DNA of 57,536 nt from a virus. Its lineage: Duplodnaviria > Caudoviricetes. The position numbers were made by a program, and so were the translations under genes. The stretch is from IMG/VR virus record IMGVR_UViG_3300035703_000110, positions 1 through 57,536 of that record; one strand, written 5' to 3'. The notes beneath the pieces were generated by a model. That model searched no databases, was not told the DNA's origin, and was given only the letters and a program-made list of their open reading frames with translations. Shown here piece by piece: positions 1-57,536 of this stretch; the stretch's first letter is position 1, and each line of letters starts with the position of its first letter.

Positions 1-127
1 TCCTTACTTCAGCAACTCAGCCGGGTTCCGACCGCCGCTTACTTCAGCAACTCAGCCGGGTTCCGATTTTTGGATCAAAAAGAATTTCACAAAAAGATTA
101 CACCACTGAAAAATAGTGTGATACATT
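1..127. repeat. 127-bp terminal direct repeat (circular assembly overlap), copy 1
   Basis: Identical to 57410-57536. The length of 127 matches a common assembler k-mer. Confidence 0.95.
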
Positions 128-164
128 AATGGCTCACCTATTCATTGCATATACGGAGTTTTTT

Positions 165-506
165 ATGTCCTCATCCAAAGTCAAACCAATCGTCATCAAC
201 CCTGAAAAGAATGTGCCTGTGCCCAAGTCCAAACGTGCAACGGTGGGTTACTCTTTCTCAGCCGAGGTGTCGGCCCTGGAAATCGGAGAATGCTGCAGCC
301 GCGTGAAGCGCATTCAAGCTGACATGACGTTCGATGAGTTCCGTGAGTTGAACAGTGAAATGCGCAATGCGTTCCGCAACAACCTCGCACACGCTCTCAA
401 AACAGCAAAGCAAAACCTCGGCCATGAATACACCATGGAAATCACCAACGCCATGACCACACCCGGCTATGTGTACTTGGTTGCAATCGTTACACGAATC
501 GGCTAA
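165..506 (+). CDS. hypothetical phage protein
   Basis: ORF 129-506. GGAG precedes the ATG at 165 (MSSSKVKP). Confidence 0.75.
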   Translation: MSSSKVKPIVINPEKNVPVPKSKRATVGYSFSAEVSALEIGECCSRVKRIQADMTFDEFRELNSEMRNAFRNNLAHALKTAKQNLGHEYTMEITNAMTTPGYVYLVAIVTRIG

Positions 507-522
507 CACTTAAAAATAGTTG

Positions 523-563
523 TTGCGATTGGCGAATTCTCAGTTATAATTCCACAAACGGTT
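523..563 (+). promoter_or_regulatory. sigma70-like promoter with conserved TATAATTCCACAAACGGTT box (copy 1 of 4)
   Basis: TTGCGA-16-TATAAT followed by TCCACAAACGGTT. Confidence 0.75.
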
Positions 564-665
564 CCCCAACAAACCATCAAAAGTTACTCTGAATCGCAGG
601 GATTTTTCTGGACGTTGAGGGGTTTTCTACAGAGTCAACCACCCTATTTTTAAGCGAGACACCTT

Positions 666-1067
666 ATGACAACAAACCTTATCTTGGTTCCGGCACAAGC
701 TGAAGCTGTTTACAACGCAATGCAAGCGTTGATCTTTGTTGGTGGGAAACTGGATGTGAAGTTACCCAACCGTCCCGGTAACAAATCCCTGCGCGTACTC
801 GAACGCACAGACGGCCAAATAGTTGTGACGATCACAGGTAGTTTCCGTGTAAACGATGAGCACGAATCACACTTTGACCAAGCGGCTTTTGCACGCGCTT
901 ACAACATCGGCCCAAGCAGCGTTGCGCCTGCAAAAGTAACTCCGTGGCAAGAGCGGTATGACCCTGAAGGTTTTAAGCGTGGCGCACCCCGGACAAAAGA
1001 AGACGCAATGGCTTTTGAAATTGCAGAACTGCGCGAGGCTTTGAAAGTTTCGCAGGAAATTTTCTAG
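666..1067 (+). CDS. hypothetical protein, paralog family member 1
   Basis: Its N-terminus MTTNLILVPAQA is shared with the next gene. Confidence 0.8.
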   Translation: MTTNLILVPAQAEAVYNAMQALIFVGGKLDVKLPNRPGNKSLRVLERTDGQIVVTITGSFRVNDEHESHFDQAAFARAYNIGPSSVAPAKVTPWQERYDPEGFKRGAPRTKEDAMAFEIAELREALKVSQEIF

Positions 1068-1101
1068 ACGTTTGGCCCCTTCAAAGAAAGCGAGACACCC
1101 T

Positions 1102-1644
1102 ATGACAACAAACCTTATCTTGACCCCGGCACAAGCTCAAGCTGCATACATTGCGGGCAGTGCTCTCAAATCGGTACATGCAACTATCGACATCATTTTT
1201 GCGATCAACGGAAAAAACCAGTTTTTCTCTTTGTGGGAAACCACCGCAGGCCACGTCAAAGTCGCCACGGGCGCATTCAAAGAGCAATACGATAGCTGGC
1301 AAGCCTTTGGTGAAACCTACAGCGTGCCACAGGTGAAGCCACGCTTTGACCTGGACAAACTGGTCAACGAGGCCAAAGAACGCCTTGCTGTTCAGCTTGA
1401 CCATGCTGTTGCGATTGAATCGCTCAACATCAAGTACGAGTTTGCTGTTGCAAAAGAGTTACTCAACTTTCTCTTTCCTGAGCAAAACGCTTTTGAACGA
1501 CTCTTGGCGTCCCGTGTATGGCCTGGTTATCACTCTGCTTGGAATTGGAAACAAGAGAACCCGTTTCAAAGCGGTGACCAGTTGTTAACTCCCGAGGCTT
1601 TTTGGGAGCGTTTAGAAAAAAAAGTCCGTCCAATCCGCGCTTAA
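1102..1644 (+). CDS. hypothetical protein, paralog family member 2
   Basis: MTTNLILTPAQA start at ATG 1102 with a duplicated leader. FDLDKLVNEAKERL is shared with member 3. Confidence 0.8.
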   Translation: MTTNLILTPAQAQAAYIAGSALKSVHATIDIIFAINGKNQFFSLWETTAGHVKVATGAFKEQYDSWQAFGETYSVPQVKPRFDLDKLVNEAKERLAVQLDHAVAIESLNIKYEFAVAKELLNFLFPEQNAFERLLASRVWPGYHSAWNWKQENPFQSGDQLLTPEAFWERLEKKVRPIRA

Positions 1645-1662
1645 CTTACCAATAAAACCATC

Positions 1663-2433
1663 ATGAAAAACCCTGTACTCAACCAAGAGCAAGCCGAGTT
1701 TCTGTTTGAACATTTCTCAAATATCCTTGCTGCCGCTGACAAACCCGTCAAGGTCACCGTGAAAACCGATACATGGTTTGCCGTGATCTTTGAAGACAAG
1801 ACGATCTATGCGTCGGGTGACTGCGCCCACGAGCGCCATGACTCATTGGAAGCGTTTGCCGACTTCTACGCAAAGCACTTCGAGCTGACATCAATTCAAC
1901 CCGGATTCAACCTCGACCGATTGGTCAATGAAGCCAAAGCCCGCTTGGAAAAGCAACTCCAAGACTCGGTTGATGAGGCCTTGAGCCGCGTGCGTTTTGG
2001 CTTCATCGTGGGTGAGCAAAATTTAAAGTTGCAAAATCTGATTGCGCAGTGTGACCCTGAAAATGAGACTGAGTATCAAACTCTTTTGCGGTTGCGAATT
2101 AAAGCCAAACAGACAGGTGACAAAGCTTTGGCTCTTGCACTCAAGCTCAAAATGAACGAGGTCTATTTTGGCAAGTTCCCCCACCATGACCCCCGGCTAT
2201 ACGGGCACTTGGACCCTAGCTTGTATGGTCACCCGGTCTTGGATTACGGCGTGACGACTGAAAAACGAGTGCGCCGTGAAGCAGTCGATGACATCAACCG
2301 AGTCTTGGCCCGCCGTGAAGCAATCGACCTGTACGGCTTCATGTTCAACCCGAAAACAGAAACCATTGCCAAAGAGTTGACCCCGTGGCACAAGCGTGCT
2401 TTGAACTGGATCACCCGGCCATTTCAAAAGTAA
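1663..2433 (+). CDS. hypothetical protein, paralog family member 3
   Basis: 256-aa ORF containing FNLDRLVNEAKARL. Confidence 0.8.
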   Translation: MKNPVLNQEQAEFLFEHFSNILAAADKPVKVTVKTDTWFAVIFEDKTIYASGDCAHERHDSLEAFADFYAKHFELTSIQPGFNLDRLVNEAKARLEKQLQDSVDEALSRVRFGFIVGEQNLKLQNLIAQCDPENETEYQTLLRLRIKAKQTGDKALALALKLKMNEVYFGKFPHHDPRLYGHLDPSLYGHPVLDYGVTTEKRVRREAVDDINRVLARREAIDLYGFMFNPKTETIAKELTPWHKRALNWITRPFQK

Positions 2434-2487
2434 CTCTGCAGCAAATTTTCTCTACGTTTACCCCTTCACAGAAAGCCTTGACACCCT

Positions 2488-2889
2488 ATGAAACTCTTTC
2501 AAAAACTTTTCTCTTGCCTGACCACTCCTACCGCTGCACAAAACGCCGTGATCGAGTTGGCTAATGCCGAGCGTGACCTGTTGGAATCGCAAACCGGCCG
2601 GGAGTTTGCCGACGCCATGGTCAAGTACAACGAAGCCCGCATTGCCCGTTTGAAGCGCTACACACAAGACGTGGCAAAAGCTGAAGTTGCACCGTTCCCA
2701 CCGATTGCCGAAAAGCCCACCCACGGCATTTTCCACGTCATGTATCAAACCGGTGATGCCGACGCGCCCGAGGTCATCAAAGACAGCAATGGTGAAGTGA
2801 TTTTGAATCTGTGCAAGGTGTGCGGACAAGCTGAGTCCGAGTTGGGTGAGTCGTGCCCTGGAAAGCGGGTGCGCAATGGAAACAGCTAA
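2488..2889 (+). CDS. hypothetical protein with C-terminal CxxC...C
   Basis: 133-aa ORF whose leader is related to those at ~600 and ~1050. Confidence 0.75.
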   Translation: MKLFQKLFSCLTTPTAAQNAVIELANAERDLLESQTGREFADAMVKYNEARIARLKRYTQDVAKAEVAPFPPIAEKPTHGIFHVMYQTGDADAPEVIKDSNGEVILNLCKVCGQAESELGESCPGKRVRNGNS

Positions 2890-3325
2890 AGCCCCGAGCA
2901 CTCCACCAAGTGACCCGTTTGTCTTGCCGGTGAAATCCCGTGAGCATTTGTCACGGAAGCGAATCGACCGCATTGTCTACCTTTGCCGAGAAGACGGCAA
3001 AGACACAACCTATGACATTGTGAACACCGCAATCGAGTTCTTTCTACACGGTAGCGGAAACAACCCTGCCCGAGTCGAACGCCTCAAAGCGTTAGAAGAC
3101 ATCGCAGCTATGGCAACCGTAGGAGCCACTTACCCCGAGCTTATGCAGTACCTGCAGTCTGAAATAGAAAAAGCCGAGGATGTTGAGGCTTACGAAAAGT
3201 GTCCGTACTGCGGCATCCGTTGTGTAGCGCCATGTGATAGCCCGCCGCCCGGACCTTGCGAACAAGCCTGCAACGTCATGTACGGCGCTGACCCAACCAA
3301 ACCACGTAAATCAACCGGAGAATAA
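2876..3325 (+). CDS. hypothetical protein with Cys-rich C-terminus
   Basis: CPYCGIRCVAPC motif. It overlaps the upstream gene. Confidence 0.7.
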   Translation: METAKAPSTPPSDPFVLPVKSREHLSRKRIDRIVYLCREDGKDTTYDIVNTAIEFFLHGSGNNPARVERLKALEDIAAMATVGATYPELMQYLQSEIEKAEDVEAYEKCPYCGIRCVAPCDSPPPGPCEQACNVMYGADPTKPRKSTGE

Positions 3326-3328
3326 ACC

Positions 3329-3694
3329 ATGAACTTTTGGCCCTTCAACATCGCAGCAAAACGCCGTGCAGCCGAGCAAGCCGCTAAAGAACTCAAGGCA
3401 GAGCGTGAACGCGCCTACCGCGACTATCTTGCCCGCACCCCTACCAAGGCACGCACGATCCCGCCAGCAACCCGGCCAACGCCTGTCAACCGCACCGCAG
3501 TGCCCACAACAAGCCGCGATGACACCACGGACATCAGTAACCCGCTACACCCCTTCAATCCGCTCAATCCGATTAGCCCGGTGAGCGTGTGGGCTTCGAG
3601 CAATCATAGTGAGCCAACTAAACAGAGTTGCGACCCTAGCCCGAGCTATGAATCGAGTAGCTGCGACACAGGCTCACCTAGCTCCTATGACTGA
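3329..3694 (+). CDS. hypothetical protein with Ser/Asp-rich tail
   Basis: 121-aa ORF with NPLHPFNPLNPISP and a low-complexity C-terminus. Confidence 0.7.
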   Translation: MNFWPFNIAAKRRAAEQAAKELKAERERAYRDYLARTPTKARTIPPATRPTPVNRTAVPTTSRDDTTDISNPLHPFNPLNPISPVSVWASSNHSEPTKQSCDPSPSYESSSCDTGSPSSYD

Positions 3695-3703
3695 AAGCCT
3701 GTC

Positions 3704-3868
3704 ATGAACTTTCGTGAGCACTTTGAAGCGTGGCATCTTAAAAAGTACGGCTATGTGTCACAAGGCAAGGGCACAGCGCTTAACTACACCTACAGCGGAG
3801 CCTCTATGCAGGCCCGGTGGGAAGCGTGGCAGGCCTGTGCGTCATGGTGCTCATCCCAAACACTGTAG
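3704..3868 (+). CDS. small hypothetical protein (54 aa, FEAW...WEAWQA type), not in ORF track
   Basis: Translated by hand: MNFREHFEAWHLKKYGY...QARWEAWQACASWCSSQTL. It fills the gap between neighbouring genes. Confidence 0.75.
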   Translation: MNFREHFEAWHLKKYGYVSQGKGTALNYTYSGASMQARWEAWQACASWCSSQTL

Positions 3869-3878
3869 GAGAAACCCT

Positions 3879-4184
3879 GTGCCAAACCCTGTTGTACTTG
3901 CGGCCCTTCGGACATTGGAAGCCTCAAGATTTACTCTGTTTAAAGCCGAGCACTTCGGCAAGGTGGTGTACCTGAGTGATGAAAACGGGTGCATTTTCAA
4001 ACTGGCAACGTATCAAGGCAAGACTTACTTTATCAAGACCATGCCCGAGGTCATTGAGTCACCCTTGGACTTTGTGTGGGGCATCATTTTGAAGCTCATC
4101 CGGGTCGCTGTGATAGGTACTTTGATCCTACACGCAGCTCTGTACTTGGGTGGTTATTACGGCAACTTTTTTGCATGGAGTTAG
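3879..4184 (+). CDS. hypothetical membrane protein
   Basis: AGGAGA precedes GTG 3879. The C-terminus is hydrophobic. Confidence 0.65.
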   Translation: MPNPVVLAALRTLEASRFTLFKAEHFGKVVYLSDENGCIFKLATYQGKTYFIKTMPEVIESPLDFVWGIILKLIRVAVIGTLILHAALYLGGYYGNFFAWS

Positions 4185-4186
4185 TC

Positions 4187-4312
4187 ATGGATTGGCTCAC
4201 CTTGATTGGACTAGGTTTTACTGAAGTAGGGCTTGCCCTCTACCTCGGCAAATTCCTCGCATGGATCACTGCAGGCTTTGATGATGATGAAGACCTGGAT
4301 GAGTCAGAGTGA
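4187..4312 (+). CDS. small membrane protein with acidic tail
   Basis: GGAG RBS, then MDWLTLIGLG...DDDEDLDESE. Confidence 0.65.
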   Translation: MDWLTLIGLGFTEVGLALYLGKFLAWITAGFDDDEDLDESE

Positions 4313-4351
4313 CTCTACGGAAATTTTTTATAGGCTTTGGGGTCAAAAAAG

Positions 4352-4395
4352 TTGCCAACCACCCTAAAGCCTGTACTATAATTCCACAAACGGTT
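4352..4395 (+). promoter_or_regulatory. promoter with conserved box (copy 2)
   Basis: TTGCCA...TATAATTCCACAAACGGTT. Confidence 0.75.
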
Positions 4396-4405
4396 TTTTA
4401 ATTAA

Positions 4406-4597
4406 ATGATGCTGACACCCGAAGAAAAAGAAGCCTTGGAATCTATTAACGCTAACCGAGTCAGCCCACATAAGCATGTGATCGTTTCGTTGAAAGCCCG
4501 TAAATTGATTGTCCCGAGTAGCTCAGGCAGTTTTGTGATTACCCCAACCGGCTTGCGTGCAATGCAGGCCAAAACCTTGAAGAAAGAGAAACCCTAA
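4406..4597 (+). CDS. small hypothetical protein, winged-helix-like
   Basis: LTPEEKEAL...LKARKLI...ITPTG pattern. Confidence 0.65.
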   Translation: MMLTPEEKEALESINANRVSPHKHVIVSLKARKLIVPSSSGSFVITPTGLRAMQAKTLKKEKP

Positions 4598-4941
4598 TGA
4601 CTTCCTCCGCAAAAGCAATGTTGGCCGCTATCATGGCCCTCTCAAGTTCCGGCATGGCCCGCGCCACGCCCAAACCGCGCACCCGCACATTCAAAGTTCA
4701 TCCGAAGAACTACACCAAGCCCATGGTGGTTTCCTCTTTCAAGGAAATTTCCGCATGGAATAACGGCGTCATCAAAGCCAAACGTGAACGCATGGACGAC
4801 CGACTCAATCACCGTCAAGCCGTAATTAGCGCGATTGTCGGCTTAGGTGGTTCCGTGGACTTCAGCAACTCACGCGGCAAGATTTCTGCCTACTTGCTGA
4901 AGCAGTTGGATTACATCACTCGTACCACAGCTCTGCGCTAA
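4597..4941 (+). CDS. hypothetical protein
   Basis: TAATG coupling with the upstream gene. Confidence 0.7.
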   Translation: MTSSAKAMLAAIMALSSSGMARATPKPRTRTFKVHPKNYTKPMVVSSFKEISAWNNGVIKAKRERMDDRLNHRQAVISAIVGLGGSVDFSNSRGKISAYLLKQLDYITRTTALR

Positions 4942-4947
4942 AAAGCT

Positions 4948-5289
4948 ATGCCTACAGAAGTACACGCGCATCAAGGCTCCCGGCAAAGCGGTAACACGCT
5001 CATGGCCGTGGCCTTGCTCAAGGGCTTGCTGTCTATGGGTTGCGATGCACTCTACATTGGCTATTCAAAAACTTTAGTCAGTGACGTTGCACGCCGGTAC
5101 GAGTTGTACCCAAACCAAGTATGTCATTGGTCACCGAGCGTTGCAGCTCTCCGGCCATACCGTACCTACATTTTGGATGACACGTATTTCTTTGAATCGC
5201 TCCCGTTTGTTGGGAGTAACCCGGTAGAGTTTTTGAGAAATCGCCAGCGCGTGTTTTCGGAACCCTGCCAAATTTTTGTCTTCAACTAA
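4948..5289 (+). CDS. hypothetical protein with degenerate P-loop-like motifs
   Basis: GSRQSGNT (Walker A-like, Lys absent) and ILDD (Walker B-like). Confidence 0.6.
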   Translation: MPTEVHAHQGSRQSGNTLMAVALLKGLLSMGCDALYIGYSKTLVSDVARRYELYPNQVCHWSPSVAALRPYRTYILDDTYFFESLPFVGSNPVEFLRNRQRVFSEPCQIFVFN

Positions 5290-5306
5290 AGAAAGCCCTT
5301 TCAATC

Positions 5307-6278
5307 ATGTCCAACGAACTGCTACAACTCAACCCCGGCTCTGTCAAAAAAGCAACCGTGGGTATTTCCTCCGGCGACCTGTGGAAAATGCCACGCGATC
5401 GTATCCGTGTGATCGAGGGTTTCAACGTGCGCGAGAAAGACGCGGACTACAAGGCCAACGTGCGCAAGTACGCGGACAGCATGAAGGCCAACGGCTACGA
5501 TGAAACCAAACCGATGGCCGGTTACGTCTTTGAAGAAAACGGCGAACACTACATTGGCCTGATTGACGGTCACACCCGCTTGGATGCAGTTGACTTGGCA
5601 AACAAGGAAGGTGCAGAAATCTCGATCATCCCTGTGGTGACAAAGGCCCGTGGTACATCCATGGAAGACATCACGATTGGCTTGGTCACCAGCAACAGCG
5701 GCGCAGCTCTGAAGCCTTTGGAAATTGCGAAGGTCTGCAAGCGTTTGGTGGGCTACCAAATGGATGTGAAAGACATTGCCGCCCGACTCACGCTGACCCC
5801 GGCCTACGTCAACCAGTTGCTCGATTTGTTGGCTGCACCCAAGGCAGTGCGTGAACTGGTTGCCAATGGCACTATTGCCGCCACCCTGGCAATGGACACC
5901 CTGAAGAAACACGGCAAAGACGCGGCCAAGATGCTGACTGCCGGTGTGAAAGAAGCCAAGGTTACCGGCAAGACCCGCGTAACTGCGAAGCACGTCAAAG
6001 CCGCCACAGCGCCTAAAACGAAGCTTGCCAAGGGTAAGTCCAGCACCAAGGCTCAAAAAGCTGCCCAAGAGGCTACGCCGAGCACCACAGCGCCTACCGA
6101 TACCGACAACCTGTTGGAATTGGGCCGTGTCTGGATTGAAGAACACCAAACAGGTCACGCACCTGAAATGGATCGTTGCAAAGAAATGCTGGCCTTCATT
6201 GCCGGTGTAGCCATCGAACGAGTCCAAGCGCTGTTCCCTGCCCCGGCTGCAGGCAGTGCGGACGATGAGCAACTTTGA
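5307..6278 (+). CDS. ParB/Srx N-terminal domain protein with HTH
   Basis: GFNVRE...LIDGHTRL ParB-like motifs and a VKDIAARLTLTPAYVNQLL HTH. Confidence 0.8.
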   Translation: MSNELLQLNPGSVKKATVGISSGDLWKMPRDRIRVIEGFNVREKDADYKANVRKYADSMKANGYDETKPMAGYVFEENGEHYIGLIDGHTRLDAVDLANKEGAEISIIPVVTKARGTSMEDITIGLVTSNSGAALKPLEIAKVCKRLVGYQMDVKDIAARLTLTPAYVNQLLDLLAAPKAVRELVANGTIAATLAMDTLKKHGKDAAKMLTAGVKEAKVTGKTRVTAKHVKAATAPKTKLAKGKSSTKAQKAAQEATPSTTAPTDTDNLLELGRVWIEEHQTGHAPEMDRCKEMLAFIAGVAIERVQALFPAPAAGSADDEQL

Positions 6279-6289
6279 AAGCCCACGCC

Positions 6290-7219
6290 ATGTTTAAAGG
6301 ATTTACCGTCTACAAGCTTTTGAAGCGTATCCCTTTGGCGACTCTTGAAGACGCCTTGGCGAGTGACCCGTTTATGCCCATTGGTTTGTCGCAAGAAAAA
6401 TCAGTGGGTTGGACGCCGCCACGGGGTAACGAGCATGACGCATTTGTGGAGGCAATCGGTGACCATCACATTGCAACCTTTGTCATCGAAACGAAGTCTG
6501 TACCTGCCTCGGCCATCAAGCCGGTGCTCGATGAGCGCTTGGCTGAAATTGAAGACTCGACCGGGCGCAAACCGGGCAAACGTGAGCGCCGGGAACTCGG
6601 TGATGAAGTCCGCTTGGAGCTGCTACCTAAAGCCTTTCCCAAGAAATCTCATATCACCATGTGGATTGACAAAAAGGCCGGGTACATCGTGTTTGACAGC
6701 ACGAGCCAATCGAAAATCGATGAGGTGGTTACCTCGTTGGTGCGTAACTGCAAAGACGTGAACATTCAACTTGTGAACACCAGCACAAGCCCGGTTGCGT
6801 GGATGGCGGCGGTGCTCATCGATAGCGACCAACTCTCATCGAAATTCACCATCGACCGTGAGTGCGAACTCAAGGCGTCCGATGAAACTAAGGCAGTGGT
6901 CAAGTACAGCAAGCATCCCTTGGACATCGCAGAAGTCCGGGCGCACATTCAACAGGGCAAGATGCCTACCAAGCTGGCCTTGACTTGGAATGACCGCGTG
7001 AGCTTTGTGCTGACCGAGAGCTTGGCTGTGAAAAAGGTTGTGTTTTTGGACACGGTTTTTGAGAGCCAAAGCAGCAAAGAAAACGATGACGACTTTGATG
7101 CTGACGTGGCTATCGTGACCGGTGAACTCAGCGCCTTGATCCCTGAACTCTTTGATGAGCTTGGCGGTGAGCTGAGTGACGGCGAGGTGAAGACTGACCC
7201 CGAGGATGAAGAACTGTGA
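6290..7219 (+). CDS. rdgC: recombination-associated protein RdgC
   Basis: MFK start, SVGWTPP, ELLPKAF, KLALTWNDRVSFVLTE and FDADVAIVTGEL motifs. Confidence 0.93.
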   Translation: MFKGFTVYKLLKRIPLATLEDALASDPFMPIGLSQEKSVGWTPPRGNEHDAFVEAIGDHHIATFVIETKSVPASAIKPVLDERLAEIEDSTGRKPGKRERRELGDEVRLELLPKAFPKKSHITMWIDKKAGYIVFDSTSQSKIDEVVTSLVRNCKDVNIQLVNTSTSPVAWMAAVLIDSDQLSSKFTIDRECELKASDETKAVVKYSKHPLDIAEVRAHIQQGKMPTKLALTWNDRVSFVLTESLAVKKVVFLDTVFESQSSKENDDDFDADVAIVTGELSALIPELFDELGGELSDGEVKTDPEDEEL

Positions 7220-7467
7220 AAAAACGACCAGGGCCGAAAATCGATGAAACGAAGTACGCTCAGGTCGAAGCTTTCTTGCTTATGCAACCGGGGGAATCGT
7301 TCTTTGTTGCAGGCAAGAAAGCCGCTGACCTTGCGTACCTCCGCAGACCTGTGCAGAAGGCGGGCGCAGGTATCCAAATCATTGAAGTGCTCCGCGACAC
7401 CGTACACCAGACAAACGGGGTGCGCGTGTGGCGTCGGGCCGGTAGCATTGATGAGAGCGAACTGTAA
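7216..7467 (+). CDS. hypothetical protein (MQPGESFFV...GVRVWR family)
   Basis: GTGA overlap with rdgC. Confidence 0.75.
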   Translation: MKKRPGPKIDETKYAQVEAFLLMQPGESFFVAGKKAADLAYLRRPVQKAGAGIQIIEVLRDTVHQTNGVRVWRRAGSIDESEL

Positions 7468-7474
7468 AAATAGT

Positions 7475-7515
7475 TTGCACTTTTTTAAAGGGTTCGTATA
7501 ATTCCACAAATGGTT
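7475..7515 (+). promoter_or_regulatory. promoter with conserved box (copy 3)
   Basis: TTGCAC-16-TATAATTCCACAAATGGTT. Confidence 0.75.
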
Positions 7516-7656
7516 CCAAGTAACAAAACCCGAGGTGACGCAATTGATGCACTGCTTAGGCTGTTATTGGTGATCCACCCTACCACCCGAAAACTGTTGT
7601 CCCACCAGATAGCAGAAGTCCTTTCACAGATTGTCACGGAAGAAATGAAACGATGA
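7510..7656 (+). CDS. small hypothetical protein (48 aa), possibly leaderless
   Basis: MVPSNKTRGDAIDALLRLL...EEMKR. It ends in an ATGA overlap with the 7653 gene. Confidence 0.55.
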   Translation: MVPSNKTRGDAIDALLRLLLVIHPTTRKLLSHQIAEVLSQIVTEEMKR

Positions 7657-8039
7657 AAAAGCCTGATTTTGAGCCCAACCTGAGCCACCTCGAAAGCTTG
7701 TTGCGCATGAGCAAAAGCGTGGTCTTTGTGTCCGACCGCAGCACCGGCAAGCAAGTGCGCAAGGTGTGTCACTCTTTGGGCCTGCCATGTTTCTTTGCAG
7801 CAAAGGAAACCCCGCACAGCTTGTTGCCAGGGCAAGCCGCTCACTTTGAACGTGACTTGAGTAACTTTGTCACGATCATCGAAACCTACACACTCACACC
7901 CGAGTGGCGCACACTGGCAGAGCAAGTCTTTTGGATTGCCAACCCACCGATTACCCCTGAAGCCATCCGGGTGTACGAGCAAGCAATAGCGATGGCCCCC
8001 GGCTCGGTCGTCACGCACATTGAAAATTGGGGGCTCTAG
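7653..8039 (+). CDS. hypothetical protein
   Basis: 128-aa ORF within the operon. Confidence 0.7.
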   Translation: MKKPDFEPNLSHLESLLRMSKSVVFVSDRSTGKQVRKVCHSLGLPCFFAAKETPHSLLPGQAAHFERDLSNFVTIIETYTLTPEWRTLAEQVFWIANPPITPEAIRVYEQAIAMAPGSVVTHIENWGL

Positions 8040-8284
8040 TGCCTATCAAAACGATCAACCTGCGCGTGTCACTCGATGACATCAAGAAACTCAAACACGA
8101 GGTGTTGGAGAACATCAAACTGGTTGAAAAAATGCGTGCAGCGGGCATCCCGGTGGTGGGTAAGCTCGTGCTCTCCGGCATCACCCATGGCACGCTGACA
8201 CATCACGTTGAGGAAGACCTTGACGGTGACACGTTGGTCTACACATGGACCGGCGAAGTCGCCATTGTGGAGGATGAACTTTGA
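8027..8284 (+). CDS. hypothetical protein
   Basis: 85-aa ORF ending VEDEL. Confidence 0.7.
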   Translation: MGALVPIKTINLRVSLDDIKKLKHEVLENIKLVEKMRAAGIPVVGKLVLSGITHGTLTHHVEEDLDGDTLVYTWTGEVAIVEDEL

Positions 8285-8634
8285 ACTTAGAGCAACACCG
8301 GGCCAAGCTGATTAAGGCCATCGACCACTATCAACGCGCATGGGGCGCTAAAGAAGTGGCTATGCGTTACAAACCGGTGTTCGATGCCGTCAACGAGTTG
8401 TATGGGTTACTCGGGTTGACTACCGGTGAACAACCCGCCGAGCCCACCTTTCGACTCAACACGGAAAAAACGGTTGCAGTAAGCGCCAACGTCTACTTGG
8501 AAAAATGTGACGCCAGCACCCCGCGTGGCGTGAAGCTGCAGCTACTCACAGCCGGGGGCATCCTGGTGTATGGTTGCTACCACGGCGAAAGTTGGGTAAC
8601 ACATTGGGCTCCCTGCCCTCGACGGAGAGACTGA
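8281..8634 (+). CDS. hypothetical protein with DUF551-like C-terminus
   Basis: WVTHWAPCP end motif and a TTGA overlap. Confidence 0.65.
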   Translation: MNLEQHRAKLIKAIDHYQRAWGAKEVAMRYKPVFDAVNELYGLLGLTTGEQPAEPTFRLNTEKTVAVSANVYLEKCDASTPRGVKLQLLTAGGILVYGCYHGESWVTHWAPCPRRRD

Positions 8635-8636
8635 CC

Positions 8637-8807
8637 ATGAGCACATCAAACGAATTGCAAAAACTCAACAACCAGTTGGCCGAGTTGGAGAGTCGTTTGG
8701 TGGTGCTGCAACAAAGCAAGTTGTTTGCGTCCGCTGAGAAAATCGAACGCAAAATCAGTGAAGTAAAAAAGCTAATCAACCGAGCTAAAAAGGAACCCTC
8801 CAAATGA
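8637..8807 (+). CDS. small coiled-coil protein
   Basis: GGAG RBS, MSTSNELQKL..., and an ATGA overlap with the next gene. Confidence 0.7.
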   Translation: MSTSNELQKLNNQLAELESRLVVLQQSKLFASAEKIERKISEVKKLINRAKKEPSK

Positions 8808-9445
8808 AAGAAGACGACATCAGCATTGACTTGGAAACCACCTCCAATAAATTCAATGCGGCCATCCTGTCTATCGGTGCGTGTCGCTTTGACCGGGCAA
8901 CCGGCAAGACCATGCAAACCTATTACGCCGAGGTGCAGATTGATGACGCCTTGCGGTACGGCAAGGTCAACGCGGACACGATGAAGTGGTGGATGCGCCA
9001 ATCCCCACAAGCGCAAGCTATCTGGCAGCGCCCCGAGGATAAGAAGTTGCCCTTGTTCGATGCCTTGCGTGGGCTGAGTGACTTTGTGCGCTCGTGCAAT
9101 GCAGGCGTGAAGGTGTGGGGTAACGGTGCATCTTTTGACCTTACGATCCTTGAGCACGCCTACGAGCGGGCGGGTAATGGATTGGTGGGTGGTTGGGAAT
9201 TTTGGGACATCCGTGACATGCGCACCATTTTGGATGCGACCAAAGTGCGGATGCAAGATTTCAAGCGCAACGGTGTCCACCACAACGCGTTGGCTGACGC
9301 CGTTTTCCAAGCCGAGGTGATGTGTGCAGCTTGGCAAAAGCAACACGAGTTGCTCAAGGTTTGGGACAAATACAAAGCTCCCAAATCGAAGCCCGTAAAC
9401 GCGCCTGCAGTGGCTCCCGCAACCGATGACGATGAAGAACTATGA
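8804..9445 (+). CDS. DEDDh-type 3'-5' exonuclease (Rv2179c/ExoVIII-like)
   Basis: IDLET, WGNGASFDL, RDMRT and HNALADA motifs. Confidence 0.9.
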   Translation: MKEDDISIDLETTSNKFNAAILSIGACRFDRATGKTMQTYYAEVQIDDALRYGKVNADTMKWWMRQSPQAQAIWQRPEDKKLPLFDALRGLSDFVRSCNAGVKVWGNGASFDLTILEHAYERAGNGLVGGWEFWDIRDMRTILDATKVRMQDFKRNGVHHNALADAVFQAEVMCAAWQKQHELLKVWDKYKAPKSKPVNAPAVAPATDDDEEL

Positions 9446-9705
9446 GCAACAAAAAACCACCCCGACAACTCACCGGCTTAGTCCGCACAGTCGTCCAAGA
9501 GTCGCATCAAGTAGCGCCCGTTTACATGGGCCTCGCAAGTGGCTTTGTGACTGACGGTGTGCATTTCATCCTGGTAGCAAACACCATGGGTGACATTAAA
9601 AAATTGGCCGAGAAACTTGAATACTCGGAATTCGCACCAGAACTCGTGCAACCAGTTGCTGTCATGCACGAAAGTTTTGTCACGCTGCAGGACGATGAAC
9701 TGTGA
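9442..9705 (+). CDS. hypothetical protein
   Basis: ATGA overlap. It ends QDDEL. Confidence 0.7.
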   Translation: MSNKKPPRQLTGLVRTVVQESHQVAPVYMGLASGFVTDGVHFILVANTMGDIKKLAEKLEYSEFAPELVQPVAVMHESFVTLQDDEL

Positions 9706-10010
9706 CTGACGTAGTTACGCCGGGTGAAATCAAAGCAGCGGCGTTGCACTTGCTACGGCTGTGGATCAGTAAGGCTATCGCAAAGGATAAGCGCCCTCAT
9801 GAGGTGCTTTTGAGCTTGGCCGAGGTGTCCCACCGCATCGAGCAAGAAATCATGCTTGAGCACGACATTCCAGGTGTCCGGTACTGGTATCACGCCGAGT
9901 CGGACAGCCACTTTGCAACCAAGCCCTATGAAGACCTCGGCAACAGTTTTGACGCGGGTTTATGCGTTGAAATAAATCGTGCCGAGTACCTCAAAGAAAT
10001 GAGCTTATAA
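9702..10010 (+). CDS. hypothetical protein
   Basis: GTGA overlap and a YWYHAESDS motif. Confidence 0.7.
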   Translation: MTDVVTPGEIKAAALHLLRLWISKAIAKDKRPHEVLLSLAEVSHRIEQEIMLEHDIPGVRYWYHAESDSHFATKPYEDLGNSFDAGLCVEINRAEYLKEMSL

Positions 10011-10024
10011 TTCCACAAACGGTT
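10006..10024 (+). promoter_or_regulatory. conserved promoter box (copy 4)
   Basis: TATAATTCCACAAACGGTT overlaps the upstream stop codon. The -35 is weak. Confidence 0.65.
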
Positions 10025-10045
10025 CATTTATAAACGGAGAAACGA

Positions 10046-10450
10046 ATGACGGAAAAAATCTGTGACACTTGTGCTCACTTCAATACCGAACCAACTTTAG
10101 AGCCGTGTGTCGGTTGCGGTCGGGGTAATGTTGCGCACAACAATTGGCAAGCTGTGATTGTGAAACAGGCTGCAAATCCAACAGCACCCGACATTCTGAG
10201 CGCCGCTGAGAAACACATGCGTGAGCGTGCAGGCACGTATGACAAGCCTGAGGGTGAACGGTCTATGGCGCAAACCGTGACCGTGTTCAATGCCTTTCAC
10301 GGTACATCGTTGACCGAGGCACAGGGTTGGCATTTCATGCAAATTTTGAAAGATGTTCGCTTGTTTACCCGACCGGGTTATCACGCAGACAGCGCGGAAG
10401 ACGGTGTTGCCTACGCCGGTTTGAAGGCAGAAGCCAAGGCAAAAGAGTAA
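10046..10450 (+). CDS. DUF6378-like protein with N-terminal CxxC motifs
   Basis: ERAGTYD...ERSM...GWHFMQILKDVR...DSAEDGVAYA. Confidence 0.7.
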   Translation: MTEKICDTCAHFNTEPTLEPCVGCGRGNVAHNNWQAVIVKQAANPTAPDILSAAEKHMRERAGTYDKPEGERSMAQTVTVFNAFHGTSLTEAQGWHFMQILKDVRLFTRPGYHADSAEDGVAYAGLKAEAKAKE

Positions 10451-10479
10451 CCCTGAAATTCATTAAATTGGAGATACCC

Positions 10480-10989
10480 ATGAGCATTCTTAATGAGATA
10501 CAACTTGCACAACGTGACGCAGGCGAAAACGCTGTGATCCGTAGTCTAGAAGCGCAAGGTTTGATTGAGCCTCGACCTCCCACCAGTGCTGAAATTGATG
10601 CAGCCGGGGCAATACTCGTTGCGGCTAGTCACGGGGCATCGGTTCAAGCCGGTTGGTGGAATGACCTCAAAAACGGTTACGACTTGATTGAAGAATGCCG
10701 CACAGGCACGCGCTTTGGTAAGGCTGTGGTTGCTGAAAAGCTGTGCTTGACTCACAGCGAAATCAGTGAAGCCATGGAAGGTCATCGCAAAGGGCTCATG
10801 GATGACAAGTTGCCGCATCGCCCGATGATTGAAGTGGAATTGGCAGACGCAGTGATCCGCATTGCGGACCTTGCGGGGGCATTGGGTCTTGACCTGGGTG
10901 GTGCGATTGCTGAAAAGATGGCGTTTAACGCCGTCCGACCAGACCATAAGCCCGAGAACCGTTTGGCCGATGGCGGCAAGGCTTACTAA
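10480..10989 (+). CDS. MazG-like nucleotide pyrophosphohydrolase
   Basis: HSEISEAMEG...EVELADAVIRIADL...EKMAFN. GGAG precedes ATG 10480. Confidence 0.8.
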   Translation: MSILNEIQLAQRDAGENAVIRSLEAQGLIEPRPPTSAEIDAAGAILVAASHGASVQAGWWNDLKNGYDLIEECRTGTRFGKAVVAEKLCLTHSEISEAMEGHRKGLMDDKLPHRPMIEVELADAVIRIADLAGALGLDLGGAIAEKMAFNAVRPDHKPENRLADGGKAY

Positions 10990-10991
10990 AA

Positions 10992-11186
10992 ATGAAAGTA
11001 GGCAAGCTCGATGACATCCGTTTTGTGAGCTTGTGCGCCCGCAACCAGTTCAAACGTGAACTCGGGCGCACCTTGACAAAGCCTGAGCCCAAGCCCGGTA
11101 AAACCAAGCCTTCTAAAATCCAGACCGAAGCAAACCCGCTTTGGACAACTCAACTTCGATCCAGCAATGACAGACATAAAGAGTAA
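10992..11186 (+). CDS. small basic hypothetical protein
   Basis: 64-aa ORF within the operon. Confidence 0.5.
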   Translation: MKVGKLDDIRFVSLCARNQFKRELGRTLTKPEPKPGKTKPSKIQTEANPLWTTQLRSSNDRHKE

Positions 11187-11445
11187 AACCGTCACCAGCA
11201 TTGAGAAACTCATTCACTATGAGGTACACCGGCAAACGGTTTTGATGGCTCGGCGGTTGTCGAAAATGAAGGCCCAACGCGATAACTGGAAAGCCCGTGC
11301 GATTGACTACCGCGAGAAACTGCAGAACCTCAAAAAGTCAACGGCGCTCACCAAAGACACAGAGACTGTGCAGCCCCGTAACCCGGTTGCAGCGGGCGCA
11401 CCTCGCACGACATGGGCGGGGGTTAAAATCAAACAAAACTCCTAA
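11167..11445 (+). CDS. hypothetical coiled-coil protein
   Basis: 92-aa ORF, the last of the rightward arm. Confidence 0.6.
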   Translation: MTDIKSKTVTSIEKLIHYEVHRQTVLMARRLSKMKAQRDNWKARAIDYREKLQNLKKSTALTKDTETVQPRNPVAAGAPRTTWAGVKIKQNS

Positions 11446-11476
11446 GCAATTAGGCGCGTGGTCCCTGCGTATGGGA

Positions 11477-11660
11477 CGCCATCATTAAAGCGGCGGCGTG
11501 GTGAGACACGCGTTTGCTGAGAGTCACCCCTATGAGGCAACAGCACGCGGTTGGGGTAAGCCGGTATCGAGCCCGGCCCGCTTTAATGATGGTGATTGTG
11601 TAAAACTGTGGCAAGAAATTGCCAGGACGTTAGCAAGGTTAGATGCCGTGCCACCATCGC
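11477..11660 (+). ncRNA. candidate structured ncRNA containing two tandem tRNA-like units
   Basis: Acceptor-like stems AAAGCGG/CCGCTTT and GATGGTG/CACCATC, each preceded by a T-arm-like hairpin. A 17-bp enclosing stem pairs 11477-11493 with 11578-11594. Confidence 0.55.
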
Positions 11661-11663
11661 AGC

Positions 11664-11924
11664 TCATTTAGGCCAAGCCTGTACCAAGCGCCTGTGTCGG
11701 CTTTGACACTCAGCGTAGGCTTTTACGGTAGCCGTGCCCCAAGCTAAGACCGTGGCCGCATCCCCGCTATCGAGCGGACTCAGAGCTACGCAATCCGTTT
11801 TCAGGTTCGCCGGGATTTCCGGTAAGTCGTATGGCGTCGTTGAGGATGCGCACCCCGTCAGGATCAAAGCAAGCACGATCCCGGTACTCAATCTTGTTGA
11901 TAACACGCTCAACCTCCTTTTCAA
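11664..11924 (-). CDS. o-spanin (Rz1-like lipoprotein)
   Basis: Lipobox ILTGC, overlap with the i-spanin in another frame, and a YAECQSRH end. The true start may be GTG 11876. Confidence 0.8.
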   Translation of the reverse strand: MKRRLSVLSTRLSTGIVLALILTGCASSTTPYDLPEIPANLKTDCVALSPLDSGDAATVLAWGTATVKAYAECQSRHRRLVQAWPK

Positions 11925-12159
11925 TGGTCACAAACTCGGTCTTGAGTGTCACCTTGTCATTCTCATGACCCGTGGACGCGCTATTTGCCGCTTGCCTGAG
12001 CATTTTGGAGGTTTCCCGTGCCTGCTCTAGCTCGGCAGCTTTTATCGCCCCAAAACGCCAATTTTGCACTTGCCATGCGCCTACCGCACCCCCGATCCCG
12101 GCTGCAAGTACAGAACCGACCACGAGGTACGTCTTTAAAGTGCCCAACGCGGGGATCAT
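11767..12159 (-). CDS. i-spanin (Rz-like)
   Basis: N-terminal TM, GAWQVQNWR and a C-terminal CFDPDG. It lies downstream of the endolysin. Confidence 0.8.
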   Translation of the reverse strand: MIPALGTLKTYLVVGSVLAAGIGGAVGAWQVQNWRFGAIKAAELEQARETSKMLRQAANSASTGHENDKVTLKTEFVTIEKEVERVINKIEYRDRACFDPDGVRILNDAIRLTGNPGEPENGLRSSESAR

Positions 12160-12773
12160 TTCAGCGCCCCGGCAACCTTGGCGTCAAGCTCTGTAGTGTG
12201 GGTCAGCCCGGTGGAGCCACCATTGACAACCTTGCGCACGCGTTTCAGGTCACCCATGATCGAGTCGGGTACGTTACCCTCCCACCATGCAATTGCCACC
12301 TTCAAAGCAATGACAGGCTGTGCAAGTAGGTCAGGACTATTCACAAGGTCAATGCCCATGATTTTGGAAAGCGCCGTGTAGTTCGCACGGCCCGTGACCA
12401 TTATCACGCCCCTGCCACGGTATTTGAAGCCGTCACCGGGCTCCACGTTGCCCATACGACCGTCATAGACCTTGTTTGCCAAGACTCGCCCGTTGCGGGC
12501 ATAAGGCAAAGCGCTTTCAAGCGTAGGGAAGCGCGTAGGCCAAACCTGCATCAGCCGTTCGGCTGAGTAGTTCAAACCTTCCTCCAGGCGTGACAGCATC
12601 GCACTTTCGTGCAAGATTTCACGTAGGAAATCGTCTAGCTCGGATTCGCCTGCGCTGAAGGTCGATTCTTTAATGGTGCTGGCAAAGTGGATAGACCACA
12701 TCGCAGCGGTGATAGGTTTTACTCCGCACTGGATTAGAACCCGATTCCATGTGGTTTCGTCACGTTTTACCAT
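12156..12773 (-). CDS. endolysin, glycoside hydrolase family 19
   Basis: HES...LEEGLNYSAERL, GDGFKYRGRG.I.VTGRANY and VNGG. Confidence 0.9.
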   Translation of the reverse strand: MVKRDETTWNRVLIQCGVKPITAAMWSIHFASTIKESTFSAGESELDDFLREILHESAMLSRLEEGLNYSAERLMQVWPTRFPTLESALPYARNGRVLANKVYDGRMGNVEPGDGFKYRGRGVIMVTGRANYTALSKIMGIDLVNSPDLLAQPVIALKVAIAWWEGNVPDSIMGDLKRVRKVVNGGSTGLTHTTELDAKVAGALK

Positions 12774-13020
12774 GTCCAACAGCCCTCTTGAGTTTGATGA
12801 TCGTGCCGATAGCATACGTCATCAGGCCGTAAACCAATATCAAACAGGTGGTGTCGGATGAGGTGTCTTTGAAAAGTGAGAAGACCCGCAGGGTAGCACC
12901 AAAGCAAATCAAACTGAGCCCGACACGTTGAATCAACGTGTCGTCAAACTTTGGATTCAATACGGCAATCAGGGCAATGAGCGCAATCGCCCCGAAGCCA
13001 ACGATTTGAAGGGTGAGCAT
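12760..13020 (-). CDS. holin/antiholin-like membrane protein
   Basis: Three hydrophobic segments, directly upstream of the endolysin. Confidence 0.65.
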   Translation of the reverse strand: MLTLQIVGFGAIALIALIAVLNPKFDDTLIQRVGLSLICFGATLRVFSLFKDTSSDTTCLILVYGLMTYAIGTIIKLKRAVGHGKT

Positions 13021-13021
13021 T

Positions 13022-13342
13022 TTAGGCACTCCATTTACGCTTGACCCGTTCCCAAAGCTCAAGAGCGATTTGCTGTGCGTCAGCCATTTGGATTACCTCG
13101 TACACCTTGGACATAATTGCCATTCCAAAAAGGCCAATCATGAAGCCAATCAGGCCCTCAGTGTCAGGTACGCCGATCCAATTGGAAGCCGGGGTTGTTC
13201 CGAAATAGGAAAGGGCAGCACCCCCGATGCCCATGGAAAGGCGCTCGAAGTAACTGCCCTTGACATAGCCAAGTGAGACAAAAGACCCGGCAACACCAGC
13301 TACCAGTTTTGCTACTGAAAAATCAGGTGTTGCGTCGGCCAT
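13022..13342 (-). CDS. putative holin
   Basis: 106 aa with 2-3 TM segments and a basic C-terminus. First gene of the lysis cassette. Confidence 0.7.
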   Translation of the reverse strand: MADATPDFSVAKLVAGVAGSFVSLGYVKGSYFERLSMGIGGAALSYFGTTPASNWIGVPDTEGLIGFMIGLFGMAIMSKVYEVIQMADAQQIALELWERVKRKWSA

Positions 13343-13396
13343 GTCGTCCTCTAGTGCTATTTGGATGAAGTCTAGCGCCGGATTGTACGTCAGGTT

Positions 13397-14866
13397 TTAT
13401 GCGTCTTGGTGCGGTGTGGTCGGAGGTGTGAAAGGTGCGTTATACCGGGCCACCCCTTTGGTGATCCGCACGTCATCAATGTAGCCAGGGAAACAGTTTG
13501 TATTGCTGTAACCCTCTTGATAACCGATTAGCAACGGTCGGCCACCTTCTGTCATTGGCACGGTGATGCTGTCCCACTGCAGTACCCCGTTCAAATAAGC
13601 ACGGCACGCCCCGCCCGATACAACCATTGCCACATGATGCCACTCGTTCAAAGTGATTTGGTTTGCACCAATGAAGGTAATGCCGTCATAGGTAGCCCCT
13701 GTGCCGTCACCCAAGAAACCGAGCAAATAGTTACTCGGATTGATGGCAAGCATGTACTGTGGGTCACTCACGCCAAACTGACCATCTTTGTTGAAAATCT
13801 GCTTGTTGGCGCTCTTGTAGGCTGTTTGGTAAATCCATGCTTCGAGCGTGAAATCGCCTGTGCTCAGGTCTAAATCAGGAGTCGCTTGAATCGACAAATA
13901 GGCATCCGTGCCGTCGCTGAAAGCTGAAGACCCGCCAAACTTACTCTGCGCAGTCTTGAGGATGATGTCACCGTAAGGTATGACCACCTTTGGACGTGGG
14001 CTACTGTCAATAAATTCGCCGCTGTCATCCGGGCCATCCATGTGAAGCAACAGGCTCACATTGGCAAAGTTTTCATCTGTATTCCAGTTGATGTCTGTCC
14101 GGTAGGAATACAGTGATTCCAGACCATCCCGCACACTGCAAATCACCACGTAACCCCGACCGCTTGGCAAATCGGTCATTGCCGTGGTGCGGGCGTAGCT
14201 CCATGTTTTACCGGTGATGCCTGTTTCGGTGCGAACAAGTACACTGGCAACGGTGTAAACGCGGGCCGTGTAGGTCGTACCCACTTCAGGTCCAATATCG
14301 CCGTCATTGTGGTCAATGAGCTTGTCAGCCTGCAACAAGCGGTCACGATGATTCCATGTCCAAACTAACTCTGTAGTTCCGACCGGCATTGTTTTGACGC
14401 CTGTAAACCAGTAGTCATTCTTGCATTTGAACTCGGCGGGTGGGTACGGGCGGCTGAAGCGTTGATTAAAAGTCACTTGACGTGGAGGTGTCAAACTCAC
14501 AGCCATTGGGATGCTGTTTGGCGTATGCACGAGGGGTTTGACAGACACTGTTTCACCGGCCAAGTATTCTCGGCGGTCAGTGCCCATTTCCATGTCAAAA
14601 AACCACACAGGGGCTCCCGCAAGGTGAGCTGCGGGGATCGTGTCAGCGCAACCCCGAGATATGGTCACAACATTACCGTTGACCTCATCGACCCGGACAA
14701 TCTCATTGTCGATCATCGCAGGACGGCCCGCCGCCGTAGCTGTGGGGTCTGTCACCTTCAGCCCGGTGATGGTGATGGTGCTATCCATGTGTGCAATGTT
14801 GTTCACCAAAAATGCTACGGTTGTCAATGCACCTTCACCACGAATGGTGTAATCGCTATCTGCCAT
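13397..14866 (-). CDS. tail fibre/tip protein with C-terminal LamG/concanavalin A-like domain
   Basis: ISRGCADTIPAAH tail motif, plus VSLLLHMDG...GDFTLEAW...WHHVA...GYIDDVRITKGVARY. Confidence 0.85.
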   Translation of the reverse strand: MADSDYTIRGEGALTTVAFLVNNIAHMDSTITITGLKVTDPTATAAGRPAMIDNEIVRVDEVNGNVVTISRGCADTIPAAHLAGAPVWFFDMEMGTDRREYLAGETVSVKPLVHTPNSIPMAVSLTPPRQVTFNQRFSRPYPPAEFKCKNDYWFTGVKTMPVGTTELVWTWNHRDRLLQADKLIDHNDGDIGPEVGTTYTARVYTVASVLVRTETGITGKTWSYARTTAMTDLPSGRGYVVICSVRDGLESLYSYRTDINWNTDENFANVSLLLHMDGPDDSGEFIDSSPRPKVVIPYGDIILKTAQSKFGGSSAFSDGTDAYLSIQATPDLDLSTGDFTLEAWIYQTAYKSANKQIFNKDGQFGVSDPQYMLAINPSNYLLGFLGDGTGATYDGITFIGANQITLNEWHHVAMVVSGGACRAYLNGVLQWDSITVPMTEGGRPLLIGYQEGYSNTNCFPGYIDDVRITKGVARYNAPFTPPTTPHQDA

Positions 14867-14869
14867 TTT

Positions 14870-17038
14870 TTAATTCCAGTCAGGGGTAAATCCACAATAT
14901 TGGTTTGTGGTGTTTGGGTAGTCTTCAGGTGTCGCGGCTCCATCGCGCACTGCAATTTTGTAGCCCACGTTAATGTTTTTGCCACGGCCAACCATCGTAC
15001 CGATAAAACCGGCTGCGGGATCGATGGTTGCAAGGTCAGCCGTGCTAGTCGTGTGATTGACCAAAAAGTAAGGCATTTCAATCACACGATTAACGTCCAA
15101 GCACGGTGTCAAGTCAGGCGGTTCCCATGTGTTCGGAACCGGGATAGCGTAGGACGAGGCAGGCAATGCAAACACGTCTTGCACACCCGTAAAGGTCATT
15201 TCACCACTCGTGTTTGTACCGTCTTCTACGGTCACGATGCGCACGACTGTTTCAGGAATGCCCCGAGCCTCGTCCCGCAACCGAATCACCGATCCAGGGG
15301 CCAGCATACGCCCCCTGCGGTCCATGTTGAAAGAGAACCGGCGCAACACTGAAGACGCGGCCCGCAAATCACGCTGTGCGATCCGTTGGGCAAGTGCCGC
15401 AGTCGGGATGCCGGGGTAACTCTTTTGCAGCAAATTGACGTTACCATTGGCCGTTTGAATCGCCGCGATGTTGTCTACCTTGACAACCATGTCTTCGTCA
15501 CTGATTGGATCGTGGTAAGTGACCTCGATTTGGTTCACACCGTTGATTGGTGAAGAAATAGAAGACTCGTTGATCCGGGTGATACCCGAGTCAGTGTCGT
15601 ACAAGGGTAAGTCTTCAATCGCGTAGTCATCACGGATCAATTTCAGAGTCATCAGGCCTGTAGTGCGGCTTTGATAGTACGACGCACCAATGTGATCGAT
15701 GACGCCTTGAATGAACGAGTCAATGCTGTCACTGCGTGACCACTTGAGGCACAAACCAAAGCGCTCTCCAAACAGTGTTTGGGCGCAGCTTGCAAACGAG
15801 GTAACGTCGATTATGGATGTCGGAAAACCACGACCCCATTCCCGATTTGTCAGGCACTCATAGATGATGTGCGCGGGGTTCATTGAGTTGATCCCGTTCA
15901 TGTCTGCCGGAACCACTGTGCCTGTAAATGGTGTATCTTGTTTTCTAAATATTGCGTAAGCAGAAAAGCCGGGAAATTCACCCGTGTAGTTATAACTAGC
16001 TCGGAAATTAGAAAGCCGTGCAGAGCGAATTGATTTGCTATCACAATAAAAAACGCTGCCGTAGCAATACATCGCACCATCTGGAAAAAATATGGTTTCA
16101 GAACCTCCCAAAAGAATGTTGCCTTTAGAAGTAAGCGAAGCCAATGACGGCCCAACCAATCGGTTGGAGGCTGTTCGCCAATAAACAGTGCCATCAATAA
16201 TTTGGAAAACTTCGTTGGGTTCTATGCGCAACGCGGCTACTACAGCACCACTTTGGTTAAGAAACTCAATGTCCATCCATGCCTTATCCGAGGACGTGCC
16301 AGGAGTCCGGTAAAGCATGATGTAGGCTTTATCTGGATCAATGGGAACGATGCTCATTGGAGCCACACCTGTATCCAAATTGTTGGGTCCAAGAGTGGTC
16401 ACACACCGTGCAGTCTGAGGCACGCCTAATTCACCAAACAAACTCAAATCAGGTGAGCCTGTGTTGTACGTGGCATACGCTGCCGTTTCAGAGTTGCCCG
16501 AGTCTTGGGCTACAGCAAAGCCAAGCACGCCTTTGCTTATGTACTCAGGACCAACTAGAACCGTGCCGTCTTTGTCGATAGGGATAAGTGCTGTTGATGG
16601 CTGAAAAACCTCACCGTCCCAACCTTTAAAAATCCTTCGCATCCGAAACTTCCATGGTTTCGGATAGGGGTTATTCATGGCGACAATGCCTTTGAAAAAA
16701 GCTGTGACGGTGCGCCGGAAACCAGGCAAGGTTTCACCTAGCATCGAACGCAAACCCGAAGCCGCAACTTGGTCAGGTTCACCCATCATGATTTGCAAGT
16801 TGCCTTGGATACCGCCCTCTTTACCTTCACCACCAAACAAGTTGTATTGGTCGATGTAGACATCCTTGGTTTCTTTGATGTAAGAGCCTGTTGTCACAGG
16901 GCTCCACGCGGTCTTGTCACCCACGCGGACTTCCACAATCTCATCGACCGGGCCACGACCCAAGCCCATGTGAATGCCAAACGAATACCGGTAGCCGGTG
17001 ACTTGTGATCCACCGCCCTTACCACCACCGCCGCTCAT
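14870..17038 (-). CDS. central tail/baseplate hub protein
   Basis: GGGKGG..VTGYRY.FGIHMGLGRGPVD, NNPYPKPW.FR, MNPAHIIYECLTN.EWG and LKLIRDDY. Confidence 0.85.
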   Translation of the reverse strand: MSGGGGKGGGSQVTGYRYSFGIHMGLGRGPVDEIVEVRVGDKTAWSPVTTGSYIKETKDVYIDQYNLFGGEGKEGGIQGNLQIMMGEPDQVAASGLRSMLGETLPGFRRTVTAFFKGIVAMNNPYPKPWKFRMRRIFKGWDGEVFQPSTALIPIDKDGTVLVGPEYISKGVLGFAVAQDSGNSETAAYATYNTGSPDLSLFGELGVPQTARCVTTLGPNNLDTGVAPMSIVPIDPDKAYIMLYRTPGTSSDKAWMDIEFLNQSGAVVAALRIEPNEVFQIIDGTVYWRTASNRLVGPSLASLTSKGNILLGGSETIFFPDGAMYCYGSVFYCDSKSIRSARLSNFRASYNYTGEFPGFSAYAIFRKQDTPFTGTVVPADMNGINSMNPAHIIYECLTNREWGRGFPTSIIDVTSFASCAQTLFGERFGLCLKWSRSDSIDSFIQGVIDHIGASYYQSRTTGLMTLKLIRDDYAIEDLPLYDTDSGITRINESSISSPINGVNQIEVTYHDPISDEDMVVKVDNIAAIQTANGNVNLLQKSYPGIPTAALAQRIAQRDLRAASSVLRRFSFNMDRRGRMLAPGSVIRLRDEARGIPETVVRIVTVEDGTNTSGEMTFTGVQDVFALPASSYAIPVPNTWEPPDLTPCLDVNRVIEMPYFLVNHTTSTADLATIDPAAGFIGTMVGRGKNINVGYKIAVRDGAATPEDYPNTTNQYCGFTPDWN

Positions 17039-17235
17039 TGCAACACCTCTTTACGGGCAAACGCCGCGACTTTGATGCCGAGTGCGTCTTGTGTAGCTTC
17101 AATCTCACTCGCACGGTATTCACCCCGCAAGAATCGCATGTAATCCAAGTTGTAGCGTTTCAGCCATTCACGCAAGCCGCGTGCGCAAAGTTGGGATGCG
17201 CGGACGTGTGCGATGGTGACAAAAGGGTCATTCAT
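17035..17235 (-). CDS. small tail assembly protein
   Basis: CARGLREW..RY.LDY..F motif, in the usual tail-tip gene position. Confidence 0.75.
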   Translation of the reverse strand: MNDPFVTIAHVRASQLCARGLREWLKRYNLDYMRFLRGEYRASEIEATQDALGIKVAAFARKEVLQ

Positions 17236-17477
17236 TATTTTTTACCTCCAGAAGTGCGGATTGCGCTGTACTCGTAGTTGCCCACCGCCAGGACACACCA
17301 ATCACTTGTCCAGCAATCGCCAAAAATGACAGCTTGGGGTGTGCCTTCATCCGCTTGAGGGAAATCGAATTCCCCAAACGCAGCGGGCTCAGGTGCTTGC
17401 TGTTTAGGTGCAAGAGCTGCACTGATTACAAAGGACGCAATGAGTGCGTAAATTGCCCATTCCATACGTGTCTCCAA
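17235..17477 (-). CDS. small tail assembly protein
   Basis: FDFPQADEGTPQAVIFGDCW motif. Confidence 0.75.
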   Translation of the reverse strand: METRMEWAIYALIASFVISAALAPKQQAPEPAAFGEFDFPQADEGTPQAVIFGDCWTSDWCVLAVGNYEYSAIRTSGGKK

Positions 17478-17480
17478 TTT

Positions 17481-18305
17481 TCAATAGAAAGGATTATTAC
17501 CGTCAAACGGTGATGAACCCGGCATGTTTGGCGCACCGCCGTAATTCAGATAATTGTCAAACTGCTTGCACGCAGCCGGAGTGCGGGCGCAACCTCGATA
17601 CAAACTAACCTGTTGACCGACGTATAGGTCATTGGGTGTGCCAAAAATGAATACCGTGTCAAGGCTTTGGTCTTCGATCCCGAGGTACTCCACACCCTTG
17701 ACCGGGTGGATGTATTTTAAAAAACCTCCGGGATACGTCGATCCGTACTCAGAAGACAAATTTGCGGCTACTGTAATCGCGGCCCCTGTCATGCTGACAA
17801 TCGTTGTTGGGACTTCATACAGCTTTTTGTCCACCTTACAGGTAATCGGGTCATAGATGGCGTATGGACAAGCCCGTTGCCACGCGTAACGCAGCCCCTG
17901 GCGGCGCAAAGACACGCTGGCAGTCTCGCACATCAACGAGACAACTCCGGGCTCCTGTGGGGCCACCTGTGCAATCCCACCGGCATAGATTGCGAAAACG
18001 TCTGTGTCGTCCACGTCTTTTTGGAAAATCCGTACAAATACCTCGGACCCAGGCGGTGAAACCAAGAAAATTTGAGCGGGTGCAATCGTGATCGATGCGG
18101 TGATGGTCAACGTATCGCTTGTAGCTTCCCCGGACTGCTTAACGCTGTCATGGCTGATTTGGGTAGCAGCCCACACATTGCCGTCTATCGTGAGCACATC
18201 GCTAGGTGCAGCCGCGTAACGCCATGTCCGCTCACCCAAGGTGAAGGCGTAGAGAAACAAAGGCTTGGCGCTGTCAATAGATAATTCTTGTTCGGCAAGG
18301 GACAT
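17481..18305 (-). CDS. tail tip protein (DUF2163/BR0599-like)
   Basis: WQRACPYAIYD..CKV and GCARTPAACKQFDNYLNYGG. Confidence 0.85.
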   Translation of the reverse strand: MSLAEQELSIDSAKPLFLYAFTLGERTWRYAAAPSDVLTIDGNVWAATQISHDSVKQSGEATSDTLTITASITIAPAQIFLVSPPGSEVFVRIFQKDVDDTDVFAIYAGGIAQVAPQEPGVVSLMCETASVSLRRQGLRYAWQRACPYAIYDPITCKVDKKLYEVPTTIVSMTGAAITVAANLSSEYGSTYPGGFLKYIHPVKGVEYLGIEDQSLDTVFIFGTPNDLYVGQQVSLYRGCARTPAACKQFDNYLNYGGAPNMPGSSPFDGNNPFY

Positions 18306-18317
18306 GGGCTACTCGAT

Positions 18318-19964
18318 TCATGTTGGCGTCACCATCCCCGAGCTGTCCACGGATCGGGTGACAAAGCTAGACTTTACCGCAGCCGCTTCGTCAACCAAAT
18401 GGGTAAATTCAAAAGAGTCTTGGTCAAAGCGACTTGCGACAATAAATTGCACCCGGCTTACCATGTTTTTAGCAATGACCGGGAGCGCTTCATTTACCGT
18501 AAAGCGTTCGACTTGGGACTCACCCGAGCCCACACGCGCCACGTTCAAAACTCGGCGGTAGATGGTCGGTGAGCCGTCATCAAAGTAAAAGGCCAAAGTC
18601 TTACGGGAGTCTTGAGATACACCCACGTTTTCAGCAAATCCGGTCACACGCGCATCGAACAAAAAGCCACCTAAGCCACTTTCCAAAAACACGTCACGGG
18701 TAAACGAGGGGGCGTAAAAGCGAACGGCCCTGCCACGAGCTGCAGCAATGAACTGACGCAAGGCGTATAGGGCTTCCCGGCCACGGGTGAGCATGGCAAA
18801 ACGGCTGTTGACGATAGCCCTGTTGCCAGGGTTGCTCACTTCCACGGGACTCAGTTGATTGTCAAGCGTGTAGTCTTCACGGTCATAGTCAATGGTCAAC
18901 GCTGTGCCCCGGTCAATCTTGAATGTCCACAGGGGTGTCGGGTAGCCCCACGATCCGGCAAATCGACGGTCAGGCTCTTTGAAGTCAAAGCGCAGGGTCA
19001 TGCTACCAACCCGGTCAATTGGGTTGCTCATGCTCACCTTGTCGGAAATGAAGGCCACCTTGAGCGGGATCAACCGCGTGCCCGCAGGCCAAAGCTTTGA
19101 CGGGCGTTTGCGCCAAGTTATCTCATCTGTGCCGGTATCTACCGTTTCAATCTGCAGCACCTCATGGTTTGCCGGATCACCATTGGTAGCAAGCACTATT
19201 TCACCGGCTGCAAACTCACGGTAAACCAAGCTGTCACCGGTAATCAAATGCGAGGCCGCGTTGGCGGACATATCCACGACCGTGCGGTATTGCTCTTGCC
19301 ACACAGGTACAAGCATGTCCGATGAGCCTACGCCCACGGCAAAGGCATCCAATCGAGCCCGGTGAGCATCTTGGCGCAAGAAAGAGGCTTCAAGCGAACG
19401 GCGAGGGTGCGCACGCAGGGCACGGCGTTGTTCGGCGGCGGTTTCGCTGACCATGATGTCGGTCAGGTAGCTAATGCGCTCAGTCACCCCGTTTTGCCAG
19501 TTCGGCAACAACCCAAACACCGGCAAGTTCAATCGGGGGTCTTGTGCAGCCGGGATGTCTTCATCCAGAACTTCAGACGTACTAAAAACCCAACCGTCAG
19601 CGTCCGAGGTGTAACTTACCGTCGCTGTGCGGTAAATCAACAAGGCGGCGTAGGTTTTTTCTGACATCGAGCTTTTCACCAAAGTGATGTCGATTCGCCG
19701 TTCACCGGGGCCAATGCTGACCTGTGTGATAAACGAGCCCGAGCCGTTTAGAGTAACTCCGTCAAAAGTCACCGAACCACCCGGCGAAAGAAGAATTTTG
19801 ACGGAGTACACCCCCGCTTGAAGGCTCAGTTTTTTTGCGAGGTAGTACGTCCCCACCGCTTCGCTTCCGAGCACCGCGTTAACCCCAAGCCCCTTTTCAC
19901 CGTTTGTGAATTTGTCATCGTCAGGAGCTTGGATTGGGTGGTTAAAAACAGGGGTAGCGCTCAT
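18318..19964 (-). CDS. distal tail-type structural protein
   Basis: PNWQNGVTERISYLTDI..SET.AEQRRALR..PRRS. It follows the tape measure gene. Confidence 0.8.
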   Translation of the reverse strand: MSATPVFNHPIQAPDDDKFTNGEKGLGVNAVLGSEAVGTYYLAKKLSLQAGVYSVKILLSPGGSVTFDGVTLNGSGSFITQVSIGPGERRIDITLVKSSMSEKTYAALLIYRTATVSYTSDADGWVFSTSEVLDEDIPAAQDPRLNLPVFGLLPNWQNGVTERISYLTDIMVSETAAEQRRALRAHPRRSLEASFLRQDAHRARLDAFAVGVGSSDMLVPVWQEQYRTVVDMSANAASHLITGDSLVYREFAAGEIVLATNGDPANHEVLQIETVDTGTDEITWRKRPSKLWPAGTRLIPLKVAFISDKVSMSNPIDRVGSMTLRFDFKEPDRRFAGSWGYPTPLWTFKIDRGTALTIDYDREDYTLDNQLSPVEVSNPGNRAIVNSRFAMLTRGREALYALRQFIAAARGRAVRFYAPSFTRDVFLESGLGGFLFDARVTGFAENVGVSQDSRKTLAFYFDDGSPTIYRRVLNVARVGSGESQVERFTVNEALPVIAKNMVSRVQFIVASRFDQDSFEFTHLVDEAAAVKSSFVTRSVDSSGMVTPT

Positions 19965-19966
19965 GG

Positions 19967-22900
19967 TCAGCTTTTCAGTAGTTGCTTTATTGTCGGCAAG
20001 TTGCGGCGAACGGATTGGACGATAACACGGTCACCCTCCGAACTAGCCATTGCTTCGGCAACCTTTGTACGGTCGTCAACCAAGACCACGCGCATACCTT
20101 CACCAGAAGCACCGCCTGCACCGCCAGGAGCCGCACCACCGTTAAGAATGTGGCGAGGGCTGTCCGCTGTCAGGACTTCCTCACCTTTCTCAAGGATGGT
20201 TGCATACTCGTTGCTTGCAAGACCGGGAATGCCGCCTGTGTGGTAGCGAGGTGCATTGGCAAACCATGAGGTGTCCACGCTACGGGAGCGCTTGCCCGAG
20301 CTGTAACTACCAACCACGCCGCCTGTGTGCTGCACTGTTGCCGAGCCTGCCACACCGACCGCCGCCAGTACGGGGTTGCCGGAGTTTTTCAGAGCATTAA
20401 AAATTTGCTGCTTGATAATCATGATTGCGATTTCTCGCAAAAACTGAGCGGCAAATTGACCAAAGGCTTGGGCAATGTTGTTAAACCCATCCATCACAGA
20501 CATTTGACCAAGGGCCACTTGCTGAAGGCTATCAACCATCGAGCCAAGGCCCACGTCAACACCTTTCACAACACCCTGAATAAGCTTCGCTTCGATGGCT
20601 GTAAATTCAGTCTTTACCTGCGAGGCCTTCAGTCGCACGGCTTCAAGCTGCGCCAAGAAAATAGCCTTGTCCTCGGGTGTGGCAAACACGGCTGCGTTTT
20701 GCTCGGCCCACTTGCGTGTGGCTTCCGCTGCAGCGTTGATCCCCGGCAAAGATGCGGCGTTGATTTTGTTAATTTCAGCGGCGGCTTCTACGTCAGTCAT
20801 GTTGCCCGCTTCTTTGGAAGCGTTGACGGCTGCAATGGCTGTGTCACGATTTTTGATGAGGCCTGTAATCCGAGCTTCACCGCGTGCGAGTTCCTCTTGG
20901 GCAAACTTCACCCGGTCCATGGCCTGCAGTTGCTTGATGTACTCATCCAATTGGACTTTGGCGTCATCCGCACCCGCAGTAGACCGACCGTTAGATTCCA
21001 GCTTTTCACGCATTGCTGCAATCTTTTGGTAAAGACCGATGTAGCTGTTTTCGATAGCCTTTTGACGGGCATCCAAATCCAAGGTTTCTTTGCGGCCCGC
21101 CGCTGCAGCCACGTTGCCAAGTTCGGCAACCAAGCTATCGAAGTCGTCCCGAATGCCTTTGTAAAACTTGTCAGTGACGTTGCTTTTCAATTCAGAAATT
21201 GCGGCATCAAGTTGACGCATGTACTCCACACCGGTAGCCCCGCCGAGCTTGCCGATTTTTTGGCGCAAGCCTTCATACTGACTGTCAATCGCATCAATCT
21301 GAGATTGCAGGGACTCAGTTTGTGACCGGTCAATTTTGGTATCGATGGCCCGCAGTGCGTTTTCAATTTCACCCTTGAGCGATTCGAGCTTTTTGGCTGC
21401 GCTCTCTGCAGTCTTGTCGGCACTGTCTTTGCCCTTGCCTTTACCGTTGCCGGTCACTCCAGGCGTAGGCGTAGCGCTTGCAGTAGCACGGGCTGCAGCA
21501 ACACCACCGTTTGCCGCTTGCGCAGAGTCCCGCAGCATGTCAGCCCGGATGTCACGAATGCGCTTCAGTTCGGTTTCAGCTTTGGCCCGAGCTGCACTGA
21601 CGGCCTTGCCTACGTCCGCATAACTAACCGTTGCCGTTTTTGCAGCGTTGCGCAACTCGGCCGCAAAGTTGTCCATACCCACAGCGCTTGCCAACTCGGC
21701 CATCCAACCGATGATTGCTTTGACACCGTTCGCCACTTTGTCGATGGCAAAACGAAACGCGTTGCCGATGACCATTGGCAGAGCTTCAAACGCAGCGGTG
21801 TACGAGTATTTGACTTGCACCCACAGTTCGTCCAAGCCGGTGACAAACCAAATCGTTGCGTCACGGAAGCCCTGAAATTCTTTGTAGGCCCACTCGGAAA
21901 GCTGTTTTGCGGCAAATACTGCAGCCACAGCAAGCAGTAGTCCGTTTACTGCAGCCGTCAGCACCCCCACAACGCCCGCAAAACCGCCTACAGCAGCCGT
22001 GGCCGGGGCGACTGCAGCGGGCATAGCCGCAAACGCGATTGCAGCCGCTCCAAGCGATGTGACAAGCCCACGCAGATAGTTGATACCCAAGGTTGCAACA
22101 AAGGTCGTAATCAGGGGAATGATGATGTCTAAGTTTTTGGCCACGAGCGTGAAGCCGTCAGCCATAAACACCAGTGCATTGCCAAATTGCTTTGCCGCGT
22201 TTTCACCCTCGGCGCTTTTCATGAAGTCAACGATGACCACCAAAGCCCGCTTGTACGCGTCAACCCAACCGGAGTCGGCCACGGCCAATTGAAAATCGTA
22301 AACCGCGTTGTTAACGCGCATTTGCTCTGCAGCAAGTGACTTCTGTGCAGCGGGCAACTCTTTTGAAACGATGTCCCGGTACTTGCCTGCAATCAACACG
22401 AGTTGGTCTGACGTAATCAGGCCATTCTTCATCGCCTTTTCAAGATCAGGGAATTGGTCTTTGAGTGCGGATGCCGCAATCTCAAAAGCTCCGAAAAGTC
22501 GATCCCCGAGCTGGCCCCTGAGTTCTTCGGCCTGGATAGTTCCTTTGCTGTAGATTTGTTCTAACGCACGAAACACGCCGTCCAAATCGTCAGCGGTCAA
22601 GTTGGCAACGCGGCTGACTTCAGAAAACGATTCAAAGACTGCCCGGACCTCTTGGCGTCCGCGACCGGCCAACGTGGCGGCTGCAGAAAACTTTGCATAC
22701 CCCTTAATGGTGCGCTCGAATTCCAAGCCGATGCGATCCGACTGCGCTTTCACGTAGGCATATTCAGCATCAATGGCTGCTTTGTCGCTACCCACGGAAA
22801 TAGAAAGCTGGTTCTTTGCACCTTCACGGGAGCTGAATGCGTCAAGCGCACCTTTGGCCGTGTTGATGACGCCGTACAAGCCGGTGTACGCTGCCACCAA

Positions 22901-24598
22901 GGACAACACTTCACCGCGTAGGCGCTGCATCAGGGACAGGGTTGTACGGCCACCGTCCGCATCAAAGAAGCCACTACCTTTGGTCGGTGAGCTGGCTTTC
23001 TCTTGGGCCAAGCCGTAGTCTTTAACGGCCAAGGTCAATGCCTGCACGGTCCCCACACTCTTACGAGCTGCGTTGGTCAAACGCTCTTGAGTCGCAGCCA
23101 AGTTTTCAGTGGCAAGCCCTGCAGCCTGCAACGCGCCGTAAGCTTCACGGCGGGCCTGCAAATCGGCCTGCAGGGCTTTGGTAGCTGCACTTTGACGGGC
23201 TTGGGCTTGGGCCAAGTTTGCGATCATCGCTTTTGAGTCAGCGCCACCTTGACGAACTGCAGCCGCGTACCGGAGTACCTCGGCGTTAGCGTTGACAAAC
23301 TCCGCACGAGTGGCCTTGACGGCTTGCCCTTGCCGTTTGAATTCGTCTACCAAACCGGATTGCCGAGCCAAAGCTTTTTGTGTGGCTTCGAGCGATTGCA
23401 TCGTGTCCCGGTAACCCTCAATCGGCCCACGGGTAGCCGCGATGGTCGTTGCTAGTTGATCCAACTCAGCTTCCACACCACTCAGGGTAGTGCGCATGGC
23501 TTTTGCCGGGTCAAGAATCTCATCCACTGCAGAGCGCAATGACACGACACTTGGGCGCAGGTTGTTCGATGCGGTTGCCAGGGTGCTAAACGAGCGGGCC
23601 GATGCCTCGGCATCCGTCGCCAACTTTTCCAGATTTTTGGAAGCCTTTGCTTCATCCGCCGCAGCCGCAGCCTTTTGAGCCGCTGCCTTGTTGGCGGCTG
23701 CAATCTGGGCATTGAGCACAGAAATCCGGTTGCTGTACTCTTGAGCTTCCGCAGCTTCACCGGACTTGCGTGCAGCCGCAGCCGAGGCTTCACGGGCCGC
23801 TGCAGCCTTGTTGGCGGCTGCAATCTGTGCATTGATGACCGACACACGGTTGGCGTACTCTGTGAGCGCCTGAGTACGGGCATTTGCCGCCTGTGCTGCC
23901 GCCGCTGCCTCTTGGGCCGCTGCAGCCTTGTTAGACGCGGCAATCTGTGCATTGATGACCGACACACGGTTGGCGTGTTCGGTGAGCAACCGGGCACGTT
24001 CTTCAGCCAAGGCCCGTTCTGCCGCTTGTCCTGCGCTGACGTTGGCTGAGTATTCTTTTAGCTCTTTGTTGAGCTTCGCACGGGTCTGTGACTCTTGCAA
24101 TCCAAGTTCGATGAGCTTGGCCTGCGAAGCGGCATAGTCGGCTGCATCTAATCCGGCTTTGGACAGCTCATCATTCAGGGCGGCTTGTTCGGATCGGCGG
24201 GCCTTGAGTCGGGCTGTGGCATTGTCTTCAGCCTTGGTCAGCTTATCCCGTTTTGCAATCTGCGCGTCAGTGAGCGCGTCTTGCTTGCTGAGTTCCGATT
24301 GGTACTTGGTGAGTGCAGTGGTTGCACGATTGACGGCTTTTTCAGCGTCATCAACTTTTTTGTTGTAGGCCTGAAAAGCGTTGAGTTGCTTCAGTGCTGT
24401 TGCTACGGCATCCGCTTCAACCGCAAGCGCTGCTTGGGTAGCCAAGAGTTGATCGTTAACCCGTTGGCCCTTTTTTGCGGCATCACTTTGCTTGTCGATT
24501 GCATCACTGATTTCAGCAATCGACTTGGCTACTCCCGCTAAGTCTTTCTTGCCTTCAATGATAGCGCGGATGCGTAGATCAACATTTTGGTCAGTCAC
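19967..24598 (-). CDS. tail tape measure protein
   Basis: 1543 aa, Ala-rich and helical, with QIYSKGTIQAEELRGQLGDRL and C-terminal HTGG motifs. Confidence 0.93.
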   Translation of the reverse strand: MTDQNVDLRIRAIIEGKKDLAGVAKSIAEISDAIDKQSDAAKKGQRVNDQLLATQAALAVEADAVATALKQLNAFQAYNKKVDDAEKAVNRATTALTKYQSELSKQDALTDAQIAKRDKLTKAEDNATARLKARRSEQAALNDELSKAGLDAADYAASQAKLIELGLQESQTRAKLNKELKEYSANVSAGQAAERALAEERARLLTEHANRVSVINAQIAASNKAAAAQEAAAAAQAANARTQALTEYANRVSVINAQIAAANKAAAAREASAAAARKSGEAAEAQEYSNRISVLNAQIAAANKAAAQKAAAAADEAKASKNLEKLATDAEASARSFSTLATASNNLRPSVVSLRSAVDEILDPAKAMRTTLSGVEAELDQLATTIAATRGPIEGYRDTMQSLEATQKALARQSGLVDEFKRQGQAVKATRAEFVNANAEVLRYAAAVRQGGADSKAMIANLAQAQARQSAATKALQADLQARREAYGALQAAGLATENLAATQERLTNAARKSVGTVQALTLAVKDYGLAQEKASSPTKGSGFFDADGGRTTLSLMQRLRGEVLSLVAAYTGLYGVINTAKGALDAFSSREGAKNQLSISVGSDKAAIDAEYAYVKAQSDRIGLEFERTIKGYAKFSAAATLAGRGRQEVRAVFESFSEVSRVANLTADDLDGVFRALEQIYSKGTIQAEELRGQLGDRLFGAFEIAASALKDQFPDLEKAMKNGLITSDQLVLIAGKYRDIVSKELPAAQKSLAAEQMRVNNAVYDFQLAVADSGWVDAYKRALVVIVDFMKSAEGENAAKQFGNALVFMADGFTLVAKNLDIIIPLITTFVATLGINYLRGLVTSLGAAAIAFAAMPAAVAPATAAVGGFAGVVGVLTAAVNGLLLAVAAVFAAKQLSEWAYKEFQGFRDATIWFVTGLDELWVQVKYSYTAAFEALPMVIGNAFRFAIDKVANGVKAIIGWMAELASAVGMDNFAAELRNAAKTATVSYADVGKAVSAARAKAETELKRIRDIRADMLRDSAQAANGGVAAARATASATPTPGVTGNGKGKGKDSADKTAESAAKKLESLKGEIENALRAIDTKIDRSQTESLQSQIDAIDSQYEGLRQKIGKLGGATGVEYMRQLDAAISELKSNVTDKFYKGIRDDFDSLVAELGNVAAAAGRKETLDLDARQKAIENSYIGLYQKIAAMREKLESNGRSTAGADDAKVQLDEYIKQLQAMDRVKFAQEELARGEARITGLIKNRDTAIAAVNASKEAGNMTDVEAAAEINKINAASLPGINAAAEATRKWAEQNAAVFATPEDKAIFLAQLEAVRLKASQVKTEFTAIEAKLIQGVVKGVDVGLGSMVDSLQQVALGQMSVMDGFNNIAQAFGQFAAQFLREIAIMIIKQQIFNALKNSGNPVLAAVGVAGSATVQHTGGVVGSYSSGKRSRSVDTSWFANAPRYHTGGIPGLASNEYATILEKGEEVLTADSPRHILNGGAAPGGAGGASGEGMRVVLVDDRTKVAEAMASSEGDRVIVQSVRRNLPTIKQLLKS

Positions 24599-24911
24599 TT
24601 TCAGCCACCTTGTCTAAGAGCTTTTGTAATTCCTTGCTCCCTTTTTTAGAGAACATGGTAGAAAGCACTAATTGTGTCACAGCAGCGTCCCGTGACCGGC
24701 GAAAGTGATGACGTTGGCGAACTATGAGAGCTTCTGACCACACCACCGCTACGGGATAGCGGCGGGCGTCAGTGTGACCCTCAGAAAGTAAAAGGCTCAC
24801 ATCGCGGCGAAGCCCTTGGTAAAAACGGATTACTCCACTTTCGCCATCATCTGCGCTATCCGAGGACGGTTCGCCTTCAGGAGCCCCGCGATTAGCTCCC
24901 ACGATTTTTTT
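24591..24911 (-). CDS. tail assembly chaperone T segment (-1 frameshift extension)
   Basis: The frame is entered by a -1 slip at A-AAA-AAA (24905-24911) in the upstream gene. Confidence 0.75.
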   Translation of the reverse strand, partial: KKIVGANRGAPEGEPSSDSADDGESGVIRFYQGLRRDVSLLLSEGHTDARRYPVAVVWSEALIVRQRHHFRRSRDAAVTQLVLSTMFSKKGSKELQKLLDKVAESD

Positions 24912-25261
24912 ATACCGCCGACCTCCGTAAACGTCATATCACCAATGGTCATGATGATTTCAATTTGCTTCGGTGCAGGTATGCGCGAGGCTTGGGCTGC
25001 GCTGTCAGGCTCACGACTTGCAATGGCAATCAAGTTTGCGGCAAAGCCGGGTGCTTGACTGACAATAGATTTGACTACCGGCAACAATTCGTCACTGGTT
25101 TTGATGTTGGCGTTTTGGAAAATTTCAAAGAGTGCGTCCAAGTCGGGAAGGTGCTCACGCACCAACACCGACACGTCCTCAATGGACAGCCCTTCCACGT
25201 TGAAAGAGCCGCCCTTGAGTTCGATCAGACGACTCTCAGGTTTATAGTTTGAGAGTCCCAT
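24830..25261 (-). CDS. tail assembly chaperone (gpG-like)
   Basis: Lies between major tail and tape measure genes. GGIKK carries the slippery heptamer. Confidence 0.85.
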   Translation of the reverse strand: MGLSNYKPESRLIELKGGSFNVEGLSIEDVSVLVREHLPDLDALFEIFQNANIKTSDELLPVVKSIVSQAPGFAANLIAIASREPDSAAQASRIPAPKQIEIIMTIGDMTFTEVGGIKKSWELIAGLLKANRPRIAQMMAKVE

Positions 25262-25271
25262 GGTTCAACCT

Positions 25272-26087
25272 TTAGGCGGGTTGGCCGTCGATGTAGAGAG
25301 CGTCAATGTTGGAAGCCTTTTTCAAGATTTCCATAGTGAAGCCCATGGTCTGCCATTCGTCGCCCTTGAGGTTGTAGTCACCGTCCGGTGCCAACTTGAC
25401 ATAGGGTAAGTAGAAGTCGCGGTTTGCACCCTTGGGGTTGTCCGCAACAAAGCGAATCGAGCCATAGATCGAAGTGGACTTGGACACGATTTGCTCACGG
25501 GTGTTTGCCAGGTAATCGCAAGTCACACGGATGGCAGTCGCGTCCGGGATGTCGGGCGCATTGTCTTCGATGTAGATGCGTCCGCGCACTTCGTCAACTT
25601 GATAGTTGCCTGCAGCGGTAACGGGAGTGGAGAAACCTGCACCCTTGCTCACAACCACGTTGGCAACGCCACGCACGCCAGCGGGGCGGGCTTGACTCAC
25701 GCCGAGCTGATAGAAGCGACCTTGGATCACGCCGTCAGTGAAGGTTTCGATAACACCGGTTGCACTTGCTTGAGTCAGTGTGGAAGCTTCACCCAAGAAA
25801 TACAGCGCAATGTTGTCGGCGCTCACGTTGTCGCAAGTGAAACTGCCCGAGCGGTCCAAGCTCAATTGCACCGAATCATCCTTGGTACGGATACCGGAGT
25901 CGGAGTCAAAGTGGTCCAAGTCTTCAGACTCAGAGGTGGTAGAAAACTCGGGGGTGTTACCCAAGTAGCGTTCACCGCTGCCACGGGTAGCGGCGGTCAC
26001 GGTGACACCTGTTGCAAAGCGGTCAAAGAACACGCGGCCACGACCGAGTGTGTAATTCTTGCCACCAAGATCAGCGGTTACTGGCAT
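25272..26087 (-). CDS. major tail tube protein
   Basis: NYTLGRGRVFF, RYLGNTPEF and DNPKG.N....PYVKL.PDGD..LKGDEW. Confidence 0.88.
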   Translation of the reverse strand: MPVTADLGGKNYTLGRGRVFFDRFATGVTVTAATRGSGERYLGNTPEFSTTSESEDLDHFDSDSGIRTKDDSVQLSLDRSGSFTCDNVSADNIALYFLGEASTLTQASATGVIETFTDGVIQGRFYQLGVSQARPAGVRGVANVVVSKGAGFSTPVTAAGNYQVDEVRGRIYIEDNAPDIPDATAIRVTCDYLANTREQIVSKSTSIYGSIRFVADNPKGANRDFYLPYVKLAPDGDYNLKGDEWQTMGFTMEILKKASNIDALYIDGQPA

Positions 26088-26155
26088 TTTAAGCTCCTAG
26101 AAAAATGAATGAAAAAGAAAACTGACAATCGGATTATCACCGAAGTATCTGCGAA

Positions 26156-26671
26156 TTAAGAATCAGCTTCTTTGACTAAACCGACACGCACTGGCAAATA
26201 GAAAAACGACTTAGAGGAAATGCCTTCAGTCGGTGGGCGCACAACGCCAGGGCCAAACTGAAACGAGGTAACGAGTGCGCCCAACATAAACATATCGGGG
26301 TACTTTGGTGCGCCTGTGTGAGAGTGACTTGCAATGAGCTTTTGCATTTGCATTTCAACAACTTGCATCAATTGATACACAGCGTCAGTCGGGTTTTCTG
26401 GATCGTCTTGACACCATCCCTGCACGAGTAGATTCCAGTTTTCCCAACGACCCTCGCCGTTAGCACCCACAAGCTGCGCAGAATCCGGGCGGGGAGCTTC
26501 CAGAATCGACACCATTGTTTTGGGATCAGATTCACCATAGACGTTGCGCCCACGAAAGACGGCATTGGACAAATCAAAACCCGCATAGTCCGCAACACCC
26601 GGCTCATCTTTAATCAGCTTGAGGTGAGCGGTCAGCGCTTTGAGCACCTTGAGTCGGTATGAATCATCCAC
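26156..26671 (-). CDS. tail terminator-like protein
   Basis: VFRGRNVYG, SILEAP and NPTD motifs, upstream of the tail tube gene. Confidence 0.7.
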   Translation of the reverse strand: MDDSYRLKVLKALTAHLKLIKDEPGVADYAGFDLSNAVFRGRNVYGESDPKTMVSILEAPRPDSAQLVGANGEGRWENWNLLVQGWCQDDPENPTDAVYQLMQVVEMQMQKLIASHSHTGAPKYPDMFMLGALVTSFQFGPGVVRPPTEGISSKSFFYLPVRVGLVKEADS

Positions 26672-27254
26672 GGTTTGACATCCTTGAAAATTGACGTAGA
26701 AATTGTTTGGTCACAAGTTGCCCGATGGCTGCAGAGTTGTCTTTTGCCACACCCCGAAACACTTGGTCAACAGAAGGACCGTACAACAGGTACAGATTGT
26801 TGGCAAGCTTCACCGCAGAGCCTGAGTTGCGCAAGCTTTCGCCTTCTTTGATCCGCACAGCAAGGCCCGTATTGCCGTTGCGCAGGTTGACTAGAAAGGC
26901 TTTCTTGAGCTTTTCGGTCTTGCTGCCACGGACGGTAACCCTCACCCCTGTTCGGCGCGTACTGGCGGGCGTTTGGCCGCGTGCAAAGCGTGCGAGGGAA
27001 GTAGGGCGGTCCCTACCCCGAATCACAGCCTCCAAGCTGCTACGGGACGCACGGCGCACAACACGCAAGTGACCGTCCACATAGTCTTTGGTGAAGTTGA
27101 CTTGATCCCGCATATCGCTTTTCAGCAAGGCCAAACCGTCCCGGTCAGCGACTTGATTGATAGCCATGCTCATGGCTTTCTGTGCGATGTCCGGTAATGC
27201 CTCGAAAAAGCCCTGTAGCTTGTCAAGAGCTACCGCGTTGATCGAAACACTCAT
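26664..27254 (-). CDS. neck/tail completion protein (gpZ-like)
   Basis: Basic protein with RPTSLARF and LYGPSVDQVF. Confidence 0.7.
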   Translation of the reverse strand: MSVSINAVALDKLQGFFEALPDIAQKAMSMAINQVADRDGLALLKSDMRDQVNFTKDYVDGHLRVVRRASRSSLEAVIRGRDRPTSLARFARGQTPASTRRTGVRVTVRGSKTEKLKKAFLVNLRNGNTGLAVRIKEGESLRNSGSAVKLANNLYLLYGPSVDQVFRGVAKDNSAAIGQLVTKQFLRQFSRMSNRG

Positions 27255-27601
27255 GACCGGACCACCTGCCAAATTTCCTCAAGTTGATTCTTGATTGGGT
27301 CACGGACAGTCAGCAAGAATTCGACACCCGGTAAGTCGTCCAAGGTCACACGCCCATTGCGGACAAATGTGATGCCAGGGGTTGCGGCGGGCTCAAAGAC
27401 AATTCGCTCAACGCTCACCATCGTTTCTGCGTAACCTGCTTCCACAAGATCACCGATTTGATCCAACTTTTTGTGGTGGTAGCGGGCTATCACAGGCGTG
27501 GGAGCGCTCAGGGAAGAATCCTGATAGAACGCACCAACGCCGAACGTGTCATGCACGCTGCGGCGTAGTGCGGCTTTCGCGGCTGCGAAATTGAAGGCCA
27601 T
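27251..27601 (-). CDS. head-tail joining protein
   Basis: 116 aa with RRSVHDTF. Position fits a head-tail connector. Confidence 0.65.
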   Translation of the reverse strand: MAFNFAAAKAALRRSVHDTFGVGAFYQDSSLSAPTPVIARYHHKKLDQIGDLVEAGYAETMVSVERIVFEPAATPGITFVRNGRVTLDDLPGVEFLLTVRDPIKNQLEEIWQVVRS

Positions 27602-27795
27602 TACTTCTTTTCAGAAACAGCGGCTTCAGCGGGAGCTTTTGCAGCAACCACCGGCTTGGACAGAGCCACGGGATTGAGGCGTTCGATTTCCTCAACTTCG
27701 TGCATTTCAAAGTCGAAAGCTTTGCCAATAGGCGGTTCAACTTGCGTACCGTTGCGGACCACGAGGACCGGCTTATTCACAATGCGTGAAATCAT
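27601..27795 (-). CDS. small virion protein (paralog of 27822-28091)
   Basis: Shares a V.VVRNG......G...D....E...I....P.AL pattern with its neighbour. Confidence 0.65.
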   Translation of the reverse strand: MISRIVNKPVLVVRNGTQVEPPIGKAFDFEMHEVEEIERLNPVALSKPVVAAKAPAEAAVSEKK

Positions 27796-27821
27796 CAGAG
27801 TTACTCCAAGAGTTGCGGGAA

Positions 27822-28091
27822 TTACAGTGTTTCGCTAGTAGCGGGACCGGCTGTTGCACGAGCAGCGTCACGAGCGGCTTTGGCGGCGGCTTTGACTTCA
27901 GCGGGCGTCTTTTCAACAGATTGCGACTCATCCAAGTCGATGGTAGCCGTGGTGCTCAGGGCATCCGGGGCAACCGCCAAAATGTCATCGATTTCTTGTT
28001 GGGTCAGGTCGTGGGTTTGACCGGGTTGCAGGGTGACACGCTTGCTGTTGCGAACCAATGTCACAGATTTGGTCAGAGTGCGTTTAGGCAT
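27822..28091 (-). CDS. small virion protein downstream of capsid
   Basis: GGAG RBS, 89 aa. Confidence 0.7.
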   Translation of the reverse strand: MPKRTLTKSVTLVRNSKRVTLQPGQTHDLTQQEIDDILAVAPDALSTTATIDLDESQSVEKTPAEVKAAAKAARDAARATAGPATSETL

Positions 28092-28126
28092 TTTAAGAAT
28101 CTCCAGGGTGAAAAAAAATGAGCGGT

Positions 28127-28160
28127 GAAAAAGGGTGCTCAGTTACGAGACACCCTTTTT
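28127..28160. terminator. intrinsic terminator downstream of major capsid gene
   Basis: AAAAAGGGTG...CACCCTTTTT hairpin with T-tracts on both sides. Confidence 0.75.
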
Positions 28161-28177
28161 ATCACAAACCAACTTGA

Positions 28178-29227
28178 TTAGTCAGTAACGACAATCTTGA
28201 AGCTGGCATTTGGGTTCTTGGGAACCATCAGTGGGGAAGACTGAGACATGATGTACTCAACGCTCGGGTCTTCGTTTTCCCACATTTTTGTGAAGACTTC
28301 CAAGGCTTTCAGGCCTGCACGGAAATCCTTGATAGCGCCAAAGCAACGCACACCGGCAACGCTGTCAGGCACGCCGACACAGGTTTTTTGATCCAAGAAG
28401 AATTGCTCATTGCCGGTGCTGTCCACGTACTTGGAAGTGTCAACCCAAGCTTCAATGCGACCTGCGCCGTCCAAGCCTTGAATCACGCCCATGTACTCTT
28501 GACCTTCGTAGCCGTCAGTCATGCGAGTGACGCGAGTTTCCAAGCCGCCATAGTTGACGTTCATCAGCTCTTTCAGGTCAACGCGATCCGCAAAGTGGTC
28601 CCAAGCGGTTTGACCAAAGACGACTTTCTTGATGCGTGCGCCCGAACGGTTGTTGGCGTTCACACGAGCTGCTTTCAAGTCAGCCAATGGGTCAGCGCCG
28701 ACTTGGCTCCAACGAGCTGCACCGGCCAGCACGTAGCTCAGGGACGGGTCACGGCGGAAGTTCACCGTAACGGTGGGGTAGTCTTCACCAGTGATCGTCA
28801 CTTGACCGTCAATCAGCGCACGAGAAGCAAGCCACTCATTGCGGTTGACCAACATGGTGCGCTGTTGCTTCAAGATTTCAGCGATGACCGCCAAGCGGCG
28901 TTGCTCCAAAGACATGGAGCCTGTACCCAAGGCTTCACCGGCACGGCGAGGGATCACCATGTTGGGGTCAACAACGTGCTTGGGTTTGACGTAGGCGGGC
29001 TTGAAGCTCACCGAGTCGTAACCGCTCAGGCTGTGGACGCGACCTTGCACGTTGGGGGCCACGAAAGGTGCCAACTTGCGATAGTCGGTGTTCACGCGGT
29101 CGAACAAAATGTCTTCAGTCTCGAAGTTGATTTGTTCGGGGAACATGGTCAACCAAAAAGGGGTGATTACCTTTTGTTGTCCCATCACACCCAAGAGGGT
29201 GGTTGTGTCATAAATTTGACCGGCCAT
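28178..29227 (-). CDS. major capsid protein (lambda gpE family)
   Basis: LAPFVAPNVQG, FKPAYVKPK, GVRCFGAIKD and QSSPLMVP. Confidence 0.93.
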   Translation of the reverse strand: MAGQIYDTTTLLGVMGQQKVITPFWLTMFPEQINFETEDILFDRVNTDYRKLAPFVAPNVQGRVHSLSGYDSVSFKPAYVKPKHVVDPNMVIPRRAGEALGTGSMSLEQRRLAVIAEILKQQRTMLVNRNEWLASRALIDGQVTITGEDYPTVTVNFRRDPSLSYVLAGAARWSQVGADPLADLKAARVNANNRSGARIKKVVFGQTAWDHFADRVDLKELMNVNYGGLETRVTRMTDGYEGQEYMGVIQGLDGAGRIEAWVDTSKYVDSTGNEQFFLDQKTCVGVPDSVAGVRCFGAIKDFRAGLKALEVFTKMWENEDPSVEYIMSQSSPLMVPKNPNASFKIVVTD

Positions 29228-29264
29228 TTTGATTTACTCCTGAAATGATTGTTGTGAGTGGCGA

Positions 29265-29648
29265 TTAAGCCATAGGCGTGTATTCGCCGCCAAAGGCCAA
29301 GTCGCCAATGGTAATCGGAGTGCCCATGAAAAACAGCTTGCGTTTTGCCAAGGTGTCTTGAGCTGCAGGCCAAGTCAAAGCTTGGTGGTTAAATGCGCCG
29401 CCTGTATAGAACGGGACATTTTGACCGGCTTCAGCGGCTTGTGCAGCAATCACGCACTTGTCACCTGTGGTCACACCTGTGAAATTGGTGCTCAGGCCAG
29501 TTGCAGTCAAGACGCAAACTTGGTACTTGGTAACAGCAACAGTGGCAACAGAGTTACCCGTAGTGATAGGGGCTTCACCCGCAAAAAGCTGTTCGACTTC
29601 TTGGGGGCCGTGGATCACACCGCCAGCGGCGAGGTCAGAAATAGGCAT
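29265..29648 (-). CDS. head decoration protein (gpD-like)
   Basis: QLFAGE and YTGGAFNHQALTWP. It lies between protease and capsid genes. Confidence 0.85.
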   Translation of the reverse strand: MPISDLAAGGVIHGPQEVEQLFAGEAPITTGNSVATVAVTKYQVCVLTATGLSTNFTGVTTGDKCVIAAQAAEAGQNVPFYTGGAFNHQALTWPAAQDTLAKRKLFFMGTPITIGDLAFGGEYTPMA

Positions 29649-29684
29649 TTGGATTCTCCTTGAAAAGTTTTGCTGGATTGCCGA

Positions 29685-30992
29685 TTACTTGCTGCCAACC
29701 TTCACGCCGGTAGCTTGCGCTTGGGCACTCAGGATTTTTGCAACCATGTCACCGCCCGCTTGTTCGCCGCCGCCTTGTTCGGTTTCAGCGCCGACTTGCG
29801 GGTGCTGAGAAGCGTCCATGACTGCTTTGAAAGCGTTGGGTGCTGCGGATGCGCTTTGTGCGGTTTCTGCAGCGGCTGCAGCCAACACGCCCTTGGCTTG
29901 ATCGACGGTCATATCCGTGTTCATTGCCAAGTGATTTGCCAAGGCTGTACGGCCTTTGGCTTCCTCACAAGAGGTGATGCCCGACACGCGGGCACGTTCG
30001 GCCACGCGGGCATCGTTTGCCGCTTGTTGAACGGCGTTTTGCTGGTCGGCTGCTTGTTGGTCAGCTCCCGGCTCTTTAGTTGCGGTAGTCATGTGGACCC
30101 CTTCAGTGCGCAGTTGAAAAGTCGAGCCGGATAGCTCGTCGAAAAATGCCTGCACCGCCTGGTTAGGCGTTGCAATGGCATGGATAAGGCCGAGGGATAA
30201 GGCTTCCTCGGCCCGGTAGATACGTGACTTTGTATCACGCACTCGCTGTTCATCAATTCCAAGGTTTTCAGCAACCAAGGAAGTAAACATGCCATATGCA
30301 GTGCTAATACTTGCCTGCATGTTGGCTTTGACCGGCTCAGGTAACGGACCATACGGGTTACCGTCAGCCTTGTGCTCGGACTCATAAATCAGAGTTACTT
30401 TGTACCCGGCTTCATTGAGCATTTGGCTCATGTCAACGTGCATTGCAATCACGCCGATAGAGCCCACGCCGCCGCTTGGGGTCAAGGCAATCTTAGAGCA
30501 CGCGGACGCGATGGCATAACCTGCGCTGTAAGCGTTCGAGTCGATTGATCCCAAAATTGGTTTGATGGCACGAGCTGCCCGGATGTCGGCTGCGAGTTCA
30601 AACACGCCCGCCGCTTCACCACCGTAGCTGTTGATGTCCAGGACAATACCTTTTACGTCTTCATCAGCCAACGCGGCACTGAGCTGCGCCCGGATGAAGT
30701 TGTAACCGGTGACTGAGCTGTACGCCCAATTGAAACGGTTTACCAAAGTACCGCTGACGGGGATGATTGCCATGCCGTTTGCAAAAGCGAAGGGCTTGCG
30801 TTGCTCAGGTGCGTTGAAACCAAAAGCCGAGCACATTTCAGCACGGCGGTTCATGAAAGCCGCAACGGCTTCTTCAGGTTTAGTCTGAGCCATGTGCTGA
30901 ATGTCCGCACCAATCGCAGCGTAATGCGGGGCAACGGCCACCTCTCGCAAGTTCATGCGGGTTAAGGCTGCGCGGGCTGCAAAGTCACTCAT
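29685..30992 (-). CDS. S49 prohead protease with C-terminal scaffold (gpC/Nu3-like)
   Basis: LDINSYGGE, AYSAGYAIAS, VGSIGV and HKADGNPY. An internal ATG at 30092 is preceded by AAGGGG. Confidence 0.92.
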   Translation of the reverse strand: MSDFAARAALTRMNLREVAVAPHYAAIGADIQHMAQTKPEEAVAAFMNRRAEMCSAFGFNAPEQRKPFAFANGMAIIPVSGTLVNRFNWAYSSVTGYNFIRAQLSAALADEDVKGIVLDINSYGGEAAGVFELAADIRAARAIKPILGSIDSNAYSAGYAIASACSKIALTPSGGVGSIGVIAMHVDMSQMLNEAGYKVTLIYESEHKADGNPYGPLPEPVKANMQASISTAYGMFTSLVAENLGIDEQRVRDTKSRIYRAEEALSLGLIHAIATPNQAVQAFFDELSGSTFQLRTEGVHMTTATKEPGADQQAADQQNAVQQAANDARVAERARVSGITSCEEAKGRTALANHLAMNTDMTVDQAKGVLAAAAAETAQSASAAPNAFKAVMDASQHPQVGAETEQGGGEQAGGDMVAKILSAQAQATGVKVGSK

Positions 30993-31065
30993 GGTAGGTA
31001 TCCTTCATTCTTGGCATTGTATGCGCGGTTATTGTATCTACTTTCTATCGATAGCCGAAAGAAGC

Positions 31066-31100
31066 AAAAAAGACAAAAGAAAACCCGCCGAAGCGGGTTT
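31066..31100 (-). terminator. intrinsic terminator after the recombinase gene
   Basis: AAACCCGC-TTCG-GCGGGTTT followed by a T-rich run on the minus strand. Confidence 0.8.
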
Positions 31101-31101
31101 G

Positions 31102-32025
31102 TCAAGGGTTGGCTTTTTCTTTAGTCGGGGTTAAAACATTCCAAGTACCTTTACTTAAACCTCGATCATCATTGTAAATATCGGTCATAGCTTGGTGTTT
31201 ATGGCCCAATAAAACACGCGTGTCCACGCCTTGTGCTCGATAAAGCCGTTCCGATAGAGAACGACACTCATGCAGGGATGCCGGGATGCCGTCTGCGCAC
31301 GGGATCACTACTTTTCGGCATTCTTCAAACCTTGCTGAAAGTGACGCATCCGCAAGTCGTTGACCGGTGCTCTTGTGAAGCAAATACGCACTAGCGATGC
31401 CGGATGATTTACAGCGCTTAATTACTTGCTCAAGCGTGCAATCAAGCACCTCTAACTTTAAGCTCAGGGGTAACGCCACGCGTGTGCCGGTTTTAGCTTG
31501 TTCGATGTGTAGGTGACCGTCCCAAACGTCAGCAAATTTCATTTTGACTAAATCGGATCGGCGTTGTGCAGTGACAAGTGCCAAAACGATCATGTTTGAA
31601 ACCCATGGCGGCATTTGCGCATCCGCGTGGTTTTTAATTTTTAGCCATTGCTCTAAAGTTAACCTCTTGCGTTGAACACGCACGAGTGGAGCTTTTACGC
31701 TGATTGCGGGGTTCCTGTCAATCCAACCGTAGTTCATGCACTCGTTGAACAGGTCTGCAACCTCGTGCAGCACTCGCTTGGCCGTTTGCGGGTGAGTTTT
31801 TGAAATGTCCAGGATCATTGCGGACACTTCATGCGGCCTAACCGACCCAACAGTACGCTCGGCCAAATAGCTTAAAACATGATTCAAAGCGCCGTGACGA
31901 TTTGCTTTTGTTTTTTGACTAATTGGCCGAGCGTCAATCAGCTTACGGTAGACGACTGCCCACTCTCCTACGGTTCGGAACTTTGGAGTAAACCGACCCA
32001 AAACGTAGGAAAAAATTGACATCAT
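31102..32025 (-). CDS. lambda-Int-type tyrosine recombinase lacking the N-terminal arm-binding domain
   Basis: TAQRRSD (R), QAKTG (K), HECRSLSERLY (HxxR), LLGH and IYNDDRG (Y). About 307 aa from ATG 32025/32022. Confidence 0.9.
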   Translation of the reverse strand: MMSIFSYVLGRFTPKFRTVGEWAVVYRKLIDARPISQKTKANRHGALNHVLSYLAERTVGSVRPHEVSAMILDISKTHPQTAKRVLHEVADLFNECMNYGWIDRNPAISVKAPLVRVQRKRLTLEQWLKIKNHADAQMPPWVSNMIVLALVTAQRRSDLVKMKFADVWDGHLHIEQAKTGTRVALPLSLKLEVLDCTLEQVIKRCKSSGIASAYLLHKSTGQRLADASLSARFEECRKVVIPCADGIPASLHECRSLSERLYRAQGVDTRVLLGHKHQAMTDIYNDDRGLSKGTWNVLTPTKEKANP

Positions 32026-32044
32026 CACCACCGTGCTGAGGGGA

Positions 32045-34003
32045 TTAGAAGTTGTTAGCCGTGTTGCTGATCTGCTTCCAGCTTCCGGCCGCGCCAGTTG
32101 CATCGCAAACCACGGCGTTGAAGTCCGCAATGGTGCCCCGCGTAGTGGCCGACTTCTGAACCGTCATCGCGCCAGGCGTGCGAGCAATGCCGGTACCGCC
32201 AATGTCAATGCCGATGCCCATGCAGTTGCGGATTGTTTTCGACGTTGCCGCACCGCCAAACGCATCATTTGCATACAGACCCTTGCCCGATGGAATGGTC
32301 AACTCGAAGCCGCCAGTCGTGGCCTCGATGTGATTGCCGACTTGATACCCGTTGCGCTCCGCATAACCAATGTAGAGGGCGTGCGAGTTAGAAGCCGACT
32401 TGTAGCCCTGTCCGCAGTTGATAGAGATATAACTATCAATGGAGGTCGAGCAAGGTGAGCTGCTGGCCGTGTGGTTGACGCCATAGCGCACGTTCTTAGT
32501 CATCAGCTTGCCGATTTGCAGTGTGTCGATGCGGCCGGCGTTGTTGATGCAGATGGACACGTTTTGGTAAGCAGGTGCGGAATAGCTAATGCTTTCAATT
32601 TGCACGTTGTTGACCGCTGCGCCACTTGTGACCAACAGCACGTTTGCCGTTGCCGTGTTGGCAGGCGTCATAGCCAGTTTGCCAGTTTGTAAAGAGTCCA
32701 CTGTCATACCGCTGGTGACGTTAATCATGGGCTTCGCTGACACTTGGCTCCAAGAAATATCACCGATAACGACTTTGCCAGCGGTGGAGGCCGTAGCGCT
32801 CACGCAGCCGGGGTCGTTAATCAGGTTAATCAGACCTTGACCGCCAGAAATGCGGCCACCCACTTTGCCAACAAACAAATCACGAATGGTGCCCAGCGCA
32901 GAGCCAAAGTATTTGAACGCAGTGAGCGAGCCGGATGGGTACAAGCCATCTGCTACCACTACGCCATAGTCACCTTGCTTGTAATTGGTGGGCAAATATT
33001 GGGGATAGTCGCTGTTACCCACCGCCACCATGTCATCACCGGTGTATCCGCGCACGTTGCGCACTGAAATATCGTCTCCGTGGCCTTGGAAGTGGACGCC
33101 ATCAGAATCGGTTTCAAAGTCAAGATTGGCAATATCTGCGTCATAAGCACCATACAGCGCATAGACGTACTTCTGGGTATTCACCCCCGCCTGCTCTTGA
33201 ATCTTGAGGCCCTTGACGTTCCAGAGAAAAACGGCGTGGCAGTTGAAGTTATCGGAGCCGGTCAGCGCGGTGCGGTTGTAGTCAAACGCTCCGCCCCTGA
33301 GCGAAATGTTTTTGTTTGCAAGGGCAAAGGTGATCGTGCCGGTTGCGGGACTTGTCAGGCCTTCGGCTGGTGCATCGTCCGCAGTCAGCTTGTACTTGAA
33401 TGTGAGGCCGCTTACCTCGGTCACGATGTGAGCGCCGTTATAGGCGTAAGGCGTAGCACCCAACACCACGACAGCTTTGCCAACTTGAGGCAGGTTTACA
33501 GCGTCGGCAAGAGTCGCCACAACAGTAATGCCGTCAGCACTGGTAAGGCTGGAAATTGCCTTGTTTTCGGCGTTCCACTCGCTGTTGCGCAGGATATTGC
33601 GCCGTGCGCCCGCTGCGTTTTTAATCGCAGTGCGAGGGCCGAGAACCAGCGATGTGTCGTCATAAATCGTTAGCGGAGCATCCACATACACATCACCCGC
33701 CACATCAGCCAGCACTTCGCCTTGACCATCGAGCCACGCCTGAATCAATGCCCTGTTTACGCTTGCCAGCGCGGGAACGTTTGGAGTCAGGCCAAGGACT
33801 GGAAGCCGCACAACGCCATCACCCACACCCAATGCTCTCTCTCCGGTGAGCTGATTGGTTTTTACCGCAGCGTAATGTGTCTCTTTGCGGTCTTGATCGG
33901 CAACAACCAAACCACCGTCCAAGCCAACCATGACACGGGAATATCCCTCGGGTGCATCTGGCAACTTGTCTGGATTGACGTGTTTCAAGAGTAAGTCTTG
34001 CAT
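32045..34003 (-). CDS. right-handed beta-helix (pectin-lyase-fold) depolymerase/spike protein
   Basis: NRALIQAWLD..G.V...G.VYV..PL.I beta-helix cap, GH28-like DSDGVHF and TGDDMVAV motifs, and an AGGAG RBS. Confidence 0.75.
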   Translation of the reverse strand: MQDLLLKHVNPDKLPDAPEGYSRVMVGLDGGLVVADQDRKETHYAAVKTNQLTGERALGVGDGVVRLPVLGLTPNVPALASVNRALIQAWLDGQGEVLADVAGDVYVDAPLTIYDDTSLVLGPRTAIKNAAGARRNILRNSEWNAENKAISSLTSADGITVVATLADAVNLPQVGKAVVVLGATPYAYNGAHIVTEVSGLTFKYKLTADDAPAEGLTSPATGTITFALANKNISLRGGAFDYNRTALTGSDNFNCHAVFLWNVKGLKIQEQAGVNTQKYVYALYGAYDADIANLDFETDSDGVHFQGHGDDISVRNVRGYTGDDMVAVGNSDYPQYLPTNYKQGDYGVVVADGLYPSGSLTAFKYFGSALGTIRDLFVGKVGGRISGGQGLINLINDPGCVSATASTAGKVVIGDISWSQVSAKPMINVTSGMTVDSLQTGKLAMTPANTATANVLLVTSGAAVNNVQIESISYSAPAYQNVSICINNAGRIDTLQIGKLMTKNVRYGVNHTASSSPCSTSIDSYISINCGQGYKSASNSHALYIGYAERNGYQVGNHIEATTGGFELTIPSGKGLYANDAFGGAATSKTIRNCMGIGIDIGGTGIARTPGAMTVQKSATTRGTIADFNAVVCDATGAAGSWKQISNTANNF

Positions 34004-34052
34004 TTGAGTAGCTCCTTTAAAAGACTTGATTATGCCTAGACTCAGCTTGAAG

Positions 34053-35873
34053 TTACAACCAATCTACGCCATCCCAACGCTTCAGTGACGCATTTACCCA
34101 ATCCAGACCATCCCAACGCTTGAGCGAGGCGTCTACCCAACCACCGGCTGTATAGACTTTCACGTAAAACGCGGGGTCGGTCAGACTAACTCCAATGAGT
34201 GCAGCGGTGTCCGAGTCGGGGGATTCACTAACAACGAGTAGACCTTGCGCAAAGGCTTCCCCTGTGGCCGTCATTGTGTCAAAAAGCTCTACCTCGGCAC
34301 ACGACACAGCGCCAACCGCGTAGACCTTACCTGTGGCTGTAGCGCTATCCGAACCTACTTCGACCGCAGCAAACATGCCGAGGATCAAAGCTTGCCCGGT
34401 CATCACCACACTGTCAGCGCCACTTTCTACAGCACTCAGGAAACCCGTGCGAGGATCACTTGTGGTTGCGCCGGTTCCTGCAAAGGTATCAACGCCTGTC
34501 TCAGTGGCAGCGATTGCACCTTGGACCCGGACAGCACCTGCGCCCGTGAGCGTGTCTGCCCCGGCTTCAGTGGCGATCAGTGATCCCTGAGTGCGGACAG
34601 TGCCCGAGGCTGTGATTGTGTCAGCGCCTAGCTCGGCAACCGACATTACGCCTTGGACCCGGCTGACCCCTAAGCCTGCAAACGTGTCACTACCGCTTTC
34701 GGCAACAGTGGTTGCACCTTGGACCCGAGCAACGCCAGTAGCGGTCACCGTGTCAGCGCCTGTCTCAGTGACAAGCAGTGAACCGGTACGCGTATTTTCT
34801 ACAGCTTGACCCGAGCCCCCGAAAGTGTCCGTGCCTGTTTCAGCAACAGACAGAGCGCCTCGGGCAAGGGTAGAGCCTGTGCCGGTGAGCGTGTCCGCGC
34901 CTGCCTCGGCAACGGTCAACGAGCCCTGTGTAAAGGTGAGGCCCGCACCCGTGAATACGTCACTGCCTGTCTCGGCTGCAAGCAAGGAGCCCTGCACACG
35001 GATCACGCCTGTGCCGGTGAGCGTGTCAGCGCCTGTCTCGGCAACGGTCACCGAGCCCTGCACACGGCTTGCACCAGTGGCTGTGAAGCTGTCAGCTCCG
35101 ACTTCAGTGGCAGTCAGTGCGCCCTGGACAAAAGCAAGGCCGGTAGAGGTGAGCGTGTCAGCGCCTGTCTCGCCAACGGTCAACGAGCCCTGTGCCAACA
35201 TGCCACCCGCAGCGGTCAACGTGTCAGCCCCAGCTTCAGTGGTGGTCAGCGTGCCTCGGGCAAGGGTAGCGCCTGTACTGGTGAGCGTGTCGCTACCTGC
35301 CTCGGCAATGGTGATTGCACCTTGGACCCGAGCTGTGCCCGAGGCTGTGATTGTGTCAGCGCCCACCTCGGCAACCGACATTGCGCCTTGGACCCGTACA
35401 GAGCCCGAGGCTACCGCGCTATCCGTACCTGTTTCAACAACGGAAAACGAGCCTTGCGCCAATGTACCACCGGCAGCGGTGAGCGTGTCAACGCCTGTTT
35501 CAGTGGCGCTCAGTGACCCGGTACGCGTGACAGCGGCTACCGTGCCCGAGGATGCAAAGGTATCGCTACCTGCCTCGGCAACGGTCAACGAGCCTTGGGA
35601 AAGGGTATCGCCTGTACTGGTGAGCGTGTCGCTGCCTGTCTCGGCAACGGTAAGTGACCCGGTAACAGAGGCAGCGGCTACAGTGCCCGAGGCTGCAAAT
35701 GTGTCAACCCCGGCTTCAGTGGCGGTCAGATTGCCGGTAACCCCGGTTTGTGCAGCCGAGGCTTCCCAAAACTCTTGAGCTATTAAGTGGGAGTTGGTGT
35801 ACGCGTTGCGCTTGACTAGATCACTTCCCTTCAAGCGGCCTACGTTGCCACGCCGGAAAATGCTAGTCGGCAT
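34053..35873 (-). CDS. Gly/Thr/Ala-rich protein with ~23 tandem ~22-aa repeats (putative fibre)
   Basis: Repeat QGsLtVaE.GaDTltatG. The C-terminus carries a duplicated ASLKRWDG.DW. Confidence 0.8.
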   Translation of the reverse strand: MPTSIFRRGNVGRLKGSDLVKRNAYTNSHLIAQEFWEASAAQTGVTGNLTATEAGVDTFAASGTVAAASVTGSLTVAETGSDTLTSTGDTLSQGSLTVAEAGSDTFASSGTVAAVTRTGSLSATETGVDTLTAAGGTLAQGSFSVVETGTDSAVASGSVRVQGAMSVAEVGADTITASGTARVQGAITIAEAGSDTLTSTGATLARGTLTTTEAGADTLTAAGGMLAQGSLTVGETGADTLTSTGLAFVQGALTATEVGADSFTATGASRVQGSVTVAETGADTLTGTGVIRVQGSLLAAETGSDVFTGAGLTFTQGSLTVAEAGADTLTGTGSTLARGALSVAETGTDTFGGSGQAVENTRTGSLLVTETGADTVTATGVARVQGATTVAESGSDTFAGLGVSRVQGVMSVAELGADTITASGTVRTQGSLIATEAGADTLTGAGAVRVQGAIAATETGVDTFAGTGATTSDPRTGFLSAVESGADSVVMTGQALILGMFAAVEVGSDSATATGKVYAVGAVSCAEVELFDTMTATGEAFAQGLLVVSESPDSDTAALIGVSLTDPAFYVKVYTAGGWVDASLKRWDGLDWVNASLKRWDGVDWL

Positions 35874-35876
35874 GGG

Positions 35877-36671
35877 TTAGCCCGCTACGATAGTCAGGTC
35901 AAGCTCGGGGATACCCGTGTTGGTACTGTCCGGTGCAACAACAATCCGCAAAGCCGAGTTTTGAAAAATCTCAGGCAATTCTGTTTTCAGAAAATCGTGA
36001 GTGTCGCCGTCATTGTTGATGCGGACCCGACCGGACCACAAACGGCGCATGACCAAAATGTTGAACGTGCCCGCTGTGGCAACGGAGCCCGCCACACCCG
36101 TGACACCCCGCAAACCGCGATCACCTGAAGCCAAGGGCACTTGCATCATGCGTCCGACTGTGCCCGCTGTACCCAAAGAAACGCCACCTGTAGAGCGCCC
36201 GGTAACACCGGCTTCATTGGTGTAGGTCACGCTAAACGATTGGACGCCTGTGCCCGAGGTGACTTGCTCATACCACAGCTCAAGGCCGGTGAAGTCCGTA
36301 CCACCTAAGACGCGTGAAGCGTATGACGTAGGCGTTTGCCCGGTGACAGCCGCGTTGAACGCATACGCGCCACCTTTCCACAGGATGTCAAACAGGTGAA
36401 TGCGACAAGCCAAAGAACTACCAAACGCAACCCGACTGAGATAGCCCTTGAGCCCGCCAAAACTAGCCAACGTAGGGTAACCCACGTCACCCGCAACAGG
36501 CACAACGCCGGTCGTGGTGCTAGTTCCCGCCAGTACACCCGCCCCCGGACTACCCGCCTGAGCAAACGGCGAAAATGGTGTGGCCGCAATCGCAGACATA
36601 CCCGCCGTTTTAATCATATAGATATTCTGCGAGGGTGCAGCTAGCAATCCGTCAAGGGTTGTGATAGGCAT
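35877..36671 (-). CDS. putative structural protein
   Basis: 264-aa Gly/Thr-rich beta-type ORF, tightly coupled to its neighbours. Confidence 0.7.
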   Translation of the reverse strand: MPITTLDGLLAAPSQNIYMIKTAGMSAIAATPFSPFAQAGSPGAGVLAGTSTTTGVVPVAGDVGYPTLASFGGLKGYLSRVAFGSSLACRIHLFDILWKGGAYAFNAAVTGQTPTSYASRVLGGTDFTGLELWYEQVTSGTGVQSFSVTYTNEAGVTGRSTGGVSLGTAGTVGRMMQVPLASGDRGLRGVTGVAGSVATAGTFNILVMRRLWSGRVRINNDGDTHDFLKTELPEIFQNSALRIVVAPDSTNTGIPELDLTIVAG

Positions 36672-36674
36672 AGC

Positions 36675-37058
36675 TTATGCGTGCGTAATAACAGCGCTGT
36701 TGATGGTAACAGCTTGGTTCACGGCCAAGTTGTTGTTGTCCAAAATCAAATCAGTGCCGCTTGTGCCCACGGTCAGGCCCGTGATGACATCCACGTCAGC
36801 ACTGGTGGTCAGAGTTGCTTTGGTAGCAACGCCCGCAGCGGTTGCCGTCGAATTCAAAATACCTGCAGTTCCGCCGTTGGCATCCGAAAAAGTCAAGACG
36901 CCAGCGCCACCCACTGTACCTGCCGGGTTGGCAAGAGTAAACGTCGCCAACAACGCGTCAGCCGCAGTGAACAACTTGAGCTTGCCCGCTGTACCGAGTG
37001 CAGTGACAACCGCGTTCATACGGGCTACTTTGGTAGCGTTGGGGTAAATGACGGCCAT
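36675..37058 (-). CDS. putative structural protein
   Basis: 127 aa with an AGAGG RBS and TVGTSGTDL.LDN....V.I.S..ITH. Confidence 0.75.
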   Translation of the reverse strand: MAVIYPNATKVARMNAVVTALGTAGKLKLFTAADALLATFTLANPAGTVGGAGVLTFSDANGGTAGILNSTATAAGVATKATLTTSADVDVITGLTVGTSGTDLILDNNNLAVNQAVTINSAVITHA

Positions 37059-37114
37059 GGTGATTTCCTCTTACGGGTGGACAAGTTAATGGTGCGGATT
37101 ATAAGCACAGCCCA

Positions 37115-37333
37115 CTACGGCGGAAGCTGCAACCACAAATCATTGATAGCCGGGTTGCTTGGTGCAGTGGCCGACACGGTAAGCGCCGAGCCCCCTGCAG
37201 GCGGGCCAGGTGGTCCCGCTGGACCCTGTTGAACCTCGATGATGGTTGCTGTGAGTTCCTGAGCAACTTCCGTCAAAGTCACTTCAAAGTGATCGACGGT
37301 TTCAACTAGCTCGACGGCGATGACTTCAGACAC
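37115..37333 (-). CDS. small collagen-like (GPxGPP) protein
   Basis: QGPAGPPGP and VSATAPSNPAINDLW. Confidence 0.7.
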   Translation of the reverse strand: MSEVIAVELVETVDHFEVTLTEVAQELTATIIEVQQGPAGPPGPPAGGSALTVSATAPSNPAINDLWLQLPP

Positions 37334-37676
37334 GGGTTACATCCTGAATCATGGGCAAAATGCCGCTGACAACCGTGCGCACGTCACCCAAGGCGTCAGT
37401 GACTTGAATATCGAAGGCCACGTTACCCACACCGGTAATGATCCGTTTCAAGATGCTCACCGTACCCGCTAAAGGATCGGTAATGTAAATCTGTGGATCA
37501 GCACCATCCGAGCGCCAAGTGTAGAGTGGCTGTGCCGATGCGGGCAATGCACGCATTTGCATCGCAATCACAGCGCCGGTCAAGTTCATGGGTACACCAT
37601 TCAAGGTGATCGTCATGCTCAGGCCACGCCACGTATCACCCGACACATGGGGTTTCAATGTAATTGCCATGGTCAA
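37326..37676 (-). CDS. BppU-like adaptor/structural protein
   Basis: GDTW...P.NLTG..I.MQ.R...FDIQVT...G...QDVTR. Confidence 0.65.
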   Translation of the reverse strand: MTMAITLKPHVSGDTWRGLSMTITLNGVPMNLTGAVIAMQMRALPASAQPLYTWRSDGADPQIYITDPLAGTVSILKRIITGVGNVAFDIQVTDALGDVRTVVSGILPMIQDVTRV

Positions 37677-39313
37677 GCCTCATCCTCAGTTTCAACGACT
37701 TTCTTGTCTTCGTCCATCGTTTGCTGCGCGGTGTTTGAACCGGGCTTTTTAGCATCCGAGGTGAAGCTTAGATTGAGTTCACTCATGAGTTTGTTTTCAC
37801 GGCTTCGCTGACGGAAAATCTTGCGGAAGTCTTCACCCAAACGAGCGCACTCTTTTTCGTAGGTGCTCAGGCCCGAGTTGATCCGCATGACTGCAGCCTG
37901 AGTCTCTTTCAACTCATCAATCTGACCGCGTGACGCACCAATCCACTCACACGCGCACAATGCCTCGCGCATGACCGGATCATAGAAAATCTCAGCGCCC
38001 TTGCCGGGTGGAAGCGGGATGTTGCCCGCGTTAATTTCTTCTTCAAGCCACAGGATGTAGATTGAAGTTGCCATGCGGTCGGCCACACTCTTTTTGCGAC
38101 CTTGCATGAACTTCCACACCTCGGCCATAGATGCCCGAGCGGATGAGTAATTCGTCTTGGTGTAGTCCCGGCTAAATTGCTCATAGGACAAACCCAAAGG
38201 TGCTGCGGTGTGGCGCAAGAGTGATTCTTCAAACTCACTGCCAACGCCGCCCGGTGTGCCCATGGGCTTGAGGGAAAGCTTTGTGCCAGGAAACAGGTGC
38301 GGCATTTTCACGCCGTCGATAGCAATGTTGCTGGACCCGCTTGTGTACTCACTCAGGGCACTCATGTACTGACCGAGCATGTCCGCAAAACCGGGCTGAC
38401 CCGCACCCATTGCACCAAAGACCATTTCTTTGGGTAACTCTGACTCCACAGCCGCAGCGTATGTCGCGTTGACCACCGCATTCTGTAACACCACGTCACT
38501 GAATTTCTTGGTCATGCGCATCTGTTTCAACACGCTCACCATGTCGGCAACGCCACGGGTTTGATCCGGCTGCAATTGCTCAATGATGTGGATGACCTGT
38601 TTACGGCCCCATGGCTTTGTCGCAGGCACGTACTTCCATGTCACCTCATCAGAAAACTCAAACATATCTGACGGGTAAGACATGCGAATGTGGTAGCCCA
38701 AATGTCGTCCGAAGTTGTCACGGGAGATACCCCGGCGCAACAGCTTTGAGTCCATTTCCCCGTTGGGGTTGCTCAAGCGTGTGGGGGACACCATTTGAAT
38801 AGCGGTGTTGAATGGTCGGGACGTGTCCTTGTTCAACCACTCGGCGGTTGCCAACACTTCACCGGTCATCAGGAAGCCGCCCACGCCCAAACGTACCAAA
38901 CCTGTCAGGGTGTTGGACCGGGCCGCGTCAAACCAGCACTCTTGACTATCGGCCATCATGTTAAACCGGGTTTCAACGACACGTTGAAACTCAGTAGCCC
39001 ATTCCTCAGTTGCCCCGAGGACTTCAAACTCAGGCTGCGCGTTCACACGGAACTGTGTGCCAACGATGCTGTCACGGTGCGTGTGTACCGCACCCATGGC
39101 GTAACCGTTGTTTTGAACCATGTCCCGCGTGCGGGCATCTGCCATGTCTTTGACAGGGTTCAATTGCCGGTCAGGTGAAACGATAGCCGGATTCCACGAA
39201 AAGGTTTCACGACTTGTGCGCTCTGCACCCTCTAGCCCGCCACCGATGGCTTTTTCAGTGATGCCGAAAATCGACGCCTGTTCGGTTTGTATGTTGGGAT
39301 GTGTCATGGTCAA
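37673..39313 (-). CDS. portal protein, lambda family
   Basis: RTRDMVQNNGYA, GLSYEQFSRDY..TNYSSARAS and IDELKE. Confidence 0.93.
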   Translation of the reverse strand: MTMTHPNIQTEQASIFGITEKAIGGGLEGAERTSRETFSWNPAIVSPDRQLNPVKDMADARTRDMVQNNGYAMGAVHTHRDSIVGTQFRVNAQPEFEVLGATEEWATEFQRVVETRFNMMADSQECWFDAARSNTLTGLVRLGVGGFLMTGEVLATAEWLNKDTSRPFNTAIQMVSPTRLSNPNGEMDSKLLRRGISRDNFGRHLGYHIRMSYPSDMFEFSDEVTWKYVPATKPWGRKQVIHIIEQLQPDQTRGVADMVSVLKQMRMTKKFSDVVLQNAVVNATYAAAVESELPKEMVFGAMGAGQPGFADMLGQYMSALSEYTSGSSNIAIDGVKMPHLFPGTKLSLKPMGTPGGVGSEFEESLLRHTAAPLGLSYEQFSRDYTKTNYSSARASMAEVWKFMQGRKKSVADRMATSIYILWLEEEINAGNIPLPPGKGAEIFYDPVMREALCACEWIGASRGQIDELKETQAAVMRINSGLSTYEKECARLGEDFRKIFRQRSRENKLMSELNLSFTSDAKKPGSNTAQQTMDEDKKVVETEDEA

Positions 39314-39537
39314 AATACGAATCCAGCAGGACCGTTATTGAATCGAGTTGGTGTGGGGCTTTCCAAGTTGACCTTAGTTTGCAACTCCAGAATGTAGTTA
39401 TACAAGGCTTGCCGGTTGGCAGCGGTGTACTCGATACGGCTTCCGTCAGCCCCATCCACAACCACACGGGCAGACCGTCCGGTCAGCAACTCGTGATAAG
39501 CCTTTTGTGCGTCTTTTAATTGCTCTTGAAGGGTCAT
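39310..39537 (-). CDS. head-tail joining protein (gpW-like)
   Basis: LKDAQKAYHELLTG...V..DG..IEYTAAN...LYNYI.EL with a GAGG RBS. Confidence 0.85.
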   Translation of the reverse strand: MTLQEQLKDAQKAYHELLTGRSARVVVDGADGSRIEYTAANRQALYNYILELQTKVNLESPTPTRFNNGPAGFVF

Positions 39538-39613
39538 GGCCCACCTCATAAGTTCACTGGATCGAGCCCGCACAATTGACCGAGGGGCGTAGTTAGCGGC
39601 AATTCTAGTCCAT

Positions 39614-41701
39614 TTAGGCCAAAGCCTTGCCAAGTTGGCTGAAGTCAAACGCTTTACCTTGCGCTAGAAAACGGGGTGCAGCTTCCACAGTTCGCACCAT
39701 GTCATTTTTATCCCATTCAGCGGCCCACAGCGGCGGGTTGGCCCAATCAAGCTGTTCAACCCGGATGAATTCGCTAATCACACAGCCCATCGCCATGTAA
39801 AGCAAGTCCCATGCCTCGTTGCGTTCTTTGTTGAGGTTTTCCCACCCCTTTGCTGTCCGCGTTTCTGCGCAAAGCTCATTGTAGAAATTGTCAGACAGCC
39901 AATTTGGGAAGCGAATCATGCCTTTACCCGGCTCTACGCAATCCAAACGACCATTGAGCGTGTCCTTGATGACGTTGGCATGTAGGAAAAGGACCGGCAC
40001 GTCACCACGAGCTGCAGTCATTTTGTCTTTCTTGCCGCTGTCAGGATAGCCCAAGCGCGTGCGCGGAGCCTCGGGGGTGCCCGTACCCTTGCTCAAGCAG
40101 AAACGGCGGTGTAGGTTTTGCTCACGCAGCTCCCGGTAGTACCCGTAAGCCATGCCGGTAACACCCTCCAAACCGCCCGAGTCGCAAACGGTGAAACGTA
40201 TGCCCATCATGCGCCCGCTGTCATCAGACAAGGGGTACTCTTTTTTAATGACTAACTCTGTAATCTTGTGCCAATCTGCAGAATACGTGGCAGGTTTGAC
40301 CCACAGCAATTCGCCGTCATCGTCTTCCCGGTCAGACTTGACAATATTGAAGCGATCCACAACCACAAGGTCGTAAGGTGCGCCTGGAATAACGCCGTGG
40401 ATTTGCACCACAAACATATTCTTTTGCACGTCCACGGTTGCAATCAAAAAGCGGACGTTTTCAGGGACAACGCGCTCCCCCAATTCTTCAGCGCGTGACT
40501 TGATAACTTCAGGGGAACGGATGTCGTAGAGTGACTTTGGCAGGTACGGTACACCGATGTCCGTGTTAAAGAATTTCACCAAGGCGTCTTCAGACCCGGT
40601 TCGTTCAAAGTGGTCGTTGGCGTCCATGAACATGGCGTATAACTTACTCCACGATGTGAAGGCCGCAGCTACGCCGTTCATCCAAAAGCTTGCAATGCTT
40701 GTGCGAGGTTCGGGGCCAAACACATGCCCTTTTTTGTCGATACCTTGGCCGTCTTTCAACCAGATTCCCCACGACTGCATAGTGTCCCGCTCATCCGGGT
40801 GGATTAACTCACGGCAATGGGGGCAACGCATACGCACAGTCTGTGCCCGCTCGTAGTTTGTACCCGTGGCTTTTTCGTCAATCTCAAGTAAGTCAAACGT
40901 ACCTTCAAAAAACGCGTCACAGTGCGGGCAAGGCCAATACCAACGGCGGCGGTCCCCACGGTTGTATAGCGCCATGATTCCCTTTGTGGGTGGAGCTTCA
41001 TGCGGGGTCTTGGGTAACCAGCGTGGGTTTTCCACGGGCCGGGACGGCGATGACTCGGCAACAGTCATGGCGTATGAGCCAAACGTGGTTGTCCGTTTTG
41101 ATGCCAAGTCAAAAGGCTCACCGTCACCGTCCACGTCATCCGGCATACGGTCACGGTCAGTCAGGATCACGCGTCCGATGGGCTTGCCCGCCAGCTCGGT
41201 AGGCGTAGGCCACGACAAGGTAAACAAGAGTCCATTGCGGTAACTCTTGTCAAACTTGTTGTCGCTATCCGCACCGGGCAACATCATGGCCCCGACTTCT
41301 GCGCTGTGCCGGTGCAAACGATCAATACGGCGAATAGAAAAGTCGCGGGCGGCGGTCATCGTTGGGCAAACCAACATCAAGTCCAAGGGCTCCACGAGCA
41401 CGCTGTAAACGAGGGCGTTGACAACCAATGAATCCGTCTTGCCTGTCTGCGCGGGGCCGACAAACACCATGCCGTTGTACCGCCGACTTGCAAACGTGTC
41501 CATGGGTTCAATCATGTACTGCGTAGTGTCATTCTTCCAGGGGCCAACATAAGCGCCCGGTGAGTTGACGTACCGGTACTTTTCAGCCGCTGCAGAAACA
41601 GACAACCGCTCAGGGGGCCGCAGCATTTCCGCGAGTTGGCAAAAAATGCCTCCTACGGATTTAAAGCGTTTGGTCGTCAATTGACTCTGTGTGCGGCTCA
41701 T
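39614..41701 (-). CDS. terminase large subunit (lambda GpA family)
   Basis: GPAQTGKT, ESSPS, WPCPHC, TVDVQ and RNEAWDL. Confidence 0.95.
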   Translation of the reverse strand: MSRTQSQLTTKRFKSVGGIFCQLAEMLRPPERLSVSAAAEKYRYVNSPGAYVGPWKNDTTQYMIEPMDTFASRRYNGMVFVGPAQTGKTDSLVVNALVYSVLVEPLDLMLVCPTMTAARDFSIRRIDRLHRHSAEVGAMMLPGADSDNKFDKSYRNGLLFTLSWPTPTELAGKPIGRVILTDRDRMPDDVDGDGEPFDLASKRTTTFGSYAMTVAESSPSRPVENPRWLPKTPHEAPPTKGIMALYNRGDRRRWYWPCPHCDAFFEGTFDLLEIDEKATGTNYERAQTVRMRCPHCRELIHPDERDTMQSWGIWLKDGQGIDKKGHVFGPEPRTSIASFWMNGVAAAFTSWSKLYAMFMDANDHFERTGSEDALVKFFNTDIGVPYLPKSLYDIRSPEVIKSRAEELGERVVPENVRFLIATVDVQKNMFVVQIHGVIPGAPYDLVVVDRFNIVKSDREDDDGELLWVKPATYSADWHKITELVIKKEYPLSDDSGRMMGIRFTVCDSGGLEGVTGMAYGYYRELREQNLHRRFCLSKGTGTPEAPRTRLGYPDSGKKDKMTAARGDVPVLFLHANVIKDTLNGRLDCVEPGKGMIRFPNWLSDNFYNELCAETRTAKGWENLNKERNEAWDLLYMAMGCVISEFIRVEQLDWANPPLWAAEWDKNDMVRTVEAAPRFLAQGKAFDFSQLGKALA

Positions 41702-42242
41702 CAGGGGTGTCCTTAAATTTTTCTTGTACGGCCAAGTAAAGGTCGTTGAGCATTGAATCCATCAAATTCTTGACAATGTTGCGCTGCTTTTCGGTCAACT
41801 CCACTTGACGTTCGAGGGTGTCAGTGGTCAACAGCGCCGACATGCGCACCAGCTTCACCAGCTCACCCACCGACTCTACGACCTTTGCAGTAGGCCACAG
41901 GTCACCCGCCCGTAATTCGTAGTCTTGTTTGGCCTTCAAGCCATTCCAAAATTCCTTTGTGAGTTGCTTTGGCAAGTCGGCGTGGTTCATGCGTTTTATC
42001 GCGGCTTCCACGTCATAGATCGGACGCACGAGGTGGGGCGCAGCTTCATGGATCGTCCACGTAGAAACGCCGTTGCGCGTACCGCTTGGTGAGCAATCTT
42101 TCAGCTTTTCAACCAAAACCCGGTGATCCATGCGAAACGCAACGCCTAGCTGAGACAGATTTAGTCCGTCAAAAAGCATAGCCTTGGTTTCAGGGTCCAT
42201 CGACACAGGCCGAGCGGGTTGTTTATTTAGGCTTGTTACCAT
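41661..42242 (-). CDS. terminase small subunit (DUF1441-like)
   Basis: N-terminal HTH, LPKQLTKEFW and AGDLWPT. It overlaps TerL. Confidence 0.85.
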   Translation of the reverse strand: MVTSLNKQPARPVSMDPETKAMLFDGLNLSQLGVAFRMDHRVLVEKLKDCSPSGTRNGVSTWTIHEAAPHLVRPIYDVEAAIKRMNHADLPKQLTKEFWNGLKAKQDYELRAGDLWPTAKVVESVGELVKLVRMSALLTTDTLERQVELTEKQRNIVKNLMDSMLNDLYLAVQEKFKDTPDEPHTESIDDQTL

Positions 42243-42456
42243 TTGTGTGATCCTGAATGAGTGCTCTCAATACCTTGGGCTCAAGCCTCAAGAGTGCCTC
42301 TATGTGACGGGCGTGGTAGAGCTTCAATGGCCGACTGCCACAACGGCATTGGGCATACGTCACATAGGCTAACCCCATCAACCGGGCGGCGTAGGTTGGC
42401 CCGAGTGCCGTATGGCTCTCAAGCTCAAGCAGTAGCGGGTTATGTGGGGTGGTCAT
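42223..42456 (-). CDS. small HTH DNA-binding protein
   Basis: LGPTYAARLMGLAYVTYAQCRCGSRPL. Confidence 0.7.
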   Translation of the reverse strand: MTTPHNPLLLELESHTALGPTYAARLMGLAYVTYAQCRCGSRPLKLYHARHIEALLRLEPKVLRALIQDHTNGNKPK

Positions 42457-42508
42457 GCTGCAGGCATTGTATATGCAATGCACACATGACAAAAAGAGAG
42501 GCGGAAAC

Positions 42509-42538
42509 GAAAAAGCCGCTTGGGGTAAAGCGGCTTTT
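42509..42538. terminator. intrinsic terminator (bidirectional-looking)
   Basis: AAAAGCCGCTT-GGGGTA-AAGCGGCTTTT. Confidence 0.75.
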
Positions 42539-42743
42539 AAGGATTTGCGTTCAACAGCGTTTATTACAAATCGGGGTCACTGGCCTAGAAATTTCTTTCA
42601 GTGCTGTAGCGAACTTGCAGTATAGCATCAAAAAGAACCGGCACACAAGGCTTGTTGGGTCGGAGACATGACCACCTGTGTGCCGGTTGGCGTGAGCCAA
42701 AGTGCCAGCGTAAAACCCTAACGAAAACGCTGACCCACTGATT

Positions 42744-44381
42744 CTAAACCTCGGCTTCAGCGTTTCGCTTGTGCAGCCTACGAATGAGCTGTTTGAGAAT
42801 TGAGAAAAGGTTGTCTTGGTTCAGCTCTTTTTTCACTAACCCCTCGCAGATTAACTCATCAATCGTGCCAATCGCTGTGATGAGTTGCACCACCACCGGG
42901 TGTTTCTGACCCTGGCGGGCCAAGCGCCCGACAAGTTGTAGGTACAACTCCAATGACCATGTGAGGTCAAAAAAGACAAGGTTGTGCCCACCGTGTTGCA
43001 AGTTCAAACCGTGCCCACCAGATTTAGGGTGAATTAACAACATGGGTATCTTACCCGCATTCCAATCCTTGACGCATTTACCTTCGGTATCCATTACTAC
43101 CGCTTTTGGAAATGCCTTTTTCAAACGAGCCAATGACGACTTGAAATGGTAGGCAACGAGTATTGTTTTGCCGGGTAGCGAATCTCGAATTTCTTTCAGT
43201 GTCTCAATCTTGTGGTCGTGGATATGGTGAACCTTTGTCACCTTCGTCAAGTCTTCGAATTCAATATCCCCTTCCATGGTTGTCTCATACAAAACGCCCG
43301 AGGCTATTTGAGTCAACTTTCCAGTCAGGCCCGCCGCTGTTTCGGCTTCAATAACTGAGTCACCTACTTTTACGACCAACTCAGTTTCGAGTTGCCGGTA
43401 AATCGCCATTTCATGTTCGGCTAAGACCACAGGTTTTCGGATCACCAATGGCTCATCCATTTTTAGGTAATCCTTGGCCTTCATCACCAAACACAAGTCA
43501 CTGATTTTTTCTAGTATCTCGTTTTCTGCGTTTGGTCGGGGTTCGTACTTCCGGGTCCACTTGTTGTGATTGAACCATTGATTGCGAAAGGCGGTGATGT
43601 TCTTTCCAAGGCGCTCACCCAAGTCCAACAGATAAATCAGGGTCCACACATGCTCAATAGACTCCGCAGCAAACGTGGCTGTGAGCCCGTGGAGCCGCGT
43701 AATTAGGCCGGGTGTACGTCTGACCTTGGCGAGTGATTTAAAGACGTGTGTGCTCGAATCTTTGAACAAGCTGATTTCATCAATGATGACTGTCCGGTAA
43801 GGCCATTTGCCTTTGTGGAAATTCACGAGCCATTCAAGTTGCTCTTTGTTGATGAAATGAATGTTTGTTGGGCTGCGTGCGAGGTCCGCACGGATTGCAT
43901 GGCGTTCGCGGGTTTCATGCGTTGGGCCAAGGGCTTGCTGTATCTCCGCTTCAGTTTTGCCGTTGGACAACATCATGTCCCGGTTGAATGAACGCTCTGC
44001 AGCTTCTTTACGGTCACGCGCACGCGCCGGAGTTAGTCTAGGGTCGTTGTCACTCTCACGAATCAACGTGTAATTCATGTGAGCAAGGTGTTGCCACAAA
44101 CCAATCTCGGTAGGCCATGTGTCGGTCATCACACGCACAGGCCCAATGACCAAGATTTGCTCTTTGGTTATCTCACGCAAAAGCCACGCAATCAAAGTCA
44201 AAGAGGTGACCGTCTTACCCAAACCTAAGTCGATAAAAAGGTGCGAGAAAGGGTTGTCACGCAAAAACTCGAAGCCTTCGTTTTGGTAGACGTGCATATC
44301 GCTACGCCCACGTATCACGTTGGCTAACTTAGTTTTCACGTAATCATCTAAAGAGAATTTTTGCATTTTCGAGGCTGTCAA
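42744..44381 (-). CDS. SNF2-like DEAD/H helicase
   Basis: LGLGKT, IIDE, GLTAT, HPKSGGHGLNLQ and RLARQGQ. Confidence 0.9.
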   Translation of the reverse strand: MTASKMQKFSLDDYVKTKLANVIRGRSDMHVYQNEGFEFLRDNPFSHLFIDLGLGKTVTSLTLIAWLLREITKEQILVIGPVRVMTDTWPTEIGLWQHLAHMNYTLIRESDNDPRLTPARARDRKEAAERSFNRDMMLSNGKTEAEIQQALGPTHETRERHAIRADLARSPTNIHFINKEQLEWLVNFHKGKWPYRTVIIDEISLFKDSSTHVFKSLAKVRRTPGLITRLHGLTATFAAESIEHVWTLIYLLDLGERLGKNITAFRNQWFNHNKWTRKYEPRPNAENEILEKISDLCLVMKAKDYLKMDEPLVIRKPVVLAEHEMAIYRQLETELVVKVGDSVIEAETAAGLTGKLTQIASGVLYETTMEGDIEFEDLTKVTKVHHIHDHKIETLKEIRDSLPGKTILVAYHFKSSLARLKKAFPKAVVMDTEGKCVKDWNAGKIPMLLIHPKSGGHGLNLQHGGHNLVFFDLTWSLELYLQLVGRLARQGQKHPVVVQLITAIGTIDELICEGLVKKELNQDNLFSILKQLIRRLHKRNAEAEV

Positions 44382-44640
44382 TAACGTGAACTTCTACGCC
44401 TTGTTTTTGTAAATCCGCGTGTCGAAGTATTTGCTGTGACTTGGGTTCTTTGTTGGGGGCTTTGAATTCAACCAACATGATTCGTCCATTGCGTGCGCAG
44501 AAGCGATCAGGAAAACCCCGGCGCGATTGGCTCACAACTTTTTCAATGAACCAACCCCGTGTCTTTGCGTATTCTGTGGCCGGTCCTTCGATGTCGTCTA
44601 TTTCCTTGACAGTGCGTTGATAGAAAGCTTTAGTGGTCAT
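44344..44640 (-). CDS. VRR-NUC domain nuclease
   Basis: RGFPDR...VEFKAP.....Q...H......G..V.VIDS. Confidence 0.88.
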   Translation of the reverse strand: MTTKAFYQRTVKEIDDIEGPATEYAKTRGWFIEKVVSQSRRGFPDRFCARNGRIMLVEFKAPNKEPKSQQILRHADLQKQGVEVHVIDSLENAKILFR

Positions 44641-45284
44641 AGATCGTCTTCACAATTCGTCTGCGCCGTCTTCCATGTAGGCACTGATAAAAGTTTTTGC
44701 GACTTCCGAGTTGATTGCGTTTCCATAGGCACGCAGGCGTCCCACGCGTCCGGGAGCCCCATGAGCCAACGGGAATGTGCCGGGTTCAACTGCCCTCCAC
44801 TTTCCATCTTGGCAGTAGAGCCAGTCAACATCACGCCATCTACCGTTAGTCGGGCCGGACCTTGCACCATCTTTACCATTTGAGTCAAGCTGCGCCCCGT
44901 CATTCCCGCTGTAATTCCCGTCCCGCCCCGTGTCCCGTCCGTGGCTGCAGGTGTCGGCCAACCCGCTAACTGAGCTACCACGTCCAACGTGTCCGTGCTT
45001 ATTTTGCCGTTCCGTATCCGACCACCGATGTAACCGCCCTTGTAATCCCTCGTGCTCGGAGTCGGCCACGAACCATAGTCGTTGTCGGATGTTCGGTGAG
45101 CCGACGCCCGCAGCGCAAAGATCAACAGCCCCGAAGGCGTACCTCGATGCTTCCATGTCAGCGTGTACAAGGTCGAGCCACTCAAGACCATCTTTGCTTG
45201 CAACCTGTTCGCCAAAAACCGTTGGAGGACGGCACTGTTCGATGAGGTAATGCCAGGTCGGCCAAAGATGCCGCTCGTCAGCAA
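44637..45284 (-). CDS. overlapping alternate-frame C5-MTase beta polypeptide (TRD/motif IX part)
   Basis: Nested in the MTase gene in another frame. AAGGAG (45296-45291) lies 6 nt before TTG 45284. It has WPTP..D twice and QLNPAHSRWLMGLP. Confidence 0.7.
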   Translation of the reverse strand: MLTSGIFGRPGITSSNSAVLQRFLANRLQAKMVLSGSTLYTLTWKHRGTPSGLLIFALRASAHRTSDNDYGSWPTPSTRDYKGGYIGGRIRNGKISTDTLDVVAQLAGWPTPAATDGTRGGTGITAGMTGRSLTQMVKMVQGPARLTVDGVMLTGSTAKMESGGQLNPAHSRWLMGLPDAWDACVPMETQSTRKSQKLLSVPTWKTAQTNCEDDL

Positions 45285-45582
45285 ATCCAGCTCCTTTGCC
45301 TGCCGCGCTGAAAGGTTGGCAAGGGCATGAACCTGTCCATACGGGGCGGTCGTCGGCCTAACCTGCTTGTCGCAAGGCTCGGCTCCAAACTCCGATTCCT
45401 GCAAAGAAATGGCATTGGGTATATTTTTTGAGGTCGTTGGGTGTGACATCTTCAATACTTCTTTCGTCAACATCACCGGGTGAAATAAAACCGGCTTTTA
45501 TTAAATTACGCAACCACTTTGCTGCAAAGGGATCAATTTCGTTGTAGTAAGTTGGTTTTATATTTTTTGAAACGTAAGTCAC
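44650..45582 (-). pseudogene. DNA cytosine-C5 methyltransferase (alpha polypeptide) interrupted by in-frame TAG at 45358-45360
   Basis: One continuous frame reads YYNEIDP...FFAGIGVWSRALRQAG*ADDRPVWTGSCPCQPFS...GEQV...RQRLWFVA...LRAYGNAI. Confidence 0.85.
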
Positions 45583-47609
45583 AAGGTACTCTCTTTCCGA
45601 CACTTGGCGCAGAGCTTGTAATTTAATGGCACAGCGTCATCCTCAATCCACTTTTCACGCATATTTTTTGGAGTCTTGCCACACCGGGCAATACCCACGG
45701 GCAAAAGAACCTCGTGGTAAGTCTTCTGGTCAGCCAAACGGCCCAAAAACACGCCTGTGCGGCCCGCCAATGAAGGGTCAAGGGTAGGTAGGCCAATGTC
45801 TTGAAGAATGGCCGTAGCTTCACGCAAATACCACGAATAGTTGATGTCTTTTGGAAACTCTTTCGGCAAGGTCATCAAGGCCATTGCACCGTCACTCTTA
45901 GGGACCGCGTTACCACTCAATTTGTAGACTAACCCTGTCTTGTGTTTGGTTCCGTAAGCCCACCGAACGGCCTTGCCGAGTAGCTTGCCGTCTTGATCCA
46001 ACGCGCCGCCTTTTACGGTGCGTATCGTGACAAATTTGCGGATGTCGCGGCAAGCCATAATGGTTTGTTCGAGTGGGGTATTGAACTTCAGCAATGCAAT
46101 CACTGCGTCAATAGTGATTTCGCAGTTCGGGTTTTTTTTCATCCCGTCAGCACCGCGCAACCCTGGACCCGCAGGCGCAAACGCACCCTTGGATTTGACT
46201 TTGCCGTCCATACCGATTGCAAGAAAGTTGTTGACATCACGGGAGTGCAAAGAGCGGAGGTAAGTCTTTTCCAGTTCCAACAACGTGTCGAATTCCCAAT
46301 CCATCAAAATGACAGAATAGTCCTCTCTACGGCCACGGGGCACGCGGGTGATAAAACCGTCAGTGTTGGCAGATATGACTTCAAATCCGGCCAACCACAA
46401 ACGCTCAATCAGCATCAGCAAACTCAATTGCCCGGTGATCGTTGTTTGAATCATCATGTCCGGTGAGTAGACTACGGAGAAAGCCGATCCAAGCTTTCCA
46501 TACAAGCCGTTCAGGGTCAGCTTCAATGACTCCGCAGTACCCTTGTCACCGGCTTTCTTGGCAGCCAATCGGCGCTTGTAGATGCTGCGGTAAACGGTCA
46601 TGAACACATCACCGATATGCTTTGGTGAGTACCCACCATTCAAAATCAAACTCGGGTAGTAACTCGCCACGTCAGCATCAATTAACTCAAAGTCGTCATC
46701 CGTCACATAGGTAGTTTTGCTTTCAGAAGAATGCAACCCACCAATACCCATGCGAAAGACGTTGTTGCCAAATTTAATTGTCAGATCATCAAGCGCCGGG
46801 GGTGTTTCTACGATGAGTTTTCCATTCACAACGAATGGGGATGTCGTCACAATTTCAAAGGCTCGTTGGAGTTGCTCTGTATGAAATTCAAGGTACAGCG
46901 GAGCCACGTATTTGAATGTCTTGGGGCGGGCTTCAGGTCGGTAAAGTTTTTTGCGTGTGACGCGCTCCACTTCCTTTTTAAGCACGGCTTCTGCTACCTG
47001 TGGACCGGATTTACTGCGCAAATCAATCTCGTATTCATTACTCATTGAAGCACGTAGATCAATGCCTTCTTTTAGCTCAAAGTATTTGGCACGAGTAAGG
47101 CCGAGGTCGTTACGCAGGTAGGTAATCATTGTTTCCCGTTTAGCTTCCGTGATGCGGTCATCCGGGCTAAAGGGTAAGTCCATCATTGTCTCGTAATGCA
47201 AGCGCCCGCCGTACATTTTGAGGCTTGGGCGTTGAGGTGATCCAGGTGATACCTCCATCAAGTCAATGTGGTCAATCCACGCGGGTAAGCTGACGTTGTA
47301 TTGCTCGTAAAACTGCCACGGCTTGATGTCAGAATGAATGATCGTGTCACTCGCTTGCTTCAGCTCACCGTTGGTTGCGCCGCTCATTGCAAGGGCAATC
47401 ATAGGCAAGTCATAGTTGATACCGTTAAAGCTAATCACACGGTACTTTTTAAAGGCACGAGCGATGCCTTTCAAATCCAAAACTGAGTCATTCCATTTCT
47501 CAAAATGCAAGATTTCTTGAGTGTCAACGTCCATGAAACCAATTGACCAATAGTTGACGTAGCACTCGGTATCGTGAACCGCTGTTGGTCGTTTTTCGGT
47601 GTAATCCAT
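45579..47609 (-). CDS. DNA polymerase, family B-like, with 3'-5' exonuclease domain
   Basis: Exo motifs HDTEC, FNGINYD and YLRND. Pol motifs DVASYYPS, KLTLNGLYGK and SANTDG. Confidence 0.88.
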   Translation of the reverse strand: MDYTEKRPTAVHDTECYVNYWSIGFMDVDTQEILHFEKWNDSVLDLKGIARAFKKYRVISFNGINYDLPMIALAMSGATNGELKQASDTIIHSDIKPWQFYEQYNVSLPAWIDHIDLMEVSPGSPQRPSLKMYGGRLHYETMMDLPFSPDDRITEAKRETMITYLRNDLGLTRAKYFELKEGIDLRASMSNEYEIDLRSKSGPQVAEAVLKKEVERVTRKKLYRPEARPKTFKYVAPLYLEFHTEQLQRAFEIVTTSPFVVNGKLIVETPPALDDLTIKFGNNVFRMGIGGLHSSESKTTYVTDDDFELIDADVASYYPSLILNGGYSPKHIGDVFMTVYRSIYKRRLAAKKAGDKGTAESLKLTLNGLYGKLGSAFSVVYSPDMMIQTTITGQLSLLMLIERLWLAGFEVISANTDGFITRVPRGRREDYSVILMDWEFDTLLELEKTYLRSLHSRDVNNFLAIGMDGKVKSKGAFAPAGPGLRGADGMKKNPNCEITIDAVIALLKFNTPLEQTIMACRDIRKFVTIRTVKGGALDQDGKLLGKAVRWAYGTKHKTGLVYKLSGNAVPKSDGAMALMTLPKEFPKDINYSWYLREATAILQDIGLPTLDPSLAGRTGVFLGRLADQKTYHEVLLPVGIARCGKTPKNMREKWIEDDAVPLNYKLCAKCRKESTL

Positions 47610-47635
47610 GCTTTCACTTTCAAAATTGAGTTGCC

Positions 47636-47673
47636 AAAAGCAAAATAACCGGCTGTCATAGGAAGCCGGTTAT
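47636..47673 (-). terminator. terminator-like hairpin after SSB gene
   Basis: AATAACCGGC...GCCGGTTATT followed by TTGCTTTT on the minus strand. Confidence 0.6.
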
Positions 47674-47696
47674 TCGCTGCATAACGCTAGGTCAGA

Positions 47697-48308
47697 TTAC
47701 AGACCGTCATCACCTTCGTCGTCGTCACCTTCAACTTGGTCCCACACGTCGTTGTCATCGACTTCGCCGTTGCCGAAAGGTGTGTCTTTCTTCACGTACT
47801 GAATGCCAATGAAACCGGCGTTGACTTTCTTGCCATAGTCGTTGTCCTGAAACCATGGCTTGATGAGGATGTTGAACCAAAAGCCGCTTTGAAACATGGA
47901 GCGGACTTTCTCGCTGTCAGTCACCAATTCGCCTTCACGATCCCGGCATTTCGGTTTCTTCAGCTCAGAAGCGTTGACGGTCCAAGCAGACTCGTATTCT
48001 TCCTTGGCAGCGTCATCGCCGTCACGGATGAACCAATCTTTTTTACCGACCTTTGCGTCTTTGTTGTCCTTCAAAACTTTCTTGATGAATTCTTCACAAG
48101 CGGCCCGTGCAGCCTCATGTGTTTCCTTCGGCAAGATAGCTACGAGGCTGTACTTTGCAGGTGCTTCGCCGCCGTCATCACGCTTGGCTTTGCCCTTGTA
48201 AGGTTTGTCCGCGTGGACGTAGGAGCCACGCACGTTATCCAGACGCATAGTACCGTCGCTATACACAACAAAGTTCTTACCTTTTTTCACAATTTCGCGT
48301 GTTGCCAT
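47697..48308 (-). CDS. single-stranded DNA-binding protein (DUF2815/Gp2.5-like)
   Basis: NVRGSY.H..KP, FIRDGD, YGKKVNAG...IQ and an acidic tail. Confidence 0.85.
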   Translation of the reverse strand: MATREIVKKGKNFVVYSDGTMRLDNVRGSYVHADKPYKGKAKRDDGGEAPAKYSLVAILPKETHEAARAACEEFIKKVLKDNKDAKVGKKDWFIRDGDDAAKEEYESAWTVNASELKKPKCRDREGELVTDSEKVRSMFQSGFWFNILIKPWFQDNDYGKKVNAGFIGIQYVKKDTPFGNGEVDDNDVWDQVEGDDDEGDDGL

Positions 48309-48309
48309 T

Positions 48310-49641
48310 TCACATTTCCTCATCTTCGTTTACAGGGTCGAGGTTCTCAAAAGAGGCCTCGGTTAAATCAACCAGTGCAGGCCGTTTGTCTTTCAACGGT
48401 GCAAGGGTTGGTCGGCCAGGTGGTTTGTAGGTCAAACCCTCCAGCAAACTCGGGATGTCTCTGCTTTTGTGACCCGCGATCCGCAACAGCTTTTCACACT
48501 GCGCAGGACTCGCTACCTTTTGGGTCACGAGGCTGTCATAGGGCACGCCTAAAGAGACAATATTACTTACGGCTTCGGTATCGTCAATGAAGACCCTGCG
48601 GCTGCGGCCTTCGACAAATTTCCATCCGTACTGTTCGATGTTTTCACCATCGTTTGCGCGGCGGGCCAACTCTGCATCGAGTGACTCCCACCAACGATTC
48701 GCCATGGTCCGATAGGTCAACATGCTTGTTATCTGCGAAGTGGTCAAAGTGAACACATCAACCGGTGCAATACCAAAGTCAAGATCGTCCACGCGGTCTT
48801 GAAACGCTTTAATCACGGGTACTGGTGTGGGAGTGTCCAAATTCTCAAAAACGCCTTCTGTAAGCTCTGCTTGAAGCTTTGCATTGGCTGCGCAAGACGC
48901 CATGACTCGGCAAAACTGGCATTGCTTGACGCCGGGTTTGCGGGGCGCATCCAAGCTCCACGCCAAATCCATTTGTTGCTGTGCCCAATAGGAAAAGCGG
49001 AGTAACTCTGCGCGGCTGATTACCCATGAGTCGAAGTGATCGAGTCGGGGTTGTGCAATACGAATTTCAATCTCTTGAATGTCGTGCTCACCGTCAAACT
49101 CTTTGTCAAACTCATACAGCGCACCAAGGGCGTACAACATGCCTTGGGTGTTGAGTTCCGCGTAAATGATGTGGTTTGTACCGAACTTCCAATCAGCAAC
49201 CACCATACGGCGGCGGTCAATCGCAATGAAGTCTGCAGTACCCCGCTGACGGGGGATCGGTGTGATGCGTGAAAAGTCAACCCGGCGCTCGAAGTAATGA
49301 GTCCCTGGTAACAGAGCCACCCAATCAACGCACATTTGGCAGTAATTGAGCATCTTGTCATCAATCTCAATCATGTACCCCCACTCACCCGACTCCACAA
49401 ACTCAAGTGTGTCAACTAAATGGTCCGGGCGTTTGCCGGTTTTGAGCCATGTTTCAGTCACGCCATGGGCAACAGTGCCATAGGCTGCATCTGGACCCGA
49501 TACGTCTTTTGCAAGCAGGTTTGGCACAAGGCTCCCGCTGCATTCAAGCCACATAGATGAGCTTGACGGTGAGAAGACACTATGCCCCGATCCATCACGG
49601 ATCATGGCGAGTTCTTCCAGATTTACGGGTTTCAGTTTCAT
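48310..49641 (-). CDS. Cas4-like/PD-(D/E)xK exonuclease (DUF2800)
   Basis: HSVFSPSS...W..C.GS, GTVAH, GTADF, DWKFG, NTQ..LYALG and C.FC.....C. Confidence 0.9.
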   Translation of the reverse strand: MKLKPVNLEELAMIRDGSGHSVFSPSSSSMWLECSGSLVPNLLAKDVSGPDAAYGTVAHGVTETWLKTGKRPDHLVDTLEFVESGEWGYMIEIDDKMLNYCQMCVDWVALLPGTHYFERRVDFSRITPIPRQRGTADFIAIDRRRMVVADWKFGTNHIIYAELNTQGMLYALGALYEFDKEFDGEHDIQEIEIRIAQPRLDHFDSWVISRAELLRFSYWAQQQMDLAWSLDAPRKPGVKQCQFCRVMASCAANAKLQAELTEGVFENLDTPTPVPVIKAFQDRVDDLDFGIAPVDVFTLTTSQITSMLTYRTMANRWWESLDAELARRANDGENIEQYGWKFVEGRSRRVFIDDTEAVSNIVSLGVPYDSLVTQKVASPAQCEKLLRIAGHKSRDIPSLLEGLTYKPPGRPTLAPLKDKRPALVDLTEASFENLDPVNEDEEM

Positions 49642-49730
49642 CGTTTACGCGTGTACTTTTTGAAGAACCCCTAAGTCAGCCTTCAGCTACATCAGCGGTT
49701 AAACGATGTACTGACATAGGGGTTCATCAA

Positions 49731-49755
49731 AAAGCCCCACCGGAGTGGGACTTTC
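49731..49755 (-). terminator. intrinsic terminator
   Basis: AAAGTCCCAC-TCCG-GTGGGGCTTTTT on the minus strand. Confidence 0.7.
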
Positions 49756-49768
49756 GGGAAGCTGCAGA

Positions 49769-49945
49769 TTAAGCAGGCTTCACAGCGCCGATGCGGAAAG
49801 TTTTGATAACCGCTTCTTTCGGCTTGCCTTCGGGGTTAATGTTGACTTCAACCCATTCGCCGTTTGGCTTCTTGTTGACAGCCACCACTTTACCGGTGAC
49901 TTCTGCGCCCTTGATGAGCACTTTAACTGCAAGACCTTTTTTCAT
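49769..49945 (-). CDS. small basic beta-rich protein (58 aa), not in ORF track
   Basis: Translated by hand: MKKGLAVKVLIKGAEVTGKVVAVNKKPNGEWVEV...VKPA. Confidence 0.7.
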   Translation of the reverse strand: MKKGLAVKVLIKGAEVTGKVVAVNKKPNGEWVEVNINPEGKPKEAVIKTFRIGAVKPA

Positions 49946-49968
49946 CGTGTACTTTCAGAGTTGCACAA

Positions 49969-50310
49969 TTACATATCTTCTTCAGCCAAGGCTTGTTCGC
50001 AGCCGTCATACAGCTTGTCCCAACCTTCGGCAGTCTTGATGTCCGCCAGCTTGTCGAAACCGGCTGCTTTGATGATGGCTTTGGCAGCGGGCACGCCCTT
50101 GTCAGCCTTCACCTTTTCGATGGCAGCTTTGGCTTCGGTTTCGGTGTGCTTGGCAACGTATTCGTCAGCCTTGGGAGCTTTCTCAGCCTTCGTGGTTTTT
50201 TCAGCCTTGGTGGTTGTGGCTGCAGGAGCTGCAGCGCCACCGGCCAGCAGGGCAGCGGTGTTTGCGTTCACGGCTGCAATCAGGTCTTCAATTTTTTGTT
50301 CCAAGCTCAT
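49969..50310 (-). CDS. hypothetical replication-module protein
   Basis: GGAG RBS, MSLEQKIEDLIAAVNANTAAL. It ends EEDM. Confidence 0.8.
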   Translation of the reverse strand: MSLEQKIEDLIAAVNANTAALLAGGAAAPAATTTKAEKTTKAEKAPKADEYVAKHTETEAKAAIEKVKADKGVPAAKAIIKAAGFDKLADIKTAEGWDKLYDGCEQALAEEDM

Positions 50311-50434
50311 TTCAATCTCCATTGATACGCCCAAAATTTAAAGATGCAAGCAACGTGGGCTATCGCTACTCACAACAAACGATTGATTCGTCAGTGGTGC
50401 AAGTATATCCACAATTTTTAGAAAATTAGAACAA

Positions 50435-50770
50435 ATGTGGAATAAAATTTGTGCCATGACAAACGGAGCCTCTATGCAATTCCCTAAATGGGCTGACAGT
50501 TCGGAACTGTCCAAACAACAAAGAGCCAGTGGACGACTAAAGTTCATCACATCCACCCTAGCTACTGAGCTGAGTCCCCGTGCGAGTATGCGGGCCTTGG
50601 CAGAGCAAGTGGGTCTTGAGCACTCGACTATAACCAAGTCGATCAAGCAGGGCTTTTTTTCCGAAAAATCAGCTATCACCATGACGTACCATCTAAAAAC
50701 TCAGTCGCCATGGCTGACCGTGGAAATGCTGACATCCCCCATGAGCATTCGTAAGACCCGCCGACCTTGA
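50435..50770 (+). CDS. HTH transcriptional regulator
   Basis: SMRALAEQVGLEHSTIT HTH, transcribed divergently from the replication operon. Confidence 0.7.
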   Translation: MWNKICAMTNGASMQFPKWADSSELSKQQRASGRLKFITSTLATELSPRASMRALAEQVGLEHSTITKSIKQGFFSEKSAITMTYHLKTQSPWLTVEMLTSPMSIRKTRRP

Positions 50771-50878
50771 CAGCGTTCATGTGCGAGGTGGTGTTTGACC
50801 ACCAAAAAACTTGAAAAACTGTAAATACAAGGGCGGTTAGATGACTTATTTTCAATTTAGAGCCATGGGGTCGGGCTC

Positions 50879-53431
50879 ATGAGCGGTCCATTTCAAACAA
50901 AAGGTCTTGCCTATATTGAGCAAGGCTATGCAATTGTGCCCATCCCACGCGGTAGCAAGGGTCCAACGCTGGATGACTGGCAAAGCGAGTACGCAAGCAC
51001 AGCCGAACGCCACGCAGAGTTAGTCGAAGACTACGGTAATTGCGGTATCGGCATCATTGCGAAGTTCAACCCGGCAATCGACATCGACACGCTTGATGAA
51101 GCGATGTCAGAGCACATGATTGAGTGGGTGCGTGACAACATCGCGGATGCACCGCTACGCTACGGCCAAGCACCCAAGGCTTTGATGCTGTTTACCTGCG
51201 CAACACCGTTTCGCAAAATCACGTCAGCCAAGTACATCCGTCCAGGTGGGTCGAAGAAAGGTGAGCGCGTTGAAATCTTGGGTAATGGTCAACAGTTTGT
51301 GGCTGACCACATCCACCCGGATACCAACAAGCCGTACTTCTGGCAGGATGATGAGGCAAGCCCGCTGACTGTCAACGCTATCGACCTGCACATGCTCACG
51401 CTGGATGAAGCGTTGGCCGTTTGCCGTGAGTTTGAACGTGTGGCCGAGCTGCGCGGGTGGGAGAAGGTAGCTAACGCCACAAATGCTCAGGGTGATGATG
51501 AAGACACACCCACGGCTGAAGACGCTTTGGGGCAGCTCGACCTACCCGAAGAAACCGAGGAAGAAATTGCACGCGTCAAATCCGCTCTTGAGGCCATGGA
51601 CCCCGAGGTGGAAGACTACTCGTATGAAGAATGGCGCAATGTCCTCTTTGCTCTCAAGTGGACCCAATGGTCATGTGCCGAGGAACTTGCACGCGAGTGG
51701 TCCGAGCGATCCGACAAATACGATGCAAAGAATTTCCGCACCGTTTGGAAAGGCGCACAGAAACGGCAACGTGGTCGTGAGCACACTCTTGCTACCGTCT
51801 TCCACATGGCAAAGTCTCGTGGTTGGGATGCCTCGCGCAAGCCTACCGAGGAAGACAAAACCGAGCTGCTTTACACCCTGTTGTCCGAAGCGGATGCGCT
51901 GTCCCAAATCGTGCGCCCTGGTCGTGCCCTGAAAGAGCTGTTGAAAAAGCTTGCCACGGCTGACCTTGACAACTTGGATGAGGCCGAGGTGCTGAAGGCC
52001 ATCAAGGCGTCTACCAAAGACTCCATTGCCGACCTGAAAAAAGCAGTCGGTCAGTTCAAAAAAGGTGGTGACGCGATCAGCCCGACACACGCCGGGTACG
52101 CCAAATCATTTTTAGCCAAGCTCGAAGAACGCAGCGATGTGGACCCGGTAGGCGTAGAGGGCATGATTTTTCACTACGTCAAGCGCAAAGGGGTGTGGGA
52201 CGGCCTGCAAGCCCCGGACGCGGCAAGTGTGAAGGTAGCCGATGAATTCGACGGTATGGAGCACTGTGAGCGCCGTAGTGACTACACGGCCATTGCAAAC
52301 CACGCCTACTCGATAGCTGCACAAGAGAATGAAGACTTTTTCAATGACGCACCCGTGGGCTTGGCTTGCCAAGGTCGCTTCTACTCGGTCAACGCCGAGG
52401 GTGAAATTGAACGTGAGCCCATTGGACCGCAGCACCGGCAACGCGTCTTGTCGCCAGTTCGTCCCATTGCTGGTGATAAGCCTCTTTTTGAGAAATTCTT
52501 GCACTCCACATTTGAGGGTGAAGGCGAACAAGACCAAATTGACTTGCTGCAAGAGGTCATTGGGGCCACGCTGGTAGGCACGATGGCCAAATATGAAAAG
52601 GTGGTGCTGTTTAAGGGTCCAGGCCGTGCAGGTAAGGGCACGCTCATGAAAATCATCGAAGCCATGATGCCCCCTGAATGGCGTAGCGCGATCAGCCCCT
52701 TCAAATGGGATAACGAATACTACTTGGCGAGTCTTGCCGGTAAGCGCTTGAACTTGGTGGGTGAGTTGACCGATGAGATTCCAATTCCTGCAGCCAACTT
52801 CAAGACCGTCACGGGCCGGGACATTCTGCAAGGTCGTCACCCTGCGGGCCGGCCGTTCAACTTCCGCAATCAAGCTGCGCACATTTTTAACTCAAACTAC
52901 TTTGTGCATACCAAGGATCACAGTGACGCGTTTTTCAGTCGCTGGATTCTCATGGAGTTCCGCAACAGCCGGATCGGATCAAATGAAATTGAAACCGACT
53001 TGGCAAAAAGGATCATCGACGGCGAGTTGTCGCAAATTATGGCGTGGGCGCTTCAAGGGGCCAAACGGCTGCAGGCCCGTGACCGCTTCCTAGATAACAG
53101 CGTGCAGGCCCGCATGTTGGCTCAGTGGTCACGTCGCACAAGCTCACTGACAGAATTTGTGTTGGACCCTGATTTCTGCATTTTGACCCGCGATAAAAAC
53201 GATCACGTCTTGCGTTCGGATTTTTACAAGAGCTACGCGCAGTGGTGCAAAGAGTCCAATCGTCACCCCATGGGCAAAATCAAGGCGTTCGATGAGCTGG
53301 AAAGTTCGACGTTCCGCCGCCTGGATATAACCGTTGGGACGGTAATTGGTAAAAACTTTGTTGTGCGTGGGATGCGTTTGAAGACAAGCGAATGGGACCA
53401 TTTAAGCCGAGAAGACGACCAAGAATTATGA
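50879..53431 (+). CDS. bifunctional primase-polymerase / PriCT-2 / D5-like SF3 helicase
   Basis: GYAIVPI...KGP, AIDID, H.HPDT.KPY.W, YEEW......L and Walker A GPGRAGKGT. Confidence 0.92.
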   Translation: MSGPFQTKGLAYIEQGYAIVPIPRGSKGPTLDDWQSEYASTAERHAELVEDYGNCGIGIIAKFNPAIDIDTLDEAMSEHMIEWVRDNIADAPLRYGQAPKALMLFTCATPFRKITSAKYIRPGGSKKGERVEILGNGQQFVADHIHPDTNKPYFWQDDEASPLTVNAIDLHMLTLDEALAVCREFERVAELRGWEKVANATNAQGDDEDTPTAEDALGQLDLPEETEEEIARVKSALEAMDPEVEDYSYEEWRNVLFALKWTQWSCAEELAREWSERSDKYDAKNFRTVWKGAQKRQRGREHTLATVFHMAKSRGWDASRKPTEEDKTELLYTLLSEADALSQIVRPGRALKELLKKLATADLDNLDEAEVLKAIKASTKDSIADLKKAVGQFKKGGDAISPTHAGYAKSFLAKLEERSDVDPVGVEGMIFHYVKRKGVWDGLQAPDAASVKVADEFDGMEHCERRSDYTAIANHAYSIAAQENEDFFNDAPVGLACQGRFYSVNAEGEIEREPIGPQHRQRVLSPVRPIAGDKPLFEKFLHSTFEGEGEQDQIDLLQEVIGATLVGTMAKYEKVVLFKGPGRAGKGTLMKIIEAMMPPEWRSAISPFKWDNEYYLASLAGKRLNLVGELTDEIPIPAANFKTVTGRDILQGRHPAGRPFNFRNQAAHIFNSNYFVHTKDHSDAFFSRWILMEFRNSRIGSNEIETDLAKRIIDGELSQIMAWALQGAKRLQARDRFLDNSVQARMLAQWSRRTSSLTEFVLDPDFCILTRDKNDHVLRSDFYKSYAQWCKESNRHPMGKIKAFDELESSTFRRLDITVGTVIGKNFVVRGMRLKTSEWDHLSREDDQEL

Positions 53432-53437
53432 AAAATG

Positions 53438-53458
53438 ACCCGCTTCGGCGGGTTTTTT
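53438..53458 (+). terminator. intrinsic terminator after primase
   Basis: ACCCGC-TTCG-GCGGGTTTTTT. Confidence 0.85.
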
Positions 53459-53500
53459 AATGTCCGAGGGCTGTGGTGGTCACCCAAAAAAAATTGGGCT

Positions 53501-53892
53501 AGAGGTAAAGTTGGGGTCTGAGAGGTAAAGTTGCGCGGGGGGTGGGTCTATGGAAAATTTCAAGTTTCACAATTTCCATTTTGCATTTTTTCCCATAAGG
53601 GTATGCCCAGACAAGATTACCTCTCAGACCCCAACTTTACCTCTCAAGAGCCAAAATCGATCAAAAAAATTCATTTTTGGACACTTTTTGCCTGTTTTTG
53701 CCCATTTCTAGAGGTATTCCTAGAGGTAAAGTTGAAAAAAAATATACCCAACTCTGCCCTACATCGAGCACTTCTGGTGTCCATGGGTCCAAAACCAGAA
53801 AAATTTGCACACATAGAGGCATAGTTTGCCCGCGATGGTCGGTTTTCCCTGTTTTTCCGTCGCAACTTTACCTCTAAGAATACCTCTAGAAA
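53501..53892. repeat. two inverted-repeat pairs built on AGAGGTAAAGTTG boxes (cos-proximal)
   Basis: 53501-53528 pairs with 53617-53644 (28/28). 53705-53734 pairs with 53863-53892 (29/30). Confidence 0.9.
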
Positions 53893-53937
53893 CAGCCTTG
53901 GTGCCCTAAGTGGTTTGGAAAACTCGTTTTCGCCGGG

Positions 53938-53949
53938 GCTCTGCGCCCC
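53938..53949 (-). other. putative cos (cohesive end) site GGGGCGCAGAGC
   Basis: 11/12 match to the chi cohesive end as recalled (GGTGCGCAGAGC). It lies in a non-coding gap next to the primase, and TerL is lambda-type. Confidence 0.7.
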
Positions 53950-54095
53950 CGCACACGTAAAAAGAGCCACAGAGGGACCCGACCACACTAGGCCCACCAT
54001 TAAAAAGTATCCTGAGCCCCCGCCACACCCCCGCCCATGGATCAAACAAAGCAAGGGTTACACATAAAACAATGTGCGCTTAGTCTATTAGATAG

Positions 54096-54167
54096 CCCCA
54101 CACCCCCACACCCCCACACCCCCACACCCCCACACCCCCACACCCCCACACCCCCACACCCCCACAC
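54096..54167. repeat. (CCCCACAC)9 perfect octamer tandem repeat
   Basis: Read directly from the sequence. Confidence 0.95.
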
Positions 54168-54175
54168 CTGGACGC

Positions 54176-54298
54176 AAAAAAGCCCGCACAGTGGCGGGCC
54201 ATGGGTAAGAGCGGATAACGCTTAGACTAAATAAGGCGCTGCAGAGTCAACCGCCTACAAATCGGGCACACGTAAAAAAGCCCGCACACTGGCGGGCC
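54176..54298 (-). terminator. two near-identical intrinsic terminators ending the leftward early operon
   Basis: GCCCGCCA(C/G)TGTGCGGGCTTTTT at ~54176-54199 and ~54274-54297. Confidence 0.75.
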
Positions 54299-54318
54299 GG
54301 GTTTCCTGGGTTGCGGGG

Positions 54319-54483
54319 TTACCCCTCATTGATGACAATGGACGCGATAAGCATAGCCCCCGCCACACAAGCAACAGCCCCGCCCGTGTCCCCCTTGGTG
54401 TAAATCCATGCCCCGTATATCAAGCCCGCCAAAAGCAGAGCAAGGGCAAACAGTCTCCGAATGATCCATTGCAAGGGCTTCAT
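54319..54483 (-). CDS. small two-TM membrane protein (54 aa), not in ORF track
   Basis: MKPLQWIIRRLFALALLLAGLIYGAWIY...AMLIASIVINEG, with an ATGA overlap with the upstream gene. Confidence 0.75.
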   Translation of the reverse strand: MKPLQWIIRRLFALALLLAGLIYGAWIYTKGDTGGAVACVAGAMLIASIVINEG

Positions 54484-54782
54484 TTTTTACCCCCGAATTC
54501 CTGGACAATCAAGCGTTCACCCACGGCGGGCAATTTCCCGATATAGCACGTTCCCGAATTGGAATAGATGCGGCAATACACGCGCCGCCATTTGCCATTA
54601 AATTTAATCATGTGACGTGTGGGGATGCGCGATCCGTAACCGGTAGCGGTAAACGTGAGCCCTTGCAAATGGTGGGCCATGGGTGCATCTTTAACTTGGA
54701 CCGCCTGCGTCCAGCATGTATCAATTGCACCATTTGCGCGATGGTGCGAACCGTGAATAAAGAATTGTGTTTTTTCGGACAT
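54480..54782 (-). CDS. hypothetical early protein
   Basis: TATGYGSRIPT....FNGKWRRVYC..YSNSGT.YI. Confidence 0.8.
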   Translation of the reverse strand: MSEKTQFFIHGSHHRANGAIDTCWTQAVQVKDAPMAHHLQGLTFTATGYGSRIPTRHMIKFNGKWRRVYCRIYSNSGTCYIGKLPAVGERLIVQEFGGKK

Positions 54783-54784
54783 GA

Positions 54785-55300
54785 TTAAACCCCCGCGTTA
54801 GTTAAGAGTGACTCTACCGAATGCAAATTTAAATAAAACCATCCCCGATAAAATTCAGGGTTCAATTTGTATTTGTAGGGCTCACATGCGGCGGTTAGTT
54901 TGTCGCCTAGTGTCTCCCCTGTATCTTCGGGATCAAGGTTTTCTAATTCCTTTCGATCCCAAAAGCCTACCCCGTGCCCTTGAATGGTCAACCATAAATC
55001 ATGCCCAAAAGCGGCGGCGGGGCTTCCTGCGTCCTGGTGCGATCCGTAACCCTCAGAACCGCGCCCCATTGCCTCATCGAATAGCGCCCGATTGGTTTTA
55101 ATGAAGGCTTTACAGATGCGGCGGGCGTTTCGCTCTGTTTTCAGTGTCGCCCGTGGGTTTGTCCCTTCAGGCTTATCGGCCCACAGTGCGGCGGTTATGA
55201 AGTGAGCGGTAACCGTGTTTATTTGAGCCTCTAACCCGCACGGTTTGCCCGCTATGTCATAACCGCGAGCATCAAAAAAGGCTTGATTAAATTCAGTCAT
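54785..55300 (-). CDS. hypothetical early protein
   Basis: ITAALW...GHDLWLT..GHGVGFWDR. Confidence 0.8.
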   Translation of the reverse strand: MTEFNQAFFDARGYDIAGKPCGLEAQINTVTAHFITAALWADKPEGTNPRATLKTERNARRICKAFIKTNRALFDEAMGRGSEGYGSHQDAGSPAAAFGHDLWLTIQGHGVGFWDRKELENLDPEDTGETLGDKLTAACEPYKYKLNPEFYRGWFYLNLHSVESLLTNAGV

Positions 55301-55875
55301 AGAACCCCCGCAAATTCACCGGCCAATTGTTCGCGGGCTTCACGGATAGCCGAAACTAACCCCGCAACCTCTCCGCGTAAAGCTTTAAAACATGGGTTAT
55401 GGCGCAGGGCTAAACATTCGCGCAATCGCTGCAGATTGGATTGTTCTTTGTCTTCAATGCGGCGGGCTTCGTTAAATTTAATATCATGCTCCCGCTGATC
55501 CTCTGCGAAGCTTTGCGCGTATCCATCCGCATAGCGTGCGCACTCATCCGCATCACTGAAGCAATCGGGCCACAATACACGCTCATCATTGTCGCCCCAA
55601 TAGTAACCGGCTAAAAATACACCCTCGGCAAATCCGGGGCGGGCGGGCAATTCGACCACAATGCCCCGTGCCTTTCCGCTGCCGTCCCGATAGGTTTCCC
55701 CGTCTTCATTAGTAAACCATCCAGTGTGCCCGATATTGCGGTTTATCTCATCGCAAAAGGTTTCGGGCAATAGCTGTCCGAAGTAATAAAACACGGGGTC
55801 ATTCCCATTTTTACCCGTATCGATGGTTGCACCGTTGCGGGCATGTTTGCGGATGGTCTGGATTGTGGTTTTCAT
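55297..55875 (-). CDS. hypothetical early protein
   Basis: GGAG precedes ATG 55875 (MKTTIQ). It contains HTGWFT. Confidence 0.75.
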   Translation of the reverse strand: MKTTIQTIRKHARNGATIDTGKNGNDPVFYYFGQLLPETFCDEINRNIGHTGWFTNEDGETYRDGSGKARGIVVELPARPGFAEGVFLAGYYWGDNDERVLWPDCFSDADECARYADGYAQSFAEDQREHDIKFNEARRIEDKEQSNLQRLRECLALRHNPCFKALRGEVAGLVSAIREAREQLAGEFAGVL

Positions 55876-55894
55876 GTTTATTGGCTCCAAGTGT

Positions 55895-56230
55895 CTAGCG
55901 TGCAAAAAGGCGTTCGCGTTTTGCCCGAATGCGCATAGGGCAGGGGGCATTTTTTCGGTAATCTTCGCGGTTAGCTTTAACCTCTTTTAGAGTAACTCCC
56001 GCACAGAGACATTCCCACCCGTGCCCATAGTCCCCCTGCAGTTCCCAATAATCCGAGGTCAACCGCTGCCCACGGGGCCACGTCACCACGATGGCGGGCG
56101 CATAACCATCGTGATTTACTAGGGAACTTTTAACGCTCTCTAGTTGCTCTTGTAACGTGTTTGTATTCGTTATCGAGTAGAAAACAGTATCAATCAACTT
56201 GCCATCAAGGTGAACATTAAAGGCGTGCAT
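55895..56230 (-). CDS. hypothetical early protein
   Basis: IDTVFY...SLVNHDGY and LQGDYGHGWE modules. Confidence 0.75.
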   Translation of the reverse strand: MHAFNVHLDGKLIDTVFYSITNTNTLQEQLESVKSSLVNHDGYAPAIVVTWPRGQRLTSDYWELQGDYGHGWECLCAGVTLKEVKANREDYRKNAPCPMRIRAKRERLFAR

Positions 56231-56232
56231 TT

Positions 56233-56778
56233 TTAGTAATCCTGCAAAGCTGTTGAGAGTTGCAATTGAATTGCATGGGGGATAACGCGGTTCAATTTAT
56301 CGGCGTTTTTTTGGCACGCTGTATAAGTATCAAAAGCCTTGCGCGAGTCCGTGTCATATCCGAGGTCGTTACACCAAGACTCGAAAGACTGACCCACGGC
56401 AGACGCATCTAAAAGCAACGAATGCAAAACATTAGCAGCGCATGGCGCAACGGGTTTGCGCATTTCCTCAACCCGTGCCAAATATCGCTTACCCCACGAA
56501 GTAAGGCCTTTTTTATCGTTTTCGCTTAACCCTTGGAATTCGTAAGACGCGCGGATTTTTTGATCCTTTGTTGCGGGCGCACGGTGTCCAAAGCCTGTAT
56601 AAAAATCGAATTCTTCGGGTTTGTTTGGGCTGCGTGCGTTCGTAAATTCGCAACACCATTGATCCATGGAATGTGTGCCCCCGAATGCGTTTTTTTTGAC
56701 GCCACGGTTTACCGCGTTGTATGCAATTCCGGCATTCTTCAAAATTTCGGATACTGCGTTTTCAATTTCGATCGACAT
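56233..56778 (-). CDS. hypothetical early protein
   Basis: FDFYTGFGHR and SFESWCNDLGYDTDSRKA. AGGA RBS. Confidence 0.8.
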   Translation of the reverse strand: MSIEIENAVSEILKNAGIAYNAVNRGVKKNAFGGTHSMDQWCCEFTNARSPNKPEEFDFYTGFGHRAPATKDQKIRASYEFQGLSENDKKGLTSWGKRYLARVEEMRKPVAPCAANVLHSLLLDASAVGQSFESWCNDLGYDTDSRKAFDTYTACQKNADKLNRVIPHAIQLQLSTALQDY

Positions 56779-56815
56779 TTTTTAAATCCTTTGGAGTTAG
56801 TCTAAAAAAACCGGC

Positions 56816-56911
56816 TTACTTAAAAGCCTTTGCCCATGCACGGGCGGGGCCGTAACCGATAGCGCGCAAAGCGTTATAGAGTGCCAAGTTTTGAGCGGTA
56901 GAGTTTTTCAT
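56816..56911 (-). CDS. 31-aa peptide, first gene of leftward early operon
   Basis: MKNSTAQNLALYNALRAIGYGPARAWAKAFK. Confidence 0.5.
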   Translation of the reverse strand: MKNSTAQNLALYNALRAIGYGPARAWAKAFK

Positions 56912-57409
56912 GGTGCGGGTTCTTTCGTTGCGTGTTGTTTCGTGATGGTTTGGATTCTCTCACACGTTTTTGCAGTGCGTGCAACTTTTTTTAGTTCTTT
57001 GCTAAAAATTGCTGTTTGCTATTAAAACTGTAGCAACAAACCGCGCACTGTAGCGGGCCAACGGCCACCCATGCAAATTTTTGCTATCAATTCTATAGCG
57101 CCTACACTGAATTTCAATTCTTTTTACGGGACGCGGGCCGCTACACACCTCTACCTCTTGTTACCAGGTGATCCAGCACCAGGTTGACCCCACCCACCAG
57201 GGCACGCCACCCCCTCATTTCAATAGCCCGTTTCCTTACTTCACCACTTTGGCCCGTTTCAAATTTTTTGAGAAAAACGTACCTCGGAAAAGTTGCAAAC
57301 AAAGCAACCCGACCACAGCTTGCCAGGTCAACAATCTCAGACTAACTCTAGCCAGGTCAGAAATCCATTCAAACGTACCTTCGCTGCCAGGTCTACACAA
57401 CAACCCGGT

Positions 57410-57536
57410 TCCTTACTTCAGCAACTCAGCCGGGTTCCGACCGCCGCTTACTTCAGCAACTCAGCCGGGTTCCGATTTTTGGATCAAAAAGAATTTCACA
57501 AAAAGATTACACCACTGAAAAATAGTGTGATACATT
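57410..57536. repeat. 127-bp terminal direct repeat, copy 2
   Basis: Identical to 1-127. Confidence 0.95.

What the first reader, a model, noticed from the sequence alone, without database searches (positions are those of the whole stretch)
5307..53431. Shared acidic-Leu/Met C-terminal tag on about 14 unrelated non-structural proteins: a possible phage-wide docking or degradation code
Seen in the sequence, the C-termini are: ParB-like ADDEQL, RdgC PEDEEL, 7216 gene IDESEL, 8027 gene VEDEL, exonuclease DDDEEL, 9442 gene QDDEL, TerS IDDQTL, MTase-alpha DGADEL, MTase-beta NCEDDL, SSB EGDDGL, Cas4-like NEDEEM, 49969 gene LAEEDM and primase-helicase EDDQEL. Weaker matches are DNA pol KESTL and helicase AEAEV. 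Capsid, tail and lysis proteins mostly lack the tag. Both reading frames of the overlapping MTase end in it, via a near-tandem duplication AGACGAATTGTGA/AGACGATCTATGA. Some copies could be a by-product of a purine-rich RBS plus an NTGA start-stop overlap. However, the primase, SSB, 7216-gene and 49969-gene copies have no overlapping downstream gene and several end in TAA. Established: acidic tails with a hydrophobic last residue act as docking motifs (bacterial SSB-Ct DDDIPF, T7 gp2.5 tail, EEVD-type TPR ligands). Inference: the phage has given its DNA-transaction proteins one common tail that recruits them to a single hub or controls their proteolysis.
Basis: partly seen in the sequence, partly recalled or inferred. 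Interest (0 to 1): 0.85.

Follow-up and report, generated by a model that had tools for sequence, protein, structure and literature searches.

The report
Shared acidic C-terminal docking tail
About one in six proteins of this phage, all of them handling DNA, end in the same short acidic peptide capped by leucine or methionine, and related phages keep the peptide but change the cap in many proteins together, which points to one shared, still unidentified binding partner.

Summary
13 of 74 called ORFs, plus a 14th reading frame, end in an acidic stretch capped by one hydrophobic residue. About 1.6 are expected by chance (p 7e-9). All 13 lie outside the virion and lysis block (13 of 43 against 0 of 31).

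It is not a by-product of ribosome-binding sites or gene overlap. Synonymous codons vary, stop codons vary, and several tailed genes have no close downstream gene. In Salmonella phage YSD1, 9 of 10 tailed genes end in TAA.

Orthologues at 27-58% identity keep the tail. Cellular RdgC proteins lack it, while the nine closest RdgC homologues carry a linker plus the tail.

The tail runs through the whole Chi-like/Nazgul-like siphovirus group. The cap is lineage-specific: Leu here, Val in Chivirus, Ile, Phe or Met elsewhere. It is more uniform within genomes than chance allows (0 of 20000 shuffles).

Best reading: a portable docking tip, like the T7 gp2.5/gp4 tails and the bacterial SSB tip, read by one common and probably phage-encoded partner. 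That partner was not identified.

Earlier agents of this scan noted the same phenomenon in other genomes. I found no description of it in print.

The parts
5307..6278 (+). ParB-like protein; tail ADDEQL encoded at 6258-6275
   Evidence: Pfam HTH_ParB/KorB; phrog_1033, 9e-53; tail. The G003 orthologue ends DGDDSL. The PCA1 ParB has no tail.
6290..7219 (+). RdgC; tail PEDEEL encoded at 7199-7216, after a short linker
   Evidence: Pfam RdgC, 6e-90. All 9 closest homologues carry a linker plus tail. Cellular RdgC ends at ..ALGGExx.
7216..7467 (+). 83-aa protein (phrog_7200); tail IDESEL at 7447-7464; TAA stop; no close downstream gene
   Evidence: The G001 orthologue ends GSWDEL.
8039..8284 (+). 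81-aa protein (phrog_31589); tail VEDEL at 8267-8281
   Evidence: The G001 orthologue ends PVDDEL.
8804..9445 (+). 3'-5' exonuclease (Rv2179c-like); tail DDDEEL at 9425-9442
   Evidence: Pfam, 3e-45. Orthologues end DDPDAL, NEDDEL, DDDDEL and TEDDEI, with differing codons.
9442..9705 (+). 87-aa orphan protein; tail QDDEL at 9688-9702
   Evidence: No family hit and no orthologue in the relatives.
41661..42206 (-). Small terminase subunit; tail IDDQTL at 41664-41681, inside the 41-base overlap with the large-terminase gene
   Evidence: phrog_141, 3e-42; Pfam DUF1441. Orthologues end IDDEPL, DDDDEL, DDDKTI, DDDDEI, DDPNAL, IEDDPL and VDDDEV. 17 of 22 representative genomes have the tail.
42744..44381 (-). 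SNF2-type helicase; weak tail NAEAEV at 42747-42764
   Evidence: Pfam SNF2-rel_dom/Helicase_C. A clear tail is present in 11 of 33 representative genomes, for example DDDDL in UF_RH7 and DDDDI in A18P4.
44637..45476 (-). MTase-region frame B ORF (279 aa); tail NCEDDL at 44640-44657; its stop overlaps the ATG of the VRR-NUC gene
   Evidence: phrog_1008, 4e-31; sequence.
44650..45582 (-). C5-cytosine methyltransferase (frame A) with one in-frame TAG at 45358-45360; tail DGADEL at 44653-44670
   Evidence: phrog_363 hits on both halves; motifs read. Homologues in unrelated phages end ..AYMEAA or ..AYMEAIK without a tail.
47697..48308 (-). gp2.5/Enc34-type single-strand-DNA-binding protein; tail EGDDGL at 47700-47717; TAA stop
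   Evidence: Pfam Enc34_ssDNA-bd, 3e-18. AlphaFold model: core pLDDT above 90, last 23 residues about 55. 28 of 33 representative genomes have the tail.
48310..49641 (-).
   Evidence: Pfam DUF2800, 2e-67. 22 of 37 representative genomes have the tail.
49969..50334 (-). 121-aa Ala/Lys-rich protein (phrog_7721); tail LAEEDM at 49972-49989; TAA stop
   Evidence: 12 of 14 representative genomes have the tail.
50879..53431 (+). Primase-polymerase/helicase; tail EDDQEL at 53411-53428, followed by a terminator-like hairpin at 53437-53454
   Evidence: Pfam Prim-Pol, PriCT_2, DUF5906; terminator scan. 57 of the 58 closest database homologues carry an acidic tail with a hydrophobic cap.
45579..47609 (-). 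DNA polymerase, a divergent family-B type, with no acidic tail (ends CAKCRKESTL); candidate reader
   Evidence: phrog_1252, 1e-177. The PDB profile search hits only family-B polymerases. Only 5 of 25 representative genomes meet the tail rule.

Best explanation
The tail is a portable short linear motif at the extreme C-terminus. It has three to five Asp/Glu residues, no Lys/Arg, and one hydrophobic cap that carries the free carboxylate. It often follows a flexible linker.

The phage lineage has attached it to most of its replication, recombination, DNA-modification and DNA-packaging proteins:
- SSB
- primase-helicase
- DUF2800 nuclease
- RdgC
- ParB-like protein
- exonuclease
- methyltransferase
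- small terminase
- several small orphan proteins

It most likely works like the acidic tails of T7 gp2.5 and gp4, or like the bacterial SSB tip. A basic surface with a hydrophobic pocket on one common partner binds the tip and brings all tagged proteins to the same place on phage DNA.

Shown:
- The enrichment.
- Selection at the amino-acid level.
- Addition of the tail to phage versions of cellular or unrelated-phage proteins.
- Family-wide spread.
- Coordinated, lineage-specific caps.

Inferred:
- That the tail binds anything at all.
- That there is a single reader.

Reader candidates are the conserved module proteins that rarely or never carry the tail (DNA polymerase, VRR-NUC, large terminase) and the tail-binding groove of the SSB.
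For: 1. Enrichment. 13 of 74 ORFs fit against 1.6 expected, and 1 of 413 non-gene ORFs fits. All 13 lie outside the late block.

2. Five whole relatives show the same pattern:
- 9 of 66
- 14 of 91
- 11 of 85
- 19 of 83
- 4 of 47

3. The acidic stretch and the hydrophobic end are coupled. Of 266 ORFs with an acidic end in 37 representative genomes, 205 end in LIMVFWY. About 23% of the 943 other ORFs do.

4. Selection acts on the amino acids.
- Tail codons use GAT/GAC, GAA/GAG and five Leu codons, roughly as the rest of the genome does.
- Orthologues at 27-58% identity keep the tail with different codons and different stops.

5. The tail is an add-on.
- The 9 closest RdgC homologues (62-100% identity) have a Gly/Ser linker plus DEEL-type tip.
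- 108 of the other 111 listed RdgC homologues have none, including named Rhodoferax, Polaromonas and Curvibacter proteins.
- C5-MTase homologues in unrelated phages stop just before the tail.

6. 57 of the 58 closest primase homologues have the tail: 39 capped L, 17 W, 1 I.

7. Caps are coordinated within genomes.
- G004 has 15 Ile caps.
- YSD1 has 8 Val caps.
- Aeromonas phage A18P4 has Ile on 6 of 6 core proteins.
- L021 has Phe and L051 has Met.
- There are 474 same-cap pairs against 336 +/- 20 in shuffles, reached by 0 of 20000 shuffles.

8. The cap follows the phage, not the host.
- Pseudomonas phage UF_RH7 and Pectobacterium phage MA11 belong to one phage genus and both use Leu.
- Salmonella phage YSD1 uses Val, although its host is in the same order as MA11's.

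9. Precedent from papers.
- The T7 gp2.5 tail binds the polymerase and the helicase (passages of PMC4124056 and PMC12339929).
- In the Enc34 SSB crystal the acidic C-terminus lies in a neighbour's groove (passages of PMC5686142).
Against: - No binding partner was found. The AlphaFold model of the SSB leaves its own tail unplaced (pLDDT about 55).
- The code is not perfectly uniform. In this window two caps are Met and one is Val. SSB and the phrog_7721 protein often use a -G-L variant. In locus L099 the primase ends in W and the nuclease in Y, but SSB ends in L.
- Tailed proteins include the small terminase and, in relatives, a small virion-associated protein and a portal. A replisome hub does not obviously explain these.
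- The cap switches V, I, F and M are each seen on one branch of a quick, weakly supported tree. The count of independent events is therefore small. Only Ile looks to have arisen twice.
- The permutation test ignores relatedness beyond my 70% dereplication.
Confidence: 0.6

Rival explanations
1. The reader is a host protein, for example a partner of host SSB, a protease adaptor or a nucleoid protein. The tails would plug phage proteins into host machinery.
For: - The tip resembles the bacterial SSB tip in outline: acidic residues plus a hydrophobic end with a free carboxylate.
- The tail-less relative PCA1 instead has ..DLF[GNT] ends on primase, nuclease and VRR-NUC. From memory these look like host sliding-clamp-binding motifs, so this module can use host hubs.
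- Some cellular Acidovorax RdgC proteins end in D..APF.
Against: - 0 of 13 tails here have the Pro-Phe end of the SSB tip.
- The cap differs between phages whose hosts share an order (YSD1 Val, MA11 Leu). It is the same in one phage genus on hosts of different orders (UF_RH7 and MA11).
Confidence: 0.15
2. There is no common reader. Each tail folds back on its own protein's DNA-binding surface as an auto-inhibitory DNA mimic, as proposed for T7 gp2.5, T4 gp32 and HMGB-type proteins.
For: - Nearly all tagged proteins bind DNA.
- Removing the Enc34 SSB tail changes DNA-binding specificity (passage of PMC5686142).
- Strong negative charge: mean net charge of the last 10 residues is -3.8, against +0.1 in other ORFs.
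Against: - Independent cis-acting tails give no reason for one strictly hydrophobic last residue (205 of 266 acidic ends).
- They also give no reason for that residue to be the same across unrelated proteins of a genome and to switch together between lineages.
Confidence: 0.13
3. The tail is a stability signal. It would be a degron, or a shield against C-terminal degrons, that times the lifetime of early proteins.
For: - The tag sits on early and middle proteins and is absent from the virion and lysis block.
- C-terminal position is typical of bacterial degrons (recalled).
Against: - The degrons I recall (ssrA-like ..LAA, MuA-like basic ends) are non-acidic.
- Host proteases are conserved, whereas the cap varies with phage lineage.
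- SSB and primase are needed throughout replication.
Confidence: 0.07
4. The tail is a by-product of nucleotide-level constraints: a purine-rich ribosome-binding site, an NTGA stop-start overlap, or a recombination linker at gene boundaries.
For: 6 of 13 tailed genes here overlap the next start, and 8 of 13 end in TGA. GAGGA-like strings occur in some tails.
Against: - 18 of 61 untailed genes also overlap the next start without having tails.
- 6 of 13 tailed genes have no start within 15 bases.
- In YSD1, 9 of 10 tailed genes end in TAA and only 1 overlaps the next gene.
- Codons are synonymously diverse within and between genomes.
- The primase is followed by a terminator, and its tail is kept in 57 of 58 homologues.
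Confidence: 0.02
5. The tail is a capsid-targeting signal that loads the tagged proteins into virions for co-injection.
For: - In relatives a small head-module protein and one portal carry the tail.
- PCA1, which shares the replication module but has a different virion module, lacks the acidic tails.
Against: Virion mass spectrometry of the related phages PIN1 and PIN2 lists structural proteins plus one hypothetical protein. No primase, nuclease, SSB or RdgC is listed (Table 1 of PMC12264135; I did not see its supplementary tables).
Confidence: 0.03

Closest known systems
Bacteriophage T7 acidic C-terminal tails of gp2.5 (SSB) and gp4 (primase-helicase), which dock on the gp5 DNA polymerase
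   Same: - An acidic, disordered C-terminus ending in one hydrophobic residue.
- It sits on a gp2.5-fold SSB (Pfam Enc34_ssDNA-bd) and on the primase-helicase.
- In T7 the tail mediates contacts with the polymerase and the helicase (passages of PMC4124056 and PMC12339929).
   Different: - T7 has two such proteins. This window has 13-14 and relatives have up to 19, including nucleases, RdgC, a ParB-like protein, methyltransferase, small terminase and orphan proteins.
- The cap is aliphatic (L, M, V, I) rather than Phe in most lineages, and it is lineage-specific.
- The polymerase here is a divergent family-B enzyme, whereas T7's is a thioredoxin-binding family-A enzyme (recalled).
Bacterial SSB C-terminal tip (..DDDIPF), the hub motif for SSB-interacting proteins
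   Same: A linker-plus-acidic-tip design with a hydrophobic last residue and a free carboxylate. One short peptide serves many DNA-metabolism contacts (abstracts of PMC10018359 and PMC7145534, seen in the listing).
   Different: - The topology is inverted. In bacteria one protein carries the tip and many partners have pockets. Here many proteins carry the tip.
- No tail here has the Pro-Phe end.
Enterobacter phage Enc34 ORF6 SSB (crystal structure)
   Same: A homologous SSB family from the same phage supergroup, with an acidic C-terminus. In the crystal the visible part of the tail lies in the groove of a neighbouring molecule (PMC5686142 passages).
   Different: The paper treats the tail as an SSB feature only. 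The passages I read say nothing about the same tip on other proteins. The last 11 residues, which form the tip itself, were disordered.

Membership tests
T7-type acidic C-terminal tails (gp2.5/gp4) | Acidic C-terminal stretch ending in a single hydrophobic or aromatic residue | tested here: met
   13 of 74 ORFs. Positions -2 to -5 are D/E in 59-82% of 205 tails, with no K/R at -1 to -3. This is partly true by construction of the rule.
T7-type acidic C-terminal tails (gp2.5/gp4) | Carried by a gp2.5-fold SSB and by the primase-helicase | tested here: met
   Pfam Enc34_ssDNA-bd on 47697-48308, and Prim-Pol/DUF5906 on 50879-53431, both tailed.
T7-type acidic C-terminal tails (gp2.5/gp4) | Read by basic patches of a family-A DNA polymerase with a thioredoxin-binding domain | tested here: not met
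   A profile of the polymerase matches only family-B polymerases in the PDB (best 2e-9). No family-A Pfam hit. Whether this polymerase reads the tail is untested.
T7-type acidic C-terminal tails (gp2.5/gp4) | The terminal residue is essential for function | not testable with these tools
   Needs genetics. Only indirect support here: the cap is conserved and coordinated.
Bacterial SSB-Ct tip | Consensus D-D-D-[IL]-P-F with penultimate Pro and terminal Phe (consensus recalled) | tested here: not met
   0 of 13 tails end in P-F.
Bacterial SSB-Ct tip | Flexible linker followed by the tip | tested here: met
   RdgC homologues carry Gly/Ser-rich linkers before the tip. The last 23 residues of the SSB have pLDDT about 55.
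Sliding-clamp-binding motif (QL[SD]LF type, recalled) | Hydrophobic Leu-x-Leu-Phe-type core | tested here: not met
   No tail in the window has it. The relative PCA1 has ..DLF[GNT] ends instead.
C-terminal degrons (ssrA-like, recalled) | Non-polar ..LAA-type or basic end | tested here: not met
   Tails are acidic, with no K/R in the last three positions and none ending in AA.
EEVD-type TPR ligands (recalled) | A terminal Asp carboxylate clamp, with a TPR receptor encoded or available | tested here: not met
   Tails end in a hydrophobic residue, not Asp. No TPR family appears among the Pfam hits of 76 window proteins at E <= 0.001.

The most novel reading that the evidence does not exclude
The tails are a private address code. 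A single phage-encoded reader gathers replication, recombination, DNA-modification and packaging proteins into one factory on phage DNA. The lineage-specific cap (Leu, Val, Ile, Phe, Met, Trp) keeps the code orthogonal between related phages. New accessory genes become functional simply by acquiring the five-residue tip.
Probability: 0.3. Interest if true: 0.9.

Novelty: new variant of a known kind. Interest (0 to 1): 0.74.

Why it matters
If one reader binds all these tips, a five-residue peptide organises most DNA transactions of a large and widespread phage group. That group includes the model flagellotropic phage Chi and many Klebsiella, Salmonella, Pseudomonas, Aeromonas and Xanthomonas phages.

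What this would provide:
- A simple handle for finding the hub.
- A way to predict which orphan genes act on phage DNA.
- A means of tagging foreign proteins into the phage replication compartment.
- An explanation of how mosaic phages keep protein networks compatible after gene exchange.

It also widens the T7 two-tail paradigm into a genome-wide code.

Tried and rejected
- **Complex prediction.** The job was DNA polymerase (alignment A4) with the last 45 residues of the primase (alignment A1). The result was 'no answer', score 0.00 in two runs, and controls were not run. This is neither support nor evidence against binding.
- **Planned SSB-core job.** A job with the SSB core and the primase tail was never accepted because the queue was full. 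It was not run.
- **SSB monomer model.** It does not place the SSB's own tail, so no pocket could be read off.
- **Search for close relatives.**
  - megablast of 20 kb against phage records found nothing.
  - A single-protein RdgC scan of IMG/VR found nothing.
  - A scan of genome contigs with a Trp-capped primase gave one irrelevant hit.
  - For the Trp-capped lineage I obtained only one 17-kb fragment, L099. I could not test whether Trp extends to its other proteins. There the primase ends in W and the nuclease in Y, but SSB and the small protein end in L.
- **RNA evidence.** No RNA holder was listed.
- **Careful phylogeny.** It did not finish in two 300-s runs. Only the quick tree was used.
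- **Column-by-column covariation.** I considered testing the cap against polymerase, SSB and terminase residues. I dropped it because each non-Leu cap sits on one branch, so phylogeny would fully confound the test.
- **Capsid targeting.** Considered and set aside after reading Table 1 of PMC12264135.
- **Literature.** Four searches found no paper describing a shared tail on many proteins of these phages. Subscription journals and supplements were not covered.
- **Loci left out.** Loci shorter than 10 kb were not scanned.

Full report
**What the window is.** The 57536-base window is a complete IMG/VR virus record with direct terminal repeats. It has no near-identical relative among deposited phages.
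- Its replication module is:
  - a Prim-Pol/helicase
  - a DUF2800 PD-(D/E)XK nuclease
  - an Enc34/gp2.5-type SSB
  - a divergent DNA polymerase
  - VRR-NUC
  - an SNF2 helicase
- Its lambda-like head and packaging genes (gpA-type large terminase, lambda-type portal, gpW, S49 protease, capsid protein E) place it in the Chi-like/Nazgul-like siphovirus supergroup.
- The closest cultured relative by RdgC is Curvibacter phage PCA1, at 51.5% identity.
- The closest cellular RdgC proteins are from Comamonadaceae, which suggests a host of that family.

**Check of the observation.** My codon-usage ORF caller gives 74 ORFs of 40 aa or more.

The rule I used: the last residue is one of LIMVFWY, and at least 2 of the 4 residues before it are D or E.
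- 13 of 74 ORFs fit the rule. Internal 5-mers of the same proteins predict 1.61 (p 7e-9).
- With L or M only as the last residue, 12 of 74 fit against 0.60 expected (p 1e-12).
- Of 413 other ORFs of 40 aa or more that I did not call as genes, 1 fits. That one is the second reading frame of the methyltransferase region.
- The 13 lie among the 43 ORFs outside 11767-41701. None of the 31 ORFs inside that block of virion, lysis and integrase genes fits (Fisher p 4e-4).

**Not a nucleotide-level by-product.**
- 6 of the 13 tailed genes overlap the next start codon, but so do 18 of 61 untailed genes. Another 6 of 13 have no start within 15 bases.
- The primase is followed by a terminator-like hairpin.
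- Tail codons use both Asp codons, both Glu codons and five Leu codons, roughly in genome-wide proportions.
- Orthologues in five whole relatives share 27-58% identity and keep the tail with different codons and different stop codons. The exonuclease, for example, ends DDDEEL, DDPDAL, NEDDEL, DDDDEL or TEDDEI.
- In Salmonella phage YSD1, 9 of the 10 ORFs that fit the rule end in TAA, and only 1 overlaps the next gene.

**The tail is an appended module.**
- Of 120 listed RdgC homologues, the 9 closest (62-100% identity) end in a Gly/Ser-rich linker plus EDEEL, EDDDL or DEDEL.
- Of the remaining 111, 108 have no such end and mostly stop at ..ALGGExx. They include proteins that their sources name as Rhodoferax, Polaromonas and Curvibacter RdgC. 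One fits the rule by what looks like chance, and two end in ..DDDAPF.
- Frame A of the methyltransferase ends ..AYMEDGADEL. Its homologues in Pseudomonas phage 5399 and Edwardsiella phage PVN06 end ..AYMEAA and ..AYMEAIK.
- 57 of the 58 closest primase homologues have the tail after a variable linker (39 capped L, 17 W, 1 I). 23 of the 62 more distant ones still do.

**Spread and the cap.**
- *Whole relatives.* The five IMG/VR relatives I fetched whole carry 9 of 66, 14 of 91, 11 of 85, 19 of 83 and 4 of 47 tailed ORFs. About 1-2 are expected in each.
- *Non-orthologous carriers.* Many tailed proteins in each genome are small proteins with no orthologue in the other genomes. The tip has therefore been acquired repeatedly.
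- *Primase-anchored loci.* In loci of 10 kb or more from IMG/VR and metagenomes, 4-7 tailed ORFs per 13-20 kb is typical.
- *Dereplication.* I dereplicated 73 genomes and loci at 70% nuclease identity into 37 representatives. Of these, 32 have at least two tails, 203 in all (L 132, I 29, V 16, F 11, M 10, Y 3, W 2).
- *Uniformity test.* Same-cap pairs within genomes number 474, against 336 +/- 20 when caps are shuffled (maximum 432). None of 20000 shuffles reached the observed value.
- *Caps in particular phages:*
  - G004 has 15 Ile caps, including primase, SSB, small terminase, a portal-sized protein and a small head-module protein.
  - YSD1 (Chivirus) has Val on primase, gp04, nuclease, SSB, small terminase, gp18, RdgC and gp59.
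  - Aeromonas phage A18P4 has Ile on all six core proteins.
  - Pseudomonas phage UF_RH7 and Pectobacterium phage MA11, which share the genus Newforgelanevirus, have Leu on the same six.
  - L021 uses Phe and L051 mostly Met.
  - BcepNazgul-type loci use a weakly acidic ..(A/G)GL end.
- *Tree.* A quick nuclease tree puts Leu as the common state, with V, I, F and M on separate branches. The tail-poor loci, PCA1 among them, sit in a separate clade. The careful search did not finish, so the branching is provisional.
- *Ile arose at least twice.* The A18P4 nuclease is closest to Leu-capped lineages, not to G004.
- *Phage, not host.* YSD1 (Val) and MA11 (Leu) infect hosts of one order. UF_RH7 and MA11 share a cap across host orders. 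So the cap follows the phage lineage.

**Negative controls.**
- Salmonella phage Sergei (Sashavirus) has RdgC, a polymerase, a helicase and a primase. Only 2 of its 81 ORFs fit the rule, which is chance level.
- PCA1 has 0 of 62. It does show other shared ends..DLF[GNT] on primase, nuclease and VRR-NUC, and ..SFF on SSB and a neighbouring protein.

**Which proteins carry it.** Counts are among the 37 representatives.

| Protein | With tail | Present in |
|---|---|---|
| SSB | 28 | 33 |
| Full-length primase | 12 | 13 |
| phrog_7721 small protein | 12 | 14 |
| Small terminase | 17 | 22 |
| DUF2800 nuclease | 22 | 37 |
| SNF2 helicase | 11 | 33 |
| Exonuclease | 5 | 6 |
| DNA polymerase | 5 | 25 |
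| VRR-NUC | 0 | 30 |
| Large terminase | 0 | 7 |

The polymerase, VRR-NUC and the large terminase are the obvious candidates for a phage-encoded reader. The SSB groove is a further candidate: in crystals of Enc34 ORF6, two other DUF2815 proteins and T7 gp2.5, it holds the proximal part of a neighbour's acidic C-terminus (PMC5686142 passages).

The polymerase is a divergent family-B enzyme by profile search against solved structures. The replisome is therefore not a T7 copy.

**Mechanism.**
- The motif is short. D/E enrichment is 78%, 82%, 74% and 59% at positions -2 to -5 and fades by -7. There is no Lys/Arg at -1 to -3. The rule itself forces part of this.
- A short acidic run ending in a hydrophobic residue with a free carboxylate is the design of the bacterial SSB tip and of the T7 gp2.5 and gp4 tails. 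In T7 the tail contacts the polymerase and the helicase (passages of PMC4124056 and PMC12339929).
- A cap that is uniform within a genome and switches between lineages is what a shared pocket predicts. Independent self-inhibitory tails do not predict it.
- I therefore favour a common docking partner, probably phage-encoded.
- I could not identify the partner. The SSB model leaves its tail unplaced, and the only complex job accepted gave no verdict (recorded under Tried and rejected).

**Novelty.** Four literature searches found the T7 and Enc34 work but nothing on a shared tip across many proteins of these phages. Subscription journals and supplements were not covered.

Earlier agents of this scan reported the same phenomenon on other genomes and reached the same reading. 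I had reached mine before that look-up, and I re-tested the shared claims here.

Relative to print, this is a new, much enlarged variant of a known kind of motif.

**Side observations.**
- *Methyltransferase region.*
  - Frame A is a full C5-cytosine methyltransferase with one in-frame TAG at 45358-45360, where homologues have Trp.
  - Contigs of two other runs read TGG at that codon. The probable source run reads only TAG.
  - A second frame of 279 codons lies inside frame A. It is also open in two distant homologues (274 and 250 codons). It matches 250 phage records by tblastn and ends in its own tail through the 13-base near-duplication.
- *Insertion in the head module.* A block at 31102-37676 holds an integrase and seven ORFs with no counterpart in the relatives. 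It sits between the protease and portal genes.

Noticed in passing
window 44637-45582 (-): - Frame A is a complete C5-cytosine methyltransferase with a single in-frame TAG at 45358-45360, where homologues have Trp.
- Contigs of two other sequencing runs read TGG there. The probable source run reads only TAG.
- A second ORF of 279 codons lies inside it in another frame. That frame is also open in two distant homologues (274 and 250 codons) and matches 250 phage records by tblastn.
- Both frames end in the acidic tail through a 13-base near-duplication.
- This may be dual coding.
   Followed up: partly
L002 (Curvibacter phage PCA1) 26109-47891: This relative shares the replication module but has no acidic tails. 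Instead the primase ends GSDLFG, the DUF2800 nuclease ESDLFN and VRR-NUC KKDLFT. SSB and a 234-aa neighbour end in ..SFF. These are different shared C-terminal codes. From memory, the first resembles sliding-clamp-binding motifs.
   Followed up: no
proteins P0176, P0190, P0155, P0171, P0192, P0230: Some RdgC homologues end in D..APF or DDDAPF, an SSB-tip-like end on a non-SSB protein. Several of them are named Acidovorax or Burkholderiaceae by their sources.
   Followed up: no
window 31102-37676 (-): A block of about 6.6 kb holds a tyrosine integrase (31102-32031) and seven ORFs, including proteins of 652 and 606 aa. None has an orthologue in the five whole relatives or in YSD1. It sits between the head protease and portal genes, which lie close together in the relatives. 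The integrase is followed by the same GC-rich hairpin sequence as the primase.
   Followed up: no
window 45579-47609 (-): The DNA polymerase has no Pfam hit at E <= 0.001. By profile search it matches only family-B polymerases of the PDB, and weakly (best 2e-9). In this window and most relatives it ends in a CxxC motif a few residues before the C-terminus.
   Followed up: partly
window 27601-28091 (-): Two adjacent paralogous small genes (DUF7443, phrog_7559) lie downstream of the capsid gene. In relatives the single copy carries the lineage's tail (YSD1 gp18 GAEDEV, G004 KANDEI). The protein listed directly after the major head protein in the PIN1/PIN2 virion mass-spectrometry table, which is probably its counterpart, was detected in virions (PMC12264135 Table 1).
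   Followed up: partly
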